Of a stretch of DNA of 64,000 nt, positions 1 to 64,000 are shown piece by piece. The notes below the pieces were generated by a model, which was given only the letters and a program-made list of their open reading frames with translations, was not told the DNA's origin and did not search any database. Numbering within the stretch: the stretch's first letter is position 1; each line of letters opens with the position of its first letter. Source of the DNA: an uncultured Acidimicrobiaceae bacterium (GTDB lineage: Bacteria > Actinomycetota > Acidimicrobiia > Acidimicrobiales > RAAP-2); the NCBI GenBank assembly GCA_963831535.1, contig CAWHQP010000003.1, positions 131,366 to 195,365 of the forward strand, given 5' to 3'. Both the position numbers and the translations under genes were made by a program.

Positions 1-571
1 ACCGCTGTTTGTCGTCATAGACCAGGGTGACCGAGACCGTGTCGACCTCGGCCAGCCCGCCGGCCATGGCCGACAGCGCGATGCGGGCGGCTCCGGTCCG
101 CAGTGGCTGGAGGGCCGGTTCGTCGTGGCTGATGCCCTCGGGGAAGATGGCCACCAATCCACCCGTCTCCAAGAGACGGTGGCATCGGGCGAAGGCCCGG
201 TGGTTGCCCACCTCGGAGCCACCGTCCTGGGCCCGGTAGACGGGCACCACGCCGCCCACCTGAAGGAAGGGCCAGAGCAGGGGATTGCGAAAGAGGGTCG
301 ATTTGCCGAGGAACCGGGGATACCGGTCCAGGGCCGCCATCAACAAGAGGCCGTCGACCAGCCCGTTTCGGTGGTCGGCCACCAGCACCGTGGGCCGACC
401 CGACCCGAGGCGTTCCCCGTGTTCGACCTCCACGCCGGAGAAGAAGACCCGGATCAGCAGCCGGGCCAGACCGGACATGATCCGATCGCCGACGGCCCGA
501 ACCGCACACCGGGCGCGCACCCGCACCCGGCGGGGGCGAGCCCGGACCGGCGGACACGTGGTGGTCGACAT
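1..571 (-). CDS. PlsC-family acyltransferase (lysophospholipid / glycerol-phosphate acyltransferase-like); the C-terminus runs off the window start
   Basis: Absent from the ORF track because there is no stop codon inside the window. My own reverse-strand translation from ATG at 571 gives MSTTTCPP...PTVLVADHRNGLVDGLLLMAALDRYPRFLGKSTLFRNPLLWPF...GGLVAIFPEGISHDEPALQPLRTGAARIAL. This contains the acyltransferase His/Asp block (DHRNGLVD) and the FPEG block. An alternative start is ATG at 478 (MSGLARLL). ORFs 15..557(-) and 125..691(+) are off-frame shadows. Confidence 0.7.
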   Translation of the reverse strand, partial: MSTTTCPPVRARPRRVRVRARCAVRAVGDRIMSGLARLLIRVFFSGVEVEHGERLGSGRPTVLVADHRNGLVDGLLLMAALDRYPRFLGKSTLFRNPLLWPFLQVGGVVPVYRAQDGGSEVGNHRAFARCHRLLETGGLVAIFPEGISHDEPALQPLRTGAARIALSAMAGGLAEVDTVSVTLVYDDKQR

Positions 572-650
572 CACACCTGGTCTTCGTGGCCGATCGGCTT
601 CCGGTTGACCGAGCGGGCAGTGGGGACCCAGAAGGGCCGAGACGAACGCC

Positions 651-2020
651 TCAGATGCGCTCGAAGTTGCGGGCCAACTCCCAGTCGGTGACCACCCGGT
701 TGGCCGTGGCCCACTCCTGTCGGGCCGTGTTCAGCAGATGGTGGTGCACTTCGGGCCCGAAGGCCTCTGCGGCCACCTCGCTCTCGGCCAGATGGTCGAT
801 CGGCCTCGCTCAGCGTGGTGGGGATGCGAGCAAGGCCCGGTGTGTTGTAGGCGTTCCCCTCGAAGGCCGGAGCCAGCTCGAGCTCGTGCTCGATGCCCCA
901 CAGACCGCCGGCGATGGCCGCGGCCAGGGCCAGGTACGGATTCACGTCGGCCCCGGGGATCCGGCTCTCCACCCGGCGCCCGGCGCCGTGACCCACGGCC
1001 CGGAACCCGCAGGTGCGGTTGTCCTCACCCCACACCATGGCCGTCGGTGCCCACGAGTCGGGGACGTACCGCCGGTAGGAGTTCACATAGGGGGCGAAGC
1101 ACCAGGCCAACTGGTCGGCGGCATGGAGTTGGCCGGCGACGAACTGGGCACCGATGGCCGAGAAGCCGGTGGGCGCATCCTCGCCCTCGGCCGGTGCCAT
1201 GAGCGGGGTGCCGTGCTCGGCGTCCCACAGGCTGGTGTGGAAGTGGCACGAGGAACCGGCGGTGTCCATGGACCACTTGGCCATGAAGGTGGCGGCCCGA
1301 CCGTATCCCGAGGCGATCTCCTTGACCCCGTTCTTGAACACCAGGTGCCGGTCGGCCACCTCAAGGGCGCTTCCGTAGGTGATGTTGATCTCATGCTGGC
1401 CGATGCCCGCCTCCCCCTTCGAGAACTCGATGGGGATACCCGCCTCCACCATCTGGTTGCGGATCTTGCCGATGATGTACTCCTCACGGGACGTCTGCAG
1501 CAGCTGGTAGTCCTCGATGGTGTCGGCATGGGGAGCCAGGCCCTGCCAGTGCTTCTGCGCCGCCTCGGCGAAGGAGTCGAGGAAGAGGTAGAACTCGAGC
1601 TCGGTGGCGCACTTGACCTCCAGGCCGTGTTCCGCCGCCCGCTCGATCTGTCGGCGCAGGATCCGGCGGGGCGAGACCTCGACGGGCTCGACCGTCCAGG
1701 GTCAAGAGGTCGCAGAGGACGAGGGCACTGCCCGGCAGCCAGGGCAGGGGCCGGACGGTCCGGGGGTCGATGACCGCGTGGAGGTCGCCGTAGCCGGTCT
1801 CCCAGTTGGCGAACCGGTAGCCCGGCAGGGGTTCCATGTCCACATCGCAGGCCATGAGGTAGTCGCACACCTCGATCCCGTGGTCGACCACGTGGTCGAG
1901 GAAGAACGAACCGGTGACCCGCTTGCCCACCGGTCGGCCCTGCAGGTCGGGGAAGGCGACCACCACCGTGTCGACTTCACCCGAACGGATCTGATGCGGC
2001 AGTGTCTCGAGGGTCAGCAT
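651..2020 (-). pseudogene. Glutamine synthetase-family enzyme (gamma-glutamyl-polyamine synthetase / PuuA- or GlnA3-like); frame broken about twice
   Basis: The N-terminus MLTLETLPHQIRSGEVDTVVVAFPDLQGRPVGKRV... lies in the tail of ORF 1484..2659(-). The middle part EPVEVSPRRILRRQIERAAEHGLEVKCATELEFYLF...MVEAGIPIEFSKGEAGIGQHEINITY...NSYRRYVPDSWAP...RIPGADVNPYLA is ORF 571..1452(-) plus its unlisted upstream extension. The C-terminus LSEAIDHLAESEVAAEAFGPEVHHHLLNTARQEWATANRVVTDWELARNFERI* is in a third frame ending at TGA 651-653. Frame switches are near 1695 and 800. The 1370-nt span is not divisible by 3. Confidence 0.8.
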
Positions 2021-2058
2021 GGAAGCACTTTGGTCCAGCCCGGCGTCGCCGTCCAGCG

Positions 2059-2837
<779 letters not shown>

Positions 2838-3002
2838 CTCGGCCTCCCTGATCTCTCGCCCGGGTCCTCCCGCGGGCTCCGGACCCGGTCCGGCCCCAGC
2901 CCGGTCCCGCTCACGGCATGAACGAGTGAGGTCCTCGGTCGCGCCCGGGACCGGTGCACGGTCCGCACCTTATCGGTGCGCCACATCTGCGGTGGAATAC
3001 TG

Positions 3003-3779
3003 ATGGCCGTGCCAGCGTCCGGTCCCCGCCCGCTCATCGGGGTCACCACGTACCGCCAGACCACCTCGTGGTGGGCGTGGGAGCGCGATGCTGCGCTGGT
3101 GCCCGGCTCCTACCTCGACATGGTCGAGACGGCCGGGGGCGAGGCCCTCCTGATCCCGCCGCCGGGGGACGAGGCCGGACCGGCGCGACCTCGATCGCTG
3201 CGACCACCTGGCCTGGCGGCCCTCGACGGTCTGGTGCTCATCGGTGGCGGGGACATCGATCCTGCCCGCTACGGCGGCGACGCCGGATCCCCGGAACGGT
3301 GGCACCAACCGCCGGCGCGACGATCTGGAACTGGGGTTGCTGGCCGCGGCTCTGGCCGTCGATCTCCCGGTCCTGGCCGTGTGCCGGGGCATGCAGGTCC
3401 TCAATGTGGGACTCGGTGGCGATCTGGTCCAGCAACTGCCCGACCGACTGGGTTCGACGCGGCACCAACCCCGTCCCGGTGCCTTCGGCTCGGTGGCCGT
3501 GCTCACCGAGGAGTCCGAGCGCGGTGAGGGCGCTGCTCGGTCCGCGGACCGAAGTCCTGTGCAGTCACCACCAGGCTGTCGACCGGCTGGGCCGTGGCCT
3601 CACGGTGACGGCCCGCAGCGAGGACGGTGTGGTCGAGGCCGTCGAGCTACCGGAGCACCGGTTCGTGGTCGGCGTGCAGTGGCATCCCGAGGAGACCGGA
3701 GACAGCCGGTTGTTCGAGGCACTGGTGGCCGCCGCCGCCGACCGCGTCGCCGGAGTCGCACCCCAAGGAGCCTGCATGA
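3003..3779 (+). pseudogene. Gamma-glutamyl-GABA hydrolase-like class I glutamine amidotransferase (PuuD / peptidase C26 family); frameshifted
   Basis: Three fragments make up the gene. ORF 2976..3527 gives MAVPASGPRPLIGVTTYRQTTSWWAWERDAALVPGSYLDMVETAGG...LDGLVLIGGGDIDPARYGG. ORF 3244..5178 (5' part) gives NGGTNRRRDDLELGLLAAALAVDLPVLAVCRGMQVLNVGLGGDLVQ, which carries the nucleophile Cys in CRGMQ. ORF 2954..3988 gives LCSHHQAVDRLGRGLTVTARSEDGVVEAVELPEHRFVVGVQWHPE. Breaks are near 3285, 3520 and probably 3740. The likely stop, TGA 3777-3779, overlaps the next ATG as ATGA. Confidence 0.75.
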
Positions 3780-5170
3780 GCGATACGCACCATCGTGGTC
3801 AACCCGGCCACCGAAGAGGCCATCGCCGAGGTGCCGATCAGCGGTGTCGACGAGACCGACGACGCGGTGGCCCGATCGCTGGCCGCGGGGCCGGCGTGGC
3901 GGCAGCGTCGCCCCAGCCGACCGTGCCCGACTGCTTCGCCGGTTCGCGGCCCAGGTGGAGGAGCACGGGGAGGAGTTGGCCCAGCTAGAGACGGCCAACG
4001 TGGGCAAGGCCATCGCCGACAGTCGGGACGAGGTGGGCATGGTGGCCGAGGTGCTCTACTTCTACGCCGGAGCGGTGGACAAGCACCGCGGGGACACCGT
4101 GCCCGTGGCCGGTGGTGTGGACCTCACCTTCCACGAACCGCTGGGGGTGGTGGCGGCCATCGTCCCGTGGAACTTCCCTATCGCCATCGCCTCGTGGAAG
4201 ATCGGGCCGGCCCTCGCCACCGGCAATACCATCGTGGTGAAGCCGGCCGAGATCACGCCGCTCACCGCCCTCCGACTGGCCGAGCTGGCCCTCGACGCCG
4301 GACTACCCGAGGGCGTCCTGCAGGTGGTGGCGGGCAAGGGGTCCGTCGTAGGCACCCGGCTCGTGGAGCACCCCGACGTGGCCAAGGTGGCCTTCACCGG
4401 ATCGACCGAGGTGGGCCGGGACGTGATGAGCCGCGCCTCGGGCACGATCAAGCGGGTCACCTTGGAGCTGGGCGGCAAGTCGGCCTCGGTGGTCTTCGCC
4501 GACGCCGACCTCGAACGGGCGGCCTCAGCCACGCCCGGAGGCGTCTTCGCCAACGCCGGGCAGGACTGCTGTGCACGGAGCCGGGTGCTGGTGCAGCGCT
4601 CGGTCCTCGACCGGTTCCTCGGGCTGCTGGTCGACGCGGTGGCCCTGTGGCGGGTCGGGGATCCCACCGATCCGGACGTCCAGATGGGCCCACTGGTCAC
4701 GGCGGCCCAGCGGTCTAGCGTCGCGGGGTACCTGGGACCGGGCATGGGCGAGTCGGGCGGTGGGCCGGTGGAGGCCTTCACCGCCGGCGCCGTTCCCGAC
4801 GGACCCGGGTTCTGGTTCCCCCCCACGGTGGTGGCCCCGGCCGACCCCGGATGGCGCATGGCCCGTGAGGAGATCTTCGGTCCGGTGGTGGCCGTGATCC
4901 CCTTCGAGGACGAGGAGGATGCTGTGCGTCTGGCCAACGACACGCCCTACGGACTGTCGGGCTCCATCTGGACGGGCGACGGGGCCCGAGCGCTCCGCAT
5001 GGCCCGGGCGGTCCAGTCCGGGCAACCTCTCGGTCAACTCGCACAGTTCAGTGCGTGTGCAGACCAGCTTCGGTGGCATGAAGCAATCGGGGTTCGGTCG
5101 CGAGCTGGGCCTCGAGGCTCTGGCCTCCTACAGCGATGTGAAGAACGTGTTCATCTCGACGGATGGTTGA
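3776..5170 (+). pseudogene. NAD(P)-dependent aldehyde dehydrogenase (PuuC-like gamma-glutamyl-aminobutyraldehyde dehydrogenase candidate); frameshifted
   Basis: ATG 3776 is preceded by a canonical AAGGAG Shine-Dalgarno sequence 6 nt upstream. The fragments are ORF 3795..4718 (VNPATEEAIAEVPISGVDETDDAV) and ORF 3244..5178 (VAPADRARLLRRFAAQVEEHGEELAQLETANVGKAI...VPWNFPIAI...FTGSTEVG...LELGGKSA...GQDCCARSR...EEIFGPV), followed by ORF 4919..5170 (NLSVNSHSSVRVQTSFGGMKQSGFGRELG...FISTDG*). Breaks are near 3790, 3903 and 5019. The last looks like one extra G in a GGG run. Confidence 0.85.
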
Positions 5171-5281
5171 CGTCGTGATGCGGCCGCCGCCACCGGGAAG
5201 GGTCGGCCGCCGAGTGCTGCGCCGTGTCGACGCGGTGGGCGCCGGGGCGGCGAGCGCCGCGGCCGTCGACCCACCGACGCC

Positions 5282-6524
5282 GTGAGGATCCTGGTCGTCG
5301 CCAAGTTCTTCCCCTGGCCCTCCACCAACGGGGGTCATATTCGGATGGCCACGTCCATCGATGCCCTGAGCGAGCTGGGGGCCGTCGACCTCTTCTCCTT
5401 CTACGACCAGCGCCTCTACCCGCGGGGATCCGAGCCCGAACTGCCGGCCGGCGTGGACGTGGCCAGACTGGCGACGGCGCCCTACCCCCAGATCGGTGCA
5501 CCGATGTCGTGGCGACCAGTCTGGCTGGCACGGGGCGGACTCCCGCTGGAGGTGGTCATGCGTCGTCGGGACCGCGCCCCCCGCTCGACGTTCGAGGCCT
5601 GGGCTCACCCGCACTACGACCTGGCGTGGTTCGCCACCGCGCCGACCTACGAGTGGCTGGGCCGGCCTCACCTCGGAACGACGGTCGTCGACCTCGACGG
5701 GCTCGAGGGCCCGAGGGAGCGGCAACGGGCGCGGATGATGCGGGCGTCACCGGGGCCCCGGGCCCTGGCCAGCACCGTCCGTGGCGCGTCAGCCGTGGCC
5801 CAGGCCCACCTGAACGCGCCGCGACTGGGATGCGTTCGAGCGGTCCGTCGCTGCCGACGTCGACCGGGTGGTGCTGTGCTCCGACGAGGACGTCCGGGGT
5901 TCCGGCCTGGCCAACGCCGTGGCCGTTCCCAATACCTATCCGCAACCGGATCGGCCGGCCGGCGCCGGTCCGGCCGGACACCCCCCGTCGCTGCTCTTTC
6001 AGGGCACGTTCGACTACGGGCCCAATCTGGACGGAGCCGAATGGCTGACGCGGGAGATCGCACCGAGGATTCGCGCGCTGGTCCCGGGCGCGCGGATCAG
6101 GCTGGTCGGTCGGACATCGACCGGTGCGGACCGCCTCCACGCGCCCCCGGACGTCACCGTGGTCGGGCCGGTGCCGACGATGGAGGCGGAGTTGGCCCGG
6201 GCCGACGTGGCCGTGGTGCCACTGCGGTACGGCAGCGGTACCCGCATCAAGATCATCGAGTCGTTCGCCCACCGCGTCCCGGTGGTATCGACCACCGCCG
6301 GCGCCGAGGGTCTCGGCGTACGCGACGGGGTCCAGCTGCTGATCGCCGACGACGCCGATGCCTTCGCTAGAGCATGTCGGCGGCTGCTCGCCGAGCCCGA
6401 CCTCCGCCGGGCCCTCGTCGACGCCGGGGAGGCCTGGTACCAGCAGCGGTTTGAACGGAAGGTGGCGCGGGAGTCGATCCGATCCATCGTCGCCGGGCTG
6501 GTGGATGAACCCCGTTCCCGGTAG
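5282..6524 (+). pseudogene. GT4-family (GT-B fold) glycosyltransferase; one frameshift
   Basis: ORF 5282..6370 gives MRILVVAKFFPWPSTNGGHIRMATSIDALS... up to about 5818. ORF 5868..6524 carries the donor-binding half: LLFQGTFDYGPNLDGAEWL...VVPLRYGSGTRIKIIESFAHRVPVVSTTAGAEGLGV. The junction reads ...HLNARDWDAFERSVAADVDRVVLCS once one base near 5818-5822 is removed. It is a paralogue of the gene at 49522..50759. Confidence 0.75.
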
Positions 6525-6579
6525 TGGGAGGCGGCCGCCCGCTACCGGGTCCGGCGGCGGGGAGCGACACGACGACCGG

Positions 6580-7323
6580 GTGGCCGTGATCACCGGTTCC
6601 AGCCGCGGGCTCGGTGCCGGCCTGGCCGAGGCCATGGCCGCTCGGGGGATCCGTCTGGGGTTGTGCGCCCGATCCCGGCCGACCGCGCCGCCGTCGACCG
6701 AGTCGGTCACCGCCTCGGTCGACGTCACCGACGCCGCCGCTGTGGACCGGTTCACCGACGAGGTGGCGGCCCGGTTCGGACCCATCGATCTGTGGATCAA
6801 CAATGCCGGCCTTCTGGCTCCGATCGGCCCACTGGCCGATGCCGATCCGGAGGAACTCCGTGCCAACATCGAGGTCAACGTGCTGGGCGTCCTGTATGGG
6901 AGTGCCGCCTTCGCCCGCCACGTGCGGACCAGGCCCGGTGGCGGTGTCCTGGTCAATCTCTCGTCCGGCGCGGCCACCCGTCCCTACCTCGGCTGGGCCG
7001 CCTACGGTGGGGCCAAGGCGGCCGTCGACATGATCACCGAGGTGGTGGCCGGGGAGGAACGGACCGCCGGCCTGCGGTGCTACGCCCTCTCGCCGGGGTT
7101 GATCGACACCGACATGCAGGCGCTCATCCGCTCGGCCACGGTGAAGCAGTTCCCGGCCGTGGCCCGCTTCCGTCAGGTCCACGAGGAGGGTGCGTTCAAC
7201 ACACCGGCGTGGGTGGCGCGGTGGATCCTCGAGCGGCTCGTCGACGACGGCCCCTCTCGGGGAGCCGACTGGGGTCCGGGCCCCGAGGCCGGGGTGCGCC
7301 TGCGGGTGCCCGACGAGCACTGA
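6580..7323 (+). CDS. SDR-family oxidoreductase
   Basis: This is the 3' part of ORF 6358..7323. A GTG at 6580 gives MAVITGSSRGLGAGLAEAMAARGIRLGLCAR...WINNAGLLAPIG...YGGAKAAVDMITE. That sequence carries the TGxxxGxG, NNAG and YxxxK motifs. The upstream part of the ORF overlaps the preceding gene and looks non-coding. Confidence 0.8.
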   Translation: MAVITGSSRGLGAGLAEAMAARGIRLGLCARSRPTAPPSTESVTASVDVTDAAAVDRFTDEVAARFGPIDLWINNAGLLAPIGPLADADPEELRANIEVNVLGVLYGSAAFARHVRTRPGGGVLVNLSSGAATRPYLGWAAYGGAKAAVDMITEVVAGEERTAGLRCYALSPGLIDTDMQALIRSATVKQFPAVARFRQVHEEGAFNTPAWVARWILERLVDDGPSRGADWGPGPEAGVRLRVPDEH

Positions 7324-7397
7324 GTCCCGGCCCACGTCGCCGGTCGGGGCCGGAGCCAGTTAGCAGGCGGCGCCACGGGGTGGGGTATTTTCGCGTC

Positions 7398-9644
7398 ATG
7401 GCCACCACCACCGTCTCGTCGTTGGCGCCCGCGGAGCCGAGTCCCGCCGATCACCGGCCCTCTCGTCCGGCCGAGGAGAGCGGATTGGCCCGGATCGCCG
7501 GATGGTGCCACGACCACCGCTGGTGGGTACTGATCCTGTGGCTCGTGGCTCTGGTGGGCAGCAACGTGGTGGCCCAGGCGGCGGGCAGCAACTTCTCCAA
7601 CAACCTCACCGGTGGCGCCCAACCGGTCCAGCAGATCCTCGATCAGGCCTTCCCGGCCCAGAAGGGCAGTCCCGCCCAGGTGGTGATCACCTCCACCGGT
7701 GCCATCAACGCCACATCGGTACAAGAACGGACGGCCAGGATGGTGGCGGCGCTGCGTCCCCTGGCCCATGTGTCCGAGGTGGTCAGCCCGTTCACGGCGG
7801 CCGGGGCCCACCAGATCTCGACGGACGGGCACATCGCCTACGTGCAGCTGAACTTCGACGAGCTGGCCGGGAACCTGCCCCAGGCGTCGATCAACCAGGT
7901 CATCGCCACCGCCCAGTCGTTCGCCGCTCCCGGATACCACGTGGCCCTCGGGGGCCAGGCCATCAGTCTGGTGGCCGGCGGGAAGCCCGGCTCCAGTGAA
8001 GGCATCGGCATCCTGGCCGCCATCATCATCATGCTGCTGGCCTTCGGATCGGTGGTGGCCATGGGCCTGCCCATCATCACCGCGCTGTTCGGGATCGCCA
8101 TCGCCTTTGCCCTGCTCGACCTGCTCTCCCATGTCATCACCACCCCGACCTTCGCCCCGGAGATGATGGCCATGATCGGACTGGGTGTGGGTATCGACTA
8201 CGCCCTGTTCATCGTGACCCGGTACCGCCAGGGGCTGGCCGAAGGCCGTACGCCACGCCAGGCCACCTCGGTGTCGCTGGCGACCTCGGGCCGGTCGGTG
8301 GTGTTCGCCGGTACCACGGTGATCCTCTCCCTCCTCGGCCTGTTCATCCTCCAGCTGCCCTTCATGCGGGGCCTGGCCGTGGGGGCCATCGCCGCCGTGG
8401 TGCTGGTCATGCTGGCCGCCATCACGCTGCTTCCGGCCATGCTCGGCTTCTCCGGCCTGGCCGTCGACAAGCTCCACGTCCCCGGCCTTCTCCAGAGCGC
8501 CGCCGAGCCCTCCCCTCGGGGCTTTTGGTACCGCTGGAGCCGGACCGTCCAACGCCATCCGATCCTCGCCGGCGGTGCTGCCTTGCTGTGCCTGCTGGTG
8601 CTGATCATCCCGTTCTTCTCGATGCGTCTGGCCTTCACCGACGCCGGCAACGACCCCACCACTTCCACCACCCGCCAGGCCTTCGACGCCCTGGCCACCG
8701 GGTTCGGGCCCGGGTTCAACGGGCCGTTGATCGTGGCCGCCTCGGTGCCCGATGGCCAGAAGGTCGCGGTCGACGCCCTCCAGAAGCGGGTGGCCGCCAC
8801 CCCGGGCGTGGTGTTCGCCACCCCCGCCCAGTTCTCCGCTTCGGGCCACGATGCGGTGATCATCGCCTACCCGAGCACCGCCCCCCAGGCGGCCCAGACC
8901 GAGGCGCTCGTCCACACCCTGCGAGACGATGCCCTCCCCGCGGCCACGGCGGGGACCGGGGTGGTGGCCTACGTGGGCGGCGAGACGGCGGGATCGGTCG
9001 ATGCCTCGGCCTACCTGTCGTCCCGGCTGGTGTGGGTCATCGCCGTGGTGCTCCTGTTGGCCTTCCTGCTCTTGATGGCGGTGTTCCGGTCGATTGCCAT
9101 ACCGGTGAAGGCGGTGGTCGTCAACATGCTGTCGGTAGGGGCGGCCTACGGGGTCATCGTGGCCGTGTTCCAGTGGGGCTGGCTTGGCGCCGTGATCGGC
9201 ATCGGCGCCACTGGTCCCATCGACCCCTGGATCCCGCTCATGATGTTCACCATCCTCTTCGGACTCTCCATGGACTATGAGGTCTTCCTGCTCTCGAGAA
9301 TCCGGGAGGAGTGGCGCCGCACGGGGGAAAACTCGAGTGCGGTGGCCGACGGGCTGGCCAAGACGGCACGGGTCATCACGGCCGCCGCCGCCATCATGGT
9401 CTGCGTATTCGGGTCGTTCGTGATCGGCGATCCCCTCCACGTGCTCAAGGTGTTCGGACTGGGCCTGGCCGCGGCCATCTTCATCGACGCCACGCTGGTC
9501 CGCATGGTCCTGGTCCCGTCCATCATGGAGCTCCTGGGCAGGGCCAACTGGTGGATGCCGTCGTGGTTGGACAGGGTCGTCCCCAACCTGGGCGTGGAGG
9601 TCGACGTGGCCCCGGTGGCCACGCCTGGTGGCGCCGCCGGGTAA
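7398..9644 (+). CDS. MMPL-family (RND superfamily) membrane transporter
   Basis: In-frame ATG at 7398 within ORF 6663..9644, giving MATTTVSSLAPAEP...HDHRWWVLILWLVALVGSNVVAQ. Two 6-TM bundles are present. The MMPL hallmark LSMDYEVFLLSRIREEW is present, as is the first-half equivalent GVGIDYALFIVTRYRQ. The 245 codons upstream are Arg/Gly/Pro-rich and overlap the SDR, so I treat them as an ORF-caller extension. Confidence 0.9.
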   Translation: MATTTVSSLAPAEPSPADHRPSRPAEESGLARIAGWCHDHRWWVLILWLVALVGSNVVAQAAGSNFSNNLTGGAQPVQQILDQAFPAQKGSPAQVVITSTGAINATSVQERTARMVAALRPLAHVSEVVSPFTAAGAHQISTDGHIAYVQLNFDELAGNLPQASINQVIATAQSFAAPGYHVALGGQAISLVAGGKPGSSEGIGILAAIIIMLLAFGSVVAMGLPIITALFGIAIAFALLDLLSHVITTPTFAPEMMAMIGLGVGIDYALFIVTRYRQGLAEGRTPRQATSVSLATSGRSVVFAGTTVILSLLGLFILQLPFMRGLAVGAIAAVVLVMLAAITLLPAMLGFSGLAVDKLHVPGLLQSAAEPSPRGFWYRWSRTVQRHPILAGGAALLCLLVLIIPFFSMRLAFTDAGNDPTTSTTRQAFDALATGFGPGFNGPLIVAASVPDGQKVAVDALQKRVAATPGVVFATPAQFSASGHDAVIIAYPSTAPQAAQTEALVHTLRDDALPAATAGTGVVAYVGGETAGSVDASAYLSSRLVWVIAVVLLLAFLLLMAVFRSIAIPVKAVVVNMLSVGAAYGVIVAVFQWGWLGAVIGIGATGPIDPWIPLMMFTILFGLSMDYEVFLLSRIREEWRRTGENSSAVADGLAKTARVITAAAAIMVCVFGSFVIGDPLHVLKVFGLGLAAAIFIDATLVRMVLVPSIMELLGRANWWMPSWLDRVVPNLGVEVDVAPVATPGGAAG

Positions 9645-9654
9645 CGTCGGCGGC

Positions 9655-9774
9655 ATGTCAGAACGTTCTCGCAAGGTTGCGAAACCCGCGGCCGCGCTCG
9701 GGGTGCTCGCCACCATGGCCAGTATCTGGTGGTTCGCCCTCCGGCCCCGGCGCAAGCACAAAGGCGACGCCTAA
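9655..9774 (+). CDS. Possible 39-aa small membrane protein downstream of the MMPL gene
   Basis: My own translation gives ATG 9655 ... TAA 9772-9774 = MSERSRKVAKPAAALGVLATMASIWWFALRPRRKHKGDA. It has one hydrophobic helix flanked by basic residues. It is below the 60-aa ORF-track cutoff and I recognise no homology. Confidence 0.3.
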   Translation: MSERSRKVAKPAAALGVLATMASIWWFALRPRRKHKGDA

Positions 9775-9870
9775 CCCCTCAGGGCCGTCACCGTCCCGGC
9801 CGACCGGTGCCAACCCGGCCCGGTGACTCCTTCGGCGGGGCAGAAATCGGCTGGCCGGTAACCTCGGCTG

Positions 9871-11172
9871 GTGCCTCTGGCCTCCCTGCGCCCGCTCCGA
9901 TCGCGGAACTTCGCACTCATCTGGTCGGCCGCCCTGGTGTCCAACGTCGGCTCGTGGATGCAGACCGTGGCCCTCGGCGTGCTCGTCTTCGCCCGCACCG
10001 ACCAACCGGTCTGGACCGGCCTCGTGGCCGCGGCAGCCTTCGTCCCCATCGGTCTCCTCGCCCCGCTGGGTGGGGCCCTAGCCGATCGGCTGGACCGCCG
10101 ACGGTGGCTGATCGTCACCACCGTGGCCGAGATGGCCTTCGCCACCGTGTTGGCCCTCCTGGCCGCCACGGGCCACGACCCGCCGGCCGTCCTGGTGGTG
10201 CTGGCTTTCTGCGGCGGGGCCTCGGGCGCCATCGGGTTCCCGGCCTTCCAGGCCATGGTGCCCGACCTCGTCCCCACCGAGGACCTCCTCGGTGCGGTCT
10301 CGTTGTCTTCGGCCCAGTTCAACCTGGGCCGGGTCATCGGACCGGCGCTAGCCGGTCTGGCCCTCCTGACCCACGACTACGGGCTGGTGTTCGGGGCCAA
10401 CGCCGCCTCCTTCGCCGCCGTAGTCGTGGCCCTGGTCATGGTCCGGCTGCCCAGGCCGGTACGGGCACCGAAGGAGTTGGGCCTGGTGGCCCGCCTGGCT
10501 GTCGGGGCCCGGGTGGCGGCCGCCGAGCCGGGGTGTCGTGCCGCCATCCAGTTGATCGCCGTGGTGGCCCTCCTGGCGTCGCCGTTCATCGCCCTTGTGC
10601 CGGCCATGTCCGGGGTGCTCGACCGCGGCGGCGTGAGCACGTCGGTGGGCACGGCCATCTTGGTCACCGCCCAGGGGATCGGTGCGGTGGCCGGTGCCCT
10701 CGTGCTGCCAACCCTCGCCGAGCGGGTGGGGCGACGGGCCGTGGTCGGCGCCGCCCTCTTCGTGTTGCCCGTGCTGCTCGTGCTGTACGGTCTGGCCCCG
10801 ACCCTGTGGTTGTCCGCCGTGGCCTTCCTCGCCGTGGGTGCGGGGTACATCGTCGTGCTGTCGGGGCTCAACACCGTGGTCCAGCTGCGGGCACCCGCCG
10901 CCGTGCGCGGTCGGGTCCTGTCGATCTACATGATGGGTCTGGGCATCATCTATCCCATCGGAGCGGTGCTCCAGGGCGGGCTGGCCGACCACGCCGGTGT
11001 GCGGACAGTGACCGTGGCCGGTGCGGCGATCATGCTGGCCACCATGGCGGCCATCGCCGTCTTCCACCCGTCCACCTTCACCGCCCTCGGCGACGGTTCC
11101 GCCCCGACCGTGGCCGGGGCCACGGTCGTCAGGCCCACCGACTCCCTCCACCTCACCGAGGAGTGCCCGTGA
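9871..11172 (+). CDS. MFS transporter (EntS / MFS_3-like)
   Basis: Intact ORF 9871..11172, 433 aa: MPLASLRPLRSRNFALIWSAALVSNVGSWMQTVALGVLV...ADRLDRRRWLI. About 12 hydrophobic segments are present. Confidence 0.85.
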   Translation: MPLASLRPLRSRNFALIWSAALVSNVGSWMQTVALGVLVFARTDQPVWTGLVAAAAFVPIGLLAPLGGALADRLDRRRWLIVTTVAEMAFATVLALLAATGHDPPAVLVVLAFCGGASGAIGFPAFQAMVPDLVPTEDLLGAVSLSSAQFNLGRVIGPALAGLALLTHDYGLVFGANAASFAAVVVALVMVRLPRPVRAPKELGLVARLAVGARVAAAEPGCRAAIQLIAVVALLASPFIALVPAMSGVLDRGGVSTSVGTAILVTAQGIGAVAGALVLPTLAERVGRRAVVGAALFVLPVLLVLYGLAPTLWLSAVAFLAVGAGYIVVLSGLNTVVQLRAPAAVRGRVLSIYMMGLGIIYPIGAVLQGGLADHAGVRTVTVAGAAIMLATMAAIAVFHPSTFTALGDGSAPTVAGATVVRPTDSLHLTEECP

Positions 11173-11197
11173 CCGACGCGCGTGGACCACCGTCGAG

Positions 11198-12571
11198 GTG
11201 GTGACGGCAGCCGAGGCCGAGCCGGCGCAACGCCGGGCGGCCGGTGCCCTGCTGGCCTCGGGGCTCGGCCCCGGGGACCGGGTGGCCTTCAGCCTGCCGT
11301 CCTCGTCGGCCCTCCTCTGTGCGGTGCTCGGGGCCCTCCGTGTCGGCGTGGTTCCGGTACTCCTCAACGCCACCCTGCTCGACGACGAGCGGCACGCTCT
11401 GGTGGCCGACGCCCAGCCGAAGCTCGTGATCGCCGACCGGGACGGTCTGGCCGCCCTGGACTCCGGTTCCCCGGTCGAACTGGCGCCGTACCCGCTGGCC
11501 CGCCCGATGCACTACACCTCGGGCACCACCGGCCGGAGCAAGGGCGTCTGGTCGGGGGTGTGGAGCCCCGAGGAGGCCGCGGCGGCGTTCGCCGACGAGG
11601 CCGACCTGTGGTCGTTCGGTCCTGACGACGTGCACCTGGTGTGCTCGCCCATGTACCACTCGGTGTCGATCCGGTTCGCCGGCGGCACGCTGGTGGCCGG
11701 GGGCACGTGCGTGGTGCTCAGTCGCTTCGACGCCGAGGTGGCCCGGGAGGTCCTCGATGGTCGGCGAGGCCCGAGGCCGACCACGACGTTCATGGCGCCG
11801 GCGGCACTCGGGCGCCTGCTGGCCGTGGTGGCCGGCACCGGGGTGCGCTTCTCGAGCCTGCGCCTGCTGGTCCATGCCGGTTCCCCCTGCCCCCCGTCCC
11901 TCAAGCGGTCGGCCCTGGCCCGGGTGGACCCCGGGGTGCTGTGGGAGTTCTACGGCTCCACCGAGGGCCAGTTCACGGTGTGCTCACCCGAGGAGTGGAC
12001 GGCCCGCCCGGGCACGGTGGGCCGGGCCCGGCCCGGTCGCACCCTTTCGGTGGACGACGACGGGACCATCTGGTGCCGGCCGCCGGGATTCGCCCGGTTC
12101 CGCTACTGGGGGGACGACGCCAAGACCAAGAGTGCCTGGCGGGACGGCGCCTTCACGGTCGGCGACCTCGGACGGCTGGACGCGGACGGCTACCTCTTCA
12201 TCGACGGGCGTCGGGACGACCTCATCATCACCGGGGGGGTCAACGTCTATCCGGCGGAGGTGGAGGCGGCCCTGGCCGGCGTGGACGGTGTGGCCGAGAT
12301 CGCCGTCTACGGAATGGACGACGACCACTGGGGCCAGCGTGTCGCCGCGGCGGTGGTGAGGTCGGAGCCGAGGTCGCGAGCTGGGGGGCACGATGCCGAC
12401 GCCGACGCCCGGGTGCTGGCGGCCGTGGCCGACTGCGCCGAGGCCCAGCTGGCCGCCTACAAACGACCCAAGGAGTACGTGGTGGTGGATGCCCTACCCA
12501 GGACGGCCACCGGCAAGCTGCAGCGCGGTCTGATCCCCGACCTCCTGGCGCACCCGCCTGAGCCGGACTGA
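11198..12571 (+). CDS. AMP-dependent acyl-CoA synthetase/ligase (FadD-like)
   Basis: This is the 3' part of ORF 11021..12571. The first GTG after the MFS stop is at 11198. The AMP-binding motif MHYTSGTTGRSKGV is present, followed by YGSTEG, GDLGRLDADGYLFIDGRRDDLIITGGVNVYPAEVE and a C-terminal PRTATGKLQR. The start codon is uncertain by a few codons. Confidence 0.85.
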   Translation: MVTAAEAEPAQRRAAGALLASGLGPGDRVAFSLPSSSALLCAVLGALRVGVVPVLLNATLLDDERHALVADAQPKLVIADRDGLAALDSGSPVELAPYPLARPMHYTSGTTGRSKGVWSGVWSPEEAAAAFADEADLWSFGPDDVHLVCSPMYHSVSIRFAGGTLVAGGTCVVLSRFDAEVAREVLDGRRGPRPTTTFMAPAALGRLLAVVAGTGVRFSSLRLLVHAGSPCPPSLKRSALARVDPGVLWEFYGSTEGQFTVCSPEEWTARPGTVGRARPGRTLSVDDDGTIWCRPPGFARFRYWGDDAKTKSAWRDGAFTVGDLGRLDADGYLFIDGRRDDLIITGGVNVYPAEVEAALAGVDGVAEIAVYGMDDDHWGQRVAAAVVRSEPRSRAGGHDADADARVLAAVADCAEAQLAAYKRPKEYVVVDALPRTATGKLQRGLIPDLLAHPPEPD

Positions 12572-12633
12572 CCGTTCGGCGGTATGTCCCGGAGCCACCC
12601 CGGAGGCGTCCGAGGCCAATCGGGGCCGGTGAG

Positions 12634-14055
12634 GTGGGCGATACTGGGGAGATGAGCCCTGCCGATGCCGGTCCCCCCATCGCCACCGTCAATCCCGCCA
12701 CCGGCCAGCTGGTGGAGTCCTTCGAGCCCTACGACCGCGCCGCCGTCGAGCGGCGGCTGGCCGCCGCCGCCGCCGCCGCCCCGCGGTGGGCCCGGAGCAC
12801 CTTCGAGGAGCGGTCCCGGCTGCTCCTCACGGTGGCCGAACTCCTCGAGGGCGAAGTTCCCGACATCGCCCACGTGGTCACCACCGAGATGGGCAAGCCC
12901 TTCGCCCAGGCCAAGGGGGAGGTGGCCAAGTGCGCCAGTGGATTCCGGTGGTTCGCCGAGCACGCCGAGGCCATGCTCACCGACGAGGAGGTCCCTGTCG
13001 ACGCCTCGCTCGGGCTGGTGACCTACCAGCCCCTCGGCGCCATCCTGGCCATCATGCCGTGGAACTTCCCCCTGTGGCAGGTGGTGCGCTTCCTGGCCCC
13101 CGCTCTGATGGTGGGCAACGTGGGCCTGTTGAAGCACGCACCGAGCGTGCCCCGAACCGCCCTGCTGCTGGAGGACCTGTTGCGCCGGGCCGGCGCCCCT
13201 GACGGGGTCTTCCAGACCCTGTTGGTGGGCACCGACCAGGTGCCGGCCATCATCGCCGACCCGAGGGTGGCGGGCGTCACCCTCACCGGCAGCGTGGGGG
13301 CCGGGCGGGCCGTCGCCGCCCAGGCCGGCGCGGTGGGCAAGAAGGTGGTGCTCGAGCTCGGGGGCAGCGACCCCTTCATCGTCCTGCCCTCGGCCGACCT
13401 CGATCGGGCGGTCTCGGTCGGCATCAGCGCCCGGGTCCAGAACGCCGGTCAGTCCTGCATCGCGGCCAAGCGCTTCATCGTCCACCGTGACGTGGCCGAG
13501 GCGTTCACCGAGGGATTCGTGGCCGGCATGGCCGCCCTCTCGGTCGGGGACCCTTTCGACCCGGCCACCGAGGTCGGCCCGCTGGTCACCGCGGCGGCCT
13601 GCGACACCATCGCCGCCCAGGTGGAGGACGCCCGAGCCCATGGTGCGGCCATCCTGTGTGGCGGCGAGCGGGTGGTCGGGCCCGGAGGCCCCGAGCACCC
13701 CGGCTACTTCTACCGCCCGACGGTCATCTCCCACATCACTCCGGCCATGCGGGTGGCCACCGAGGAGGTGTTCGGCCCGGTGGCCCTCCTCTACACTGTG
13801 GCCGACGCCGACGAGGCCCTGGCCCTGGCCAACGGCACCGAGTTCGGGTTGGGTTCGAGCGTGTGGACCCACGATCCCGACGAGCAGCAGCGGTTCGTCA
13901 CCGAGTTGCAGGCAGGACAGGTCTTCGTCAACGGCATGGTGGTCTCCATGCCCGAACTTCCCTTCGGCGGCATCAAGAGCTCCGGGGTCGGTCGCGAGCT
14001 GGCCTCCTTTGGCCTGCATGAGTTCTGCAACGTGAAGACCGTCTGGGTGGCCTGA
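12634..14055 (+). CDS. Aldehyde dehydrogenase, succinate-semialdehyde dehydrogenase-like
   Basis: Intact ORF 12634..14055, 473 aa: PIATVNPATGQLVESFEPY...MPWNFPLWQV...LTGSVGAGRAV...LELGGSDPFIV...NAGQSCIAAKR...EEVFGPV. ATG at 12652 is an alternative start. Confidence 0.85.
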   Translation: MGDTGEMSPADAGPPIATVNPATGQLVESFEPYDRAAVERRLAAAAAAAPRWARSTFEERSRLLLTVAELLEGEVPDIAHVVTTEMGKPFAQAKGEVAKCASGFRWFAEHAEAMLTDEEVPVDASLGLVTYQPLGAILAIMPWNFPLWQVVRFLAPALMVGNVGLLKHAPSVPRTALLLEDLLRRAGAPDGVFQTLLVGTDQVPAIIADPRVAGVTLTGSVGAGRAVAAQAGAVGKKVVLELGGSDPFIVLPSADLDRAVSVGISARVQNAGQSCIAAKRFIVHRDVAEAFTEGFVAGMAALSVGDPFDPATEVGPLVTAAACDTIAAQVEDARAHGAAILCGGERVVGPGGPEHPGYFYRPTVISHITPAMRVATEEVFGPVALLYTVADADEALALANGTEFGLGSSVWTHDPDEQQRFVTELQAGQVFVNGMVVSMPELPFGGIKSSGVGRELASFGLHEFCNVKTVWVA

Positions 14056-15248
14056 TGACCCCAGGGCGGCCGGGTGCGGTCGGGTCCGGACCGGTCCGGA
14101 CCTATCTCGACCATGCCGCCACCACCCCCATGGCCCCCGAGGCGGTGGAGGCCATGCTGCCCTTCCTGGCCGGCGTGTTCGGCAACCCGTCGGGAGGGCA
14201 TGCTGAGTCCCGCCTCGCCCGCCGGGCCGTCGACGACGCCCGCCAGCAGGTGGCCACCTCGTTCGGGGTCGACCTCGGCGACGTGGTCTTCACCGGCAGC
14301 GGAACCGAGTCCGACAACCTCGCCGTGGTGGGCGGTTGGGAGAGCCGGTCCGGCGGCGACCACCCCCCATCGGTCCTGGTGTGCGCGGCCATGGAGCATC
14401 ACGCCGTGCTCACCACCTGCCGGTCCCTGGCCCGCCGCACGGGGGCCGAACTGCGTGAGGTGCCGACGGGCAAGGACGGACTGGTGGACCTCGAGGCCCT
14501 GGCCGAGGCGTGCACGTCGGAGGTGGGCCTGGTGTCCGTGATGGCGGTCAACAACGAGATCGGCACGGTTCAACCGCTCCAGCAGGTGTCCGTCCTGGTG
14601 CGCTCCGGTTCCCCGCATGCCCTCTTCCACACCGATGCCGTGCAGTCCGTACCCTGGCTCGAGACGACCCCGCTGGCCACGTGGGCCGACCTGGTATCCA
14701 TCAGTGGCCACAAGTTCGGCGGGCCGAAGGGAGTGGGCGCCCTCGTGGTGGCGCCCGGGGTGGTCATCGGGCCCCACATTCTCGGTGGCGGCCAGGAGCG
14801 CGATCGTCGGAGCGGTACCCACAACGTGGCCGGGATCGTGGCCACGGCGGAGGCCCTGACGGATCACCGAGGCGGCGCGTCCGACCACGGTGGCCAGGGT
14901 GGCCACCCTTCGGGACCGGCTGGGAGACGGGATCCTGGCCACGGTGTCCGATTCGGTCGAGACCGGGGACCGCAGGGACAAGGTGGCCGGATCGCTGCAT
15001 CTCCGCTTCGCCGGCATCGAGGCCGAGGCGCTGGTGGTCCTGCTCGACCAGCTGGGCGTGGCCGTATCGGCCGGGGCGGCGTGCTCGAGCGGTGCCGTCG
15101 AGGTGAGCCACGTGCTCGGCTCGATGGGCCTGCCACCCGGGGAGGCGGCCAGCGGCATCCGGTTCTCGCTCGGGGCAACCAGCCGTGAGGAGGACATCAC
15201 CACGCCCTGGCCGTGGTGCCGGACGCCGTCGCCCAGCTGCGAGACTGA
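14055..15248 (+). pseudogene. iscS: Cysteine desulfurase (IscS/NifS class V aminotransferase); two frameshifts
   Basis: ORF 14055..15188 gives RTYLDHAATTPMAPEAVEAM...GNPSGGHAES...HTDAVQSVPW...SISGHKFGGPKGVGAL (PLP lysine)...RRSGTHNVAGIV. After about 14860 the sense continues in ORF 14890..15879 (ARVATLRDRLGDGI...HLRFAGIEAEALVVLLDQLGVAVSAGAACSSG...IRFSLGATSREEDI). After about 15200 it returns to the first frame (HALAVVPDAVAQLRD*, TGA 15246-15248). The start overlaps the ALDH stop as TGATG. Confidence 0.8.
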
Positions 15249-15252
15249 ACCG

Positions 15253-18453
<3,201 letters not shown>

Positions 18454-18528
18454 GGGCGGGCCCGCCACGGACGCGGCCCGACCCTCCACCGCTTCGGTGT
18501 CGGGCCTCGGTACCCTGTACGAAGAATC

Positions 18529-20526
18529 ATGCCGAGTATCACCGACTCCATCGGGCGTGTCCTCGGCGACCGCTACCGACTGGTCACCGCCCTGGGTACC
18601 GGTGCGTCTGCGCACGTGTACCTGGCCGACGACGTCTCGCTCCATCGGCGGGTGGCCATCAAGGTGCTCCATCCCGCACTGGCCGGTGACGCCAACTTCC
18701 TCAAGCGCTTCCGGGCCGAGGCCCGGGCCGTGGCCGCCCTCAACCATCCCAACATCCTCCAGGTCTACGACTGGGGCGAGGAGCACGACGAGCCGTACCT
18801 GGTGCTCGAGTACCTGGCCGGGGGCAGCCTCCGCCAGGTCTACGACACCGGGGCCCTGCTCACGCCGGAGCAGGCCGTCCGGATCGGCCTGCAGGCCGCG
18901 GCCGGGCTGGACTACGCCCACCGGCGGGGTTTGATCCACCGGGACATCAAGCCGGCCAATCTCCTCTTCGACGCCGACGGGCGCCTGCGGATCGCCGACT
19001 TCGGGCTGGCCCGGGCCCTGGCCGAGGCGGCGTGGACCGAGCCGGATGGAGCCATCCTGGGCACGGCGCGCTACGCCGCCCCCGAGCAGGTCGAGGGGTG
19101 GGTGCTGGACGGGAAGGCCGACGTCTACGCCCTGGCCCTGGTCCTCTACGAGGGCGTGACCGGCGAGACGCCGTTCATCGGCGACACCACCATCGCCACC
19201 CTGATGGCCCGGGTCGGCGCCCTGCTGCCCGAGCATGACGCCCTGGGCCCGCTCAACGACGTCCTGGTGTGGGCGGCGGCCCCCGAGCCTTCCGAGCGCT
19301 TCGATGCCGCCCAGTTGTCCCTCCGCCTCGAGGAGTTGGCGGCCATCCTCCCCGACCCCCTCCCCATCCCCATTGTGGACGCCGTCCCGGTCGACGAGGT
19401 CGAGGGCCTGGAAAAGGTCATGGTCCGGCCTGCCCATCGGGCCCCGCTCAACGGGCTGGCCCCGGACACCACCGAACTCGGGGTTCCTGCCGTGGCCGGC
19501 GCCACCACGACCGCAGGAAAGTCCCCGTCGCTGAAGCAGCAGAAAAAAGAGCTGAAGCGCTCGACGGGCCGTCGTCCCAGTGCCTCCACCGGCGGCATCC
19601 GTCCCCGGCGGCGACGGTGGCCCTGGGGAGTGGCCATCGCGGTGGCCGTGGTCGCCCTCCTGGCCGGCGGGGCCGTGCTGGCCGTACAGGCCAAGCTGTT
19701 CACGCCCAGCCACCCGGTGCCATCGCTGCTCGGCCAGACCGTGCCCCAGGCCCGTCTCGCCGTCAAGGCCGACAAGTTCTCCGTGCGGACCACCGGTCAT
19801 GCCTCCAGCATCACGGTGGGCCCCGGGCTGATCCTGAGCCAGAAGCCCACGCCGCGCTCGGGCGGTCACGTGACGACGGCCAAGCAGGGGTCGACCATCG
19901 GCGTGGTCGTCTCCACCGGACCGCCACCGGTGGGCATTCCCCCACTGGGTTCGTTCACCAGTTGCGCTGGGGCGGTGGCCGCGCTGAAGGCTGTCCACCT
20001 GGTGGGCGTGTGCCCGGCCACGGCCCAGCAGTACAGCTCGACCGTGGTGGCCGGGGCCGTGCTCGGCAGCACCCCGACCGGGACCGCTCCCTACGGCTCG
20101 ACGGTGACCATCGCCACCTCGAAGGGCCATGCCCCGGTGGCCATCCCCACCGTCACCGCCTCGGGCTCCACCTACACGACGGCTGCCGCCGCCCTCACCG
20201 CCGCCGGCTTCGTGCCCAGCCAGAACAACGAGTACAGCCCCACGGTGCCGACCGGCCAGGTCATCGGCACCACCCCCGACCCGTCGGCCGGTCCCCAGCC
20301 ATTCGGTTCCAAGGTCAGCGTGAACATCTCCCTCGGACCCCAGCCGGTGATCATCCCCAACGTGGACGGTCAGTCGGTCACCGCGGCCACCAGCGCCCTC
20401 GGTGCGCTCGGACTCAAGGTGTCCGGCCCTTACGGACCCCCCGGGGCCACGACCGTGCTGTCCACCGATCCGGCGGCGGGAACCTCGGTCCAGCCTGGCA
20501 CCACCGTGAACATCTACACCCTGTGA
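18529..20526 (+). CDS. Ser/Thr protein kinase with four extracellular PASTA repeats (PknB-like)
   Basis: Intact ORF, 665 aa. The kinase core has GTGASAHVYLA...VAIKVL...HRDIKPANLL...DFGLARA. It is followed by a Pro/Arg linker and a single TM (WGVAIAVAVVALLAGGAVLAV). Four repeats of about 65 aa of the PASTA type follow, each ending in ...G(S/T)xVxxxxS-G. Confidence 0.9.
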   Translation: MPSITDSIGRVLGDRYRLVTALGTGASAHVYLADDVSLHRRVAIKVLHPALAGDANFLKRFRAEARAVAALNHPNILQVYDWGEEHDEPYLVLEYLAGGSLRQVYDTGALLTPEQAVRIGLQAAAGLDYAHRRGLIHRDIKPANLLFDADGRLRIADFGLARALAEAAWTEPDGAILGTARYAAPEQVEGWVLDGKADVYALALVLYEGVTGETPFIGDTTIATLMARVGALLPEHDALGPLNDVLVWAAAPEPSERFDAAQLSLRLEELAAILPDPLPIPIVDAVPVDEVEGLEKVMVRPAHRAPLNGLAPDTTELGVPAVAGATTTAGKSPSLKQQKKELKRSTGRRPSASTGGIRPRRRRWPWGVAIAVAVVALLAGGAVLAVQAKLFTPSHPVPSLLGQTVPQARLAVKADKFSVRTTGHASSITVGPGLILSQKPTPRSGGHVTTAKQGSTIGVVVSTGPPPVGIPPLGSFTSCAGAVAALKAVHLVGVCPATAQQYSSTVVAGAVLGSTPTGTAPYGSTVTIATSKGHAPVAIPTVTASGSTYTTAAAALTAAGFVPSQNNEYSPTVPTGQVIGTTPDPSAGPQPFGSKVSVNISLGPQPVIIPNVDGQSVTAATSALGALGLKVSGPYGPPGATTVLSTDPAAGTSVQPGTTVNIYTL

Positions 20527-20834
20527 GCCCGGCTTCTGCGGACTGCGAGCTGTGCGAGGCGGCCCGGATCACCGAGTGGTTCCACGAGGACGACATCTGC
20601 TGGGTGGCGGCCTGCGAGGTGTGCGACGTGCCCATGGTGGTGTGGAAGGAGCACGGCAACGAACCCCCCGAGGTGGAGGTCGACCACATGCTGGAGCAAC
20701 TGGGACGGGTGGCCGACGAGCGTTTGGGCACCGGCGTGTGGTCCTTCGACCGGGTCATGCGCCAGATCCCCGACCACTTCCACGCCCACGCCCGCGACCC
20801 GGACTGGTGGTTCCGACGGTTCGGGCGGCGGTGA
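20523..20834 (+). CDS. Small HIT-like (histidine-triad-like) protein with CxxC pairs
   Basis: In-frame GTG at 20523 in the tail of ORF 19269..20834, overlapping the kinase stop as GTGA. The 103-aa product is VSPASADCELCEAARITEWFHEDDICWVAACEVCDVPMVVWKEHG...QIPDHFHAHARDPDWW. The layout is an N-terminal CxxC, then an xEDD strand, then a C-terminal H-x-H-x-H (HFHAH). That mirrors HIT-family proteins but is much shorter. The assignment rests on motifs only. Confidence 0.55.
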   Translation: MSPASADCELCEAARITEWFHEDDICWVAACEVCDVPMVVWKEHGNEPPEVEVDHMLEQLGRVADERLGTGVWSFDRVMRQIPDHFHAHARDPDWWFRRFGRR

Positions 20835-20904
20835 CCGTGCCCGTTCCGGTGTCCACGCAGTTCCCGTACGGACGCGCGCCGGCCACCGTGGTCATCCATC
20901 CGCG

Positions 20905-22035
20905 GTGATCAAGTACCTGGGTTCGAAGCGGCGGTTGGTCCCGGCCCTCACCGAGCTGGCCCGGGCCTCGGGGGCCCGCACCGGGCTCGACCTGTTCTGC
21001 GGGACCACCCGGGTGGCCCAGGCCTGGAAGGCCTCGGGCATGGAGGTCACGGCGGTGGACACCACGCGGGTGGCCCACGTGCTGGCCCGGTGCTACGTAG
21101 CCACCGACCCCGATGTCCGCTCCGGGTTCCGGGGCGAACTGACCGGGGCGATCGAACACCTGAACGGCCTGGAGGGGCGTCCGGGGTACGTGGCCGCCAC
21201 CTTCTGTGAGGCGTCGAGGTTCTTCCGACCCGAGAACGGTGCCCGGATCGACGCCGTCCGGGACGCCATCGAGTCCGACTATGTCGGCACCGACCTGTGG
21301 CCGGTGCTGGTGACCAGCCTGCTCGAGGCGGCCGACCGGGTCGACTCCACCACCGGCCTCCAGATGGCCTACCTGAAACAGTGGGCCGACCGGGCCCGAC
21401 ATCCCCTTTTGCTCCGGGTCCCCGAGCTCCTGGCCGGGCCGGGACGGGCGGTGCGGGGGGACGCGGTCTCCCTGGTCGGTTCGCCCCTGCTCGGGGAGGT
21501 CGATCTGGCCTATCTCGATCCGCCGTACAACCAGCACCGCTACGACTCCAACTACCACGTGTGGGAGACCATCGTGGCCTGGGATCAGCCCACCTTCTAC
21601 GGCGTGGCCTGCAAGCGCGACGACCTCCGTGACCCGGAGCAACGGAGTGCCTTCAACGGGCGTCGGACCATGCCGGTGGCGCTGGAGCGGGTGGTGGAGG
21701 GGGTCCGGGCCGAGGTCGTGATCCTCTCCTACAACAACGAGTCGTGGCTGACCTTCGAGGAGCTCCACGAACTGTGTGCTGGCCGGGGCCACGTGGCCGT
21801 GCTGGCCTTCGACTCGGCCCGGTACGTGGGGGCGCGGATCGGCATCCACAACCCGGCCGGACGCAAGGTGGGCACGGTCTCCCATCTCCGCAACACCGAA
21901 TACATGGTGGTGGTCGGGGACCGGGCCCAGGTGCGGCGGATGGTGGCGGCGGTCACCGCCGCGGACCTGGGTCGCCTGGTGGACCGGCCGGTCCCGCTGG
22001 TCATCCGGCCCGGGGAGGAAGCGGTGCCGGTTTGA
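20905..22035 (+). CDS. N6-adenine DNA methyltransferase, D12 (Dam) class; no partner nuclease visible
   Basis: Intact ORF, 376 aa: MIKYLGSKRRLVPAL (motif X-like), DLFCGTTRVA (AdoMet FxGxG) and AYLDPPYNQHRYDSNYHVWE (catalytic DPPY). The flanking genes are a HIT-like protein and an SDR. Confidence 0.85.
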   Translation: MIKYLGSKRRLVPALTELARASGARTGLDLFCGTTRVAQAWKASGMEVTAVDTTRVAHVLARCYVATDPDVRSGFRGELTGAIEHLNGLEGRPGYVAATFCEASRFFRPENGARIDAVRDAIESDYVGTDLWPVLVTSLLEAADRVDSTTGLQMAYLKQWADRARHPLLLRVPELLAGPGRAVRGDAVSLVGSPLLGEVDLAYLDPPYNQHRYDSNYHVWETIVAWDQPTFYGVACKRDDLRDPEQRSAFNGRRTMPVALERVVEGVRAEVVILSYNNESWLTFEELHELCAGRGHVAVLAFDSARYVGARIGIHNPAGRKVGTVSHLRNTEYMVVVGDRAQVRRMVAAVTAADLGRLVDRPVPLVIRPGEEAVPV

Positions 22036-22135
22036 CCGGGTAGCAGACCCCCTGCCAACGTGTTCCGACGCCGGCGGGATGCCACTCCAGGCGCGCCGCC
22101 CATCATCCGCGCAGGCACCAGAGGGGGACGACCAC

Positions 22136-23019
22136 ATGGGAGCACTCAGCGGGCGCACCGCCATCATCACCGGTGCCGGTCGTGGCATCGGGCGGGAGCA
22201 CGCCCTGCTCTTCGCCGCGGAGGGGGCCAACGTGGTGGTCAACGACCTCGGCGGTGCCGTGGACGGCTCGGGAGATGACCGTTCGCCGGCCCAGCAGGTG
22301 GTGGACGAGATCACCGCGGCCGGCGGCCAGGCCGTGGCCAACGCCGAAGACGTGTGCGATTGGGAGGGCGGCAAGCGCCTCGTCGACACCGCGGTGGAGA
22401 CCTTCGGGGACCTCCACATCCTGGTCAACAACGCCGGCATCCTCCGCGACCGGGTGCTCGTGAACATGTCCGAGGCCGAGTGGGACTCGGTCGTCCACGT
22501 CCACTTGAAGGGGCACTTCGTCCCCACCCGGCACGCCGCCGCGTACTGGCGCGAGCAGACCAAGGCCGGCAGGGAGGTCAGAGCGTCGGTGATCAACACC
22601 TCGTCGACCTCGGGACTGTTGGGCAATCCGGGCCAGTCCAACTATGGGGCGGCCAAAGCCGGGATCGCCGCCTTCACGGTCATCGCGGCCGAAGAGCTGA
22701 TCCGCTACGGGGTCCGGGTCAATGCCATTGCTCCGGCCGGCCGCGCACCCGGATGACCGAGCAGACCCCGGGGCTCTCCGACATCGTCCGGGCTCCACGG
22801 GATGCCGCCGAGTTCGACAGCTGGGATCCCGCCAACGTGTCGCCCCTGGTCGCTTACCTGGCCACCGAAGAGTGTCCGGCCACCGGCAGGGTCTTCTTCG
22901 TCCAGGGCGGACAGGTCCGCCTCTTCCAGCCCTGGACCATGACCGAGTCCATCGACAAGGACGACGACCGCTGGACGGTGTCCGAACTGGCCGCGGAGAT
23001 GCACCGACTCGGAGGCTGA
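22136..23019 (+). pseudogene. SDR-family oxidoreductase (about 290 aa actinobacterial type); one frameshift
   Basis: ATG 22136 follows the SD-like GAGGGGGA. ORF 21776..22756 gives MGALSGRTAIITGAGRGIGREHALLFAAEGANVVVNDLGG...NNAGILRD...SNYGAAKAGIAAFT...VRVNAIAPA. From about 22740 it continues in ORF 22354..23019: RTRMTEQTPGL...VSPLVAYLATEECPATGRVFFVQGGQV. The junction sits in a CGCGC dinucleotide run. Confidence 0.8.
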
Positions 23020-23021
23020 GT

Positions 23022-24692
23022 ATGTCCCCGGTCCGGGGGTCAGACCGTCCCGGCGGGGACCAGGCCTTCGACCCCGACGAGGTCCGATCGGCCGAGGCCC
23101 TGCTCAGTGGCACCGGGGCCGGCGCCGAGGGCGGCATCGTCGTACCCTGGCCGGTCCTCTTCCGCCACCGGGTGCACCGCCGGCTGGCCCGTTCCGACCG
23201 CTACCAGTGGTGGGTGCTCTGGACCGTCCTGGCCGGTCTGCTCTCGGTCAACATCACCTTCACCGTCTTCGTGGTGGCCCTGCCCCAGGTGGCCCGCGAG
23301 CTGCACACCTCGGTGTCCACCCTCACCTGGACCTCCACCGGCCCCCTGCTGGCCTTCGGCGTGGCCGCCCCGGTGCTGGGCAAACTCGGTGACCTGCGGG
23401 GCTACCGCAAGCTCTACCTGTGGGGTCTGTCCGGGGCGGCGCTCAGCGTGGTGCTGACGGCATCGGCCCCGACGGCCGGGGTCCTGATCGCCGCTCGCCT
23501 GTTCGACGGGGTCCAGGGCGCGGCCACCGGGGCTGCGTCCATGGCCCTCGTCCTCCAGGCCTTCTCCCATGAGGACCGGGTGAAGGCCATGGGCTGGTGG
23601 GCCCTGGTCGGGGCCGGCGGCCCGGTGCTCGGCGTGACCATCGGGGCCCCCATCATCCAGTACCTCGGGTGGCGGGCCCTGTTCTGGGGGGAGCTTCCCC
23701 TGATGGCCATCGCCGCGGTGCTGGCCGTCGTGGTCCTGCCCGCCCACGACCACGACCGACCCGCGGCAGGAGCGGCAGGGATGGAGGGGACGGCGAGGAC
23801 AGGGGGGACGGTGGGGACAAGGGGGGCCGACGGGGACACCGCCATCACCCGGGGTGCCCCCAGCCCGTGGAGCCAACTGGACTGGACAGGATCATGGTCG
23901 CTCGCCCTGTCGGTCACCGCCGGCCTGTTGGCCCTGAACGAGGCACCCTCGTGGGGTTTCACCGCTCCGGCCACCCTGGCCGTGTTCGCCGTGTGCCTCG
24001 CCGCCGGGATCTTCTTCGTGGCCCATGAGCGGCGGGCCCCGAGGCCCCTGATACCGCTCCGCTACTTCCGGATGCGCAACTTCGTGTTCCCGCTCGGCGC
24101 CCGGGCGTTCGTCAACTTCTCCTACATGGGCGGCTTCTTCCTGTTCCCCATCCTCATGGAGGGGGTCTACGGCTACAGCGAGACGCGGGCCGGGCTGGTG
24201 TCCACGGCCCGGCCGCTGCTGTTCTCGCTCGTGGCCCCGGCGGCGGGGTATGCGGCCGTCAAGGTGGGGGAGCGCTCACTCGTCATGGCCGGGGCCCTGG
24301 CCCTGACGGTGTCCATGGTCGTCTTCACCCAACTCGGGTCCAGTCCGTCGCTGGTCGTGATCATCATCGCCCTCGCCCTGTCGGGGGTGGGCAACGGGCT
24401 GTCCACCCCGTCGACGGTGTCGTCGGCCTCGAACGAGGTGGCCGCCGACGAACTGGGGGTCATGAGTGCGGCCCAACAGCTGATCACCCAGATCGGGATC
24501 GTGGCCGGCATCCAGGTCATGGTCACCGTGCAGGCCTCGGCCCACGGTGGCGTGGGTTCGCTGGCCTCGTTCCACCGGGCCTACGCCGTCGGTGCTGTGG
24601 GGGCCGTCCTGGCCGGGGTGTGCGGTTTCTTCGTGCGCAACACGCCGAGAGGCGAGCACTCCGATCTGCTGTCGGACCCGCCCCCGGCCTGA
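23022..24692 (+). CDS. MFS drug/H+ antiporter-like transporter (DHA2/EmrB-like, 14-TMS type)
   Basis: In-frame ATG 23022 in ORF 22722..24692: MSPVRGSDRPGGDQ...YQWWVLWTVLAGLLSVNITFTVFVVALPQVARELHTSVSTLTWTSTGPLLAFGVAAPVLGKLGDLRGYRK. The upstream 100 codons overlap the SDR gene. Confidence 0.85.
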   Translation: MSPVRGSDRPGGDQAFDPDEVRSAEALLSGTGAGAEGGIVVPWPVLFRHRVHRRLARSDRYQWWVLWTVLAGLLSVNITFTVFVVALPQVARELHTSVSTLTWTSTGPLLAFGVAAPVLGKLGDLRGYRKLYLWGLSGAALSVVLTASAPTAGVLIAARLFDGVQGAATGAASMALVLQAFSHEDRVKAMGWWALVGAGGPVLGVTIGAPIIQYLGWRALFWGELPLMAIAAVLAVVVLPAHDHDRPAAGAAGMEGTARTGGTVGTRGADGDTAITRGAPSPWSQLDWTGSWSLALSVTAGLLALNEAPSWGFTAPATLAVFAVCLAAGIFFVAHERRAPRPLIPLRYFRMRNFVFPLGARAFVNFSYMGGFFLFPILMEGVYGYSETRAGLVSTARPLLFSLVAPAAGYAAVKVGERSLVMAGALALTVSMVVFTQLGSSPSLVVIIIALALSGVGNGLSTPSTVSSASNEVAADELGVMSAAQQLITQIGIVAGIQVMVTVQASAHGGVGSLASFHRAYAVGAVGAVLAGVCGFFVRNTPRGEHSDLLSDPPPA

Positions 24693-24712
24693 GCCGCCGA
24701 TCCGACCGGGAC

Positions 24713-25120
24713 CTACCGGGTGATGGCCAGGATGCGGGCGGCGATCTCGGCGGCCGCCGGGTCGGGGGTGGCGGTCTGGAGGGCCATCAGTTTGGCGATG
24801 TCGCCCTCCACCTTGATCTTTCCCGACATGAAGGCCTGCAGGCCGGCCTGCGGATTGCCTTCGACCAGGATGGCCTTGGCCACCTCGTAGTCGAGGGTCA
24901 CCTTCAAGTCGATGGGCTCGATGTGGCCGGTGTCGAGGACCAACTCGCCCGAGGACGTGTCCACATGGGCCAGCACGGTGCCTTCGCCGAAGGGCACGGC
25001 CCCGATGACCAGGTTCATCCGAATGGCGTGTTCGATGGTGGCTCCCTTGCCGTCGAACTCCGCCCGGATGGACCGTGCCTCGTCCAGCCATTCGTCGCTC
25101 AAGAACTCGTAGGTGGCCAT
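24713..25120 (-). CDS. SCP2 sterol-carrier-like domain protein
   Basis: In-frame ATG 25120 within ORF 24713..25246(-): MATYEFLSDEWLDEARSIRAEFDGKG...DYEVAKAILVEGNPQAGLQAFMSGKIKVEGDIAKLMAL. The last stretch is a typical SCP2 C-terminal signature. Confidence 0.8.
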   Translation of the reverse strand: MATYEFLSDEWLDEARSIRAEFDGKGATIEHAIRMNLVIGAVPFGEGTVLAHVDTSSGELVLDTGHIEPIDLKVTLDYEVAKAILVEGNPQAGLQAFMSGKIKVEGDIAKLMALQTATPDPAAAEIAARILAITR

Positions 25121-25230
25121 CGCTGTGCTGCTCCTTGCCCGTGGTGTGGTCTGGCCGTCCACACTAACCCGAGCCCCGGCTGCTTCCCGAGCCCGGTGCC
25201 AGGAGGGGCCAGGGTGGTGGGTGGGGCCCG

Positions 25231-26028
25231 GTGCGGCCGGTAGCATCCGGTTCCGTGACTGCTCCCATCCTTCCCGGTGCCGAGCCGTGGTCCGCCGCCG
25301 GCGACGCCCACGGTGTCCTCGTGCTGCACGGCTTCACCGGCAATCCCGCCTCCATGCGCCCGCTCGCCGAGGCGTGTGCCAAGGCGGGCCTGACCGTCGA
25401 GCTGCCCCTGCTCCCCGGGCACGGCACCTCCCTCGACGACATGGTTCCCACGCGGTGGGAGGACTGGTCGGGTGCGGCGGAAGCCGAGTACCAGGCGCTG
25501 GCCGCCCGGTGCCAACGGGTGGTGGTCACCGGATTGTCCATGGGTGGCACACTGACCTGCTGGCTGGCCGAGCACCACCCCGAGATCGCCGGCATCGCCC
25601 TCGTCAACCCGCTGATCCAGAGCCCCGATGCGGAGATCCGCGGGGCCCTGGAGGCCCTCGCCGAGGCGGGCACCGACGTGATCGACGCCATCGGATCCGA
25701 CATCAACAAGGAGGGGGTGGTGGAGTCGGCCTATCCGGCGACACCGGTGGCCGGCCTGCTGTCGCTGCTCGAGGGGGCCGACGACACCCGGGCCGGACTG
25801 GCCGGGATCCACTGTCCGACCCTGCTGGTGTCCAGCCGGGAGGACCATGTCGTGGACCCGGTGTCGGGCGATGTGCTGGCCCGTTCGGTGGGGGGCCCAC
25901 TCGAGCGCATCCACTTGGAGAACAGCTATCACGTCGCCACGCTGGACTGGGACGCCCCGCTCATCGAACAGGCGGTGGTCGACTTCGCGGTCGGGGTCAT
26001 GGGCGGACCACGCCCCGACGCCGGTTGA
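25231..26028 (+). CDS. Alpha/beta-hydrolase (carboxylesterase / monoacylglycerol-lipase-like)
   Basis: Intact ORF, 265 aa: GVLVLHGFTGNPASMRPLAE, the nucleophile elbow GLSMGG, and a late Asp/His region (SSREDHVVDP ... NSYHVATLD). Confidence 0.8.
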   Translation: MRPVASGSVTAPILPGAEPWSAAGDAHGVLVLHGFTGNPASMRPLAEACAKAGLTVELPLLPGHGTSLDDMVPTRWEDWSGAAEAEYQALAARCQRVVVTGLSMGGTLTCWLAEHHPEIAGIALVNPLIQSPDAEIRGALEALAEAGTDVIDAIGSDINKEGVVESAYPATPVAGLLSLLEGADDTRAGLAGIHCPTLLVSSREDHVVDPVSGDVLARSVGGPLERIHLENSYHVATLDWDAPLIEQAVVDFAVGVMGGPRPDAG

Positions 26029-26044
26029 TGCGGGAACCCATCCG

Positions 26045-26353
26045 ATGAGCACCCCGGACCGGATCACCCGCGCCGACGTGGCCCACGTCGCCGACTTAGC
26101 CCGCCTGGCCCTGACCGATGAGGAGCTGGACCTGTTCACGGGGCAGCTGGCCCAGGTGCTCGACCACGCCGCCGACGTCGCCTCGCTGGACCTGGAAGGG
26201 GTGAAGCCCACGGCCCACGCCATGGCCGTCACCAACGTACTGCGACCCGACGAGGTGCGGCCCTGTCTCGACCGGGACGAGGTCCTGGGCCAAGCCCCCT
26301 CGGTGGAGGACCACCGGTTCCGGGTTCCCCGCATCCTGGGTGAGGCCCCGTGA
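26045..26353 (+). CDS. gatC: Asp/Glu-tRNA amidotransferase subunit C
   Basis: In-frame ATG 26045 in ORF 25847..26353: [58 protein letters not shown]. Its stop overlaps the gatA start. Confidence 0.9.
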
Positions 26354-27819
26354 CCGCCGCCCCCCGCCCTTCGATGTTCCTGGCCAACGCCGTCCGCTCG
26401 GGGGCCCGTTCTGCGGTCGACGTGGTGGACGAGCATCTGGCCGCCATCGAGGCCGGTGACGGCGACGTCCACGCCTTCAACCTGGTCATGGCAGACGAGG
26501 CCAGGGCGCAGGCCGTCGAGGTGGACCGCACCGTGGCCGATGGGAACGATCCGGGACTCCTGGCCGGAGTGCCGGTGGCCCTGAAGGACAATCTGTGCAC
26601 CCGGGGCGTGCCCACCACCTGCTCGTCCCGGATCCTCGAGGGGTGGCGACCTCCCTATGACGCCACGGTGGTGACCCGATTGCGGCGCGCCGGAGCGGTG
26701 GTGGTGGGCAAGACCAACATGGATGAGTTCGCCATGGGCTCCTCCACGGAGACGTCCGCCTTCGGACCCACCCGCAACCCCCACGACCTCGGGAGGGTCC
26801 CCGGCGGCTCGTCGGGAGGATCGGCGGCGGCGGTGGCGGCCGGCTTCGTGCCCCTGGCCCTCGGTTCGGACACCGGGGGATCGATTCGCCAGCCGGCCGC
26901 CCTGTGCGGGGTGGTGGGGATGAAGCCTACCTACGGCACGGTGTCCCGGTACGGCCTGGTGGCCTTCGCCAGCTCCCTCGACCAGATCGGTCCCTTCGCC
27001 ACCACGGTGGCCGATGCCGCCCTCCTCTTCGACGTGATCGGTGGCCACGATCCGGCCGACTCGACCTCGCTCAACCGGCCCACGCCGAGAGTCCTCGCCG
27101 TGCTCGACGACGGGGTGGCCGGTCTGACCGTGGGGGTGCTGAGCCAGCTCCTCGACGGGGCCGATCCCGACGTGGTGGCCCGGGTCCACCAGGCCGCCGA
27201 GGCCCTGGCCGCCGCCGGGGCCAGGGTCGAGGAGGCCTCGGTGCCCGAGGTCACCCTCGGGCTCTCCGCGTACTACCTGATCGCCCCGGGTGAGGCGTCA
27301 TCCAACCTGGCCCGTTACGACGGCGTCCGCTACGGCCTGCGGCGCGACGCCGAGGACACCGCGGCCATGAACACCGCCACCCGCTCGGCCGGCTTCGGGG
27401 ACGAGGTGAAGCGCCGGATCATGCTGGGCACCTATGTGCTCTCCGCTGGCTACATGGACGCCTATTACAACCAGGCCCTCAAGGTACGCACCACCATCAT
27501 CCAGGGGTTCGACACGGCCTACCGCCGCTGCGACGTCCTCCTCGGTCCGACCGCGCCGACCACAGCCTTTCCCCTCGGGGCCAAAACCGGTGACCCCTTG
27601 GCCATGTACCTGTCGGACGTCTGTACCATCCCGAGCAATCTGGCCGGACATCCGGCGATCAGCGTCCCGTTCGGGGCCGGGGACGACGGGCTTCCCGTCG
27701 GCATCCAGCTCCTCGGACCGGCACTGTCCGAGGGAACGTTGTTCAAGGTGGCCGCCGTCGTGGAGGCGGCCGCCCCCAGCCTCGCCCCCCCGTCACTGCC
27801 CACGGTGGTGCGGGCGTGA
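26350..27819 (+). CDS. gatA: Asp/Glu-tRNA amidotransferase subunit A
   Basis: Intact ORF, 489 aa. The amidase signature [14 protein letters not shown] is present. The N-terminal ...[24 protein letters not shown] and the later [11 protein letters not shown] segment are also present. Confidence 0.95.
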
Positions 27820-29264
27820 AACCGGGTTGGGAGATGGTGGTGGGCCTGGAGGTCCACTGCGAGCTGAAGACGGCCACCAAACTGTTCTGTGGCTGCCCCA
27901 ACATGTTCGGTGACCAGCCCAACACGAACGTGTGCCCGGTCTGTCTGGGACTGCCCGGATCGTTGCCGGTCATCAACCAGCGGGCGGTGGAACTGGCCAT
28001 GGCCATTGGCACGGCGCTCCACTGCGAGATCCTGCCCTCCACGTTTCACCGGAAGAACTACTTCTATCCCGACCAGGCCAAGGACTACCAGATCAGCCAG
28101 TACGACGAGCCCATCAACGTGAACGGCTACCTCGAACTGCCCGGCGGGACGGTGGTCGGGATCGAGCGGGCCCACATGGAAGAGGACACGGGCAAGACGA
28201 CCCATGCGGGGGCGTCGGGCCGGATCCACGGTGCTGCCTACTCACTGGTCGATTACAACCGCTCGGGTGTGCCGCTGGTGGAGATCGTGAGCCGGCCGGA
28301 CATGCGGTCCTCCGCCCAGGCCCGGGCCTACGCCACCGAACTGCGAGGTGTCCTCGTGGCCTCGGGGGCGTCGGACGGAAAGATGGAGGAGGGATCGATG
28401 CGGGTGGACGCCAACGTGTCGGTCCGGCGCTCCTCGGACGATCCGTTCGGGACCCGCTGCGAGATCAAGAACCTGAACTCGGTTCGATCGCTGGGCCGGG
28501 CCATCGAGTATGAGGCCGACCGTCAGATCGCCCTCCTCGAGTCGGGTGAACCGGTCATCCAGCAGACCCGGCACTGGGACGAGGACGCCGGCCGCACCCA
28601 GGCTCTCCGCTCCAAGGAGGACGCCTTCGACTACCGCTACTTCCTCGAGCCCGACTTGGTCCCACTGGTTCCCGATGCCGAGTGGATCACCGCGGTGTCC
28701 GACACCATGGGGCCCATGCCCGCCGTCCGTCGCTCCCGTCTGGTGGAGCTGCTCGTGGAGGGTGGAGGGGCCTCCGACGCCCAGGTGGACCAGGTGGCCA
28801 CCGTGGTCGATCTGGACCTCGACGGGCTGGTCATTGGGGCCGCCGCCGCCGGCGTGTCGCCGGCTCTGGCCCTGGCCCGGACGTCGAACGAGGCGGCCAA
28901 CGATGCCGAGGCGGCCAAGGGCCTCGTGCCCGAGTCCTACGTCGCCCTCCTGTCGATGGAGGCCGACGGCACGTTGACGGCTACCCAGTCCAAGGTGGTG
29001 CTGGCCGAGATGTTGGCCCACGGGGGCGAACCGGCGGCCATCGCCTCGGCCAAGGGATTCGAGGCGATGTCGGAGGACTCGCTGACCACGGTGGTGAGGG
29101 AGGTGGTCGATGCCTACCCCGACGAGTGGGCTCGCTACTGCGGCGAGGACGAGACCGATCGGAAACGGATGGAGGGCTTCCTCACTGGAGCGGTGATGAA
29201 GATGACGCGCGGCCAGGCCGATGCCCGGGCCGTGCAGGCCGAACTGAACCGGCTACGGGCCTGA
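27816..29264 (+). CDS. gatB: Asp/Glu-tRNA amidotransferase subunit B
   Basis: Intact ORF, 482 aa: [25 protein letters not shown]...[12 protein letters not shown]...[19 protein letters not shown]...[10 protein letters not shown]-terminal YqeY-like tail is present. Confidence 0.95.
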
Positions 29265-31544
29265 GGACTTCGTCGACGGGGCGGGCGCGTCGGACGACGA
29301 CGGTGGTCCCCCGGCGGCGAGGTAGGCCCCCTTCGGCGTGAAGCCGACCCGGGTGATGTACACCTGCCGCGGCGGGTCTCCTGGAAGCTGCATCTCGGGC
29401 GTGTAGAGGAGCCACGTACCCGAGCCGTCCTGGTAGAAGGAGGCCTCGCCGGGACCCTGTCCCTGGGCGTTCGTCCCGAGGAGGGGCTGGCTGGAGACGT
29501 CGGCGCATGGTCCCGATGGTGAGGCGCACCAGGCCACGCCGATCCCGTAGAGCGACTGGTTGAACCAGTTGGCCGAGTAGGCCAACCAGTAGACGCCGTT
29601 GACCTTGACCATGTCCGGCGCCTCGACGATCGACCCCTGCCAGGGCTCATCCGGGCCCATCAGGTCTGACGCCGTCCCGACCAGGCCGAGTCCGTCGGGG
29701 GTGAGCTGCTGGGACCACAGGTTGGTGGGGGTGGCCTGGCCATGGGCGTTCTGGTCTGACTTGAAGAGAATCCAATTGGTGCCGTCGGTATCGGTGAAGA
29801 CACGTGGGTCGATGGAGCCGGACAGGCCCGATTGGCAGATGAACGGGTGGGGCTGGGCGGTGAACGGGCCGACCGGTGTTGACCCGGTGGCGGCTCCGAT
29901 GCACTGCTCGTTCAGCAGCTTCAGATAGCCGGTGAAGTACAGGACGTAGACCGAGCCGAATTTGTGGACGTCAGGGGCCCAGGTGAACGGAGCCACGGCC
30001 CACGTCGGGAGGACCGGCATGGCGTCGACGGGACGGGTCCAGGTCTGGAAATTGGTGGTCGACGAGACCGGCACGTTGAGGATGGCGATGGAGGTCGTGC
30101 TGCTGGTGTACAGGTAGTACCGTCCGTTGGCGCGGTAGAGGAACGGGTCGGACCGGTCCTGTTGGGGGTCGATCTGTTGACCTGGTGCTGATGGGTCCGT
30201 GGCCGGCGCGGGTTGGGCGGCGTCGCTGGAGGTGGAGTCGGCCAGTGACGACTGCTGCCCGATGGCCCGTGCCCGTGTCGGTGTGGAAGCGGCGTCTCGC
30301 CATGGCTGCAAGGACACCACGACGACCACGGCCACCACCACCGCCACGCCCACGACGGACACCGGGGTCAGCACCCGCCGACGCTTCCGCGTTGCCGAGT
30401 CGTGGTCTGGTTCCGTCCGTGAATCTTGCGGTTCCGGCGCTGGGTGCTCGACCGCCGGTGTCGTGTCGGGAGCCGGTGGGGCCGGATCGCCGATCGACGC
30501 GACGTCGGTTGGACCGGCTCCAGGGTTCAGCTCGATCGGTGAGCGAGTCATCAGTGAGGGTGGCGCGATCGTCGGTGGTGTGTCGGTCGCGTTGGACGGC
30601 CCGGACGTAGCGGCACTGAGCGGCATCACCGTCCTATTGGCTACCGGGGACTGCTCGCTCTGTCCAGTCGTTGACGCCGTCGCAGCCTGCTGTGGCTCGA
30701 CGCGACCCATGGGCGCGACCGCGAGTCGCGGTGGATCGGTTCGCGGTGGCATCGACGGGAGCGGGGGAGTCTCGATGGCTTCCGCCGCCGGAAGACGGGG
30801 TGCATCGGCCGTCGACCGGGTCGTCGGAGTCGGCGATGACGACGATTGAGCCGAGGACGATCCTGTGGCAGACGACATCTCGGGGTGCGCCTGGAGTTGG
30901 TCGGTGCGTTGCTCCTGGGGCTCGGACGCCGGTGACGCCACGACCGACTGCGAGAGTTGGATCTCCGGGTTCTGGCCGGACCCCGGTGGGATCGGTGACA
31001 CGGAGCCGGGTCGAGATTCGGTCAGAGCCAGGGGCCGTGATGGTTCGACGATGGGACTTCTGATCGCTCCTGAGTCGCCCCCAGCCGTGCCCCGGTTCGT
31101 CGACCCGACGAGCTCCCGCACCCTCGGCTCGTTCACCAGCTTCTCTGCTTTCGGCGGTCTCGGAGCCCTCGGAGTCTTTGCCGGCTTCTCTGCTTTCACC
31201 GGCTTCTCTGCCTTCGGCATCTTGTTTGCCTTCGGCGGTTTCTCTGCCTTCGGCGGTTTCTCTGCCTTCGGCGGCTTCGGCATCCGTGGCGCCTTCTCTG
31301 CTTTTGCCGGTTTGGGCGGCTTGTCTCCCTTCGACTGCTTCGGTCGAAATGCACGCCTCGCCGGCTTGTTCGCATGAACGATGCTCGCCGAACCACCCGA
31401 TGGTCCTGGAGTGGCGGTGGGCGCTACACCTGACTCGGAGGCTTCCCGTTGCCCTTGGGGCAGCGCGCCGCTGTGTGACGTCTCCTTCGGCGCGAGCAGC
31501 TCATAGACGCTGCCGCCCTCCCCGTTCCCCCCACCCCAGTGCAT
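29253..31544 (-). CDS. Single-pass membrane protein: long Lys/Pro/Ser-rich N-terminal region, one TM, and a C-terminal GH43-like five-bladed beta-propeller glycosidase domain
   Basis: Intact ORF, 763 aa. Residues 72-135 hold PKAEKP-type repeats. RKRRR precedes the TM VLTPVSVVGVAVVVAVVVVVSL (about 30309-30374). The C-terminal 280 aa read DPFLYRANGRYYLYTS...WAPDVHKFGSVYVLYFT...GSIDPRVFTDTDGTNWILFK...GSIVEAPDMVKVNGVYWLAYSAN, which is characteristic of glycoside hydrolase family 43. The 3' end overlaps the gatB stop by 12 nt in a convergent arrangement. Confidence 0.8.
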   Translation of the reverse strand: MHWGGGNGEGGSVYELLAPKETSHSGALPQGQREASESGVAPTATPGPSGGSASIVHANKPARRAFRPKQSKGDKPPKPAKAEKAPRMPKPPKAEKPPKAEKPPKANKMPKAEKPVKAEKPAKTPRAPRPPKAEKLVNEPRVRELVGSTNRGTAGGDSGAIRSPIVEPSRPLALTESRPGSVSPIPPGSGQNPEIQLSQSVVASPASEPQEQRTDQLQAHPEMSSATGSSSAQSSSSPTPTTRSTADAPRLPAAEAIETPPLPSMPPRTDPPRLAVAPMGRVEPQQAATASTTGQSEQSPVANRTVMPLSAATSGPSNATDTPPTIAPPSLMTRSPIELNPGAGPTDVASIGDPAPPAPDTTPAVEHPAPEPQDSRTEPDHDSATRKRRRVLTPVSVVGVAVVVAVVVVVSLQPWRDAASTPTRARAIGQQSSLADSTSSDAAQPAPATDPSAPGQQIDPQQDRSDPFLYRANGRYYLYTSSTTSIAILNVPVSSTTNFQTWTRPVDAMPVLPTWAVAPFTWAPDVHKFGSVYVLYFTGYLKLLNEQCIGAATGSTPVGPFTAQPHPFICQSGLSGSIDPRVFTDTDGTNWILFKSDQNAHGQATPTNLWSQQLTPDGLGLVGTASDLMGPDEPWQGSIVEAPDMVKVNGVYWLAYSANWFNQSLYGIGVAWCASPSGPCADVSSQPLLGTNAQGQGPGEASFYQDGSGTWLLYTPEMQLPGDPPRQVYITRVGFTPKGAYLAAGGPPSSSDAPAPSTKSSGP
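31141..31330 (-). repeat. Imperfect 18-nt tandem repeat (plus-strand unit about TTCTCTGCCTTCGGCGGT) encoding the (K/P)AEKPP hexapeptide array
   Basis: Direct reading shows TTCTCTGC at 31141, 31186, 31204, 31240, 31258 and 31293. The spacings are mostly exact multiples of 18 (18 or 36), with two near-multiples (45 and 35). The two central units are identical (ggtttctctgccttcggc). The array lies inside CDS 29253..31544. Confidence 0.8.
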
Positions 31545-32456
31545 CGCCCGCCAACGCTACCTTCTTCGGCGTCTTTTGGGGAATAGCGGTGGACATCTTC
31601 CCTAAGTCTGGGGACAGGTCAAGAAATGTGGCGGATAAGTTAGGGATTTCCCCCGAGGCCCTTGACCCAGGTCAGGGGCTCGTTCACCATGGGTTTTGTT
31701 GGTGGCTGAAGCCTCGGGGAGACCGGGGGAGATCGGAAAATCGAGTCGAAAGACCCGCTTTGAAGGTCGAACCAGAGGACCCACGGGACCGTAGGTGACC
31801 GACAAGGTGGTCCGGGGACGGGCCGAAGCGCCTCAGGGCGCTGAGGTTCGGTGCTTGGTGCAAGGTCGTCCGACACGGCCGGGTACCGAGTGAGGCCGGG
31901 CGGCCGTGAGCGTGGCCCCGAGGAGCTCGGGCGGTTTCGGCCGTTCGGTTACTCGGGGCTGCGTCGCGCCTGGGCACGCCGCACTCGAATCTGTCGAGGC
32001 TGTGCCGGCCGTCTCGTTACCCCGGAAGATCCTCCATCCGCTGCGCGGCTGCCTCGGTGCTGTCTGACCTCACCCATCCTCGACACAAGGGCTGCCAGCC
32101 CGCCCCTCTCGGCAATCAACGTGCACGGGGCGTATCGGGTTGCTGCTTCCCTCTCGGCGATAGCGGTACGTGCTCGGTTACGGAGGTAACTGGCTGCAGC
32201 AATCGCCGCGTGCTCAACACCGCTCTCGATGAGGTGGTCGGCTGTCGTGGTGCACCTTGGTTGAACGCCAGGTCATCGACGACCCGGCCGCCGACGATCT
32301 GGGCACCGCAGCGCGCCCTTCCGCCGGATCACCCCATCGCTCTCGCTACGCGGACCGTCTGAGCAAACGCCTCGCGCGGTTCACACGGGGGGTCGGTTGC
32401 TCGAAACGGTGAGACCCTCAGGACCCTGCACATGGGCGAACTCTCTGCGCGGACCC

Positions 32457-32504
32457 GACGATACGGGCCAGGGACGATACGGGCCAGGGGACGAGACGGG
32501 CCGA
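32457..32504. repeat. Intergenic tandem direct repeat, 16-nt unit GACGATACGGGCCAGG, two perfect copies plus one degenerate copy
   Basis: Positions 32457-32472 and 32473-32488 are identical. Positions 32490-32504 (GACGAGACGGGCCGA) form a diverged third copy. The repeat lies in the ORF-poor gap about 300 nt upstream of the gene at 32803. Confidence 0.75.
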
Positions 32505-32802
32505 TATCCATGTCACCGTCGGTGAGGAACCGGACCGGACGGCCAGGATCCGTTCGGCCTGATCTGCTCGAGGGACTTGGCGGCCCAATATCCGGATTGA
32601 CCTGGTGAAACTCAGCCGATCCGGGTAGTCGCCTGGTCAGCGGCAAGACCGATCCCCACCTTGCCGTAAGTGTGGGATTCGTACCGAAATGACGGTGTGC
32701 GGCAAAGACCCAGCATTCGTTTGTCCGAGGGTCTATGGTGATGCACGCCATGGGGGGTAGTACCTATCTGGGCTCCCCCGAAATCAACTGAAGGGGGAGT
32801 TT

Positions 32803-33639
32803 GTGCGACGAATATTGATGACCTTTGCGGCCCTGCTGATTCCGGTAGCAGGTGTCTCGCTGGGGTTCGCGGCGGGTACTGCCGGAGCGGCCTCGTTGAA
32901 GATCACCTGCACCACGATCAGCGGAACCGTGAGCGGTGACATCACGGTCAGTGGGTGTACTGGGGGAAACACCGGAGGAGCTTCTGAGCCGGCCCCCGCC
33001 CTGTCGTTGGAGTACGGCGGAACCACCGACTGGGTGTCTGGTTCAACCACCACGGTCGCCGCTCCGGTCACCACCGCGGTCGCAGCAACCAAGTGCCCGG
33101 GGTACGTGCACGGTCAAACAGCCACCAATCCCTCGGCGCTGTCCGTGGTGTCAGCCGTCACAGGAGACACCGGCGACGGCATCCTGCTTCCGGCCACCTC
33201 GACTGGTGAGGTATGCGTGACCCAGGCCGGCGTGATCACCGCGCTGAAGTCGTTCGTGTACTCGTGGACGGCGAGCTCCATCTCCTGCACCACGATCACC
33301 GGATCGGCCACGCTCGTCGTCAGTGGGTGCACCGGAGGCAACACGGGCGGAATGTCGGAGTCGTTGAGCGCCGCGACCTTGGCCGACGGCGGAACCATCG
33401 ACTGGGCGTCCGGTGGGAGTACCACGATCGGAGTTCCGACGCTGGGCACCACATCGGCAACCCACTGCCCCGGCTATGTCCATGGTGTTACGCCTGAGCC
33501 CGCAGCCGAGACGTTCGAGGCTGCGGTTACCGCGGACACCGGCGACGGCCTGAAGTTGGGTGCGAACGAAGCCAAGGGTTCAGTTTGCATCAGTCCCCTC
33601 GGCGCCATCACGGCACTGAAGACGCTGACGGTTAAGTAG
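32803..33639 (+). CDS. Secreted protein of unknown function built from two tandem 120-aa Cys-containing repeats
   Basis: Intact ORF, 278 aa. The GTG start follows GAAGGGGGAG. The signal peptide is MRRILMTFAALLIPVAGVSLGFAAGTAGA/AS. Repeat 1 is KITCTTISGTVSGDITVSGCTGGNTGG...KCPGYVHG...AVTGDTGDG...GEVCV..GVITALK. Repeat 2 is SISCTTITGSATLVVSGCTGGNTGG...HCPGYVHG...AVTADTGDG...GSVCI..GAITALK. Confidence 0.8.
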   Translation: MRRILMTFAALLIPVAGVSLGFAAGTAGAASLKITCTTISGTVSGDITVSGCTGGNTGGASEPAPALSLEYGGTTDWVSGSTTTVAAPVTTAVAATKCPGYVHGQTATNPSALSVVSAVTGDTGDGILLPATSTGEVCVTQAGVITALKSFVYSWTASSISCTTITGSATLVVSGCTGGNTGGMSESLSAATLADGGTIDWASGGSTTIGVPTLGTTSATHCPGYVHGVTPEPAAETFEAAVTADTGDGLKLGANEAKGSVCISPLGAITALKTLTVK

Positions 33640-33692
33640 TCAGTCTCACCAGTCACATCGACGGCCCGCCTGGGCTCGTCGGGTAGGTAATC

Positions 33693-33736
33693 GGGTTGAG
33701 CCCCGCCTCGTGAGAGGCGGGGCTCAACCCGTTTTT
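33693..33736 (+). terminator. Rho-independent terminator
   Basis: A perfect 17-bp stem pairs GGGTTGAGCCCCGCCTC (33693-33709) with GAGGCGGGGCTCAACCC (33714-33730). The loop is GTGA and the stem is followed by GTTTTTGG. It lies 54 nt after the stop of the gene at 32803..33639. Confidence 0.85.
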
Positions 33737-34085
33737 GGGGTGCAGTGACGAAGAGCCGAACGCCAGGTGAGCGGGCGCACAACAGACCTCCGTCGAGGCA
33801 GCCGCAGCGCGGTGTGCCCTGCCCGCTGCTGTTCTCCCGACTGACGACGTAGACAGCAGGCATGGACCCAGCGCAGGCTCGGTGGCCGAGGACAGAGAAT
33901 CGCTGGGAACGTTATCGGCCGGCGTTCCGACCGGCCGCAGGAGGCGAACCGATGACGCCGCGATCGCCCTGCTCCCGAGTCCCGGCCATCAGCCTCGGCG
34001 TCGAGCTGGCGAGGTTCAGGCGTCGGCCCCGAGCACATCGACGGCCCTCCACGGCGAGAGCCGCAGCGTTGTCCAACCCGGTTGG

Positions 34086-35003
34086 TCAGTGGCGGTCGGT
34101 GTGGACGAGGGGATTCCGAGACGGACTATCCATCCCACAGGGATCGTCGTCGTCGTTGCACCGTTCACATTCGAGCTCGAGTGTGCTGTGCGAGATGGCG
34201 AAAGGGGCAGCAATGGCCGACTTGACCAGGTCGCCCACCGTCTGGGCCTCCTCCAGTGTGGGGTGGCCGGTGAGCACCAGGTGGGCCGAGAGCACACGGC
34301 GCTCACTGGACAGGCTCCAGACGTGGAGATCGTGGACCTCGCCGACCCCCGGCACGGCGGCCATGGTTGCCGTCAGGTGGTCGACATCGAGGTCCGGTGG
34401 CGTGGATTCGAGGAGCACGGCGATGCTGGCTCGGAAGATGCCAACGGCCTGGTAGACGATGATTCCGGCCACCACCAGAGCCGACGCCGGATCGAGCCAA
34501 GTGGCCGACGGCGCCACCAGCATGATGGCCGCGGCTAGGACCACGGCAAGCGAGGCCAGTGCGTCTCCGGCCATGTGCAGCAGAGCGGATCGCATGTTGA
34601 GATCCGTCGAATGATCCCGGAGGACGAGAGCAGCGAGGCCGTTCAGCACCAGCGCCACCGACGCCACCACGATGACCAGGCCGGCCCGGACCGGCTCCGG
34701 ATGGCCGAGCCGGTGCACACTGTCGATGACGATGAGCACGGTGACCACGCCGATCAGGCTGGCATTGGCCAGCGCGGCGAGAATGGTGGCCCGGTGGTAT
34801 CCGAACGAGCGGGTCCGACTCGGGGGACGGAGGACAAGTCTCACCGCCACCAGCGAGAGCACCAGTGCTCCCACGTCAGCGAGGTTGTGGCCAGCGTCGG
34901 CCAAGAGCCCCGTGGAGTGGGCGACGATGCCGAATCCGATCTGGACGATGACCAGCACGCCGTTGAGGACGAGCGTGATGGCGAGTCTTCGAGTTCTGTC
35001 CAT
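34086..35003 (-). CDS. Cation diffusion facilitator (CzcD/ZitB-like) metal efflux transporter
   Basis: ORF 34086..35030(-). ATG at 35003 (MDRTRRLAITLVLNGVLVIVQ) is preferred over the TTG at 35030. Motifs are HSTGLLADAGHNLADV (TM2), LHMAGDALASLAV (TM5) and a C-terminal cytoplasmic domain HDLHVWSLSS...LSAHLVL. An Asp/Cys/His-rich tail is present. Confidence 0.85.
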   Translation of the reverse strand: MDRTRRLAITLVLNGVLVIVQIGFGIVAHSTGLLADAGHNLADVGALVLSLVAVRLVLRPPSRTRSFGYHRATILAALANASLIGVVTVLIVIDSVHRLGHPEPVRAGLVIVVASVALVLNGLAALVLRDHSTDLNMRSALLHMAGDALASLAVVLAAAIMLVAPSATWLDPASALVVAGIIVYQAVGIFRASIAVLLESTPPDLDVDHLTATMAAVPGVGEVHDLHVWSLSSERRVLSAHLVLTGHPTLEEAQTVGDLVKSAIAAPFAISHSTLELECERCNDDDDPCGMDSPSRNPLVHTDRH

Positions 35004-35090
35004 GGGCGCTACCGCCTCACAGCGTACCAACGACCGTGCTGACGCCCTGCGGGCCGGCCCGGCGGCCGCGTGGTGGGCCGATAGCCTCCG

Positions 35091-35645
35091 GTGATGAGCG
35101 ATCCGCCGTCCACCGTGCGCAGGAAGGTGGTGCTGAGCGCATTGGCCCTGGGTTTCATCACCATGGTCCTCGTGGTGGTGGCCACCGCCCGGCTGTTTAT
35201 CTGGCCGCCAACCGATCTGCCGGCCAAGGCCGACGCAGTGGTGGCTCTAGGGGGCGATCCCGGCCAACTTCGGGCCAAATCGGCGATGCGCCTGGCCCGG
35301 GAGGGCTACGCCCCGGTCGCCGTCATCTCCCTGGGGGGCAAGCGGGCGGTCCCCTGCCCACCGGCAGTGCCCGGCGTGGAGCTCATCTGCTTTCGGGCCA
35401 ATCCTCTCGATACCAGGGGTGAGGCCGAATACGTTGCCCGCCTGGCCAGCCGCCAGCACTGGAATCGGATCATCGTGGTGTCGGAGCGGAGTCAGGCCAC
35501 CCGGGCTCGGATGCTGTTCAAGCGGTGTACCGGGATCCAGCTTCTGATGGTCCCGGTAACCGATCCACGGGTGCGGCTGCCTTTCGACGTCGCCTACGAG
35601 TGGGCCGCGTTGATCAAGGCGTTGGTGGTCGTGCGGTCCTGTTGA
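35091..35645 (+). CDS. DUF218 / YdcF (ElyC)-like membrane-anchored protein
   Basis: Intact ORF, 184 aa. It has an N-terminal TM (VVLSALALGFITMVLVVVATA). This is followed by ADAVVALGGD...AREGYAPVAVISLGG...TRGEAEYVARL...IIVVSERSQATRARMLFKR, as in DUF218 proteins. Confidence 0.7.
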   Translation: MMSDPPSTVRRKVVLSALALGFITMVLVVVATARLFIWPPTDLPAKADAVVALGGDPGQLRAKSAMRLAREGYAPVAVISLGGKRAVPCPPAVPGVELICFRANPLDTRGEAEYVARLASRQHWNRIIVVSERSQATRARMLFKRCTGIQLLMVPVTDPRVRLPFDVAYEWAALIKALVVVRSC

Positions 35646-35832
35646 TTGGCCCGGGGCAGCCGGGGCGAGGCGGCGACCTGTGGGCGGCACGGCCCTGATC
35701 ATCAGCCTTGACCCTGCACCCGCGGCTGTCGTCCAGGTAGTGTCCGTTCTGTGGTGCGTGATGTCGTGAGGGGGCGATGGGGGTCGTGGACGCACCCGCC
35801 GTCTCGCGCCATCGCCCCTCGAGGGTGATCCG

Positions 35833-36723
35833 ATGATCTATATCGTCACCGTCCATTGGCGATCCCCCCAGTGGATCGTTCCTCAGCTCGACTACCTCCG
35901 CCGGAACATCCGTGCGCCCTACCGCGTGTTCGCCATGCTCAACGGCATCGACGACCCCGACCTGTGGCGGCGATTCGACTATGTCGACGATGCGCTCGGC
36001 ACCCATGGAGCGAAACTCAACGCGTTGGCGCAGGTGGTCAGCGAGCAGGCCGACCCTGATGACATCATCATCTTCCTCGACAGCGACGCTTTTCCCGTCC
36101 GACCTCTGGACGATTGGCTCCACCTCGCATTGGCATCGCATCCGCTGGTGGCCATCCAACGCCGCGAGAACTTCGGCGACCTCCGGCCTCATCCGAGCTT
36201 CTGTGCCACCACGGTCGACCTGTGGAGCACGATCAGCGGGGACTGGGACCGCGAAGCGTGGACGACGCCGAGCGGAACTGTTCTCGAGGACGCGGGAACG
36301 CGGGTCCTGCGCAGTCTCGAAGATGCCCAGATTCCCTGGCTGCCCCTGACCCGTTCCAACACCCACGACGCCCATCCGCTGTGGTTCGGCGTGTACGGGC
36401 ACTACCTCTACCATCATGGGGCTGGGTCGCGACCCAAGTGGAGCGTTCTCGACGACCAGAAGGTGTTCAGCGGCGTCGCCGAGCCGGGTCCCAGCCTCGG
36501 ATCGTTGGCCACCGGTGTCGCCCGGAACCCACGACGGGTTCTGGATGTGCGCCCCCGGGATCTGCGCGTGTTGGCGACCGCCTCCACCAAGACGGCCAGC
36601 CAACTCCATCGGCGCTGGATGATCCATGCGGCCAACCGCCAATCCGACCGGATCTTCACCCGGTTAACGGTCGACCCCTCCTTCTACCGGGAGTTCGATG
36701 ACGCGCTCGTCGATCCCGTCTGA
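35833..36723 (+). CDS. Hypothetical protein, possible nucleotide-diphospho-sugar transferase fold (DxD motif)
   Basis: Intact ORF, 296 aa: MIYIVTVHWRSPQWIVPQLDYLRRNI...DDIIIFLDSDAFPVRPL. This is a beta-strand followed by DSD, as in GT-A enzymes. I recognise no firm family. Confidence 0.6.
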   Translation: MIYIVTVHWRSPQWIVPQLDYLRRNIRAPYRVFAMLNGIDDPDLWRRFDYVDDALGTHGAKLNALAQVVSEQADPDDIIIFLDSDAFPVRPLDDWLHLALASHPLVAIQRRENFGDLRPHPSFCATTVDLWSTISGDWDREAWTTPSGTVLEDAGTRVLRSLEDAQIPWLPLTRSNTHDAHPLWFGVYGHYLYHHGAGSRPKWSVLDDQKVFSGVAEPGPSLGSLATGVARNPRRVLDVRPRDLRVLATASTKTASQLHRRWMIHAANRQSDRIFTRLTVDPSFYREFDDALVDPV

Positions 36724-36766
36724 CCTGGACCACCCCGACTGTCCGGATCCGGTCGCAGCTCGGTGC

Positions 36767-38137
36767 TCAGGCCGATCTCGCGTCTTCGGGCCCCGCTAAT
36801 CGCAGCGTCACCGAGTCGGTGGTGTCGAGGCCCCCACCCTCGTGAAGGAGACCGCTGCCGTTGGCCAGCGCCACTGCGGCGAGCTGCGAGCGCACACCCA
36901 ACTTTCGGAGGATCGACCGGATGTGGGATCGGACCGTGGCCAACGAGACCACCAACTCCAGCGCAATGTCCGCGGGTGATGTCCCCGTGGTCAGATAGAA
37001 CAGGACCCGACGCTCACTCGAGGTAAGTCGCATCAAGGCGTCGAGCTGGGGTGGAACCCGGTGGACGAGCGGCTCCCATGACCCTCGCCCGTCCGCAGGA
37101 GCACGCTGGCTCCGGCTGACCAGATGAGCCGGCAACTCGTTGAAGTCGAAGAGCACGGTCGCACCGTTCACGATGCAGTTGGTGAGGGCACCCACCCCCG
37201 CTCCCACGCTGACAGCGATGACGTCGATACCAGCGACGCCGTAGGACCTGGCCAACTGGGCCGGAAGGCACCAAGTGCTCGACATCCAGGGTGTGGGCTG
37301 ACCGGTCGGTTCGCTGCCGACCAACAGAACCACAAGGTCGATCGGCACCCCTTCGATGGTGACCGGAGGGGTGTCCCCGGACGGTAGGGGGATGGCGTGG
37401 GTCGTGAAGCCGAGGCGTTTCGCCGCCGAGCAGGTGGCCAGGGTAGCGATGCCAGGAGTGCCGGTGGACTCGGGATCGCACTCCACCACCAGGATCAACC
37501 CGCACGGTGGCGTTTCGACCCCGTCGTCACGGCGCGTTCCATGGGTCACATCGGTCCGGCGGGAGTTGCCGAGGACGATTCGATGACGCAGATGGGAAAG
37601 CGAGACGTTCGCGGTCTTGGCTCCACCGACACCACCGGGCCGAGCTGGCCTGGTCCGGCCGCCGGCCGTGTGGGCCAGCCCAGACCCGAGGAGGCGGTCC
37701 ACGGTAACTACGGTGGTGGCGTCGAACATGGTCGCTGACCGGTCATCGCCTCCACCCACCCGGAGTGGGACGGTCGATCTGGGATCCGCCACTGACCGTG
37801 CTGAAGGGCGCGCACCTCCAGCACCCTCCTGATGGTTCGGCAGCCCAAGGCTGACGGCACGGGCCAGGCGCTGTGCGAGCACCTTCGATGCCACCGCATC
37901 GGCATCGGGGCCGAAGGCCACCGCCAGACGGAACTGTCCGTAGGGACAGAGGCGGTCACCCGGGCGAACGGTCTGTTCGATGCTGTGTAGGGCCGATGCA
38001 TAGAGGGAGGAATGCAGCGCTTCCCATGCCTCGGCATCTGATCGGCAAGGTCGCAGCTCGATGCGCGCTACCGTGCGCGGCACTGTCGGAGCTTCTGGAC
38101 CGACGTCTGGCGGACTGTGCGGTGTACTGATTGACAT
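36767..38137 (-). CDS. LuxR-family transcriptional regulator with a degenerate GGDEF-like segment and a pseudo-receiver-like middle domain
   Basis: ORF 36767..38254(-). ATG 38137 is preceded by GGGGGA and is preferred over ATG 38254. The C-terminal HTH is LTSSERRVLFYLTTGTSPADIALELVVSLATVRSHIRSILRKLGV. The N-terminal part has TVRPGDRLCPYGQFRLAVAF. The middle has LILVVECDPES...IDLVVLLVG...VIAVSVGAG. Codon usage is noticeably less GC3-rich than in the core genes. Confidence 0.8.
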   Translation of the reverse strand: MSISTPHSPPDVGPEAPTVPRTVARIELRPCRSDAEAWEALHSSLYASALHSIEQTVRPGDRLCPYGQFRLAVAFGPDADAVASKVLAQRLARAVSLGLPNHQEGAGGARPSARSVADPRSTVPLRVGGGDDRSATMFDATTVVTVDRLLGSGLAHTAGGRTRPARPGGVGGAKTANVSLSHLRHRIVLGNSRRTDVTHGTRRDDGVETPPCGLILVVECDPESTGTPGIATLATCSAAKRLGFTTHAIPLPSGDTPPVTIEGVPIDLVVLLVGSEPTGQPTPWMSSTWCLPAQLARSYGVAGIDVIAVSVGAGVGALTNCIVNGATVLFDFNELPAHLVSRSQRAPADGRGSWEPLVHRVPPQLDALMRLTSSERRVLFYLTTGTSPADIALELVVSLATVRSHIRSILRKLGVRSQLAAVALANGSGLLHEGGGLDTTDSVTLRLAGPEDARSA

Positions 38138-38320
38138 GTTCCCCCGTGCCCCGGCCGTTCGTCGACTCGGCACATTGCCGTTGCCCCACGGTGCGACCCC
38201 TGCTGCCAGGCATTCTACCGCCCGGGCGGCGTTAGGAAAAGAGAATCTCCTCATTGTTGAGGAGGACGTTCTGTCCGCTCCGGTCCGAGTTCCACCGGTC
38301 GGTCGGTGCGAGCCAGGCCG

Positions 38321-38911
38321 CTACGGCCCGATCGGATCTGTCTGATCGGCGTGCCGGTCGTCTGGCAACGTGGCGTGGAACGAACCGTCGATCAGCAGCA
38401 CCATGCCCACCCCGAGCACCAACCCAGCCAGCGCGTCGCTCGGATAGTGCCATCGGAGCCCGATCACCGCCACCACCATGAGGCCGGTGAGCACTACGCC
38501 CACGGCGATGGTCGCTCCGCGGTAGCGCGACGGCACGGCCAGGGACCAGGCGGTGAGAACCGCAGCCACGTCGGCGACGTTGCCCGACGGGTAGGAGAGT
38601 GCTCCTTCGAAATGGCGTCCCACCAGGGGTTTGAAGGTGTACTCGACCAGGAAGGCCACCAACACCGGACCGGCCACACACGCCAGGGCGCGCCGACGAT
38701 CATGGCCCAGCGCCACCAGGGCCGCAGCGATCGTGGCGAGTACCAGAACCAGGGGAGTGCCGAGGTCGGTGATCTTGATCAGGATCTTCGATCGTGTCGC
38801 CTTGGGGATGATGTCGAATCCCAGTCGGTCGAGCGGAGTGGCCTCGGGGTGGCGTGCCACCACTACGGCCGCCACCACCGACACGGCGACCAGCAGTGAT
38901 CCGACGAGCAA
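38321..38911 (-). CDS. PAP2-superfamily phosphatase (undecaprenyl-diphosphate / lipid phosphatase-like)
   Basis: Intact ORF, 196 aa with a TTG start and 5-6 TM segments. The PAP2 motifs are KPLVGR (C1), YPSGN (C2, normally PSGH) and LRWHYPSDA (C3, SRxxxxxHxxxD-like). Confidence 0.75.
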   Translation of the reverse strand: MLVGSLLVAVSVVAAVVVARHPEATPLDRLGFDIIPKATRSKILIKITDLGTPLVLVLATIAAALVALGHDRRRALACVAGPVLVAFLVEYTFKPLVGRHFEGALSYPSGNVADVAAVLTAWSLAVPSRYRGATIAVGVVLTGLMVVAVIGLRWHYPSDALAGLVLGVGMVLLIDGSFHATLPDDRHADQTDPIGP

Positions 38912-38985
38912 CTCATTCCTGTAGCCCGAGAAGGTGCTGGTCTGCCCGAACGGGCGAGAATCGGATCCGCGGGGGGAGTCGGACG

Positions 38986-39913
38986 TCAGGAGGACTCCGA
39001 GAGCCAGGACACGGTGGCGGCCAGGCCTTCTTCAAGTCCCACCGAGGCGATGGCGGGAAACAGGCGTCGGAGGAGCTGCTGGTCGGCCTGCGAGTCTCGC
39101 ACGTCCCCGGGGCGGGGATCGGTGTAGTTGCGGGGCAGCGACCGACCCATGATCACTTCAAGTAGTCCGATGACCTCGAGGAGTGACACCCTGGTCCCGA
39201 AGGCGAGGTTGACCGGCCCCGGGTTCGTCACGCGACGCAGGACGGCGTCAGCGAGCACGGCCGCCACGGTACCGACGTAGGTGAAGTCGCGGTGTCTGCA
39301 GGCCGTCGCCGTGCACAGTGAGCGGTTCGCCACGCAGCGCGGCGTCGACGAAGGCAGGGACGACGGCGGCGTAGGCGTGACCGGCGGGTTGGAGGGGCCC
39401 GAAGACGTTGAAGAACCGGAAGGCCAGGACGGGCAGGCCGAAGGAGCGGCCGTAGGCCAGGGTGGCGGCCTCAGCGGCCAGCTTCCCGGCGGCGTAGGGA
39501 CTCACCGGCATGGTGGCCATGCCCTCGTGCTTGGGAAGCTCGGGATTGGCCCCGTACACCGACGAGGAGGACGCCATCACGACATGGAGCCCGCCGCGAC
39601 GACGGGCAGCCTCCAGTACCTCCATGGTTCCGGTGGCATTGGTCAGATGGCTGGCCATGGGATCGGCCAGCGAGCGGGGAACCGATGGCCGGGCGGCGAG
39701 GTGGACGACGGCATCGGCGCCGTGGAACACGGAATCGAGCAGTGCCGCGTCGAGGATCGAACCTTCGACCAGGTCGAACCCGACAACGTTGTGCCGGTAT
39801 CCCGTAGACAGGTCATCGAGGGCCACCACCTCTTCGATGCCTGGTTGCGCGGTCAGTGTCCGGCACAGGTTGGCTCCGATGAATCCGGCACCACCGGTGA
39901 CGACGACCTTCAT
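38986..39913 (-). pseudogene. NAD-dependent nucleotide-sugar epimerase/dehydratase (GalE/UDP-GlcA-epimerase-like); one frameshift
   Basis: ORF 39248..39913(-) gives MKVVVTGGAGFIGANL...ASSSSVYG...SPYAAGKLAAE...LTVHGDGLQT. The sense then continues in ORF 38986..39333(-): RDFTYVGTVAAVLADAV...NLAFGTRVSLLEVI...DPRPGDVRDSQAD. The junction near 39293 looks like one extra C. Confidence 0.8.
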
Positions 39914-39996
39914 CGGCGATCCGCTCCCTGGCCGACCGACGTACGACCACGAGGAGGTCGTCCTGACGTCGTAGCCATTCGGTGCACCGGCGAAGA

Positions 39997-41265
39997 CTAC
40001 AGGCGTTCGACGTTCGGCCCGGTCAGGCGATTGCGTGTATCCAGCACATACCTGGCGTGGCGTCGGATCAGTTCGTAGTCGAACGCATCGTGGTCGGTGA
40101 CGATCACGATGCCATCGGCGGCGGCCAACTCCTCTTCAGTCGGCTCGACGAGGGGGTACGAGGGGCTCGGGTCGGTCAGGTGGGGATCGACCACCCGTAC
40201 GTCGGCACCCAACGATGTCAGCAGGTGGGCGATGGCGCTCCCCGGCGCCTCGCGGGCGTCGCCGGTGTTTCGCTTGTAGGTGATCCCCATGATGAGAATC
40301 CGAGATCCGTTGATGGCGCGACCCATGCGATTGAAGGCCAGGATCAATCGTCGGACGACATAGTCGGGCATGTGCTCGTTGACGTCGTTGGCCAGCTCCA
40401 CGAAGCGGAACGGCTGGCCCAGGCTCCTCCGCACCTTCCAGGAGAGGTAGCTCGGGTCGATGGGTAGACAGTGGCCCCCGACACCAGGCCCCGGTGTGAA
40501 GCGGAGGTAGCCAAACGGCTTGGTCGATGCGGCGTCGATGGCCTCCCATACGTCGATCTCCAACTCCGCGGCAAACATAGCGAGTTCGTTGACCAGGGCG
40601 ATGTTCACGTGCCGGAATGTGTTCTCGAGGAGCTTGGTCAGCTCCGCTTCGCGGGTCCCCGACACCGCAACCGTGCGGTCGACGATGGAACCGTAGAAGT
40701 CGGCGACGGCTCGGAGCGATGCCTCGTCGATGCCGGAGATCACCTTGGGGGTGTTCTGGAGCGTCCAGGTGGAATTGCCGGGATCGATGCGCTCCGGGCT
40801 GTACCCCAGGTGGAAGTCGCGGCCCGCCGTCAGCCCGGACCCCTCCTCGAGGAGCGGGGCGACCAGCTCCTCGGTTGTTCCGGGGTAGCTGGTGGATTCC
40901 AGCACCACCGTCGACCCCGGGCTCAGGTGCCGGGCAACCGTGGAGGCGGCGTCCTCCACGAACGAGAGGTTGGGGCTGCCGTCGTGAAGCGGCGTCGGGA
41001 CGTCGATGACGGCGACGTCGAATCCGGCAAGGCGCGAGCTGTCGTCGGTCGCCGTATACCGGCCTGAATCGAGGGCAGCCTGCAGGTGGGCATCGGCGAT
41101 GTCCTCGACGAAGGAGAATCCCGCGGCCAGCAGTTTGATACGCCGTGGGTCCACGTCGAAGCCGACCACGTCGTAGCCGACCTCGACGGCCCGCAGGGCC
41201 AAGGGGAGCCCGACGTAGCCCTGGCCGATCACGACGAGCCGGGTCGGCCCGCCGCTCTGGCTCAC
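39997..41265 (-). CDS. UDP-N-acetyl-hexosamine 6-dehydrogenase family (UDP-glucose/GDP-mannose dehydrogenase superfamily; WbpA/WecC/CapL-like)
   Basis: ORF 39997..41475(-). I prefer the in-frame GTG 41265 (VSQSGGPTRLVVIGQGYVGLPLA) because the upstream 70 Pro-rich codons overlap the end of the preceding gene. The catalytic-Cys segment PGPGVGGHCLPIDP is present, as is the C-terminal UDP-binding domain ILIMGITYKRNTGDAREAPG. Confidence 0.85.
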   Translation of the reverse strand: MSQSGGPTRLVVIGQGYVGLPLALRAVEVGYDVVGFDVDPRRIKLLAAGFSFVEDIADAHLQAALDSGRYTATDDSSRLAGFDVAVIDVPTPLHDGSPNLSFVEDAASTVARHLSPGSTVVLESTSYPGTTEELVAPLLEEGSGLTAGRDFHLGYSPERIDPGNSTWTLQNTPKVISGIDEASLRAVADFYGSIVDRTVAVSGTREAELTKLLENTFRHVNIALVNELAMFAAELEIDVWEAIDAASTKPFGYLRFTPGPGVGGHCLPIDPSYLSWKVRRSLGQPFRFVELANDVNEHMPDYVVRRLILAFNRMGRAINGSRILIMGITYKRNTGDAREAPGSAIAHLLTSLGADVRVVDPHLTDPSPSYPLVEPTEEELAAADGIVIVTDHDAFDYELIRRHARYVLDTRNRLTGPNVERL

Positions 41266-41287
41266 CCGAGGACGCCCCGAGGCGGGC

Positions 41288-43370
41288 TCATGCCGGGACC
41301 TGCTCGGAACTCGAGTCCGACGTCCCTTTCGATCGCCGGGAATGGGACCCGGCGGCGGCGTGGCCGTGCCGAACGTCGGCGGAGGTGTCACGGACATCGG
41401 TGGATTCGCCACTGTCGGTGGCGGAACTGGCACCGTTGTCGATGTTCGCTTCGGTGTCCGAGGCGGTGGATACACCGATGGAGAACAGCAACGTCCTCAC
41501 CGCCTCCCCGTCCCGTCGAGAGGCCGCTTCGCGGAGGGCCACGAGTCCGGCGTCGAGTTCAGTGGCCGCAGAGGAGTTGGGGATCAGCTGGTTGATATAG
41601 GGATGGTAGGTGGTGAGCACCTCTTCCTCAGGGGAGCGGAGGACCTCGTCGAGCTTCTCACCCGGCCGGATGCCCACGATCTCGATGGGTATGTCCACTC
41701 CGACCTGGTAGCCCGATAGGCGAATCATGCGTTCGGCAAGTTCGACGATGCGGACGGGATCGCCCATCTCGAGCATGAAGATCTCGCCGCCGCCGTCCGA
41801 TAGCACAGACGATTCCAGAACGAGCTGGACGGCCTCCTCCACGCTCATGAAGAACCGGGTCATCCGGGCGTCGGTTACGGTCACCGGTCCGCCATCGGCG
41901 ATCTGTCGGGCGAAGGTGGGGATCACACTGCCCCGGCTGCCGAGGACGTTGCCGAAACGGACGGTGCAGTACGAGGCTCCGTACGGCGTCCGGGACAGGA
42001 CGATCTGCTCGGCCAGTCGCTTCGAGGCTCCCATGACACTGGAGGGTCGGACCGCTTTGTCGGACGAGATCTGAACGAACCGCTGGACGCCCACGGCGTT
42101 CGACCGCGTCCACCACGTTGAGGGTGCCGAACACGTTGGTGGTGGCGGCGGCGATGGGATGGTTCTCGAGCACGGGGACGTGCTTGTGTGCGGCGGCGTG
42201 GAACACCACTTCAGGTCGGTACCGATCGAATGCGGCGTTGAGGTCGGTCCGGTCGGTGATGTCGACCAGCGCCTGTTCGCAGGGTCCTCGCACCGTGGAC
42301 GCCGCATCGTGGAGGTGGGTCTCGTCGTGGTCGAGAAGGACCAGCAGGGAGGGACGGAGCTCGGCCACTTGCCGGCAGATCTCCGAACCGATCGAGCCAC
42401 CTGCCCCCGTGACCAGTACCCGTCTCCCTTCCAAGGATCGGCTGACCGTGGCCAGGTCGATAGGCACGGGCTGACGACCCAGAAGGTCCTCGATCCGGGG
42501 CTCGCGGGCCAGACGAAGCGGGCTCATGGATCCGGTGCGGTGGACGAGGTTGCTGACTCCCGGCAGCACCTTCATGGTCAGTTCTGCCTGCTCGCAGGCC
42601 TGCAGCACCCGTTCCACGGTTTCGGGGGGTGGATTGGGAATGGCCAGTAACACCTGTTGGAGCGTGTATCGACTGGCGGCCGTGGGAATGTCCGCAATCG
42701 ATCCGACCACGGGAACCCCGACCATGGAGAGACCATGGGCACGAACATCGTCATCGAAGACCGCCACGGGGACGAGGCCCGCACCGGGGCTGCGCAGCAT
42801 CTCCCGGATGGCGGCCGCACCGGCGTCGCGGCTGCCGACGACGGCCACACGCAGGCCGACCCGACGCGACCCTCGCTGCCACGCGAAGAGTCGTGAGTGG
42901 AAGCGCAGCAGGCCCATGCCCATCGTGGCGAACACGCACCCCACCGCGATGACCGTTATCGAGACCATTTCGATCTTGGCCATACGGCCGAGGGGGTAGG
43001 CCAGTAGCAACACACAGAGCGTCGTCGCTGCGGACAGTACGAGTTGGCGGGCCTCCTCGGCACCTGCGTGTCGCCACATGCGGCCATACAGGCCGAAGAC
43101 ATGGTTGGCACTGAGCGTGACGACCACTGCCAGGCCGAAGAAAGCGGCGAAATGTGGCCAGTAGAGACCCGGCGCCTTGTCCCGGAACCAGATTACTTCG
43201 GCGAACCCATAGCCGACGAACACGCAGAGGAGATCGAGAAGCATGAAGATGAGCCGGGAACGAACATGGCTGGCTCGAACGGCGACGTTCGGCTTGCTTG
43301 CATCCTGGGTGACGCCAGCCTCCTCGCCTGGGCCCAGCCCGGGCCCATCCTCCGACACGTTCTCACCCAT
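41288..43370 (-). pseudogene. Membrane-bound polysaccharide biosynthesis protein CapD / WbpM / PglF-like (UDP-HexNAc 4,6-dehydratase); one frameshift
   Basis: ORF 41658..43370(-) gives four N-terminal TM segments and then RRVLVTGAGGSIGSEICRQV...VFHAAAHKHVPVLE...TNVFGTLNVVDAV. The sense continues in ORF 41288..42400(-): NAVGVQRFVQISSDKAVRPSSVMGASKRLAEQ...VRFGNVLGSRGSVIPTF...TDARMTRFFMS. The break is near 42100. Confidence 0.8.
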
Positions 43371-44020
43371 GCATCCAGCCCCCTGATCAACCCGTTAGGA
43401 CGTCTGTTGACGATGCGTATCCGTCCACTCACCACGTGTGCCCATATGACGGGATCCGCCAAGCCGATCCGGTCGGTACGTACATCCGAACCACCGCTGC
43501 GGTCCCGCGACTTCAATCATGGAGCCGCTGGACCAATGATCCACCCAGCAACCGTCACATTCAGCAACTGCCACAGTCCGTACTGCACTGCCATTCCCCC
43601 AAGCGAGCCGCAGTCTGTGCCGGCACTTTCGGTCAGCCTTCCCCTTGCTGATCGATCATCACCCTACCCTGTTCGGGTCGGCACCGCCGAGGCTACAGAA
43701 CCGTGCCTCGACCGACCATCCCCAATAATGAGTATCGCCATCATGGTGGCGGAATCGGGTGGTTCCTAGAGAATTAGCCGGGAAATGGCCATGGGCCCGA
43801 GGTGGATTCAAGTTCAACCGCGACCGAGAGCTCGCCGCCCGACCGGGCCAACGCCGATCAACCGTCGACAAAGCCAAAAGCGCTGAACGATCCAGAGCCC
43901 TATGGACCGGTAGCATTTCACCGTGATTTCGGCTCCCTACAGTCAATGTTGGGGATATCCGGCCGCTGCGGCTGCGGTATATGATCTGCTGTCTACGTAG
44001 GGCAGGGGAGTAGGAGAACA
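43371..44020. promoter_or_regulatory. 650-bp divergent intergenic region between the capD-like operon (-) and the PCP operon (+)
   Basis: There is no credible ORF here; the listed ORFs 43044..43769(+) and 43659..44084(-) have non-protein-like composition. The region is visibly more AT-rich than its surroundings. An AGGAG lies 5 nt upstream of ATG 44021. Confidence 0.5.
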
Positions 44021-45661
44021 ATGGAGCCGATTGACTATGCCGGGGCGCTCCGGCGCAGCTGGCGTCTGCTGATATTGCTGGCACTGGTGGGAGGGGTTAT
44101 CGCCGTTCTGCTCCCGGTGTCGAAGCCCCATGCCAATGGCAAGCACTCGGATTTCAAGTGGGTGTCCAGCGCCTTGGTGGGGTCGGCACCCAACGGAAAC
44201 GGCAACGCGATCGCCGGCGGGGTCAGCAGTGACCAGATCCAGTTCTACGCCCAGAGCCTCGCCGTGCAGGGCCTGGCGGCCCGGATGGCGAAGCAGAACA
44301 TCCCCCAGTTCAAGTATCCCCTGTACTTCGAGGCCACCATCACGGCGTCCTACACCACGTCGCAACCGGCGTCTTCTTCGGCCACCACCACGCCGCCCAA
44401 GAAGGGTCAGGACACGCTCGTTCTCCTGACGACCCACGGCAAGACCGCCGACGACGCCATCAATCTGGCCAACAGCTGGGCGGGCGCGCTGCAGTACTAC
44501 CTGATCGCCGTGGCGCAGGCCCATCCCAAGGTTTCGAGCACGAAGACGACGCCAACCACGTACACCGGATATCAGGTCCAGCAGTACGCCGAGTCCGCCA
44601 CCCGTGTCGGCGCAGGGAAAGCCGGCCTGACATCGAGTCGCAAGGTGCGCCTGCTGGCCGGATTGGTCATCGGAGCCGCCCTCGGAGCCGCCATCGTGCT
44701 GCTACGCGAGCTTCTCGACAAGCACCTCCGGAGTGCGGCGCGGGCCGAGGCGAACTTCGGGTTTCCCGTCGTGGCCGAGATCCCCGTTGGGGAGAGGCCG
44801 GCCGGAGCAGTGGCCATCGGACCGGTTCCCATGGTCGACGTGGTGAGACAGCCCGACTCACCGGGAGCAGAGGCTTTCCGGAAGCTACGGATGTCGGTGA
44901 TGTTCGAAGCGCTGGCTCCTCTCCCCGTCCCCGAAGATCCGCTCGGAGGGGCCTACGGTCCACTCGGTCCCGCACCGGCGGTACCGGAAGTGCAGCGCGT
45001 CCAGGGGACCGGTGGCCGGTCGATCGTGCTGGTCGTTTCGGCCGGTACTGAGCCCTCCCGCCCTCATGTCGCAGCGAACCTGGCGGCCGTCTACGCCGAG
45101 TCCGGCCAGCAGGTGGCCGTAATCAGCACGGGTAGCGTGGAGAGCGGCAGCCCGGTGGCTATTCACGGATCTGATTCCAACGAGATCCGCCCTGAGGATG
45201 TGGCTGCTCGGATGGAGCCCTCGAGGTTGCCCAACGTGTTCCGACTTCCGCTCGACTCGTTCATCGGAAACAGCGGCCAGCTGGTCATGCGGGCCCCTTC
45301 ACTCTTGAAGGCAGCGGCCACCCTGGTGGACCTCGTCATCGTCGAGACGCCACCCCTACTCGCCGTGCACCACGCCGAAGCACTGTCCCACGCCGTCGAC
45401 GCGGTTCTCGTCGTGGCCGAGTGCCGGGTTACCACGTTCGACGAGGCCCGCAGAGCGGGGGACCGACTGAGGCGGATCGAAGCGCCGGTGCTCGGCGTGG
45501 TGCTGACCAATGTGAACGTCCCCCGCAACGATATTCGACAGGCCGTGCCGAGACACCAGCCCGACGAGGCTCCGCAAGCCGAACCGGACAAGGAGCCAGC
45601 CCTGGCCGTGAGTGGGGGGTTCGAGTCACCGCAGGAACCCGCGACACCCCCACAGGCCTGA
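44021..45661 (+). CDS. Polysaccharide co-polymerase (Wzz-like) fused to a degenerate BY-kinase (CpsD/Wzc-type P-loop) domain
   Basis: Intact ORF, 546 aa. TM1 is WRLLILLALVGGVIAVLL. A periplasmic-type segment follows, then TM2 (VRLLAGLVIGAALGAAIVLL). The conserved stretch RQPDSPGAEAFRKLRMSV comes next. An ATPase-like domain follows in which the Walker A position reads VVSAGTEPSRPHVAANLA, with no GK[ST]. Walker B reads DLVIVETPPLL. There is no C-terminal Tyr cluster. Confidence 0.75.
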   Translation: MEPIDYAGALRRSWRLLILLALVGGVIAVLLPVSKPHANGKHSDFKWVSSALVGSAPNGNGNAIAGGVSSDQIQFYAQSLAVQGLAARMAKQNIPQFKYPLYFEATITASYTTSQPASSSATTTPPKKGQDTLVLLTTHGKTADDAINLANSWAGALQYYLIAVAQAHPKVSSTKTTPTTYTGYQVQQYAESATRVGAGKAGLTSSRKVRLLAGLVIGAALGAAIVLLRELLDKHLRSAARAEANFGFPVVAEIPVGERPAGAVAIGPVPMVDVVRQPDSPGAEAFRKLRMSVMFEALAPLPVPEDPLGGAYGPLGPAPAVPEVQRVQGTGGRSIVLVVSAGTEPSRPHVAANLAAVYAESGQQVAVISTGSVESGSPVAIHGSDSNEIRPEDVAARMEPSRLPNVFRLPLDSFIGNSGQLVMRAPSLLKAAATLVDLVIVETPPLLAVHHAEALSHAVDAVLVVAECRVTTFDEARRAGDRLRRIEAPVLGVVLTNVNVPRNDIRQAVPRHQPDEAPQAEPDKEPALAVSGGFESPQEPATPPQA

Positions 45662-45683
45662 CCTCGAACTGACTGGTCGCTCC

Positions 45684-47023
45684 ATGCTCATTGCGGCCCA
45701 AGTTGCCACCAATCCCATCGTGGCCCTCTTCGTGGCCGTGATCCTGTTCGGACTGGGTCGCATGATCATCCAGAGGGTGGCCTTGGCGGAGGCCAATCCC
45801 TGGTTGGTCCGGGTCATGACGGCCGGGTTGGTACTCCATCTTCTGGCCGCTCCCACCCAGATCTTCGTCGTCGACCACTTCTACGGCGGCATCGCCGACT
45901 GGATCCGCTACACCCATCAGGGCTCCATCCTCGGGCCCAACTTCCGCCACTTCAACTTCACTACCGCTGGTGCCAATGTCCGTCAGATCGTCAACGACGG
46001 ATCGGTCAGTATCGCCACGGGCATCGTCATGGCCATCGTCGGGGTCAACGAGCTGGCCACGTTCCTGGTGTTCAGCTGGCTGTCGTTCATCGGGACCATC
46101 TTCTTCTACCGGGCCTTCAGCCTCACGTTCCGCGGTGCCAACGACCGACGCTACGCGCTGATGCTGTTCTTCCTCCCGTCGCTGATCTTCTGGACTGCGG
46201 ACGTCAGCAAGGAAGCGCTCATGATGTTCGCCCTCGGCCTGGTCGCCTACGGCGCGGCCAAGATCCTGGCCCGCCGACGGGGAGGATTCGTCCTGGTGGC
46301 GCCGGGGGTGGCCATCGGCGTACTAATCCGGCCCAACGAGCTGCTGTTGATCCTGGCCGGATTCGCCGTGGCCATGATGGTCCCCACCGCCGCGGTCCGC
46401 AAGAACCTGGGGGCGTCGCGGCGGATCTTGAGTCTCGTCCTTGCTGGGAGGACTGTTGGCGCTGTCGGCGGCCCTGACGGTTCGCTACCTGCACGGCAGT
46501 GGTAACGGGAGCCTCTCGCTGCAGCAGACCAACTCCAACAACCAGGGCACGGGTCTCGGTTTCGGCAGCAGTGGTGTTCCCTACTCGACCAACCTCGCCA
46601 CCTATCCGAGGGACATCTACGAGGTGTTGTTCAATCCGTTGATCTTCAACGCCCACGGGTTCGGTGAGTTGGTGGCGGGGCTCGAGAATTCCGTCATTGA
46701 TCGTGTTGATCCTGCTGTCGCTGCGCAATCTGCGGATGGTGCTCCGGGCGGCGTTCGCCCGTCCCTACGTCATGCTCTGCCTCACCTACACCTTGGCATT
46801 CATCTACACATTCGCCGCCTTGGGTAACCTCGGTCTGATCGAACGGGAGCGGGTGATGATGTTCCCATTCCTGTTTGTTCTGTTGTGTATTCCGAGAACC
46901 CCCAAGACCCAACGTGTCCACTTCCAATGGGAGCTGCGGAGACGTTCACGCCTGCTACTGCGTCAGGCTGCAGAACAGCGAGACGCCCGGCAGAGGCTGC
47001 TCAGGAATCCTTCGGGGGGTTGA
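45684..47023 (+). pseudogene. Polytopic membrane protein, possible glycan polymerase/ligase (Wzy-like); two frameshifts
   Basis: Three consecutive fragments are all very hydrophobic. ORF 45612..46505 (from ATG 45684) gives MLIAAQVATNPIVALFVAVILFGL.... ORF 46441..46827 gives LGGLLALSAALTVRYL...YPRDIYEVLFNPLIFNAHGFGELVAGLENS. ORF 46664..47023 gives LIVLILLSLRNLRMVLRAAFARPYVMLCLTYTLAFIYTFAALGNLGLIERERVMMFPFLFVLL. Breaks are near 46440 and 46690. The function is inferred only from topology and context. Confidence 0.5.
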
Positions 47024-47300
47024 TCACCGCCATGCCGGCGGGCGGCCACGATCGCCGCGGGGTAGTGGCAACGGAGGGTGCCAGCCAGTTGAGGAGTGGG
47101 CGAGAGCCGAATGCCGTGATCGCCGGGAACGGCACCGTACCCGGACACCTTCGCCACGCTGGGTGACGGTTCGGTGACGACCAGCGACTCCTGATCCACC
47201 CGCCCTACCGGGGTAGACGACCGGTCGTACGTTCGAGTGCGGGTACTTGGGTCCGCCCTCGGTCGAGCACCGGGCCTCGGGTCCGGCCCCCTCGGGCGCC

Positions 47301-48154
47301 TCAGTCGTCGAACGTGTAGGAGGAGAGCACCTCGTAGCGCTCGATGAGACGCTCGACATCGGTGCGTTCCGCCACCGTCCACGGAATCGAATCTCGGGTC
47401 CGCCTGGTTCTCGCCCACACGATGCCAGCACAGGCCTCGAGGTAGGTGGGCTCGGTGTCCACGCCGAGGAATCGGCAGAGCCCGGTCAACTCCGGGACGG
47501 TGTGGCTGGCGAAGTCCTCGTAGCGGATGTCGACCAGCTCCTCGGGCGCCAAGAGCGGCCGGACCGCCTCCACGGACCGGCAGATCTGCTCGTACCACTC
47601 CGTCGCCTGGGTGAGGGACATCTTGTGACGTCGGGCCTCGGTGGCGATGTTGTCGAACGGATTGCGGGTGACATGGATCACCCGTAGCGGTACCTTCACC
47701 ACGTGACGCATCCGATCCAGCAACTGCGGCCGTTGGGCGATCTGGAGTACCGAGGATCGGGCCCGCTTGTCACCGATGATCCGCAGTCGGTCGAACCGCC
47801 CCTGGAACTGGCCGGGGATCTCGTACTGGTAGCCGGACCAGGTCCGACCGATCGAACCGAACTGCTGGTCCCGCTGGAGGAGCAGGGAAAAGAGCTGGGA
47901 GCGCCTGAACCCGTGTCGGACATAGCGGACGGCATCGAGTTCGTGAGCGATGACCATGTCTCGGGTGGGCGTTGAGCAGTGTGGCCACCAGCGTGTGGCC
48001 GCTCCGGGCGTAACCGATGAAGAAGCAGAAGCGGTCCAGATCGGAGAAGTCCGGACCGGGCCAGCAGTGCAGCGCCGAGGAGGCGTAGAGCCCGGCCCAC
48101 TGGCGCCGGGTACGTGGATCGGGAAGCCCGTCCAACGCCGGAGGCGACCCCCAT
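47301..48154 (-). pseudogene. Sulfotransferase family protein (no. 1); frameshifted
   Basis: ORF 47301..47957(-) carries ...RIIGDKRARSS...VIHVTRNPFDNIATEARRHK...DIRYEDF.... The N-terminal PAPS-binding loop DRFCFFIGYARSGHTLVATLLNAHP is in the tail of ORF 47770..48804(-). The probable ATG at 48154 is followed immediately by a 5-base homopolymer (C5 on the plus strand, 48148-48152). Removing one base from it joins ATG to GSPPALDGLPDP...WAGLY. A second break is near 47955. Confidence 0.7.
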
Positions 48155-48176
48155 CCCGGGGACGCCGGGGGGGCGC

Positions 48177-49367
48177 TCAGTGACCGGCCACCGTCTTGAT
48201 CCGGGAGCGATCCGGGTCCACCGCCAGAACCCGAGTGTCCCGGTGCCCGCCTGTCGAGGAGGGGCTGCAGGATGGTCATCCACTGCTGGCCCACGGCGGC
48301 CAGGCTGAAGTTGTCCTCACATCGGGCGCGGGCCGCCTGTCCGATCGATGAGCGGAGCGCCGCGTCCCGGAGTAGCCGGGCGGTGACCGCGGTCATTGCC
48401 GCCACATCGTCAACGGGGACGATGAAGCCCGTCGCACCGTCCTCGACAACCGAGCTTGCGCCCGGCACCGAGGTGGCCACCACGGGTATCCCCGTCAGTC
48501 CCGCCTCGATCAGCACGCCCGGCATTCCCTCGCCGGCCGGGCGGCTGGGGAAGACCATGACGTCGGCCTGACGTAACTGGTCGGCGACGTCCGAACGGGA
48601 GCCCAGCATCTCCACGCCATTGGCGGCGGCCGGCCCGGCTACGGTCTGGCGCAGCGGTCCGTCTCCGATCAGTGCGGCCGGCATTCGGACCCCGTCGGCC
48701 CGCAGGCCGCGCCACAACATCGATGAACGGTCGGGCGCTTTCCCCTCTGTCAGATGCGCCGACGAAGGTGACCCGTGGTGGCCCGGAGGCGGTGGCGTCG
48801 TCACCGGGGGTGGAACTCGGCAGGGTCACGACCATTCGGGGTCACGGTCGACCCGGTGGGGCGGTACTCCGAACCGGGCGATGCACTCGTCGCGGACCTC
48901 CTGGCCCTCGGCCGCGATGGCGTCGGCACGCGACATCAGGTAGCTCCACAGGAACCGCTGCACGCCGAGGGCCGAGCCCGAGTAGGTGCCGATGGCGTAG
49001 TAGACCGCGGTCTCCTGTGGCCGATCATGGCTGCCACCAGGTATTTCAGAGGCTCGCTCCCGTGCGCCACAACCACCTCGGGATCCATGCGGTCCAGGGC
49101 GCGGCGAAGCTGGATGACCAGGCGGGGGTCGAAACCCACGGCGGGTGAGTCACCGCCCGGATGCTCCAGCGAGAGGTCGACGACCACCTCGGGGGCTCCG
49201 GCGAAGAGCGCTGAGCACCCGGTGGACCCGTATCCCCGGCAGGTCGAGTTGGTCGGCCAGTGCCCGTGCCTCGCGTTGGGCACCACGGGCCACGTGGTGT
49301 CGGGATCACGTGCAGCACCAGCGAACCATCGGTCGACGTCAACCCATCGGTGGTCGCGCTCGGTCAT
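48177..49367 (-). pseudogene. GT4-family glycosyltransferase; heavily frameshifted (at least 5 breaks)
   Basis: ATG 49367 follows AGGGGGG. Pieces are scattered over all three reverse frames. They are LVLHVIP (ORF 49046..49342), RGAQREARALADQLDLPGIRVHRVL (unlisted frame) and APEVVVDLSLEHPGGDS...DPEVVVAHGSEPLKYLVAAMIGH (ORF 48936..49367). They continue with ETAVYYAIGTYSGSALGVQRFLWSYLMSRADAIAAEGQEVRDECIARFGVPPHRV (unlisted frame) and DDATASGPPRVTFVGA (ORF 48410..48835). The last piece is PAALIGDGPLRQ...VMVFPSRPAGEGMPGVLIEAGLTGIPVVATSVPGASSVVEDGATGFIV (ORF 47770..48804). The probable stop is TGA at 48177-48179. Confidence 0.65.
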
Positions 49368-49521
49368 AGGCGGCCCCCCTGCTGCGGCCGGTCACTCCGG
49401 CGTCGAGACCCTACCAGCCTGGTAGGTGGCACCTCCTCCGCTACCATCGACCGGGTCCGGGTCACCCGGTGCCGCGACCACGCGGTCGCCGTCCCCGGAC
49501 GCATCGGTGCGAGAGGTAACG

Positions 49522-50759
49522 ATGAGGACCCTGGTAATCGCCGGAGACTTTCCCTGGCCGGAGGACAGAGGACCCCGGCTGCGGCTGGCCATGGTGCTCC
49601 GCGGCCTGCGTCGATGCGGCCCGGTGGAGTTGGTCTCGGTGGTCTCGCAGTTCCGCAACGACTTCGATCCGCCCGACGCATCGTTGGATCTGGCCCAGGT
49701 GGCCCGCATCGGATTCGACAACCGACCGGCAACCGGGGCTGGCCTGATGGCAACGCTCGGACGTCCGGCCATGCCGATCGGACTGCCCTGGCGGGACAGC
49801 GCGGCGCGTGCAGAGGCCCTGGCCCGCTTCTGCCAGGGGCCGGTACGACCTGGTGTGGTTCTTCGGTGCGCGGCCGTGGGTCCTGGCCGGTGAGCCCGTG
49901 CTCGCGCCCACCGTCCTCGATCTCGACGATCTCGAGGATCAGAAGATCGCTGGCCCGGCTGTCGGCACCGCGTCCGCCGACCTCGGCATGGGCGGGGAAG
50001 CTGCGACGTATCGGCGAGCGCCTGGGTGGCCGGAGGAGGAGATCCGCCGGTGGCGTCGCCTGCATCGTCGGGCCGGTGCCCGCACCGGGGCCATCGTGGT
50101 GCTGTAGCCCGCTCGATGCTCGATCGGGCCACCGCCCAGGGTGTGCCCCGGGTGTCGGTGATCCCGAACGCTTACCCGTCCATCGGCGATCCGGTTGGAC
50201 GCCGGACGGTCGGCGCACCGCCGTGCCTGCTGTTCCAGGGCCTGCTCAGCTATCCACCCAACATCGACGCCGCCCCTTGGCTGGCCCGGGAGGTCGGCCC
50301 GGGCGTGCGGGCCCAGATCCCCGATGTGCAGGTCCGGCTGGTCGGGGACCACCATGCCGACCTGACGGCGCTGGACGATCCACCCCGGGTCACCGTGGTC
50401 GGCCGGGTGCCCGAGATCATCACCGAGCTGGCCCGGGCCGATCTCGTGGTGGTGCCGGTTCGCTACGGGAGCGGCACCAGGATCAAGATCCTCGAGGCGT
50501 TCCGCCACCGGATGCCGGTGGTGTCGACGACGCTCGGCGCCGAAGGGCTCGGAGTGGAGGACGGCGTCCACCTGCTCATTGGGGACATCGGTTCCGGCGT
50601 TGGCCGACGGCCTGCGCCCGCCTGCTCGGCGACAGCCCAAGCTCCGAGAGGCCATCACGAGCCAGCGCCTTCCATCTGTACTGCCGAGCGCTTTCGGGCG
50701 AGGTCATCGAGGCGGACATCGAACGCCTGGCCCGCGACGTGGCCCGGGCTCACGCGTAG
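49522..50759 (+). pseudogene. GT4-family glycosyltransferase, paralogue of 5282..6524; at least 4 frameshifts
   Basis: The pieces run in order. ORF 49426..49893 gives MRTLVIAGDFPWPEDRGPRLRLAMVLRGL.... ORF 49808..50107 gives RYDLVWFFGARPWVLAGEPVLAPTVLDLDDLEDQKIA. ORF 50026..50799 gives VSVIPNAYP...CLLFQGLLSYPPNIDAAPWLAREV...VVPVRYGSGTRIKILEAFRHRMPVVSTTLGAEGLGVEDGVHLLIGD. ORF 49260..50759 gives the C-terminus LLGDSP...SGEVIEADIERLARDVARAHA*. Confidence 0.7.
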
Positions 50760-50798
50760 AGCCGAAGACACGTCGCAGGCCAAGCCTGCGGCAAGTTG

Positions 50799-51834
50799 AT
50801 GCATCGCGTAACATTGCCGCCCATGGAAGTCCTGGCGCTGTACCTCCCCCAATTCCACCCCATCCCCGAGAACGACCGGTGGTGGGGTGTGGGCTTCACC
50901 GAGTGGGCCAAAGTCGTCCGGGCCCGTCCGTTGTTCCGGGGTCACGTGCAACCCCATCTGCCCACCGAACTGGGCTTCTACGACCTGCGGGTGCCCGAAG
51001 TACCGGGAGGCCCAGGCCGATCTGGCCCGCCGGCTACGGAGTCACCGGCTTCTGCTACTGGCACTACTGGTTCGCCGGCCACCGCCTCCTCGAGCGCCCC
51101 TTCGACGAGGTGGTCGCCGTCGGGTCAGCCCGACTTCCCCTTCTGTGTGGCCTGGGCCAACCAGAGCTGGTCCGGGATCTGGCACGGGGCACCCGACCGG
51201 ATGCTGATGGAGCAGACCTATCCCGGACCTGACGACGACTCGTGCCCACTTCGCCTGCTTAGACCGTGCGTTCGAGGATCCCCGCTACGTCAGGATCGCC
51301 GGCCGGCCGGTCCTGTTCATCTACCAGGCCGGCAATCTCCTGCCCAGCCGGCCCGGTTCGTCGAGGATGGCAGAAGATGGCCCACGACGCCGGACTGGGA
51401 GGCCTGTACCTGGTGGCGTTCCTCGGCGAGCACGAGTACGGGTCGCAGGTGGAGGATGGGTTCGATGCGGCCGTCCACTTCCAGTTCCCCTTCGGGTCGG
51501 ACCTCGCCACCTGGGTCGCGGGAGCGCCTGCGATCGCGTGGCTTGGTCCACAGCCCGAAGCGCTATCCCTATGCCGGACGACCACCGCCGGCCCACCCGC
51601 CGGCCTGGGCGGTCGGCTGTTCCCCAGCGTCTACCCGAACTGGGACAACACGCCCCGCATGGGCCGGACGGGCTGGTGGCCACGGGCTCCACCCCCGAGC
51701 GCTTCGGGCCCACGTCCGCCGAGGCCGCCGAGTTGGCCTCAGCCCACCCCCCCGGTGAACAGCTGCTGATGATCAAGTCGTGGAACGAGTGGGCCGAGGG
51801 GAACTACCTCGAGCCCGACGACGAGTACGGGTAG
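50799..51834 (+). pseudogene. WbsX-family glycan-modifying protein (Glyco_tran_WbsX / GH99-like fold); at least 5 frameshifts
   Basis: The pieces run in order. ORF 50796..51758 gives MEVLALYLPQFHPIPENDRWWGVGFTEWAKVVRARPLFRGHVQPHLPTELGFYDLRVPEV. ORF 50579..51232 gives YGVTGFCYWHYWFAGHRLLERPFDEVV. ORF 50796 again gives QPDFPFCVAWANQSWSGIWHGAPDRMLMEQTY. ORF 51266..51769 gives WQKMAHDAGLGGLYLVAFLGEHE...FPSVYPNWDNTPR. ORF 51367..51834 gives LLMIKSWNEWAEGNYLEPDDEYG*. Confidence 0.7.
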
Positions 51835-51900
51835 GGACGGCTCGAGGCCCTGGCCGCTGCGCGCTCACGCCAGGACGCGGCCCGACCTCCCCGCTGAGAG

Positions 51901-53091
51901 TCACGACCGGGTGAGCCTGCGCCGGTAGATGCCTTCGATCTCGCCGCTGGCCCGGGCGACGTCGAACCCGGTGCTGTCGACCATGGCCTGGCGCCCGAGC
52001 CGCTCACGAAGGTCGGGATCCGACGCTCAGCCGCTCGAGGGCATCAGCCAGGGCTCGCGGGTCGCCCGGCGGGACGATCAGCCCGTTGACCCCGTCGGTG
52101 ATCACCTGGGGGACCCCCCTACCGCGGTGGCCACGATGGCTCGCGCCCACGCTGGTGGCCTCCATCAGGGCGACGGGAAGGCCCTCTTGATCGGGAGGCG
52201 AGCACGAAGATGTCGGCCGCGCACAGTCAGGTCGAGTGCGTCCTGGCGATGACCGAGGAAGTGGAACCGGTCGCCCAGGCCGAGTTGGTGATGGCGATCG
52301 GCCAGCTCGTCGGGCCAGGCGACCCCTGGCCGGCGGCGGCGAACCGGACGGGCAGGCGGCGCCGGTCGGCCAGCATGGGCCGCGTCGAGCAGGACGTCGT
52401 AGCCTTTCTCCGAGCGGAGATTGGCCACGGTGACCACCAGCACCTCGTCCTCGGCGATACCGAGCTCGTCCCGGACCTCGGCGCCGGATCTGCGTCACCG
52501 GCCGTGGCCGCCGTGGCCGAGGAGCGGAGAGGTCGACGCCGTGCACCACCACCTGGGCCCGGTGCCTGCAGGGCTGCGAGGAAGGGCGTCGTAGGCGGCC
52601 TGGGACACGGCGATGAGGGCCCGGTCGCGTCCGACGGTGGCCCGGTTGAGCGCCTTGACCAGTACGGCGACCTTGTTCCACAGACTGTGCTCGGTGTAGA
52701 GGGTCACCGGTCGCCGCCTTCGGGGGAGCGTGGCCACCACCAGACGTCCCAGCGCCGCGGTGTAGGGCAGGTGGAAGTGGACGATGTCGAACTGACCCCG
52801 GCCAGGAGGAGCCGGCGGAAGGCGCGACATCCAGCGGAGGTCGAGATTGCGGGTGGCGCCGAGGGCGTGGACCGGGGTGCCCTGCCGGCAGCGCAGAACT
52901 CGGGGACCAGGGCGTCCTCGGCGGCCGAGGATGTACGCCACCTCGTACTCGAAGGAATCGTGGTCGCCGGCGGCGACCAGGTCCACCAGCAGCCGCTCGG
53001 CTCCCCCGTGACCCGAGGCTCTTGATGGCCAGCAGCACCCGGATCCGGGCGGTTCGAACTCGGGTGTGCTGGGCTGCTCTGGTCCCGGCAC
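51901..53091 (-). pseudogene. GT4-family glycosyltransferase; at least 5 frameshifts
   Basis: The pieces run in order. ORF 52004..53179 plus ORF 52495..53091 give IRVLLAIKSLG/HGGAERLLVDLVAAGDHDSFEYEVAYIL. ORF 52495..53091 gives GTPVHALGATRNLDLRWM...FDIVHFHLPYTAALGRLVV...VTLYTEHSLWNKVAVLVKALNRATVGRDRALIAVSQAAYDALP. ORF 52165..52443 gives LVVTVANLRSEKGYDVLLDAA...LGLGDRFHFLGHRQDALDL. The tail of ORF 52004..53179 gives EGLPVALMEATSVGA...VITDGVNGLIVPPGDPRALADALERL. The C-terminus DPDLRERLGRQAMVDSTGFDVARASGEIEGIYRRRLTRS* is in an unlisted frame with its stop at 51901-51903. Confidence 0.65.
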
Positions 53092-53131
53092 GGGGCGATG
53101 TTAGCGGTGGCCGATCGGCCCTGACGTGGCT

Positions 53132-53202
53132 CTCGGAGCGCGCAACGCGCGGTAATCCTTGTCGGAGCGCGCGATGCATCGTGCACGGGTCTCGGAGCGG
53201 GC
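53132..53202. promoter_or_regulatory. Three phased 12-nt direct repeats (C/G)TCGGAGCG(C/G)GC in the divergent GT4 / wzm intergenic region; candidate operator or activator sites
   Basis: The copies are CTCGGAGCGCGC at 53132-53143, GTCGGAGCGCGC at 53161-53172 and CTCGGAGCGGGC at 53191-53202. Each is preceded by T. The spacing is 29 and 30 bp. The last copy lies about 70 nt upstream of ATG 53274. Confidence 0.35.
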
Positions 53203-53273
53203 CCAGGGGGGTAGTGTCGGCCGATGATAGCTGTGGTGGACGTCGAAGTTCGGTGACACGCTGGTGGTGACCG

Positions 53274-54217
53274 ATGTCTCATCCGATCCCCGCGGAGCCC
53301 CGCGACGAGATCATCTACCACCACAAGGTCAGCTACATCGAGTCGATCCGGAACCTGTGGGCCCACCGCGAGATCATCTACACCCTGGCCGAGCGGGACT
53401 TCCGGGCCCAGTACAAGCAGGCCGACCCTCGGGGTGCTCTGGGCCGTCCTCAGCCCGGTGGCCACCCTGGTCATCTTCGTCGTGGTGTTCTCACGGGTGA
53501 AGACGCTTCAGCAGCGAGGGCGTTCCCTACGCCGCTCTACGCCTTCGTGGGCATCCTGTGCTGGAGCTTCTTCGCCGCGGCGCTGGGCACCGGTGGGCAG
53601 CTCGCTTGCTACCAACAAGGCGCTGCTGGCCAAGACCCAGTTCCCCCGGGAGTGCTTCCCGCTGGAGACCATGGGGGTCGAACGCCCTGAACACGGTGAT
53701 CTCGTGGATCCCCCTGGCCATGCTGTTCGTCATCTTCGGGCGGGCCCCGACATCGGCCACCGTGTGGGTCCCGTTGTTCATGGTCATCGAGGTGGTGTTC
53801 GCCGCCGGGATCACCCTGGCCGTGTCCAGCATCATCATCCAGATGCGCGACCTGGTGCAGGTCCTTCCCATCGATCATCTCGCTCGGCCTGTTCGCCACT
53901 CCGGTGATCTGGCCGTTCTCGAAGATCCCGACCCACTACCACCTGTTCGGTGGCCATCACGTCCACAAGCCATCGTCATCGGACACCATGTGGTCCACGC
54001 CCACTAGGTCGGCGGGATCACCGTCAACCTGCAGATGGTCTACGGATTCTTCAATCCGCTGGGCCCGGTCATCGACGATGCCCGGGACACCATGCTGTTG
54101 GGCCAGCACCCCAGCTGGAACCTGGTGGGAATCGCCGCCCTCGGCGCGTCCTCTACCTGGCCTGTCGGCTACCGGATCTTCAAGCGGCTGGAGGTGAACT
54201 TTGCCGACATTGCCTGA
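53274..54217 (+). pseudogene. wzm: ABC-2-type polysaccharide export permease (Wzm/TagG-like); at least 5 frameshifts
   Basis: The pieces run in order. ORF 53274..53690 gives SIRNLWAHREIIYTLAERDFRAQYKQA. ORF 53434..53907 gives LWAVLSPVATLVIFVVVFSRVK...SLATNKALLAKTQFPRECFPLETMGV. ORF 53274 again gives YAFVGILCWSFFAAALGTGG. ORF 53558..54007 gives ALNTVISWIPLAMLFVIFGRAPTSATVWVPLFMVIEVVFAAGITLAVSSIIIQMRDLVQVLP. ORF 53904..54197 gives IWPFSKIPTHYHLF. ORF 54035..54217 gives VYGFFNPLGPVIDDARDTMLLGQHPSWNLVGIAALGA...YRIFKRLEVNFADIA*. Confidence 0.7.
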
Positions 54218-55416
54218 CGGGACCATCGAGGTCGAGCACGTCTGGAAGAAGTTCCGCGCCGACAGGACCGTCCCGAAGTTCTACGACCAGATGAAGCGGA
54301 TTCGGCAAGTCGATCGGGACCGGGGCCCGACACGACTACCGGTGGGTGCTGAAGGACGTCAACGCTCGAGGTGCCGCCGGGGGGGACCCTGGCCCTGATC
54401 GGCATCAACGGCTCGGGCAAGACGACGCTGCTCAAGATCATCAGCCAGGTGACCTACCAGTCCGCCGGACGGTGTGTCGGTCCAGGGGCGGATCGGGGCG
54501 CTGCTCAGCGTGACCAGCGGGATCCATCCGGAACTGACCGGCAGGGAGAACATCTTCCTCTACGGAGCGGTGATGGGCATGGGCCGCCAGACCATCAGGC
54601 AGCGGTTCGACGAGATCGTGGAGTTCGCCGGCCTGGCCGATGCCGTCAACCGGCAGGTCAAGTTCTACTCGATGGGCATGCAGATGCGCCTCGGGTTCTC
54701 GATCGCCGCCTTCCTCGAGCCCGACGTGCTCCTGGTGGACGAGGTCCTCTCGGTGGGCGACGCCAACTTCCAGCAGAAGTGCCTCAAGCGGATCGGGGAG
54801 ATCGTCCGGTCGGGCACCACCCTGCTCTACGTCTCCCACGACCTGGCCTCGGTCGAGGCGTCCTGCGAGAAGGCGGTGTGGCTGGCCGACGCCTGCGTTC
54901 AGGCTCCGGGCCCGACCAGGGAGGTGGTCGGCGAAGTACCGGGCCGCCGTCGAGCAGAATGCGGCGCTGGCGACGTCCACCGAGGGTGTCGTCCAGGTAC
55001 TCAAGGTGGAGATCGAAGCCGCCGACGGTGGTCAGGTGCGCTCGGAGTGCGACCTCGACGTCCGCCTGACGCTCAACTCGCCCGAAGCCGCTCGAGGCCA
55101 ACTTCTTCATCGGCGTGTCCCAGGGCAGCGCCTTCCCGATGTTCATCGTCCGCTACAGCGGTTCGTTCCCCGCCGGCGACTTCGAGGTGAAGTGCCGGCT
55201 CCACCACGTTCCGTTGGCCAAGGGTCGCTACTCACTGTGGCCGGCCATGTCGGGTCATGCCGGAGGTAAGGGGAAGCCCCTGCTTCCCTGGAGGCCGGTG
55301 ATGTCGTTCGACGTGATGGGCCCCGACGTCCTACGACTTGCCCGAGGGGGTCATGGTGATGTCCCCGGTCTACGTGGGCGCCGACTGGGAGGTCAATTGC
55401 TGCAACCCGCCGCTGA
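54201..55416 (+). pseudogene. wzt: ABC transporter ATP-binding protein with a C-terminal extension (Wzt/TagH-like); at least 5 frameshifts; 3' end uncertain
   Basis: The pieces run in order. ORF 54201..54398 gives IEVEHVWKKFRADRT. ORF 54371..55069 gives PPGGTLALIGINGSGKTTLLKII (Walker A). ORF 54474..55190 gives VQGRIGALLSVTSGIHPELTGRENIFLYGAVMGM...VKFYSMGMQMRLGFSIAAFLEPDVLLVDEVLSVGD...TLLYVSHD (signature, Walker B, H-loop). The C-terminal domain follows, starting with KYRAAVEQNAALATSTEGVVQVLKVEIEAADGGQVRSECDLDVRLTLNSPEAA (ORF 54640..55269). It continues with FFIGVSQGSAFPMFIVRYSGSFPAGDFEVKCRLHHVPLAKGRYSLWPAM (ORF 55115..55699) and PEGVMVMSPVYVGADWEV (ORF 55338..55841). The stop was inferred from TGA 55414-55416 in a neighbouring frame. 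Confidence 0.65.
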
Positions 55417-55456
55417 GTCGTGCCGTCAGCGACGGGTACGGGGTGGTGCCGGCCGG

Positions 55457-56296
55457 TCAGGGGAAGAACACCCGTTCGCGAAGCGATCCGATCAGCCGCC
55501 CCGACCGCATGCCCGCGGCGCGGGCCCATTCGGTGCGGCGGTTGCCTGGTCGGGCCAGCCGGGGCGACTGCACGATCAACCAGAGCCACGATTTGGCCGC
55601 CCCGGTCAGATTCCGTCGGGCTCCGGTCGGCCCGGTGCCGGCGGTAGAGCGCCGGGCCGCTCCGACCGTAGGCGGCCGCCTGCCGGAACACCTGAGTAGG
55701 CTCGGGGCGTTCGCGCTTGGACACCACGGCGCCGAAGTCGATGACGAAGCGGAACCCTGGAGTTGGAGCCGCCAGCACAGGTCGATGTCCTCGCCGATCT
55801 TCAACTCCTCGGTGAACCCACCGACCGATTCGAAGGCCTGACGGCGGACGGCGAGATTGGCCCCCAGGCCGGCGGGCAGGAATCCCAGCTGACGCATGGA
55901 TGCCGGCTTGGGGGGCGAAGCCTGGAGACCGTTGAGCGACCAGAAGTCGAAGACGCCGGCGACCACGTCGACTTCATCGAGCGCCTTGGCGCAGCTGGCC
56001 AGCCATCCGGGTCGGACGATGTCATCGGCATCGCAGAAGGCCAGCAGGTCACCGCGTGCCATGCCCACCCCGACGTTGCGGGCCGCCGGTGCACCATGGA
56101 CTGCGGAGGCGTCGATCCAGCGGACGTTGGCGTGCCGCTCCGCCCACTGCTGACCCACCGACGGGCTGGCGTCGGTGGAGCCGTTGTCGGCGATGATCAG
56201 CTCCCACTCTTCGGCGCACTGCTGGTCGGCCAGCGCCTGGAGCTGGGCTTCCAGCCAGGGCATGCCGTTACGTACCGGCACGATGACGCTGATCAC
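55457..56296 (-). pseudogene. GT2-family (GT-A fold) glycosyltransferase; two frameshifts
   Basis: ORF 55457..56296(-) gives MISVIVPVRNGMPWLEAQLQALADQ...LIIADNGSTDAS...APAARNVGVGMARGDLLAFCDADDIV...GANLAVRRQAFESVGGFTEELKIGEDIDLCWRLQLQG. The middle part FRFVIDFGAVVSKRERPEPTQVFRQAAAYGRSGPALYRRH is in ORF 55143..55778(-). The tail returns to the first frame. Breaks are near 55740 and 55610. Confidence 0.75.
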
Positions 56297-56428
56297 CGCG
56301 GGAACCGCCGCGCCGCGGGGAGCCCCGGCTCGAAGCGGCGCACCGATCTCATCGTCCTACCCTCCCGACCGGTCCGACCATGGCGATCCACCTGTACCCC
56401 CGTGCGCCCCTATCCGGTGTGATTCCGA

Positions 56429-56452
56429 GGTTCCACTGGCATACGTGGAACC
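56429..56452. promoter_or_regulatory. Perfect 8-8-8 palindrome GGTTCCAC-TGGCATAC-GTGGAACC in the divergent GT2/GT2 intergenic region; candidate operator
   Basis: Direct reading gives GGTTCCAC at 56429-56436 and its reverse complement GTGGAACC at 56445-56452. It lies 41 nt upstream of ATG 56493 and 133 nt upstream of the start of the minus-strand GT2 gene (56296). Confidence 0.35.
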
Positions 56453-56492
56453 ATGGTGACCCTGCCGATTAGCCTAGCCCCGTGAGGGCGCG

Positions 56493-57502
56493 ATGAGTCC
56501 AGGGCCGGTCGAGAGCGTTGGAGGGGTTCGACCTCACCGGTCACCGCCGGCGCGTGACCGCGGTGGTGCTCACCTACCGGCGACCGCGGTCTGGCCGGCG
56601 ATGTGGTCCGGTCCTTGCTGGAGGTGGAGGGGCTGGCCCCTGATCGGGTCGTCGTCGTGGTCAACGGTGAGGGCGGCCTGGACGATCCGGATGCTCGAAT
56701 CGAAGGTCAGGATGGTTCGGCTGGCCCGAAACACCGGGCCGGCCGGGGGATTCCGGGCCGGCTTGGTCGAGGCGAGTCGCGGATCCGCGGACCGAGTGGG
56801 CCTACCTGTGCGAGGACGACGTCGGGCTGTTCGACCTGCCCGCGCCGCGGCTCGACCGATCTGATGGAGCGTATCGACGCACCGGGCCGGGACCAACGTG
56901 CCGGTGGGTGCGGTGGTGGCCTACGGACGGAAGTTCGTGGGCCGGGGGACCCACACGCTCAACGTCGTTCCCCCCGAGGGGTCTCCCGGTGAACTCACGC
57001 CGGTGGATGTGGCCTGCTGGGGTGCCACGCTGGTGTCCCGGCCGGTGGTCGAGGCCGGGGTGCTGCCCGATCCCGACTGGTTCTTCGGCCTGGAGGACTT
57101 CGACTTCTTCTGCCGGGTCCGCGAGGCGGGATTCGACGTGCTGGTCGACGACGCTCGCTGCCCGCCGGGTGGCGTCCCAGCAGACCAATCGGGGACGGGA
57201 GCAGGCGCATCGGCCGAGCATCGTCCCGACCGACGGGGCGGAGGCCTGGCGGGCCTACTACCACGCCCGCAACTCGTTCGCCCTGGCCCGTCAGCACGGC
57301 CGGCCCAGCTGGTACGCCTGGCACCTGGCCTACTCGGCCCGCCAGCTGCAGACGGCTGCGCAGCCGCGCCGAACGGTCGGCCATCGTCCAGGGCCTGTGG
57401 GACGGGGCCCTGGGTCGGATGGGCGAGAACCGTCGCTACGGCCGGGCGGTGGGGGAGTTCGATCCACCCGCCGAGTCGGCGAGCCCGTCGCCGGCCAAGT
57501 AG
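56493..57502 (+). pseudogene. GT2-like glycosyltransferase (rhamnosyl/galactofuranosyl-transferase-like); at least 4 frameshifts
   Basis: The pieces run in order. An unlisted frame plus ORF 56603..56992 give VTAVVLTYRRPRLAGDVVRSLLEVEGLAPDRVVVVVNGEGGLDDPD. ORF 56493..56864 gives VRMVRLARNTGPAGGFRAGLVEA. An unlisted frame gives EWAYLCEDDVGLFDLP. ORF 56898..58499 gives VGAVVAYGRKFVGRGTHTLNVVPP...VDVACWGATLVSRPVVEAGVLPDPDWFFGLEDFDFFCRVREAGFDVLVDD. ORF 56908..57597 gives AWRAYYHARNSFALARQHGRPSWYAWHLAYSARQLQ. The C-terminus is ...GEFDPPAESASPSPAK* with TAG at 57500-57502. Confidence 0.6.
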
Positions 57503-58292
57503 GCGAAGTTGGGCCACGAGGCCCAGATCGAATTCGGGTAGCCACGCGGCAAGTTCCGCCACGTCGGCCTCGTACAGCTCCACCAGATGTCGAATGACGT
57601 CGGCGGGGAAGGATCTCGCCGTTGACTCGTCGGAATTTCTGGCCTGGCCCGTTGGCGGACAGGCGGCTGATGCGTGCTCAGGCCCAGATGTGCGAAGGTC
57701 AGCTCCAGCTGGTGGGCCTGGTCGATCACGCACCGCTCGTGTTGGAGGATCAGGAACTGGTCCCGGGATCGAAGTAGTCCAGCCAGCCGTCGAGGGCCCG
57801 CTTGTAGAACCCACGCTGCACGGCGTCGGCGATGGCGGTGCCGTCGCGGGGCGTACCCATCGCCGGTCCAGGTGGCCGAGACCCGACCGGAACCGTTCGA
57901 CGGGATCCCTGAGAAGAACAGAGCAGCCGGGTGTTCGGGGCGGCCTGTTGAGGAGCGGGGTACCCAGGGGTAGGCCAGGTAGTCGGGAGTCCATTCGCCG
58001 GTCGTCGAACCGCTCGGCCGGGGGAACCAGCCGAAGTACTGCTCCGATGTCGGATCGGGCCCATCGACCGTGCCCCGAAGCGGTCGAAGAAGTGCCGCTC
58101 CTTGTGGATGTCCGGATGGGATGGCGATCCCGGGTGGGTGAGCATGAGCTCGTACCACCAGGTGGTGCCGGCCTTCTGGGCGCCGATGCCGACGAAGTCG
58201 GGTGGGCCGGACTCCTCGCCCGGGCCGAGGGGAGGGGGGGTGAAGTCGAATCCGACCTCCCAGGGTGCGTACCGACCCATCCGGTGGAGCAC
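57436..58292 (-). pseudogene. Sulfotransferase (no. 2, Sulfotransfer_1-like with a classic PKxGTTW-type PAPS loop); at least 4 frameshifts
   Basis: The pieces run in order. ORF 57750..58292(-) gives PPDFVGIGAQKAGTTWWYELMLTHP...HKERHFFDRFGA. ORF 57436..58413(-) gives EQYFGWFPRPSGSTTGEWTPDYLAYPWVP. ORF 56921..58732(-) gives LLRDPVERFRSGLGHL. ORF 57750 again gives AIADAVQRGFYKRALDGWLDYFDP. ORF 57436 again gives FLILQHERCVIDQAHQLELTFAHLGL. The C-terminus VIRHLVELYEADVAELAAWLPEFDLGLWPNF... spans ORFs 56921 and 57436. The 3' end overlaps the convergent GT2 gene by about 67 nt. Confidence 0.65.
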
Positions 58293-58575
58293 CTGGCGCC
58301 GAAGGCCCGGGGCGGCAGGCGCAAGAAGCCGTCCGAACGCGGTCTCTGGCGGCGGTCATGGCGACGGGCGTGCAGGCACGCCGCAGGTTGCCACAACCGA
58401 TGGACCTCCACAACTAACACCGGCGAGCGGTCTTGGTCGGACCTGTGGACGGCATCGCCCTCCTTGACACCGGTCCGACCACCGCCGATGATCTCGTGAT
58501 GGTCGATCCGGGGGGCTCGGAAGTCCGCAGCCGATGGGCTCCGGTTCGATCCCGTGCGATCGGAGAGGCGCGCCA

Positions 58576-60566
58576 ATGTGCGGCGTGACCGGGCTGTTCG
58601 ACCCGCGAGCGGGCCGATGCTGCGGCGACGCTCCGGCACCAGGTGGAGGCGATGACGGCCACCCTGGTCCATCGCGGGCCCGACGCCGAGGGCTACTGGG
58701 CGGACCCCGACCAGGGCGTGTGCTTCGGCCATCGCCGGCTGTCGGTGGTCGGGCTGGGGCAGGAGGGCGATCAGCCGATGATTCGGCGGACGGCCGATGG
58801 GTGGTCACCTTCAACGGGGAGATCTACAACCATCGCGACCTACGCCAGCGGCTGGCCCAGGAAGGCCTGGCCTTCCGAGGGGGATCGGACACCGAGGTGT
58901 TGGTAGGGGCGATCCAGCGCGTGGGGGCTCGACCGAGGCACTCGATGCCTGCGAAGGGATGTTCGCCCTGGCGCTATGGGACCGACAGCGCTCCGAACTG
59001 CACCTGGTCCGCGACCGCTTCGGCGAGAAGCCTCTGTACTACGGCTGGGTCGGCGAGTCGATGGCGTTCGCCTCCGAGCTGAAGGCCTTACGCACGCTGC
59101 CCCGATTCGACGCCGCCCTGGATCGTGACGCGGTAGCCCTGTACCTCCGGCACAACTGCATTCCCGGCACCTCACACCATCTACCGGCGTACCGCCAAGC
59201 TCCTGCCCGGCCAGATGGTGACCTTCGAGCGCGACCAGCCGGCCGGGCGAACCGCCCTCGTCCCGGAGCCTTCTGGTCGGCCCGAAAGGCGGTCGAGTCG
59301 GCCCGTCGGCGATCCCCTGGCGGGACCGCCCGAGGTATTGGCCGACCAGCTCGAGTCGGCGTTGTCCGATTCCGTGGCCGCCCGCATGGTGGCCGACGTG
59401 CCGGTCGGCGCCTTCCTGTCCGGGTGGGATCGATTCCAGCGTGGTGGTGGCGCTGATGCAGCAGCACAGCGCCCGGCCGGTCCGCACGTTCACGGTGGGG
59501 TTCTCCGACCGGGCATTCGACGAGTCGGCCGAGGCGGCCGCCGTCGCCGCCCATCTCGGCACCGACCATACGCCGCTGTTGCTTACCGACGGCGACGGCG
59601 CTCGAGTCTGATCCCGGCGCTGCCAGACATCTGGGACGAACCCTTCGGCGACGTGTCGGAGATTCCCATGCACCTGGTCAGTCGCGCTGGCCCGCTCAGC
59701 AGGTGACCGTGTCCCTGTCCGGGGACGGGGGCGACGAACTGTTCGCCGGATACAACCGGCATGCTTGGCTCGAACGGCTGTGGCGGCGGGCCTCGGTCCT
59801 CCCCGGGCCCGTCCGGCGCGCCGCCGGCTCGGCCCTGGGCCTCCTCCCTCCGGCCCTGGTCGGGCGATCTGGCCCGGGCCGGAGGGACGGCTCTCGCCGC
59901 GGCTGCACGGTGATCCGGAACCCGGCGTCCAAGGTGGCCAAACTGGGCAAGGTGCTGGCCGCCTGCCGGTCCCGAGGATGCCTACCTGTCGCTGGTCTCC
60001 TACTGGGACGACGCCGAGTCGATGGTGGTAGGTGCCGGCCCGAGTGTCTCGGTGGCATCCCGCCCTTCGGAGTGGCCCGAGCTCGCCGGCATCACCGAGC
60101 AGATGCTGTGGTTGGACCTCGTCGGCTATCTCCCCGATGACATCCTGACCAAGCTGGACCGGGCGTGCCATGGCCACGTCCCTCGAGACGCGGGTGCCGT
60201 TCCTCGACCGGGCGCGTCTTCGAGCTGGCCTGGAGGCTGCCCATGGGCGTGAAGCTCCACGACGGCACCACCAAGTGGCTGCTGCGACAGGTGCTCTACC
60301 GGCATGTGCCGGCCTCGTTGGTGGAGCGGCCGAAAATGGGGTTTGGCTTTCCGATCGGAGCCATGCTGCGAGGACCGCTGCGCGGGTGGGGAGACGAGCT
60401 GCTCGGCGAGGAGAGGCTCCGTCATCAGGGCCTGCTCCGCCCGGAGCCGGTCCGACGGGCCTGGGACCTGCACCTCAGTGGTCGGCGGGACCTGGCCCAC
60501 GAGCTCTGGGCCGTCCTGGCCCTACAGGCCTGGATCGAGCGATGGGTGCCGGATCTCAGCGGGTAG
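58576..60566 (+). pseudogene. Glutamine-hydrolysing asparagine synthase-family amidotransferase (AsnB/WbpS-like); at least 8 frameshifts
   Basis: The pieces run in order. ORF 58534..59082 gives MCGVTGLFDPR (Cys2 nucleophile). ORF 58643..58906 gives MTATLVHRGPDAEGYWADPDQGVCFGHRRLSVVGL..GDQPM. ORF 58534 again gives WVVTFNGEIYNHRDLRQRLAQEGLAFRGGSDTEVL. ORF 58797..59456 gives EALDACEGMFALALWDRQRSELHLVRDRFGEKPLYYGW. ORF 59215..59706 gives [25 protein letters not shown]. An unlisted frame gives the PP-loop remnant G(I)[15 protein letters not shown] 59703..60140 gives VSLSGDGGDELFAGYNRH. ORF 60022..60252 gives EQMLWLDLVGYLPDDILTKLDRA. ORF 60170..61000 gives SLETRVPFLD. ORF 60165..60566 gives KWLLRQVLYRHVPASLVERPKMGFGFPIG...WAVLALQAWIERW. 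Confidence 0.75.
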
Positions 60567-60608
60567 ACGCCACCGAGAGTTCCAGCCCGCTGCGCGGGTC
60601 TGGAGCTG

Positions 60609-61583
60609 TCAGCGCCCCGATTGAGGCGCGGGAACTGACCGTTGCATGCGCAAGCGGGCCCGGTCCCACAACGAGTTCGGTCGGCGTCGTTGCCGTCGGA
60701 GATCCTCCAAGGCTCGACGGAGCGTCAGGACATCCTCGACCCATCCTGGCTCGTCACCCAGATCCGGCGCCGACCAGGGCCGGTGCGTGCCCTGCAGCTG
60801 ATCGAGCGCCTGGAGCACCAGGAGCGGGCTCGCTTCGATACCAGTTGGGTCCCGTGAAACGGCACTGTGGTGTCGGAGGTTGCCGTCGACCGCGGCGGTG
60901 GCGCGTTCGACGGCAGCCGGATCGATCGGTATCCCCACCTCGCCGAGGAAGGCCACCAGCTCCCGCCGCCACGGGACGCTTGACTCCAGTACCCGATTGA
61001 ACGGCACGACCAGGGTGGGGAGACCGGAGAGGTTGGTCGCAGCCGACCGAACGTAGCGCTCCCACAGGGCCAAACCGTGGGTGAGGGGAAACGCGTCCCG
61101 GGCCTTGATCGAGCCGGCCACCTCCAAAGGATCGCGATAGATGAACACTGCGGCATCGGGAGGACGGATCACCGAGCGCCAGAAGGGCAGCAGGAGGCAG
61201 TTTCGAGGATCCTTCCACACGAAGGGATAGGCGGAGAACGCCGCGGTCACCAGAGGCAACGCCTCGACCCGGACATCGTCCAGGGCGCCATCCTTATCCC
61301 ACTGCTCACGCAACACCGGTGGAGCGGCCCAGCTGCCGCCCAGCGACCGGAGGAGTCTGTTGTTGAAGTGGGTGAGCGTGGCACTCTCCTGGTTGCCCCG
61401 TTCGTTCCACTTCGATGCGGGAATCAGGTCCTCGTCCACCGGTCCGTGCAGGCCCAGTTCCGCCAGCAGCCCGGTGAGGGCGGAGGTCCCGCTGCGATGC
61501 ATGCCGATGACGTAGAGGCATCGAGGTCCGGAGGCGTCACCAGACACGGTCTCCTGCTGTCTCGGGATTGGGGAGTGCGTCAC
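60609..61583 (-). CDS. Sulfotransferase family protein (no. 3, Sulfotransfer_3 / Stf0-like); intact
   Basis: ORF 60609..61862(-). I prefer the in-frame GTG 61583 (VTHSPIPRQQETVSGDASGPRCLYVIGMHRSGTSALTGLLAELGL). The upstream 93 codons are Arg/Pro/Ser-rich and run into the divergent neighbour's promoter. GMHRSGTS is the PAPS 5'-phosphosulfate-binding loop. Later motifs are VWKDPRNCLLLPFW and FIYRDPLEVAGS. Confidence 0.8.
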   Translation of the reverse strand: MTHSPIPRQQETVSGDASGPRCLYVIGMHRSGTSALTGLLAELGLHGPVDEDLIPASKWNERGNQESATLTHFNNRLLRSLGGSWAAPPVLREQWDKDGALDDVRVEALPLVTAAFSAYPFVWKDPRNCLLLPFWRSVIRPPDAAVFIYRDPLEVAGSIKARDAFPLTHGLALWERYVRSAATNLSGLPTLVVPFNRVLESSVPWRRELVAFLGEVGIPIDPAAVERATAAVDGNLRHHSAVSRDPTGIEASPLLVLQALDQLQGTHRPWSAPDLGDEPGWVEDVLTLRRALEDLRRQRRRPNSLWDRARLRMQRSVPAPQSGR

Positions 61584-61821
61584 CGATCGGCCCTTCGACG
61601 GCAAGTCCGGATGGAAATCAGGGTTCCCGAGTCTACGGAGTGGCCGTTGTCCGCGCCACCACGGTCCGCCAGGGGCAGCGGTGGAGGATAGACTGAAGGA
61701 GCTGGGTCGTGGTACTGGGCGCCGGTCGGCGGTGGGCCGGCGTGAGAGAGGGGAGTGGGGGGTGGTGACAGCATTTAGCGCCGATTCCAGCCGTGTCCGC
61801 GCCCCACAGCGCGGCTGCCGG

Positions 61822-62889
61822 GTGGTCACCACGTCGCTGACGGCTCGGGTGTTGTTAGCCAACCAGCTGCGCTCGCTCGGGGAGACGCACTGGACGGTGA
61901 TCAGCGGCGACGCCTATGACGATCCGCCCGACGGGGTGGAGGTCGAGGTGATACCCATTCGACGTGAGTTCGCGCTCTCCGACCTCAACGCCTTCCTCCG
62001 ACTCTGGCAGGTCCTGCGTCGGCGCCGGTTCGATTTCGTGCAGACGCATACTCCGAAGGCCTCCTTCCTGGGTCTGCCTGCGGCCCGTCTGGCCGGCAGC
62101 ACGGCCATCTACACCATCCACGGCTCGTTGTACTTCGCCGGGAACGGACGTGTCGCCAATCTTCTGGGCTGGTGCTTCGAGCGATGGTGCTGCACGTGGG
62201 CGCATCGGGTGCTGGTGCAGAGCGCCGAAGACCAGCGTGTCCTTCCCCAGGTGTACATCTGTCCCCGGAGCAAGTTGGACTATGTGGGTAACGGCATCGT
62301 CGTGGACCGGTTCTTATCCCCCGTGCCCCCTGCGCTGGCTTCGCCCCGGCCCATCGTGCTGATGATCAGTCGACTGGTGCGCGAGAAGGGATGCGAGGAT
62401 TTCCTGCGCATGGCGGCAGAACTGTCCGACCGCGCCGACTTCGTCCACGTCGGACCGTCCGAACACGACCAGAGCGACGCCCTCCCCGAATCAGTGGTGC
62501 GGGCCGCCGCCGACGCTGGGACGGTGACGTTCATCGGCGCTGTCGACGACGTCCGTCCGTATCTGGCATCGGCTGCCGTGGTGGTACTCCCGTCCTTCCG
62601 GGAAGGCATACCCCGTGCCGCCATGGAGGCCGCGGTATCCGGCCGACCGGTCGCGGCCTACGACATTCGAGGTGTGCGAGAGGTGATCGATCAGCAGACG
62701 GGACTGTTGGCACCCCGGGGCGACTGGCGGGCACTCACTGCCGTGGTCGACGGACTGTTGAAGGACCCCGAGCGGTGCGCCGAACTCGGCGTCCGTTGTC
62801 GGGAACGGGTGGTCTCCCAGTTCTCCGAGGAACAGGTACTCGAGCGTCTCCGTGCCGTCTATAGCTCGCTGGCCGAGGTGGCGGCGTGA
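61822..62889 (+). CDS. GT4-family glycosyltransferase; intact
   Basis: This is the 3' part of ORF 61681..62889. A GTG near 61822 gives VVTTSLTARVLLANQLRSL...FDFVQTHTPKASFLG...IHGSLYF...LVQSAEDQRV...VLMISRLVREKGCEDFL...VVVLPSFREGIPRAAMEAAVSGRPVAAYDIRGVREVI (EX7E region). The start codon is uncertain; 61762 and 61681 are alternatives. Confidence 0.8.
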   Translation: MVTTSLTARVLLANQLRSLGETHWTVISGDAYDDPPDGVEVEVIPIRREFALSDLNAFLRLWQVLRRRRFDFVQTHTPKASFLGLPAARLAGSTAIYTIHGSLYFAGNGRVANLLGWCFERWCCTWAHRVLVQSAEDQRVLPQVYICPRSKLDYVGNGIVVDRFLSPVPPALASPRPIVLMISRLVREKGCEDFLRMAAELSDRADFVHVGPSEHDQSDALPESVVRAAADAGTVTFIGAVDDVRPYLASAAVVVLPSFREGIPRAAMEAAVSGRPVAAYDIRGVREVIDQQTGLLAPRGDWRALTAVVDGLLKDPERCAELGVRCRERVVSQFSEEQVLERLRAVYSSLAEVAA

Positions 62890-63635
62890 TGCCGGACGTC
62901 CGACTGACCGTGGATGTCGAGGACTGGTATGACGGCATGGAGGTACTCGGAGAACGCATCCCCCGCCCGGAGGGTGCGGCCAGCGGCTTGGCCGAACTGG
63001 GGGCACTGGTTGGTTCGATCGACGGCACGGCCAGGCTGACACTGTTCGTGGTGGGTAACTACGCCATGAGGGTGCGGGCGGAGCTCGCCGAATTGGCGGC
63101 CGCGGGACATGAGATCGCCAGCCATGGGCCCGACCACGGCCGGTTGCCCGATGACCCGACCACGCTGGTGGAATGGCTACGGCGTGGCCGATCGGAGTTG
63201 GAGGATCTGATCCAGCAACCCGTCTGTGGGTTCCGCTCCCCCCGGTTCGACATCCCCCCCGCCGTCGGCCTCCACGGCTTCCGTCACCTTCTGGCCGAGG
63301 CGGGCTTCGCCTACGTGTCCGATACCAGTCGCTTGGGGGAGGCCTCACCGATCCACGAACTTCCCGTACTCACTACGAGCACCTTTCCCATCGGCGGAGG
63401 CAGTTACCAGCGCCTGCTCCCGAGGTGGGTGACCGAAGGTGTCGTGGGCCGGACGTCCGGGGTGGCAGTGCTCTACTACCATTCGTACGACTTCGGCGCC
63501 ACGCTCCCCAGTACCGTTTCCATCCGATCACTGGCCGTGGCCAAACAGCTCCTAGGGAGGGCCAGGGTGAGCAAGACGTTTTCCACCATCCTCAAACGAC
63601 ACGGCAGCAAGGTGTGTGGTCATGCCGAGCGGTGA
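62886..63635 (+). CDS. Polysaccharide deacetylase-family protein (NodB-fold, DUF3473-type)
   Basis: Intact ORF, 249 aa: RLTVDVEDWYDG...LTLFVVGNYAMRVRAELAELAAAGHEIASHGPDHGRL...GFRSPRFDI...LLPRW...VLYYHSYDF. The start overlaps the GT4 stop as GTGATG. Confidence 0.75.
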   Translation: MMPDVRLTVDVEDWYDGMEVLGERIPRPEGAASGLAELGALVGSIDGTARLTLFVVGNYAMRVRAELAELAAAGHEIASHGPDHGRLPDDPTTLVEWLRRGRSELEDLIQQPVCGFRSPRFDIPPAVGLHGFRHLLAEAGFAYVSDTSRLGEASPIHELPVLTTSTFPIGGGSYQRLLPRWVTEGVVGRTSGVAVLYYHSYDFGATLPSTVSIRSLAVAKQLLGRARVSKTFSTILKRHGSKVCGHAER

Positions 63636-64000
63636 GTTCGAGACCTACTTCCATCAGCGGGCCCGCCGTTTCGCCAGCTTCTACTCCAGCGAGCCGGTCT
63701 CCAGGATGCTCGGGCGCGGTGCCTTGTTCGACCGGCTCCGATGGGCGGCCGACGTGACGGTGGGCCTGTCACCGTCACGGGTGCTCGATGTCGGATGTGG
63801 GAGCGGACCGCTGTTCGCGCCGCTGGCCGGCAAGGGGATCCATGTGACCGGCATCGATCCTGCTGAAGCCATGGTGGCCCTGGCCCGGCAGGAGGCGTCC
63901 ACCTTTCCCGGCTTGGTCGACGTCGAGCAGCGCAGCTGGGAACAGCTGACCGAGGTGGATGCCTATGACGTCGCCGTGGCCCTCGGGGTGTTCGACTACG
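63622..64000 (+). CDS. Class I SAM-dependent methyltransferase; 3' end beyond the window
   Basis: Absent from the ORF track because it has no stop in the window. My own translation from ATG 63622 gives MPSGEFETYFHQRARRFASFYSSEPVSRMLGRGALFDRLRWAADVTVGLSPSRVLDVGCGSGPLFAPLAGKGIHVTGIDPAEAMVALARQE...YDVAVALGVFDY. This contains the motif I sequence VLDVGCGSG. It overlaps the deacetylase 3' end by 14 nt. Confidence 0.75.
   Translation, partial: MPSGEFETYFHQRARRFASFYSSEPVSRMLGRGALFDRLRWAADVTVGLSPSRVLDVGCGSGPLFAPLAGKGIHVTGIDPAEAMVALARQEASTFPGLVDVEQRSWEQLTEVDAYDVAVALGVFDY

Follow-up and report, generated by a model that had tools for sequence, protein, structure and literature searches.

A gene cluster predicted to make a sulfated, amidated cell-surface polysaccharide in an uncultured soil member of the Acidimicrobiales

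Gene content of the conserved locus

The DNA studied here (the window, 64 kb in full length) comes from an uncultured soil bacterium in the order Acidimicrobiales (Actinomycetota). Around 27 kb of it (37-64 kb) are part of a conserved chromosomal locus that is at least 37 kb long and reaches ~74 kb in window coordinates, i.e., beyond the window end. The stretch is a real gene cluster, with synteny and intact genes in several Acidimicrobiaceae MAGs. Its features are as follows ("when intact" marks lengths of unbroken copies):

36998..38137, minus strand: LuxR/GerE-type regulator, left edge of the conserved locus (Pfam GerE, 43.7 bits)
38288..38923, minus strand: PAP2-family phosphatase (Pfam PAP2, 31.4 bits; orthologue 61% identical, one frame)
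38989..39913, minus strand: NAD-dependent sugar epimerase, TviC-like (Pfam Epimerase, 163 bits)
40000..41265, minus strand: nucleotide-sugar 6-dehydrogenase, intact, 422 aa (Pfam UDPG_MGDP_dh N, central, and C domains)
41291..43244, minus strand: CapD/WbpM/PglF-like membrane UDP-HexNAc 4,6-dehydratase (Pfam CoA_binding_3 and Polysacc_synt_2)
44021..45658, plus strand: 546-558-aa membrane protein (single-frame match to the 558-aa L090 orthologue)
45684..47014, plus strand: 445-aa membrane protein, weakly PMT_2/GT-C-like (Pfam PMT_2, 22.6 bits, under cut-off)
46000..60250, no strand: divergent stretch that departs from all other assemblies (blastn against L001, L002, L004, L091, and L092; codon analysis)
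47301..49367, minus strand: GT4a-ST1 fusion gene, 686 aa when intact (Pfam; contig_4308 gene call)
47301-48168, minus strand: ST1 sulfotransferase domain (Pfam)
47649-47672, minus strand: ST1 3'-phosphate motif VTRNPFDN
47989-48015, minus strand: ST1 5'-PSB loop GYARSGHTL
49522..50759, plus strand: GT4b, 408 aa when intact (Pfam Glyco_trans_1_4, 69 bits on a fragment; orthologues)
50823..51888, plus strand: WbsX-family glycosyltransferase, 353 aa when intact, window copy broken (Pfam)
51913..52986, minus strand: GT4c, 354-355 aa when intact, window copy broken (Pfam on fragments; tblastn)
53205..54217, plus strand: Wzm ABC-2 permease, 327 aa when intact, start approximate (tblastn; orthologue Pfam)
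54201..55400, plus strand: Wzt ABC ATPase, 397 aa when intact, with a C-terminal extension of ~150 aa (Pfam ABC_tran)
55457..56353, minus strand: GT2, 279-298 aa (Pfam Glycos_transf_2, 87 bits; single-frame tblastn, 69% identity)
56495..57502, plus strand: GT2-like, 309-332 aa when intact, start approximate (Pfam near cut-off; tblastn)
57436..58350, minus strand: ST2 sulfotransferase, 278-303 aa when intact (Pfam Sulfotransfer_1 and _3)
57890-57916, minus strand: ST2 3'-phosphate motif LLRDPVERF
58155-58184, minus strand: ST2 5'-PSB loop GAQKAGTTWW
58576..60566, plus strand: AsnB-type glutamine amidotransferase, 656 aa when intact (Pfam GATase_6 and Asn_synthase on fragments)
60609..61547, minus strand: ST3 sulfotransferase, intact, 312 aa, GTG start (relatives, AF2 fold, motifs)
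61110-61142, minus strand: ST3 3'-phosphate motif IYRDPLEVAGS
61476-61505, minus strand: ST3 5'-PSB loop GMHRSGTSAL
61762..62889, plus strand: GT4d, intact, 375 aa (Pfam; L092 gene call)
62889..63635, plus strand: NodB-fold polysaccharide deacetylase with DUF3473, intact, 248 aa (Pfam)
63622..64000, plus strand: SAM-dependent methyltransferase, 222 aa complete, cut by the window end (tblastn)

The PAP2 phosphatase, dehydrogenase, epimerase, and CapD/WbpM-like dehydratase that the original prediction had assigned to the left arm were all recovered by Pfam profile matches, and the phosphatase probably serves polyprenyl-pyrophosphate recycling. The 6-dehydrogenase, of which an identical protein is found on ENA contig_4308, scores 389 bits with the NCBIfam NDP-sugDHase model (cut-off 190); the equivalog models it comes nearest to, UDP-ManNAc dehydrogenase and TviB, were both matched under cut-off, and TviC is among the best NCBIfam matches of the epimerase, also under its cut-off. 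This likeness of the dehydrogenase to TviB/WecC and of the epimerase to TviC fits the synthesis of a HexNAc-uronic acid that is then amidated. NCBIfam matches of the 4,6-dehydratase were to PseB and FnlA-type models, under cut-off. At the left edge, the regulator is matched in a single frame by its L090 orthologue (tblastn) and is syntenic in L090 and L091. The 546-558-aa membrane protein gave no Pfam match, and its C-terminus is weakly BY-kinase- or polysaccharide co-polymerase-like (NCBIfam Wzc and eps_fam matches far under cut-off). No initiating phosphoglycosyl transferase was found within the window.

Further right, ST1-ST3 stand among four GT4 and two GT2-type glycosyltransferases, a WbsX-family gene, Wzm/Wzt, AsnB, the deacetylase, and the methyltransferase, so that the WbsX gene of the original prediction stands while its count of five GT4/GT2 enzymes does not. 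The WbsX-family gene scores 79 and 25.5 bits with Glyco_tran_WbsX, in two frames by tblastn; fragments of GT4c, a gene intact in L090 and L092, match Glyco_transf_4 (42.8 bits) and Glycos_transf_1 (25.6 bits); and GT4d matches Glyco_trans_1_4 (92.6 bits) and Glyco_transf_4 (64.8 bits). The intact L001 protein of the GT2-like gene scores 22 bits with Glycos_transf_2, slightly under the 23.3 cut-off.

Profiles and tblastn likewise bear out the proposed decoration enzymes. AsnB passes the NCBIfam asparagine-synthase model asn_synth_AEB (460 bits, cut-off 267) and scores 521 bits with the XrtA amidotransferase model, under its cut-off of 817. The deacetylase, identical on 7 public contigs, matches DUF3473 (34.7 bits) and Polysacc_deac_1 (30.1 bits), and the methyltransferase is 80% identical to the 222-aa methyltransferase of L006 (tblastn), with precomputed Pfam matches of orthologues to Methyltransf_11, _23, and _25.

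Export of the Wzm/Wzt type, also proposed earlier, agrees with the nearest relatives of the nucleotide-binding domain: over residues 11-245 only, the best PDB matches of Wzt are Aquifex aeolicus Wzt (E 4e-52), then TarH/TagH and Mycobacterium tuberculosis RfbE. Across known exporters of this kind (E. coli O9a, A. aeolicus O-antigen, TagGH/TarGH teichoic acid, M. tuberculosis galactan) the domain aligns with E 4e-52 to 3e-36, and the ABC-2 permease gene lies immediately upstream of wzt with a 17-base overlap. The remaining C-terminal ~150-160 aa gave no Pfam or PDB sequence match; a Wzt_C domain was thus not detected by sequence, and the extension differs in this from the carbohydrate-binding domain of O9a-type Wzt. 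Wzm fragments in the window gave no Pfam match, and L090 Wzm aligns to them at 38-53% identity in two frames (tblastn); the intact orthologue carries PF01061 ABC2_membrane. The NCBIfam galactan Wzm model also gave a match, under cut-off.

Five sulfotransferases and their possible acceptors

The three candidates of the original prediction are indeed PAPS-type sulfotransferases, ST1 and ST2 by exceeding Pfam cut-offs and ST3 through its relatives and an AlphaFold model. Three is not their full number, since the locus encodes five of five subfamilies, two of them (ST4 and ST5) just beyond the window; related Acidimicrobiales loci carry up to eight. Nor are they unrelated as first described, but rather deeply diverged members of one superfamily: ST1 and ST3 share 22% identity (E 7e-4), ST2 against ST3 gives E 0.16, and ST1 against ST2 no sequence match. 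The 5'-PSB motifs of ST1, ST2, and ST3 all lie on the minus strand where they had been placed originally, each followed after 90-125 residues by an R-[DN]-P 3'-phosphate motif, and both motifs also occur in ST4 and ST5.

With one frameshift repaired (an insertion at 47963 that disrupts the window copy only), ST1 scores 55 bits with Sulfotransfer_3 (cut-off 27) and 23.1 bits with Sulfotransfer_1 (cut-off 22). On contig_4308 it belongs to one 686-aa protein with Glyco_transf_4, Glycos_transf_1, and Sulfotransfer_3 domains; this fusion is present in two independent assemblies, and the 43-codon linker in L004 contains neither a stop nor an ATG, GTG, or TTG. Hand-repaired ST2 exceeds both cut-offs (35.9 and 31.5 bits), as does the intact allele (40.9 bits with Sulfotransfer_1, 39.9 bits with Sulfotransfer_3). 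ST3, called with 312 aa on contig_4308 as well, scores 19.9 bits itself, under the Pfam cut-off, while 30 of 40 relatives match Sulfotransfer_3 and G15-S22, R138, and S146 are invariant across all 40. Its AF2 model (pLDDT 88, pTM 0.86) has a sulfotransferase fold, with tyrosylprotein sulfotransferases as best Foldseek matches (E 2e-6) and the OLS and CurM sulfotransferase domains, Teg12, StaL, and Stf0 next, at modest TM-scores of 0.43-0.54.

Some or all of these enzymes might act on another acceptor such as tyrosines of secreted peptides or proteins, a lipid, or a small molecule. RaxST and TPST sulfate tyrosines of a secreted peptide or protein, and with protein-tyrosine enzymes as the top structural matches of its model, followed by polyketide and glycopeptide sulfotransferases, the acceptor of ST3 could be a non-sugar; the sole PDB sequence match of ST1 is the OLS polyketide sulfotransferase domain (E 1e-3), and specificity is not readable from sequence. 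We nonetheless consider such an acceptor unlikely. ST1 is fused to a GT4 enzyme, and glycosyltransferase domains (GT2, GT4, or Branch, GT14) occur in eight of nine long proteins of the ST3 family. Among solved structures, ST2 and ST5 come closest to carbohydrate sulfotransferases (heparan-sulfate 3-OSTs, NDST, and 3RNL); for ST2 these are the heparan-sulfate glucosaminyl 3-O-sulfotransferases (E 1e-11) and the N-sulfotransferase domain of NDST. All five genes lie inside a glycosyltransferase and Wzm/Wzt operon set conserved across MAGs, and the ORFs that were scanned included neither a precursor peptide nor a PKS gene.

Frame breaks between 46.0 and 60.25 kb

Most genes had been described as frame-broken in this sequence; the breaks are real in the record, at ~46.0-60.25 kb, but not in the organism's locus as represented by four independent public assemblies of the same population. 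L001 (JGI), L002 (Logan), and L004 (JGI) match ENA contig_4308 at 99.83-99.90% identity; the search for syntenic loci with intact frames found every gene intact in all four. The window stretch differs from them by ~3.5-4.5% substitutions and ~1 indel per 100 bp between flanks that are at least 99.97% identical. Against the other assemblies we counted at least 137 indel events (38 + 99), with insertions and deletions at ~114 to 24 (~5:1). They are mostly single bases, lie outside homopolymer runs in the contexts inspected, and the insertions counted are mostly G or C. GT4b and Wzm have 16 events each, AsnB 19, ST2 13, and the GT2-like gene 11 (three tblastn frames); the 445-aa membrane protein is broken twice relative to L091 (insertions at 46438 and 46694; three tblastn frames). 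ST3, GT4d, the deacetylase, and the methyltransferase are intact in the window. Left of the stretch, the 4,6-dehydratase carries one extra base at 42104 relative to L091, an insertion confined to the window copy, with a frame change by tblastn. The epimerase changes frame near 39291 (tblastn) and is also split in contig_4308 (221 + 93 aa) in the same region, with no indel there relative to the window.

One reading of these breaks is that the 46-60-kb segment is a decaying pseudogene cassette and that this strain makes no polymer. Indels (115 events across 12.15 kb of coding DNA) break the frame of every gene from ~46.4 to 60.2 kb, and with 95.5% identity to contig_4308 the segment is more diverged than any other part of the window, so that a different haplotype is really present. 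Yet the 522 coding substitutions bear the mark of purifying selection: they fall on codon positions 131/77/314 (60% third), and 317 are synonymous, 204 nonsynonymous, and a single one nonsense. Bacterial pseudogenes show a deletion bias, the opposite of the excess of insertions seen here (at ~1 indel per 4.5 substitutions), the flanks are identical with zero indels, and the genes are intact in four independent assemblies. Genuine inactivation therefore seems quite improbable. Because those assemblies carry the genes intact, the breaks are private to this record and most likely technical, and the pattern of changes suggests that the stretch is most likely a diverged functional allele overlaid with technical single-base indels rather than decay. 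Their most likely source would be an unpolished or low-coverage consensus in a strain-variable region, though the G/C insertion bias is at odds with the textbook homopolymer error profile.

PAPS supply and a proposed pathway

The question of PAPS supply has a divided answer, with no cysC or cysD within the 64-kb window but cysD-cysN-cysC next to these sulfotransferase families in relatives. Of 80 related loci, 12 have a cysD homologue no more than 10 kb from the ST3-family gene, among them both relatives with an ST3 56-58% identical, and cysC accompanies it in 10 of the 12; the L022 operon matches Pfam APS_kinase (208 bits), PAPS_reduct (155 bits), and GTP_EFTU (143 bits). That these genes encode P-loop relatives of sulfotransferases that have lost catalysis, or that the polymer is a common wall polysaccharide without sulfate, might be argued from the sub-threshold Pfam score of ST3 and the window's lack of PAPS genes, but is very improbable given PAPS-binding motifs invariant across 40 relatives, this cysDNC linkage, and five paralogous families kept under purifying selection.

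We propose that UDP-HexNAc would be modified in the cytoplasm, by the 6-dehydrogenase and TviC-like epimerase to a HexNAc-uronic acid and by the CapD-like 4,6-dehydratase to a 6-deoxy or diamino sugar. The chain would then be put together on a polyprenyl carrier, on the cytoplasmic side of the membrane, by WbsX with the four GT4 and two GT2 enzymes. Still in the cytoplasm, AsnB would amidate uronate carboxyls, the NodB-type enzyme de-N-acetylate, and SAM methyltransferases methylate. Sulfate would be added by the five PAPS-dependent sulfotransferases, each of its own subfamily and ST1 physically fused to a GT4. Since an ABC-transporter pathway completes the whole chain before export, sulfation from PAPS in the cytoplasm is in keeping with it. 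Wzm/Wzt would then export the finished polymer, giving a wall-associated or capsular polymer of a monoderm cell.

Relation to known systems

The view that bacterial carbohydrate sulfotransferases are rare is out of date. Vibrio sp. KMM 8419 has a chemically proven sulfated capsule whose genes include sulfotransferases, cysNDC, and an ABC transporter, and sulfotransferase plus PAPS genes in a glycan cluster have been called the hallmark of sulfated polysaccharide synthesis (PMC11641403). The present locus shares with it glycosyltransferases, ABC export, and several sulfotransferases, and relatives of the present locus also share a dedicated cysD/N/C set with it. In Vibrio the product is a group-3 capsule of the KpsMT/KpsDE type in a Gram-negative host, its structure solved chemically, with three sulfotransferases over an 80-gene region (PMC11641403), whereas ours, predicted from its genes, has a monoderm actinobacterial host, Wzm/Wzt, and five sulfotransferases of five subfamilies in ~27 kb, together with a GT4-sulfotransferase fusion, AsnB, a deacetylase, and methyltransferases.

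The xss cluster for synechan, a genetically proven sulfated exopolysaccharide of Synechocystis PCC 6803, similarly has two sulfotransferases of distinct subfamilies among eight glycosyltransferases; it differs in being Wzx/Wzy-dependent, plasmid-borne, and cyanobacterial, without AsnB, deacetylase, or glycosyltransferase-sulfotransferase fusion, and other cyanobacteria carry sulfotransferase genes in ABC-type clusters too (PMC8205485). Among actinobacteria, the polysaccharide cluster wps-1 of Actinoplanes missouriensis (2026) combines a methyltransferase with two sulfotransferases from different families, and a sulfated polymer is predicted for it but not chemically shown (PMC13390465). That cluster is Wzx/Wzy-dependent and comes from a cultured filamentous actinomycete with a sporangium-matrix phenotype (PMC13390465), while the present one is ABC-type, has more sulfotransferases, and belongs to an uncultured Acidimicrobiales member.

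Animal heparan-sulfate enzymes (3-OSTs and the N-deacetylase/N-sulfotransferase NDST) are the closest solved relatives of ST2 and ST5, and since this locus also encodes a polysaccharide de-N-acetylase, de-N-acetylation followed by N-sulfation is conceivable. The similarity is remote (E 1e-11 or weaker), the deacetylase here is a separate NodB-fold protein, and a GlcNAc-GlcA backbone or N-sulfation would be speculative here.

The original picture of a sulfated, amidated, decorated, and ABC-exported glycan thus keeps its sulfotransferases, Wzm/Wzt, and AsnB, with its frame caveat, sulfotransferase count, and claim of rarity revised. We regard the explanation as a whole, a sulfated Wzm/Wzt polymer encoded by a functional allele overlaid with technical indels, as probable. 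Judged by its genes, the cluster most likely serves to make and export a polysaccharide of the cell surface that is heavily sulfated and amidated, and the best reading of the predicted product is a sulfated hexosaminuronan-type wall polymer exported by Wzm/Wzt.

Predicted sulfotransferases of the glycan locus

In PAPS-dependent sulfotransferases, the loop that binds the 5'-phosphosulfate is followed by an R-[DN]-P element that binds the 3'-phosphate. Using the patterns G-x-x-[RK]-[SA]-G-[TH]-[TS] for the former and R-[DN]-P ... S for the latter, we found both PAPS-binding motifs with the expected spacing in three genes of the window, ST1, ST2, and ST3, in each of which R-[DN]-P lies 90-125 residues after the loop. 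The three PAPS loops and the surrounding glycan genes of the original prediction were confirmed by motif positions and Pfam:

47989-48015, minus strand: motif GYARSGHTL of ST1
58155-58184, minus strand: motif GAQKAGTTWW of ST2
61476-61505, minus strand: motif GMHRSGTSAL of ST3

Genes between 46.0 and 60.25 kb of the window are frame-broken (the "noisy stretch"), and noise was too high there for gene calling by GC3 frame plots; stop-free fragments and hand repairs served as Pfam input for this part.

Pfam scores of the window sulfotransferases (cut-offs: Sulfotransfer_3, 27 bits; Sulfotransfer_1, 22 bits)
ST1, one frameshift repaired: Sulfotransfer_3, 55 bits; Sulfotransfer_1, 23.1 bits
ST2, hand-repaired: Sulfotransfer_3, 35.9 bits; Sulfotransfer_1, 31.5 bits
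ST2, intact allele of another assembly: Sulfotransfer_3, 39.9 bits; Sulfotransfer_1, 40.9 bits
ST3, intact in the window: Sulfotransfer_3, 19.9 bits (under cut-off); Sulfotransfer_1, no hit

While the profile searches placed ST1 and ST2 above the cut-offs, ST3 remained below threshold on its own sequence. An alignment of 40 ST3 relatives nonetheless showed residues G15-S22, R138, and S146 to be invariant, and 30 of these relatives matched Sulfotransfer_3 independently (best E 8e-8). A profile built from the same 40 relatives found no match among PDB sequences. The AlphaFold2 model of ST3 (pLDDT 88.1, pTM 0.86) was compared with the PDB using Foldseek, and its top 15 matches are all PAP(S)-binding sulfotransferase-fold enzymes (E 1.7e-6 to 5.3e-3, TM 0.31-0.54; the fifteenth is retinol dehydratase). 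Best among them are tyrosylprotein sulfotransferases (E around 2e-6, TM 0.43-0.54), followed by the sulfotransferase domains of OLS and CurM, Teg12, StaL, and Stf0. Because of the Pfam scores, the matches of relatives, the invariant motifs, and the ST3 model, we view ST1, ST2, and ST3 as predicted sulfotransferase-fold proteins of the PAPS-dependent superfamily. They had been described as unrelated, but pairwise comparison makes them very distant members of one superfamily (ST1-ST3, 22% identical, E 7e-4; ST2-ST3, E 0.16; ST1-ST2, no hit).

Composition and extent of the locus

The G+C content of the window is around 70%, ranging from 0.68 to 0.73 over the first 29 kb and from 0.64 to 0.71 between 29 and 64 kb. 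Its left 36 kb hold ordinary chromosomal genes including glnA, ligA, pknB, and gatAB. At 3154-5175 (plus strand), one frame free of stops encodes part of Peptidase_C26 (residues 41-107) and, after it, a complete aldehyde dehydrogenase domain. This may reflect read-through of two genes in a high-GC frame or a fused gene. An ORF of about 500 aa for a D12-class N6-adenine DNA methyltransferase lies at 20527-22032 (plus strand), directly downstream of a PknB-PASTA kinase.

The identity of genes neighboring the sulfotransferases was assigned using Pfam, NCBIfam, and tblastn against intact orthologues, and the locus was followed further on the 1.84-Mb contig_4308 of ENA ERZ25039454 (pieces L091 and L092). 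In order, it comprises:

Left part: LuxR-type regulator, PAP2 phosphatase, TviC-like epimerase, NDP-sugar 6-dehydrogenase, CapD-like 4,6-dehydratase
Then: protein of 546-558 aa with a weakly BY-kinase/co-polymerase-like C-terminus, membrane protein of 445 aa
Then: GT4a-ST1, GT4b, WbsX, GT4c, Wzm, Wzt, GT2, GT2-like gene, ST2
Then: AsnB, ST3, GT4d, NodB/DUF3473 deacetylase, methyltransferase
Beyond the window (contig_4308): methyltransferase, GT2, ST4, ST5, methyltransferase, GT2, GT4, 396-aa protein, WbsX-methyltransferase fusion
L092 12452-14737 and 15073-20747: right-hand continuation of the locus
47301-49367, minus strand (L091 1908-3968; L004, from a second JGI sample, 10-1266): GT4a-ST1 fusion, 686 aa in contig_4308
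57436-58350 (JGI metagenome contig L001 13124-14035): ST2, between AsnB and the GT2-like gene

On contig_4308, the cluster runs at least 9.6 kb past the window end and includes two further predicted sulfotransferases, ST4 (Sulfotransfer_3, 43 bits) and ST5 (Sulfotransfer_3, 57 bits; Sulfotransfer_1, 42 bits; PDB entry 3RNL at E 3e-47). The original count of three sulfotransferases thus holds within the window, but the full locus has five, belonging to five subfamilies and all sitting between GT4a and the distal GT4 amid glycosyltransferase and export genes. Among proteins of known structure, ST2 and ST5 come closest to heparan-sulfate sugar sulfotransferases. The continuation on L092 adds two methyltransferase genes, one of them split as 188 + 111 aa, a WbsX-methyltransferase fusion of 699 aa, and the 396-aa protein, which has tandem ELQRAHD repeats and is probably a coiled-coil. 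By analogy, this putative coiled-coil protein together with the methyltransferases and the WbsX-methyltransferase fusion may recall WbdD-type chain-length/terminator modules.

Export is represented by an ABC-2 permease (Wzm) and a Wzt/TagH-type ATPase (Wzt) encoded together inside the glycosyltransferase cluster; their intact orthologues carry PF01061 and PF00005, and the window copies were matched by tblastn. The nucleotide-binding domain of Wzt is closest to A. aeolicus Wzt, TarH/TagH, and M. tuberculosis RfbE in the PDB. A C-terminal extension of about 150 aa exists, but the Wzt_C profile named in the original prediction gave no match there, and the last 160 aa of Wzt match neither a Pfam family (E ≤ 0.01) nor, meaningfully, a PDB sequence. 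No initiating polyprenyl-phosphate glycosyl-1-phosphate transferase was seen among the window ORFs scanned, and the CapD N-terminus shares only the membrane/CoA_binding_3 part with such enzymes; the initiating transferase may be encoded elsewhere.

Among the predicted sugar-modifying enzymes, the NDP-sugar 6-dehydrogenase is closest to UDP-ManNAc dehydrogenase and TviB. AsnB, with GATase and Asn_synthase Pfam domains, scores 460 bits against NCBIfam model TIGR01536 (cut-off 267) and 521 bits against the XrtA-type model TIGR03108, under that model's cut-off of 817. Solely from the co-occurring NDP-sugar 6-dehydrogenase, we infer that AsnB would amidate the uronic-acid carboxyl group of the polymer or its precursor.

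A glycosyltransferase-sulfotransferase fusion and the distribution of ST2 and ST3

ST1 is the C-terminal domain of the 686-aa GT4-sulfotransferase protein, which contig_4308 encodes as one ORF. The Gly/Ser/Pro linker between both domains is 43 codons long and, in the independent L004 contig, contains no stop, ATG, GTG, or TTG. In remoter relatives, GT4a and ST1 are separate genes that overlap by 4 bases (L090) or are spaced by a 111-bp gap (L005). GT4a-ST1 is a natural glycosyltransferase-sulfotransferase fusion and offers a defined pair of enzymes to study in vitro.

ST2 occupies its position between AsnB and the GT2-like gene also in the related loci L050, L074, and L086 and is missing there in L006 and L008, a distribution that suggests lineage-specific gain or loss of one predicted sulfation step. 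The ST3 family counts 24,319 representatives of 50% identity clusters at E ≤ 1e-3, which every source that names the family calls "hypothetical protein"; if our prediction holds, these proteins would gain a function. Of nine long family members that we scanned, eight are fusions with GT2, GT4, or Branch (GT14) domains, including one that additionally carries a methyltransferase domain.

Frame breaks are private to one record

Other assemblies contain the same population. An identical ST3 protein is encoded on L001 and in Logan assemblies L002 and L003, a 98% identical ST1 is found in L004, and the window's intact dehydrogenase and deacetylase occur verbatim on contig_4308 (L091 and L092). Comparison with these contigs divides the window as follows:

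29997 to ~46000, against L091: 9 mismatches, 1 indel
46.0-51.3 kb, against L091: 38 indel events, ~170 mismatches
52.8-60.25 kb, against L092: 99 indel events (83 insertions, 16 deletions), 392 mismatches
60250-64000, against L001, L002, L003, and L092: 1 mismatch, 0 indels

Identity to contig_4308, JGI, and Logan sequences drops sharply, from at least 99.97% to around 95.5-97%, at ~46000 and ~60250, and the noisy stretch in between has about 137 indels with an insertion-to-deletion ratio of about 5:1. Single-base insertions in the 52.8-60.25 kb block are mostly G (37) or C (22), with 9 A and 4 T. The other assemblies agree with each other at 99.83% (L001-L092), 99.90% (L002-L092), and 99.90% (L004-L091). 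Frameshifts of the noisy stretch are absent from all five contigs compared (L001, L002, L004, L091, and L092), where the genes are intact, so that the caveat of mostly frame-broken genes describes this record only.

Random sequencing noise as the source of the substitutions is ruled out by their codon-position bias: Over 12.15 kb of coding sequence in the noisy stretch, 522 substitutions fall 131, 77, and 314 times on codon positions 1, 2, and 3, and 317 of them are synonymous. Two functional alleles under purifying selection would differ in just such a pattern. Between 54.9 and 60.2 kb, substitutions relative to L001 run from AT to GC 105 times and in the opposite direction 20 times, counted toward the window allele. 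Judged by its sequence, the segment looks like a strain-variable or recombined cassette in the glycan locus, a matter separate from the indel problem.

The indels themselves, 115 events in the same 12.15 kb, might be taken to mean that the locus is truly inactivated in this strain and that pseudogenization produced them, which we consider unlikely. Bacterial gene decay is deletion-biased and accumulates nonsense changes, so that about 1 indel per 100 bp with a 5:1 excess of insertions does not resemble it. Also against pseudogenization stand the single nonsense change among the 522 substitutions, 60% of which are at codon position 3 (314/522), and the intact gene copies in independent assemblies of the same population. 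Our reading is instead that the record probably holds a real diverged haplotype of a strain-variable segment whose consensus was never properly polished. Where a run of frameshifts is confined to one record, a second assembly should be consulted before such loci are counted as pseudogenes.

Two further frame changes lie outside the noisy stretch. The window's epimerase gene changes frame at ~39291, in a region where contig_4308 has the gene split as 221 + 93 aa and shows no indel relative to the window; this change is real, or else both records share an error. The 1-bp insertion at 42104, in CapD, occurs in the window only. The same locus on long-read contig L005 (ENA ERZ25039595 contig_2673) has CapD split as 165 + 174 aa as well as short fragments of a GT1-family glycosyltransferase and of an epimerase. 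Frameshift artefacts may be common in such high-GC long-read assemblies.

Related loci and PAPS supply

Among GTDB species representatives, ST3 identity reaches at most 62%, and the species is therefore absent from them; named relatives are Acidimicrobiaceae or Acidimicrobiales MAGs, mostly of one series with isolate names starting MFD. Syntenic loci with intact frames exist in related genomes (L006, L007, and L008). They share a core of WbsX, GT4s, Wzm, Wzt, GT2, GT2-like gene, AsnB, ST3, GT4, deacetylase, and methyltransferase next to a variable arm that bears additional sulfotransferases. Across 80 GTDB-representative loci, at least three sulfotransferase genes lie within 20 kb in 14 and at least five in 7. 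The densest array seen, in L015 (MAG MFD00731.bin.2.2, 3379-17859), packs the maximum of eight into 15 kb (three ST3-like, three ST1-like, and two ST5-like).

Homologues of cysC or cysD were found neither in the 64-kb window nor in the 9.6 kb readable past its right end. When cysDNC was sought past the end of L001 in JGI data, one metagenome gave only a 2.9-kb contig, and a 165-aa fragment was unmatched. Among the 80 related loci, 12 have cysD within 10 kb of an ST3-family gene (L011, L022, L038, L060, L061, L068, L072, L076, L084, L085, L087, and L088), and all of these but L076 and L084 also have cysC. The cysD homologue is located 6-8 kb from the ST3-family gene, usually adjoining a WbsX gene; in relatives, cysDNC follows a few kb beyond WbsX. 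We probed for CysC and CysD with E. coli sequences and checked the matches by Pfam in one locus, L022, where a cysD-cysN-cysC operon encodes PAPS_reduct-type CysD, GTP_EFTU-type CysN, and APS_kinase. Soil Acidimicrobiales and one Streptomyces therefore have a predicted PAPS-synthesis module within glycan loci rich in sulfotransferase genes. Where actinobacteria assimilate sulfate via APS reductase, APS kinase would serve sulfotransferases and not cysteine synthesis, as is known for M. tuberculosis.

Proposed pathway and relation to known systems

What we observe directly are the gene families with their order and conservation, the fusion of a GT4 with a sulfotransferase, the linkage of cysDNC to such loci in relatives, and the intact genes of other assemblies; the pathway that we propose is a genomic prediction. 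UDP-HexNAc would be oxidized and epimerized to a HexNAc-uronic acid, and a second HexNAc would be 4,6-dehydrated. The chain would be assembled in the cytoplasm on a polyprenyl carrier, amidated by AsnB, partly de-N-acetylated, methylated, and sulfated from PAPS at several positions before the finished product is exported through Wzm/Wzt. PAPS-dependent decoration fits such an ABC-type route, since there the entire chain is completed in the cytoplasm. Read as a prediction, the original interpretation of a sulfated, amidated glycan appears largely right.

A sulfated-polysaccharide gene cluster is defined as a glycan locus that also holds genes for sulfotransferases and for PAPS synthesis (PMC11641403). 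Of the systems with chemical proof, the sulfated capsule of Vibrio sp. KMM 8419, which has an ABC transporter, three sulfotransferases, and cysNDC, comes closest (PMC11641403); of those with genetic proof, it is synechan, which has two sulfotransferases and uses a Wzx/Wzy route (PMC8205485). Among actinobacteria, the nearest counterpart is the predicted Actinoplanes cluster wps-1, which has two sulfotransferases, a Wzx/Wzy route, and putative sulfation (PMC13390465). An Aeromonas Wzm/Wzt O-antigen cluster has one sulfotransferase-domain gene, though the known structure is without sulfate (PMC4483657). The present locus is set apart by its monoderm host, the Wzm/Wzt route, how many and how diverse its predicted sulfotransferases are, the fusion of one of them with a GT4, and the joint presence of AsnB, deacetylase, and methyltransferases. 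In light of the proven Vibrio capsule (PMC11641403) and the actinobacterial cluster (PMC13390465), the view that bacterial carbohydrate sulfotransferases are rare is dated. In the literature accessible to us, no relevant paper on sulfotransferases of Acidimicrobiia or Acidimicrobiales turned up.

To our knowledge, the wall chemistry of soil Acidimicrobiales is essentially undescribed. One tentative and rather doubtful idea is that a widespread, uncultured group of them could be coated with a heparan-like wall polymer of HexNAc-uronamide, partly de-N-acetylated and N-/O-sulfated at several positions by 5-8 dedicated sulfotransferases with locus-linked cysDNC. Because one or more of these enzymes are joined to their glycosyltransferase, sulfation could then be coupled to chain growth. 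If true, no Gram-positive bacterium would previously have been known to make a glycosaminoglycan-like polymer so densely sulfated, and carbohydrate sulfotransferases would have a large source that is still untapped. Sulfated polysaccharides of heparin-like or carrageenan-like type are valued biomaterials with few bacterial producers, and soil Acidimicrobiales would, if the prediction holds, be a new and common source of them. As a genomic prediction, the locus poses a question, open to testing, on the envelope of an uncultured lineage that is common in soil.
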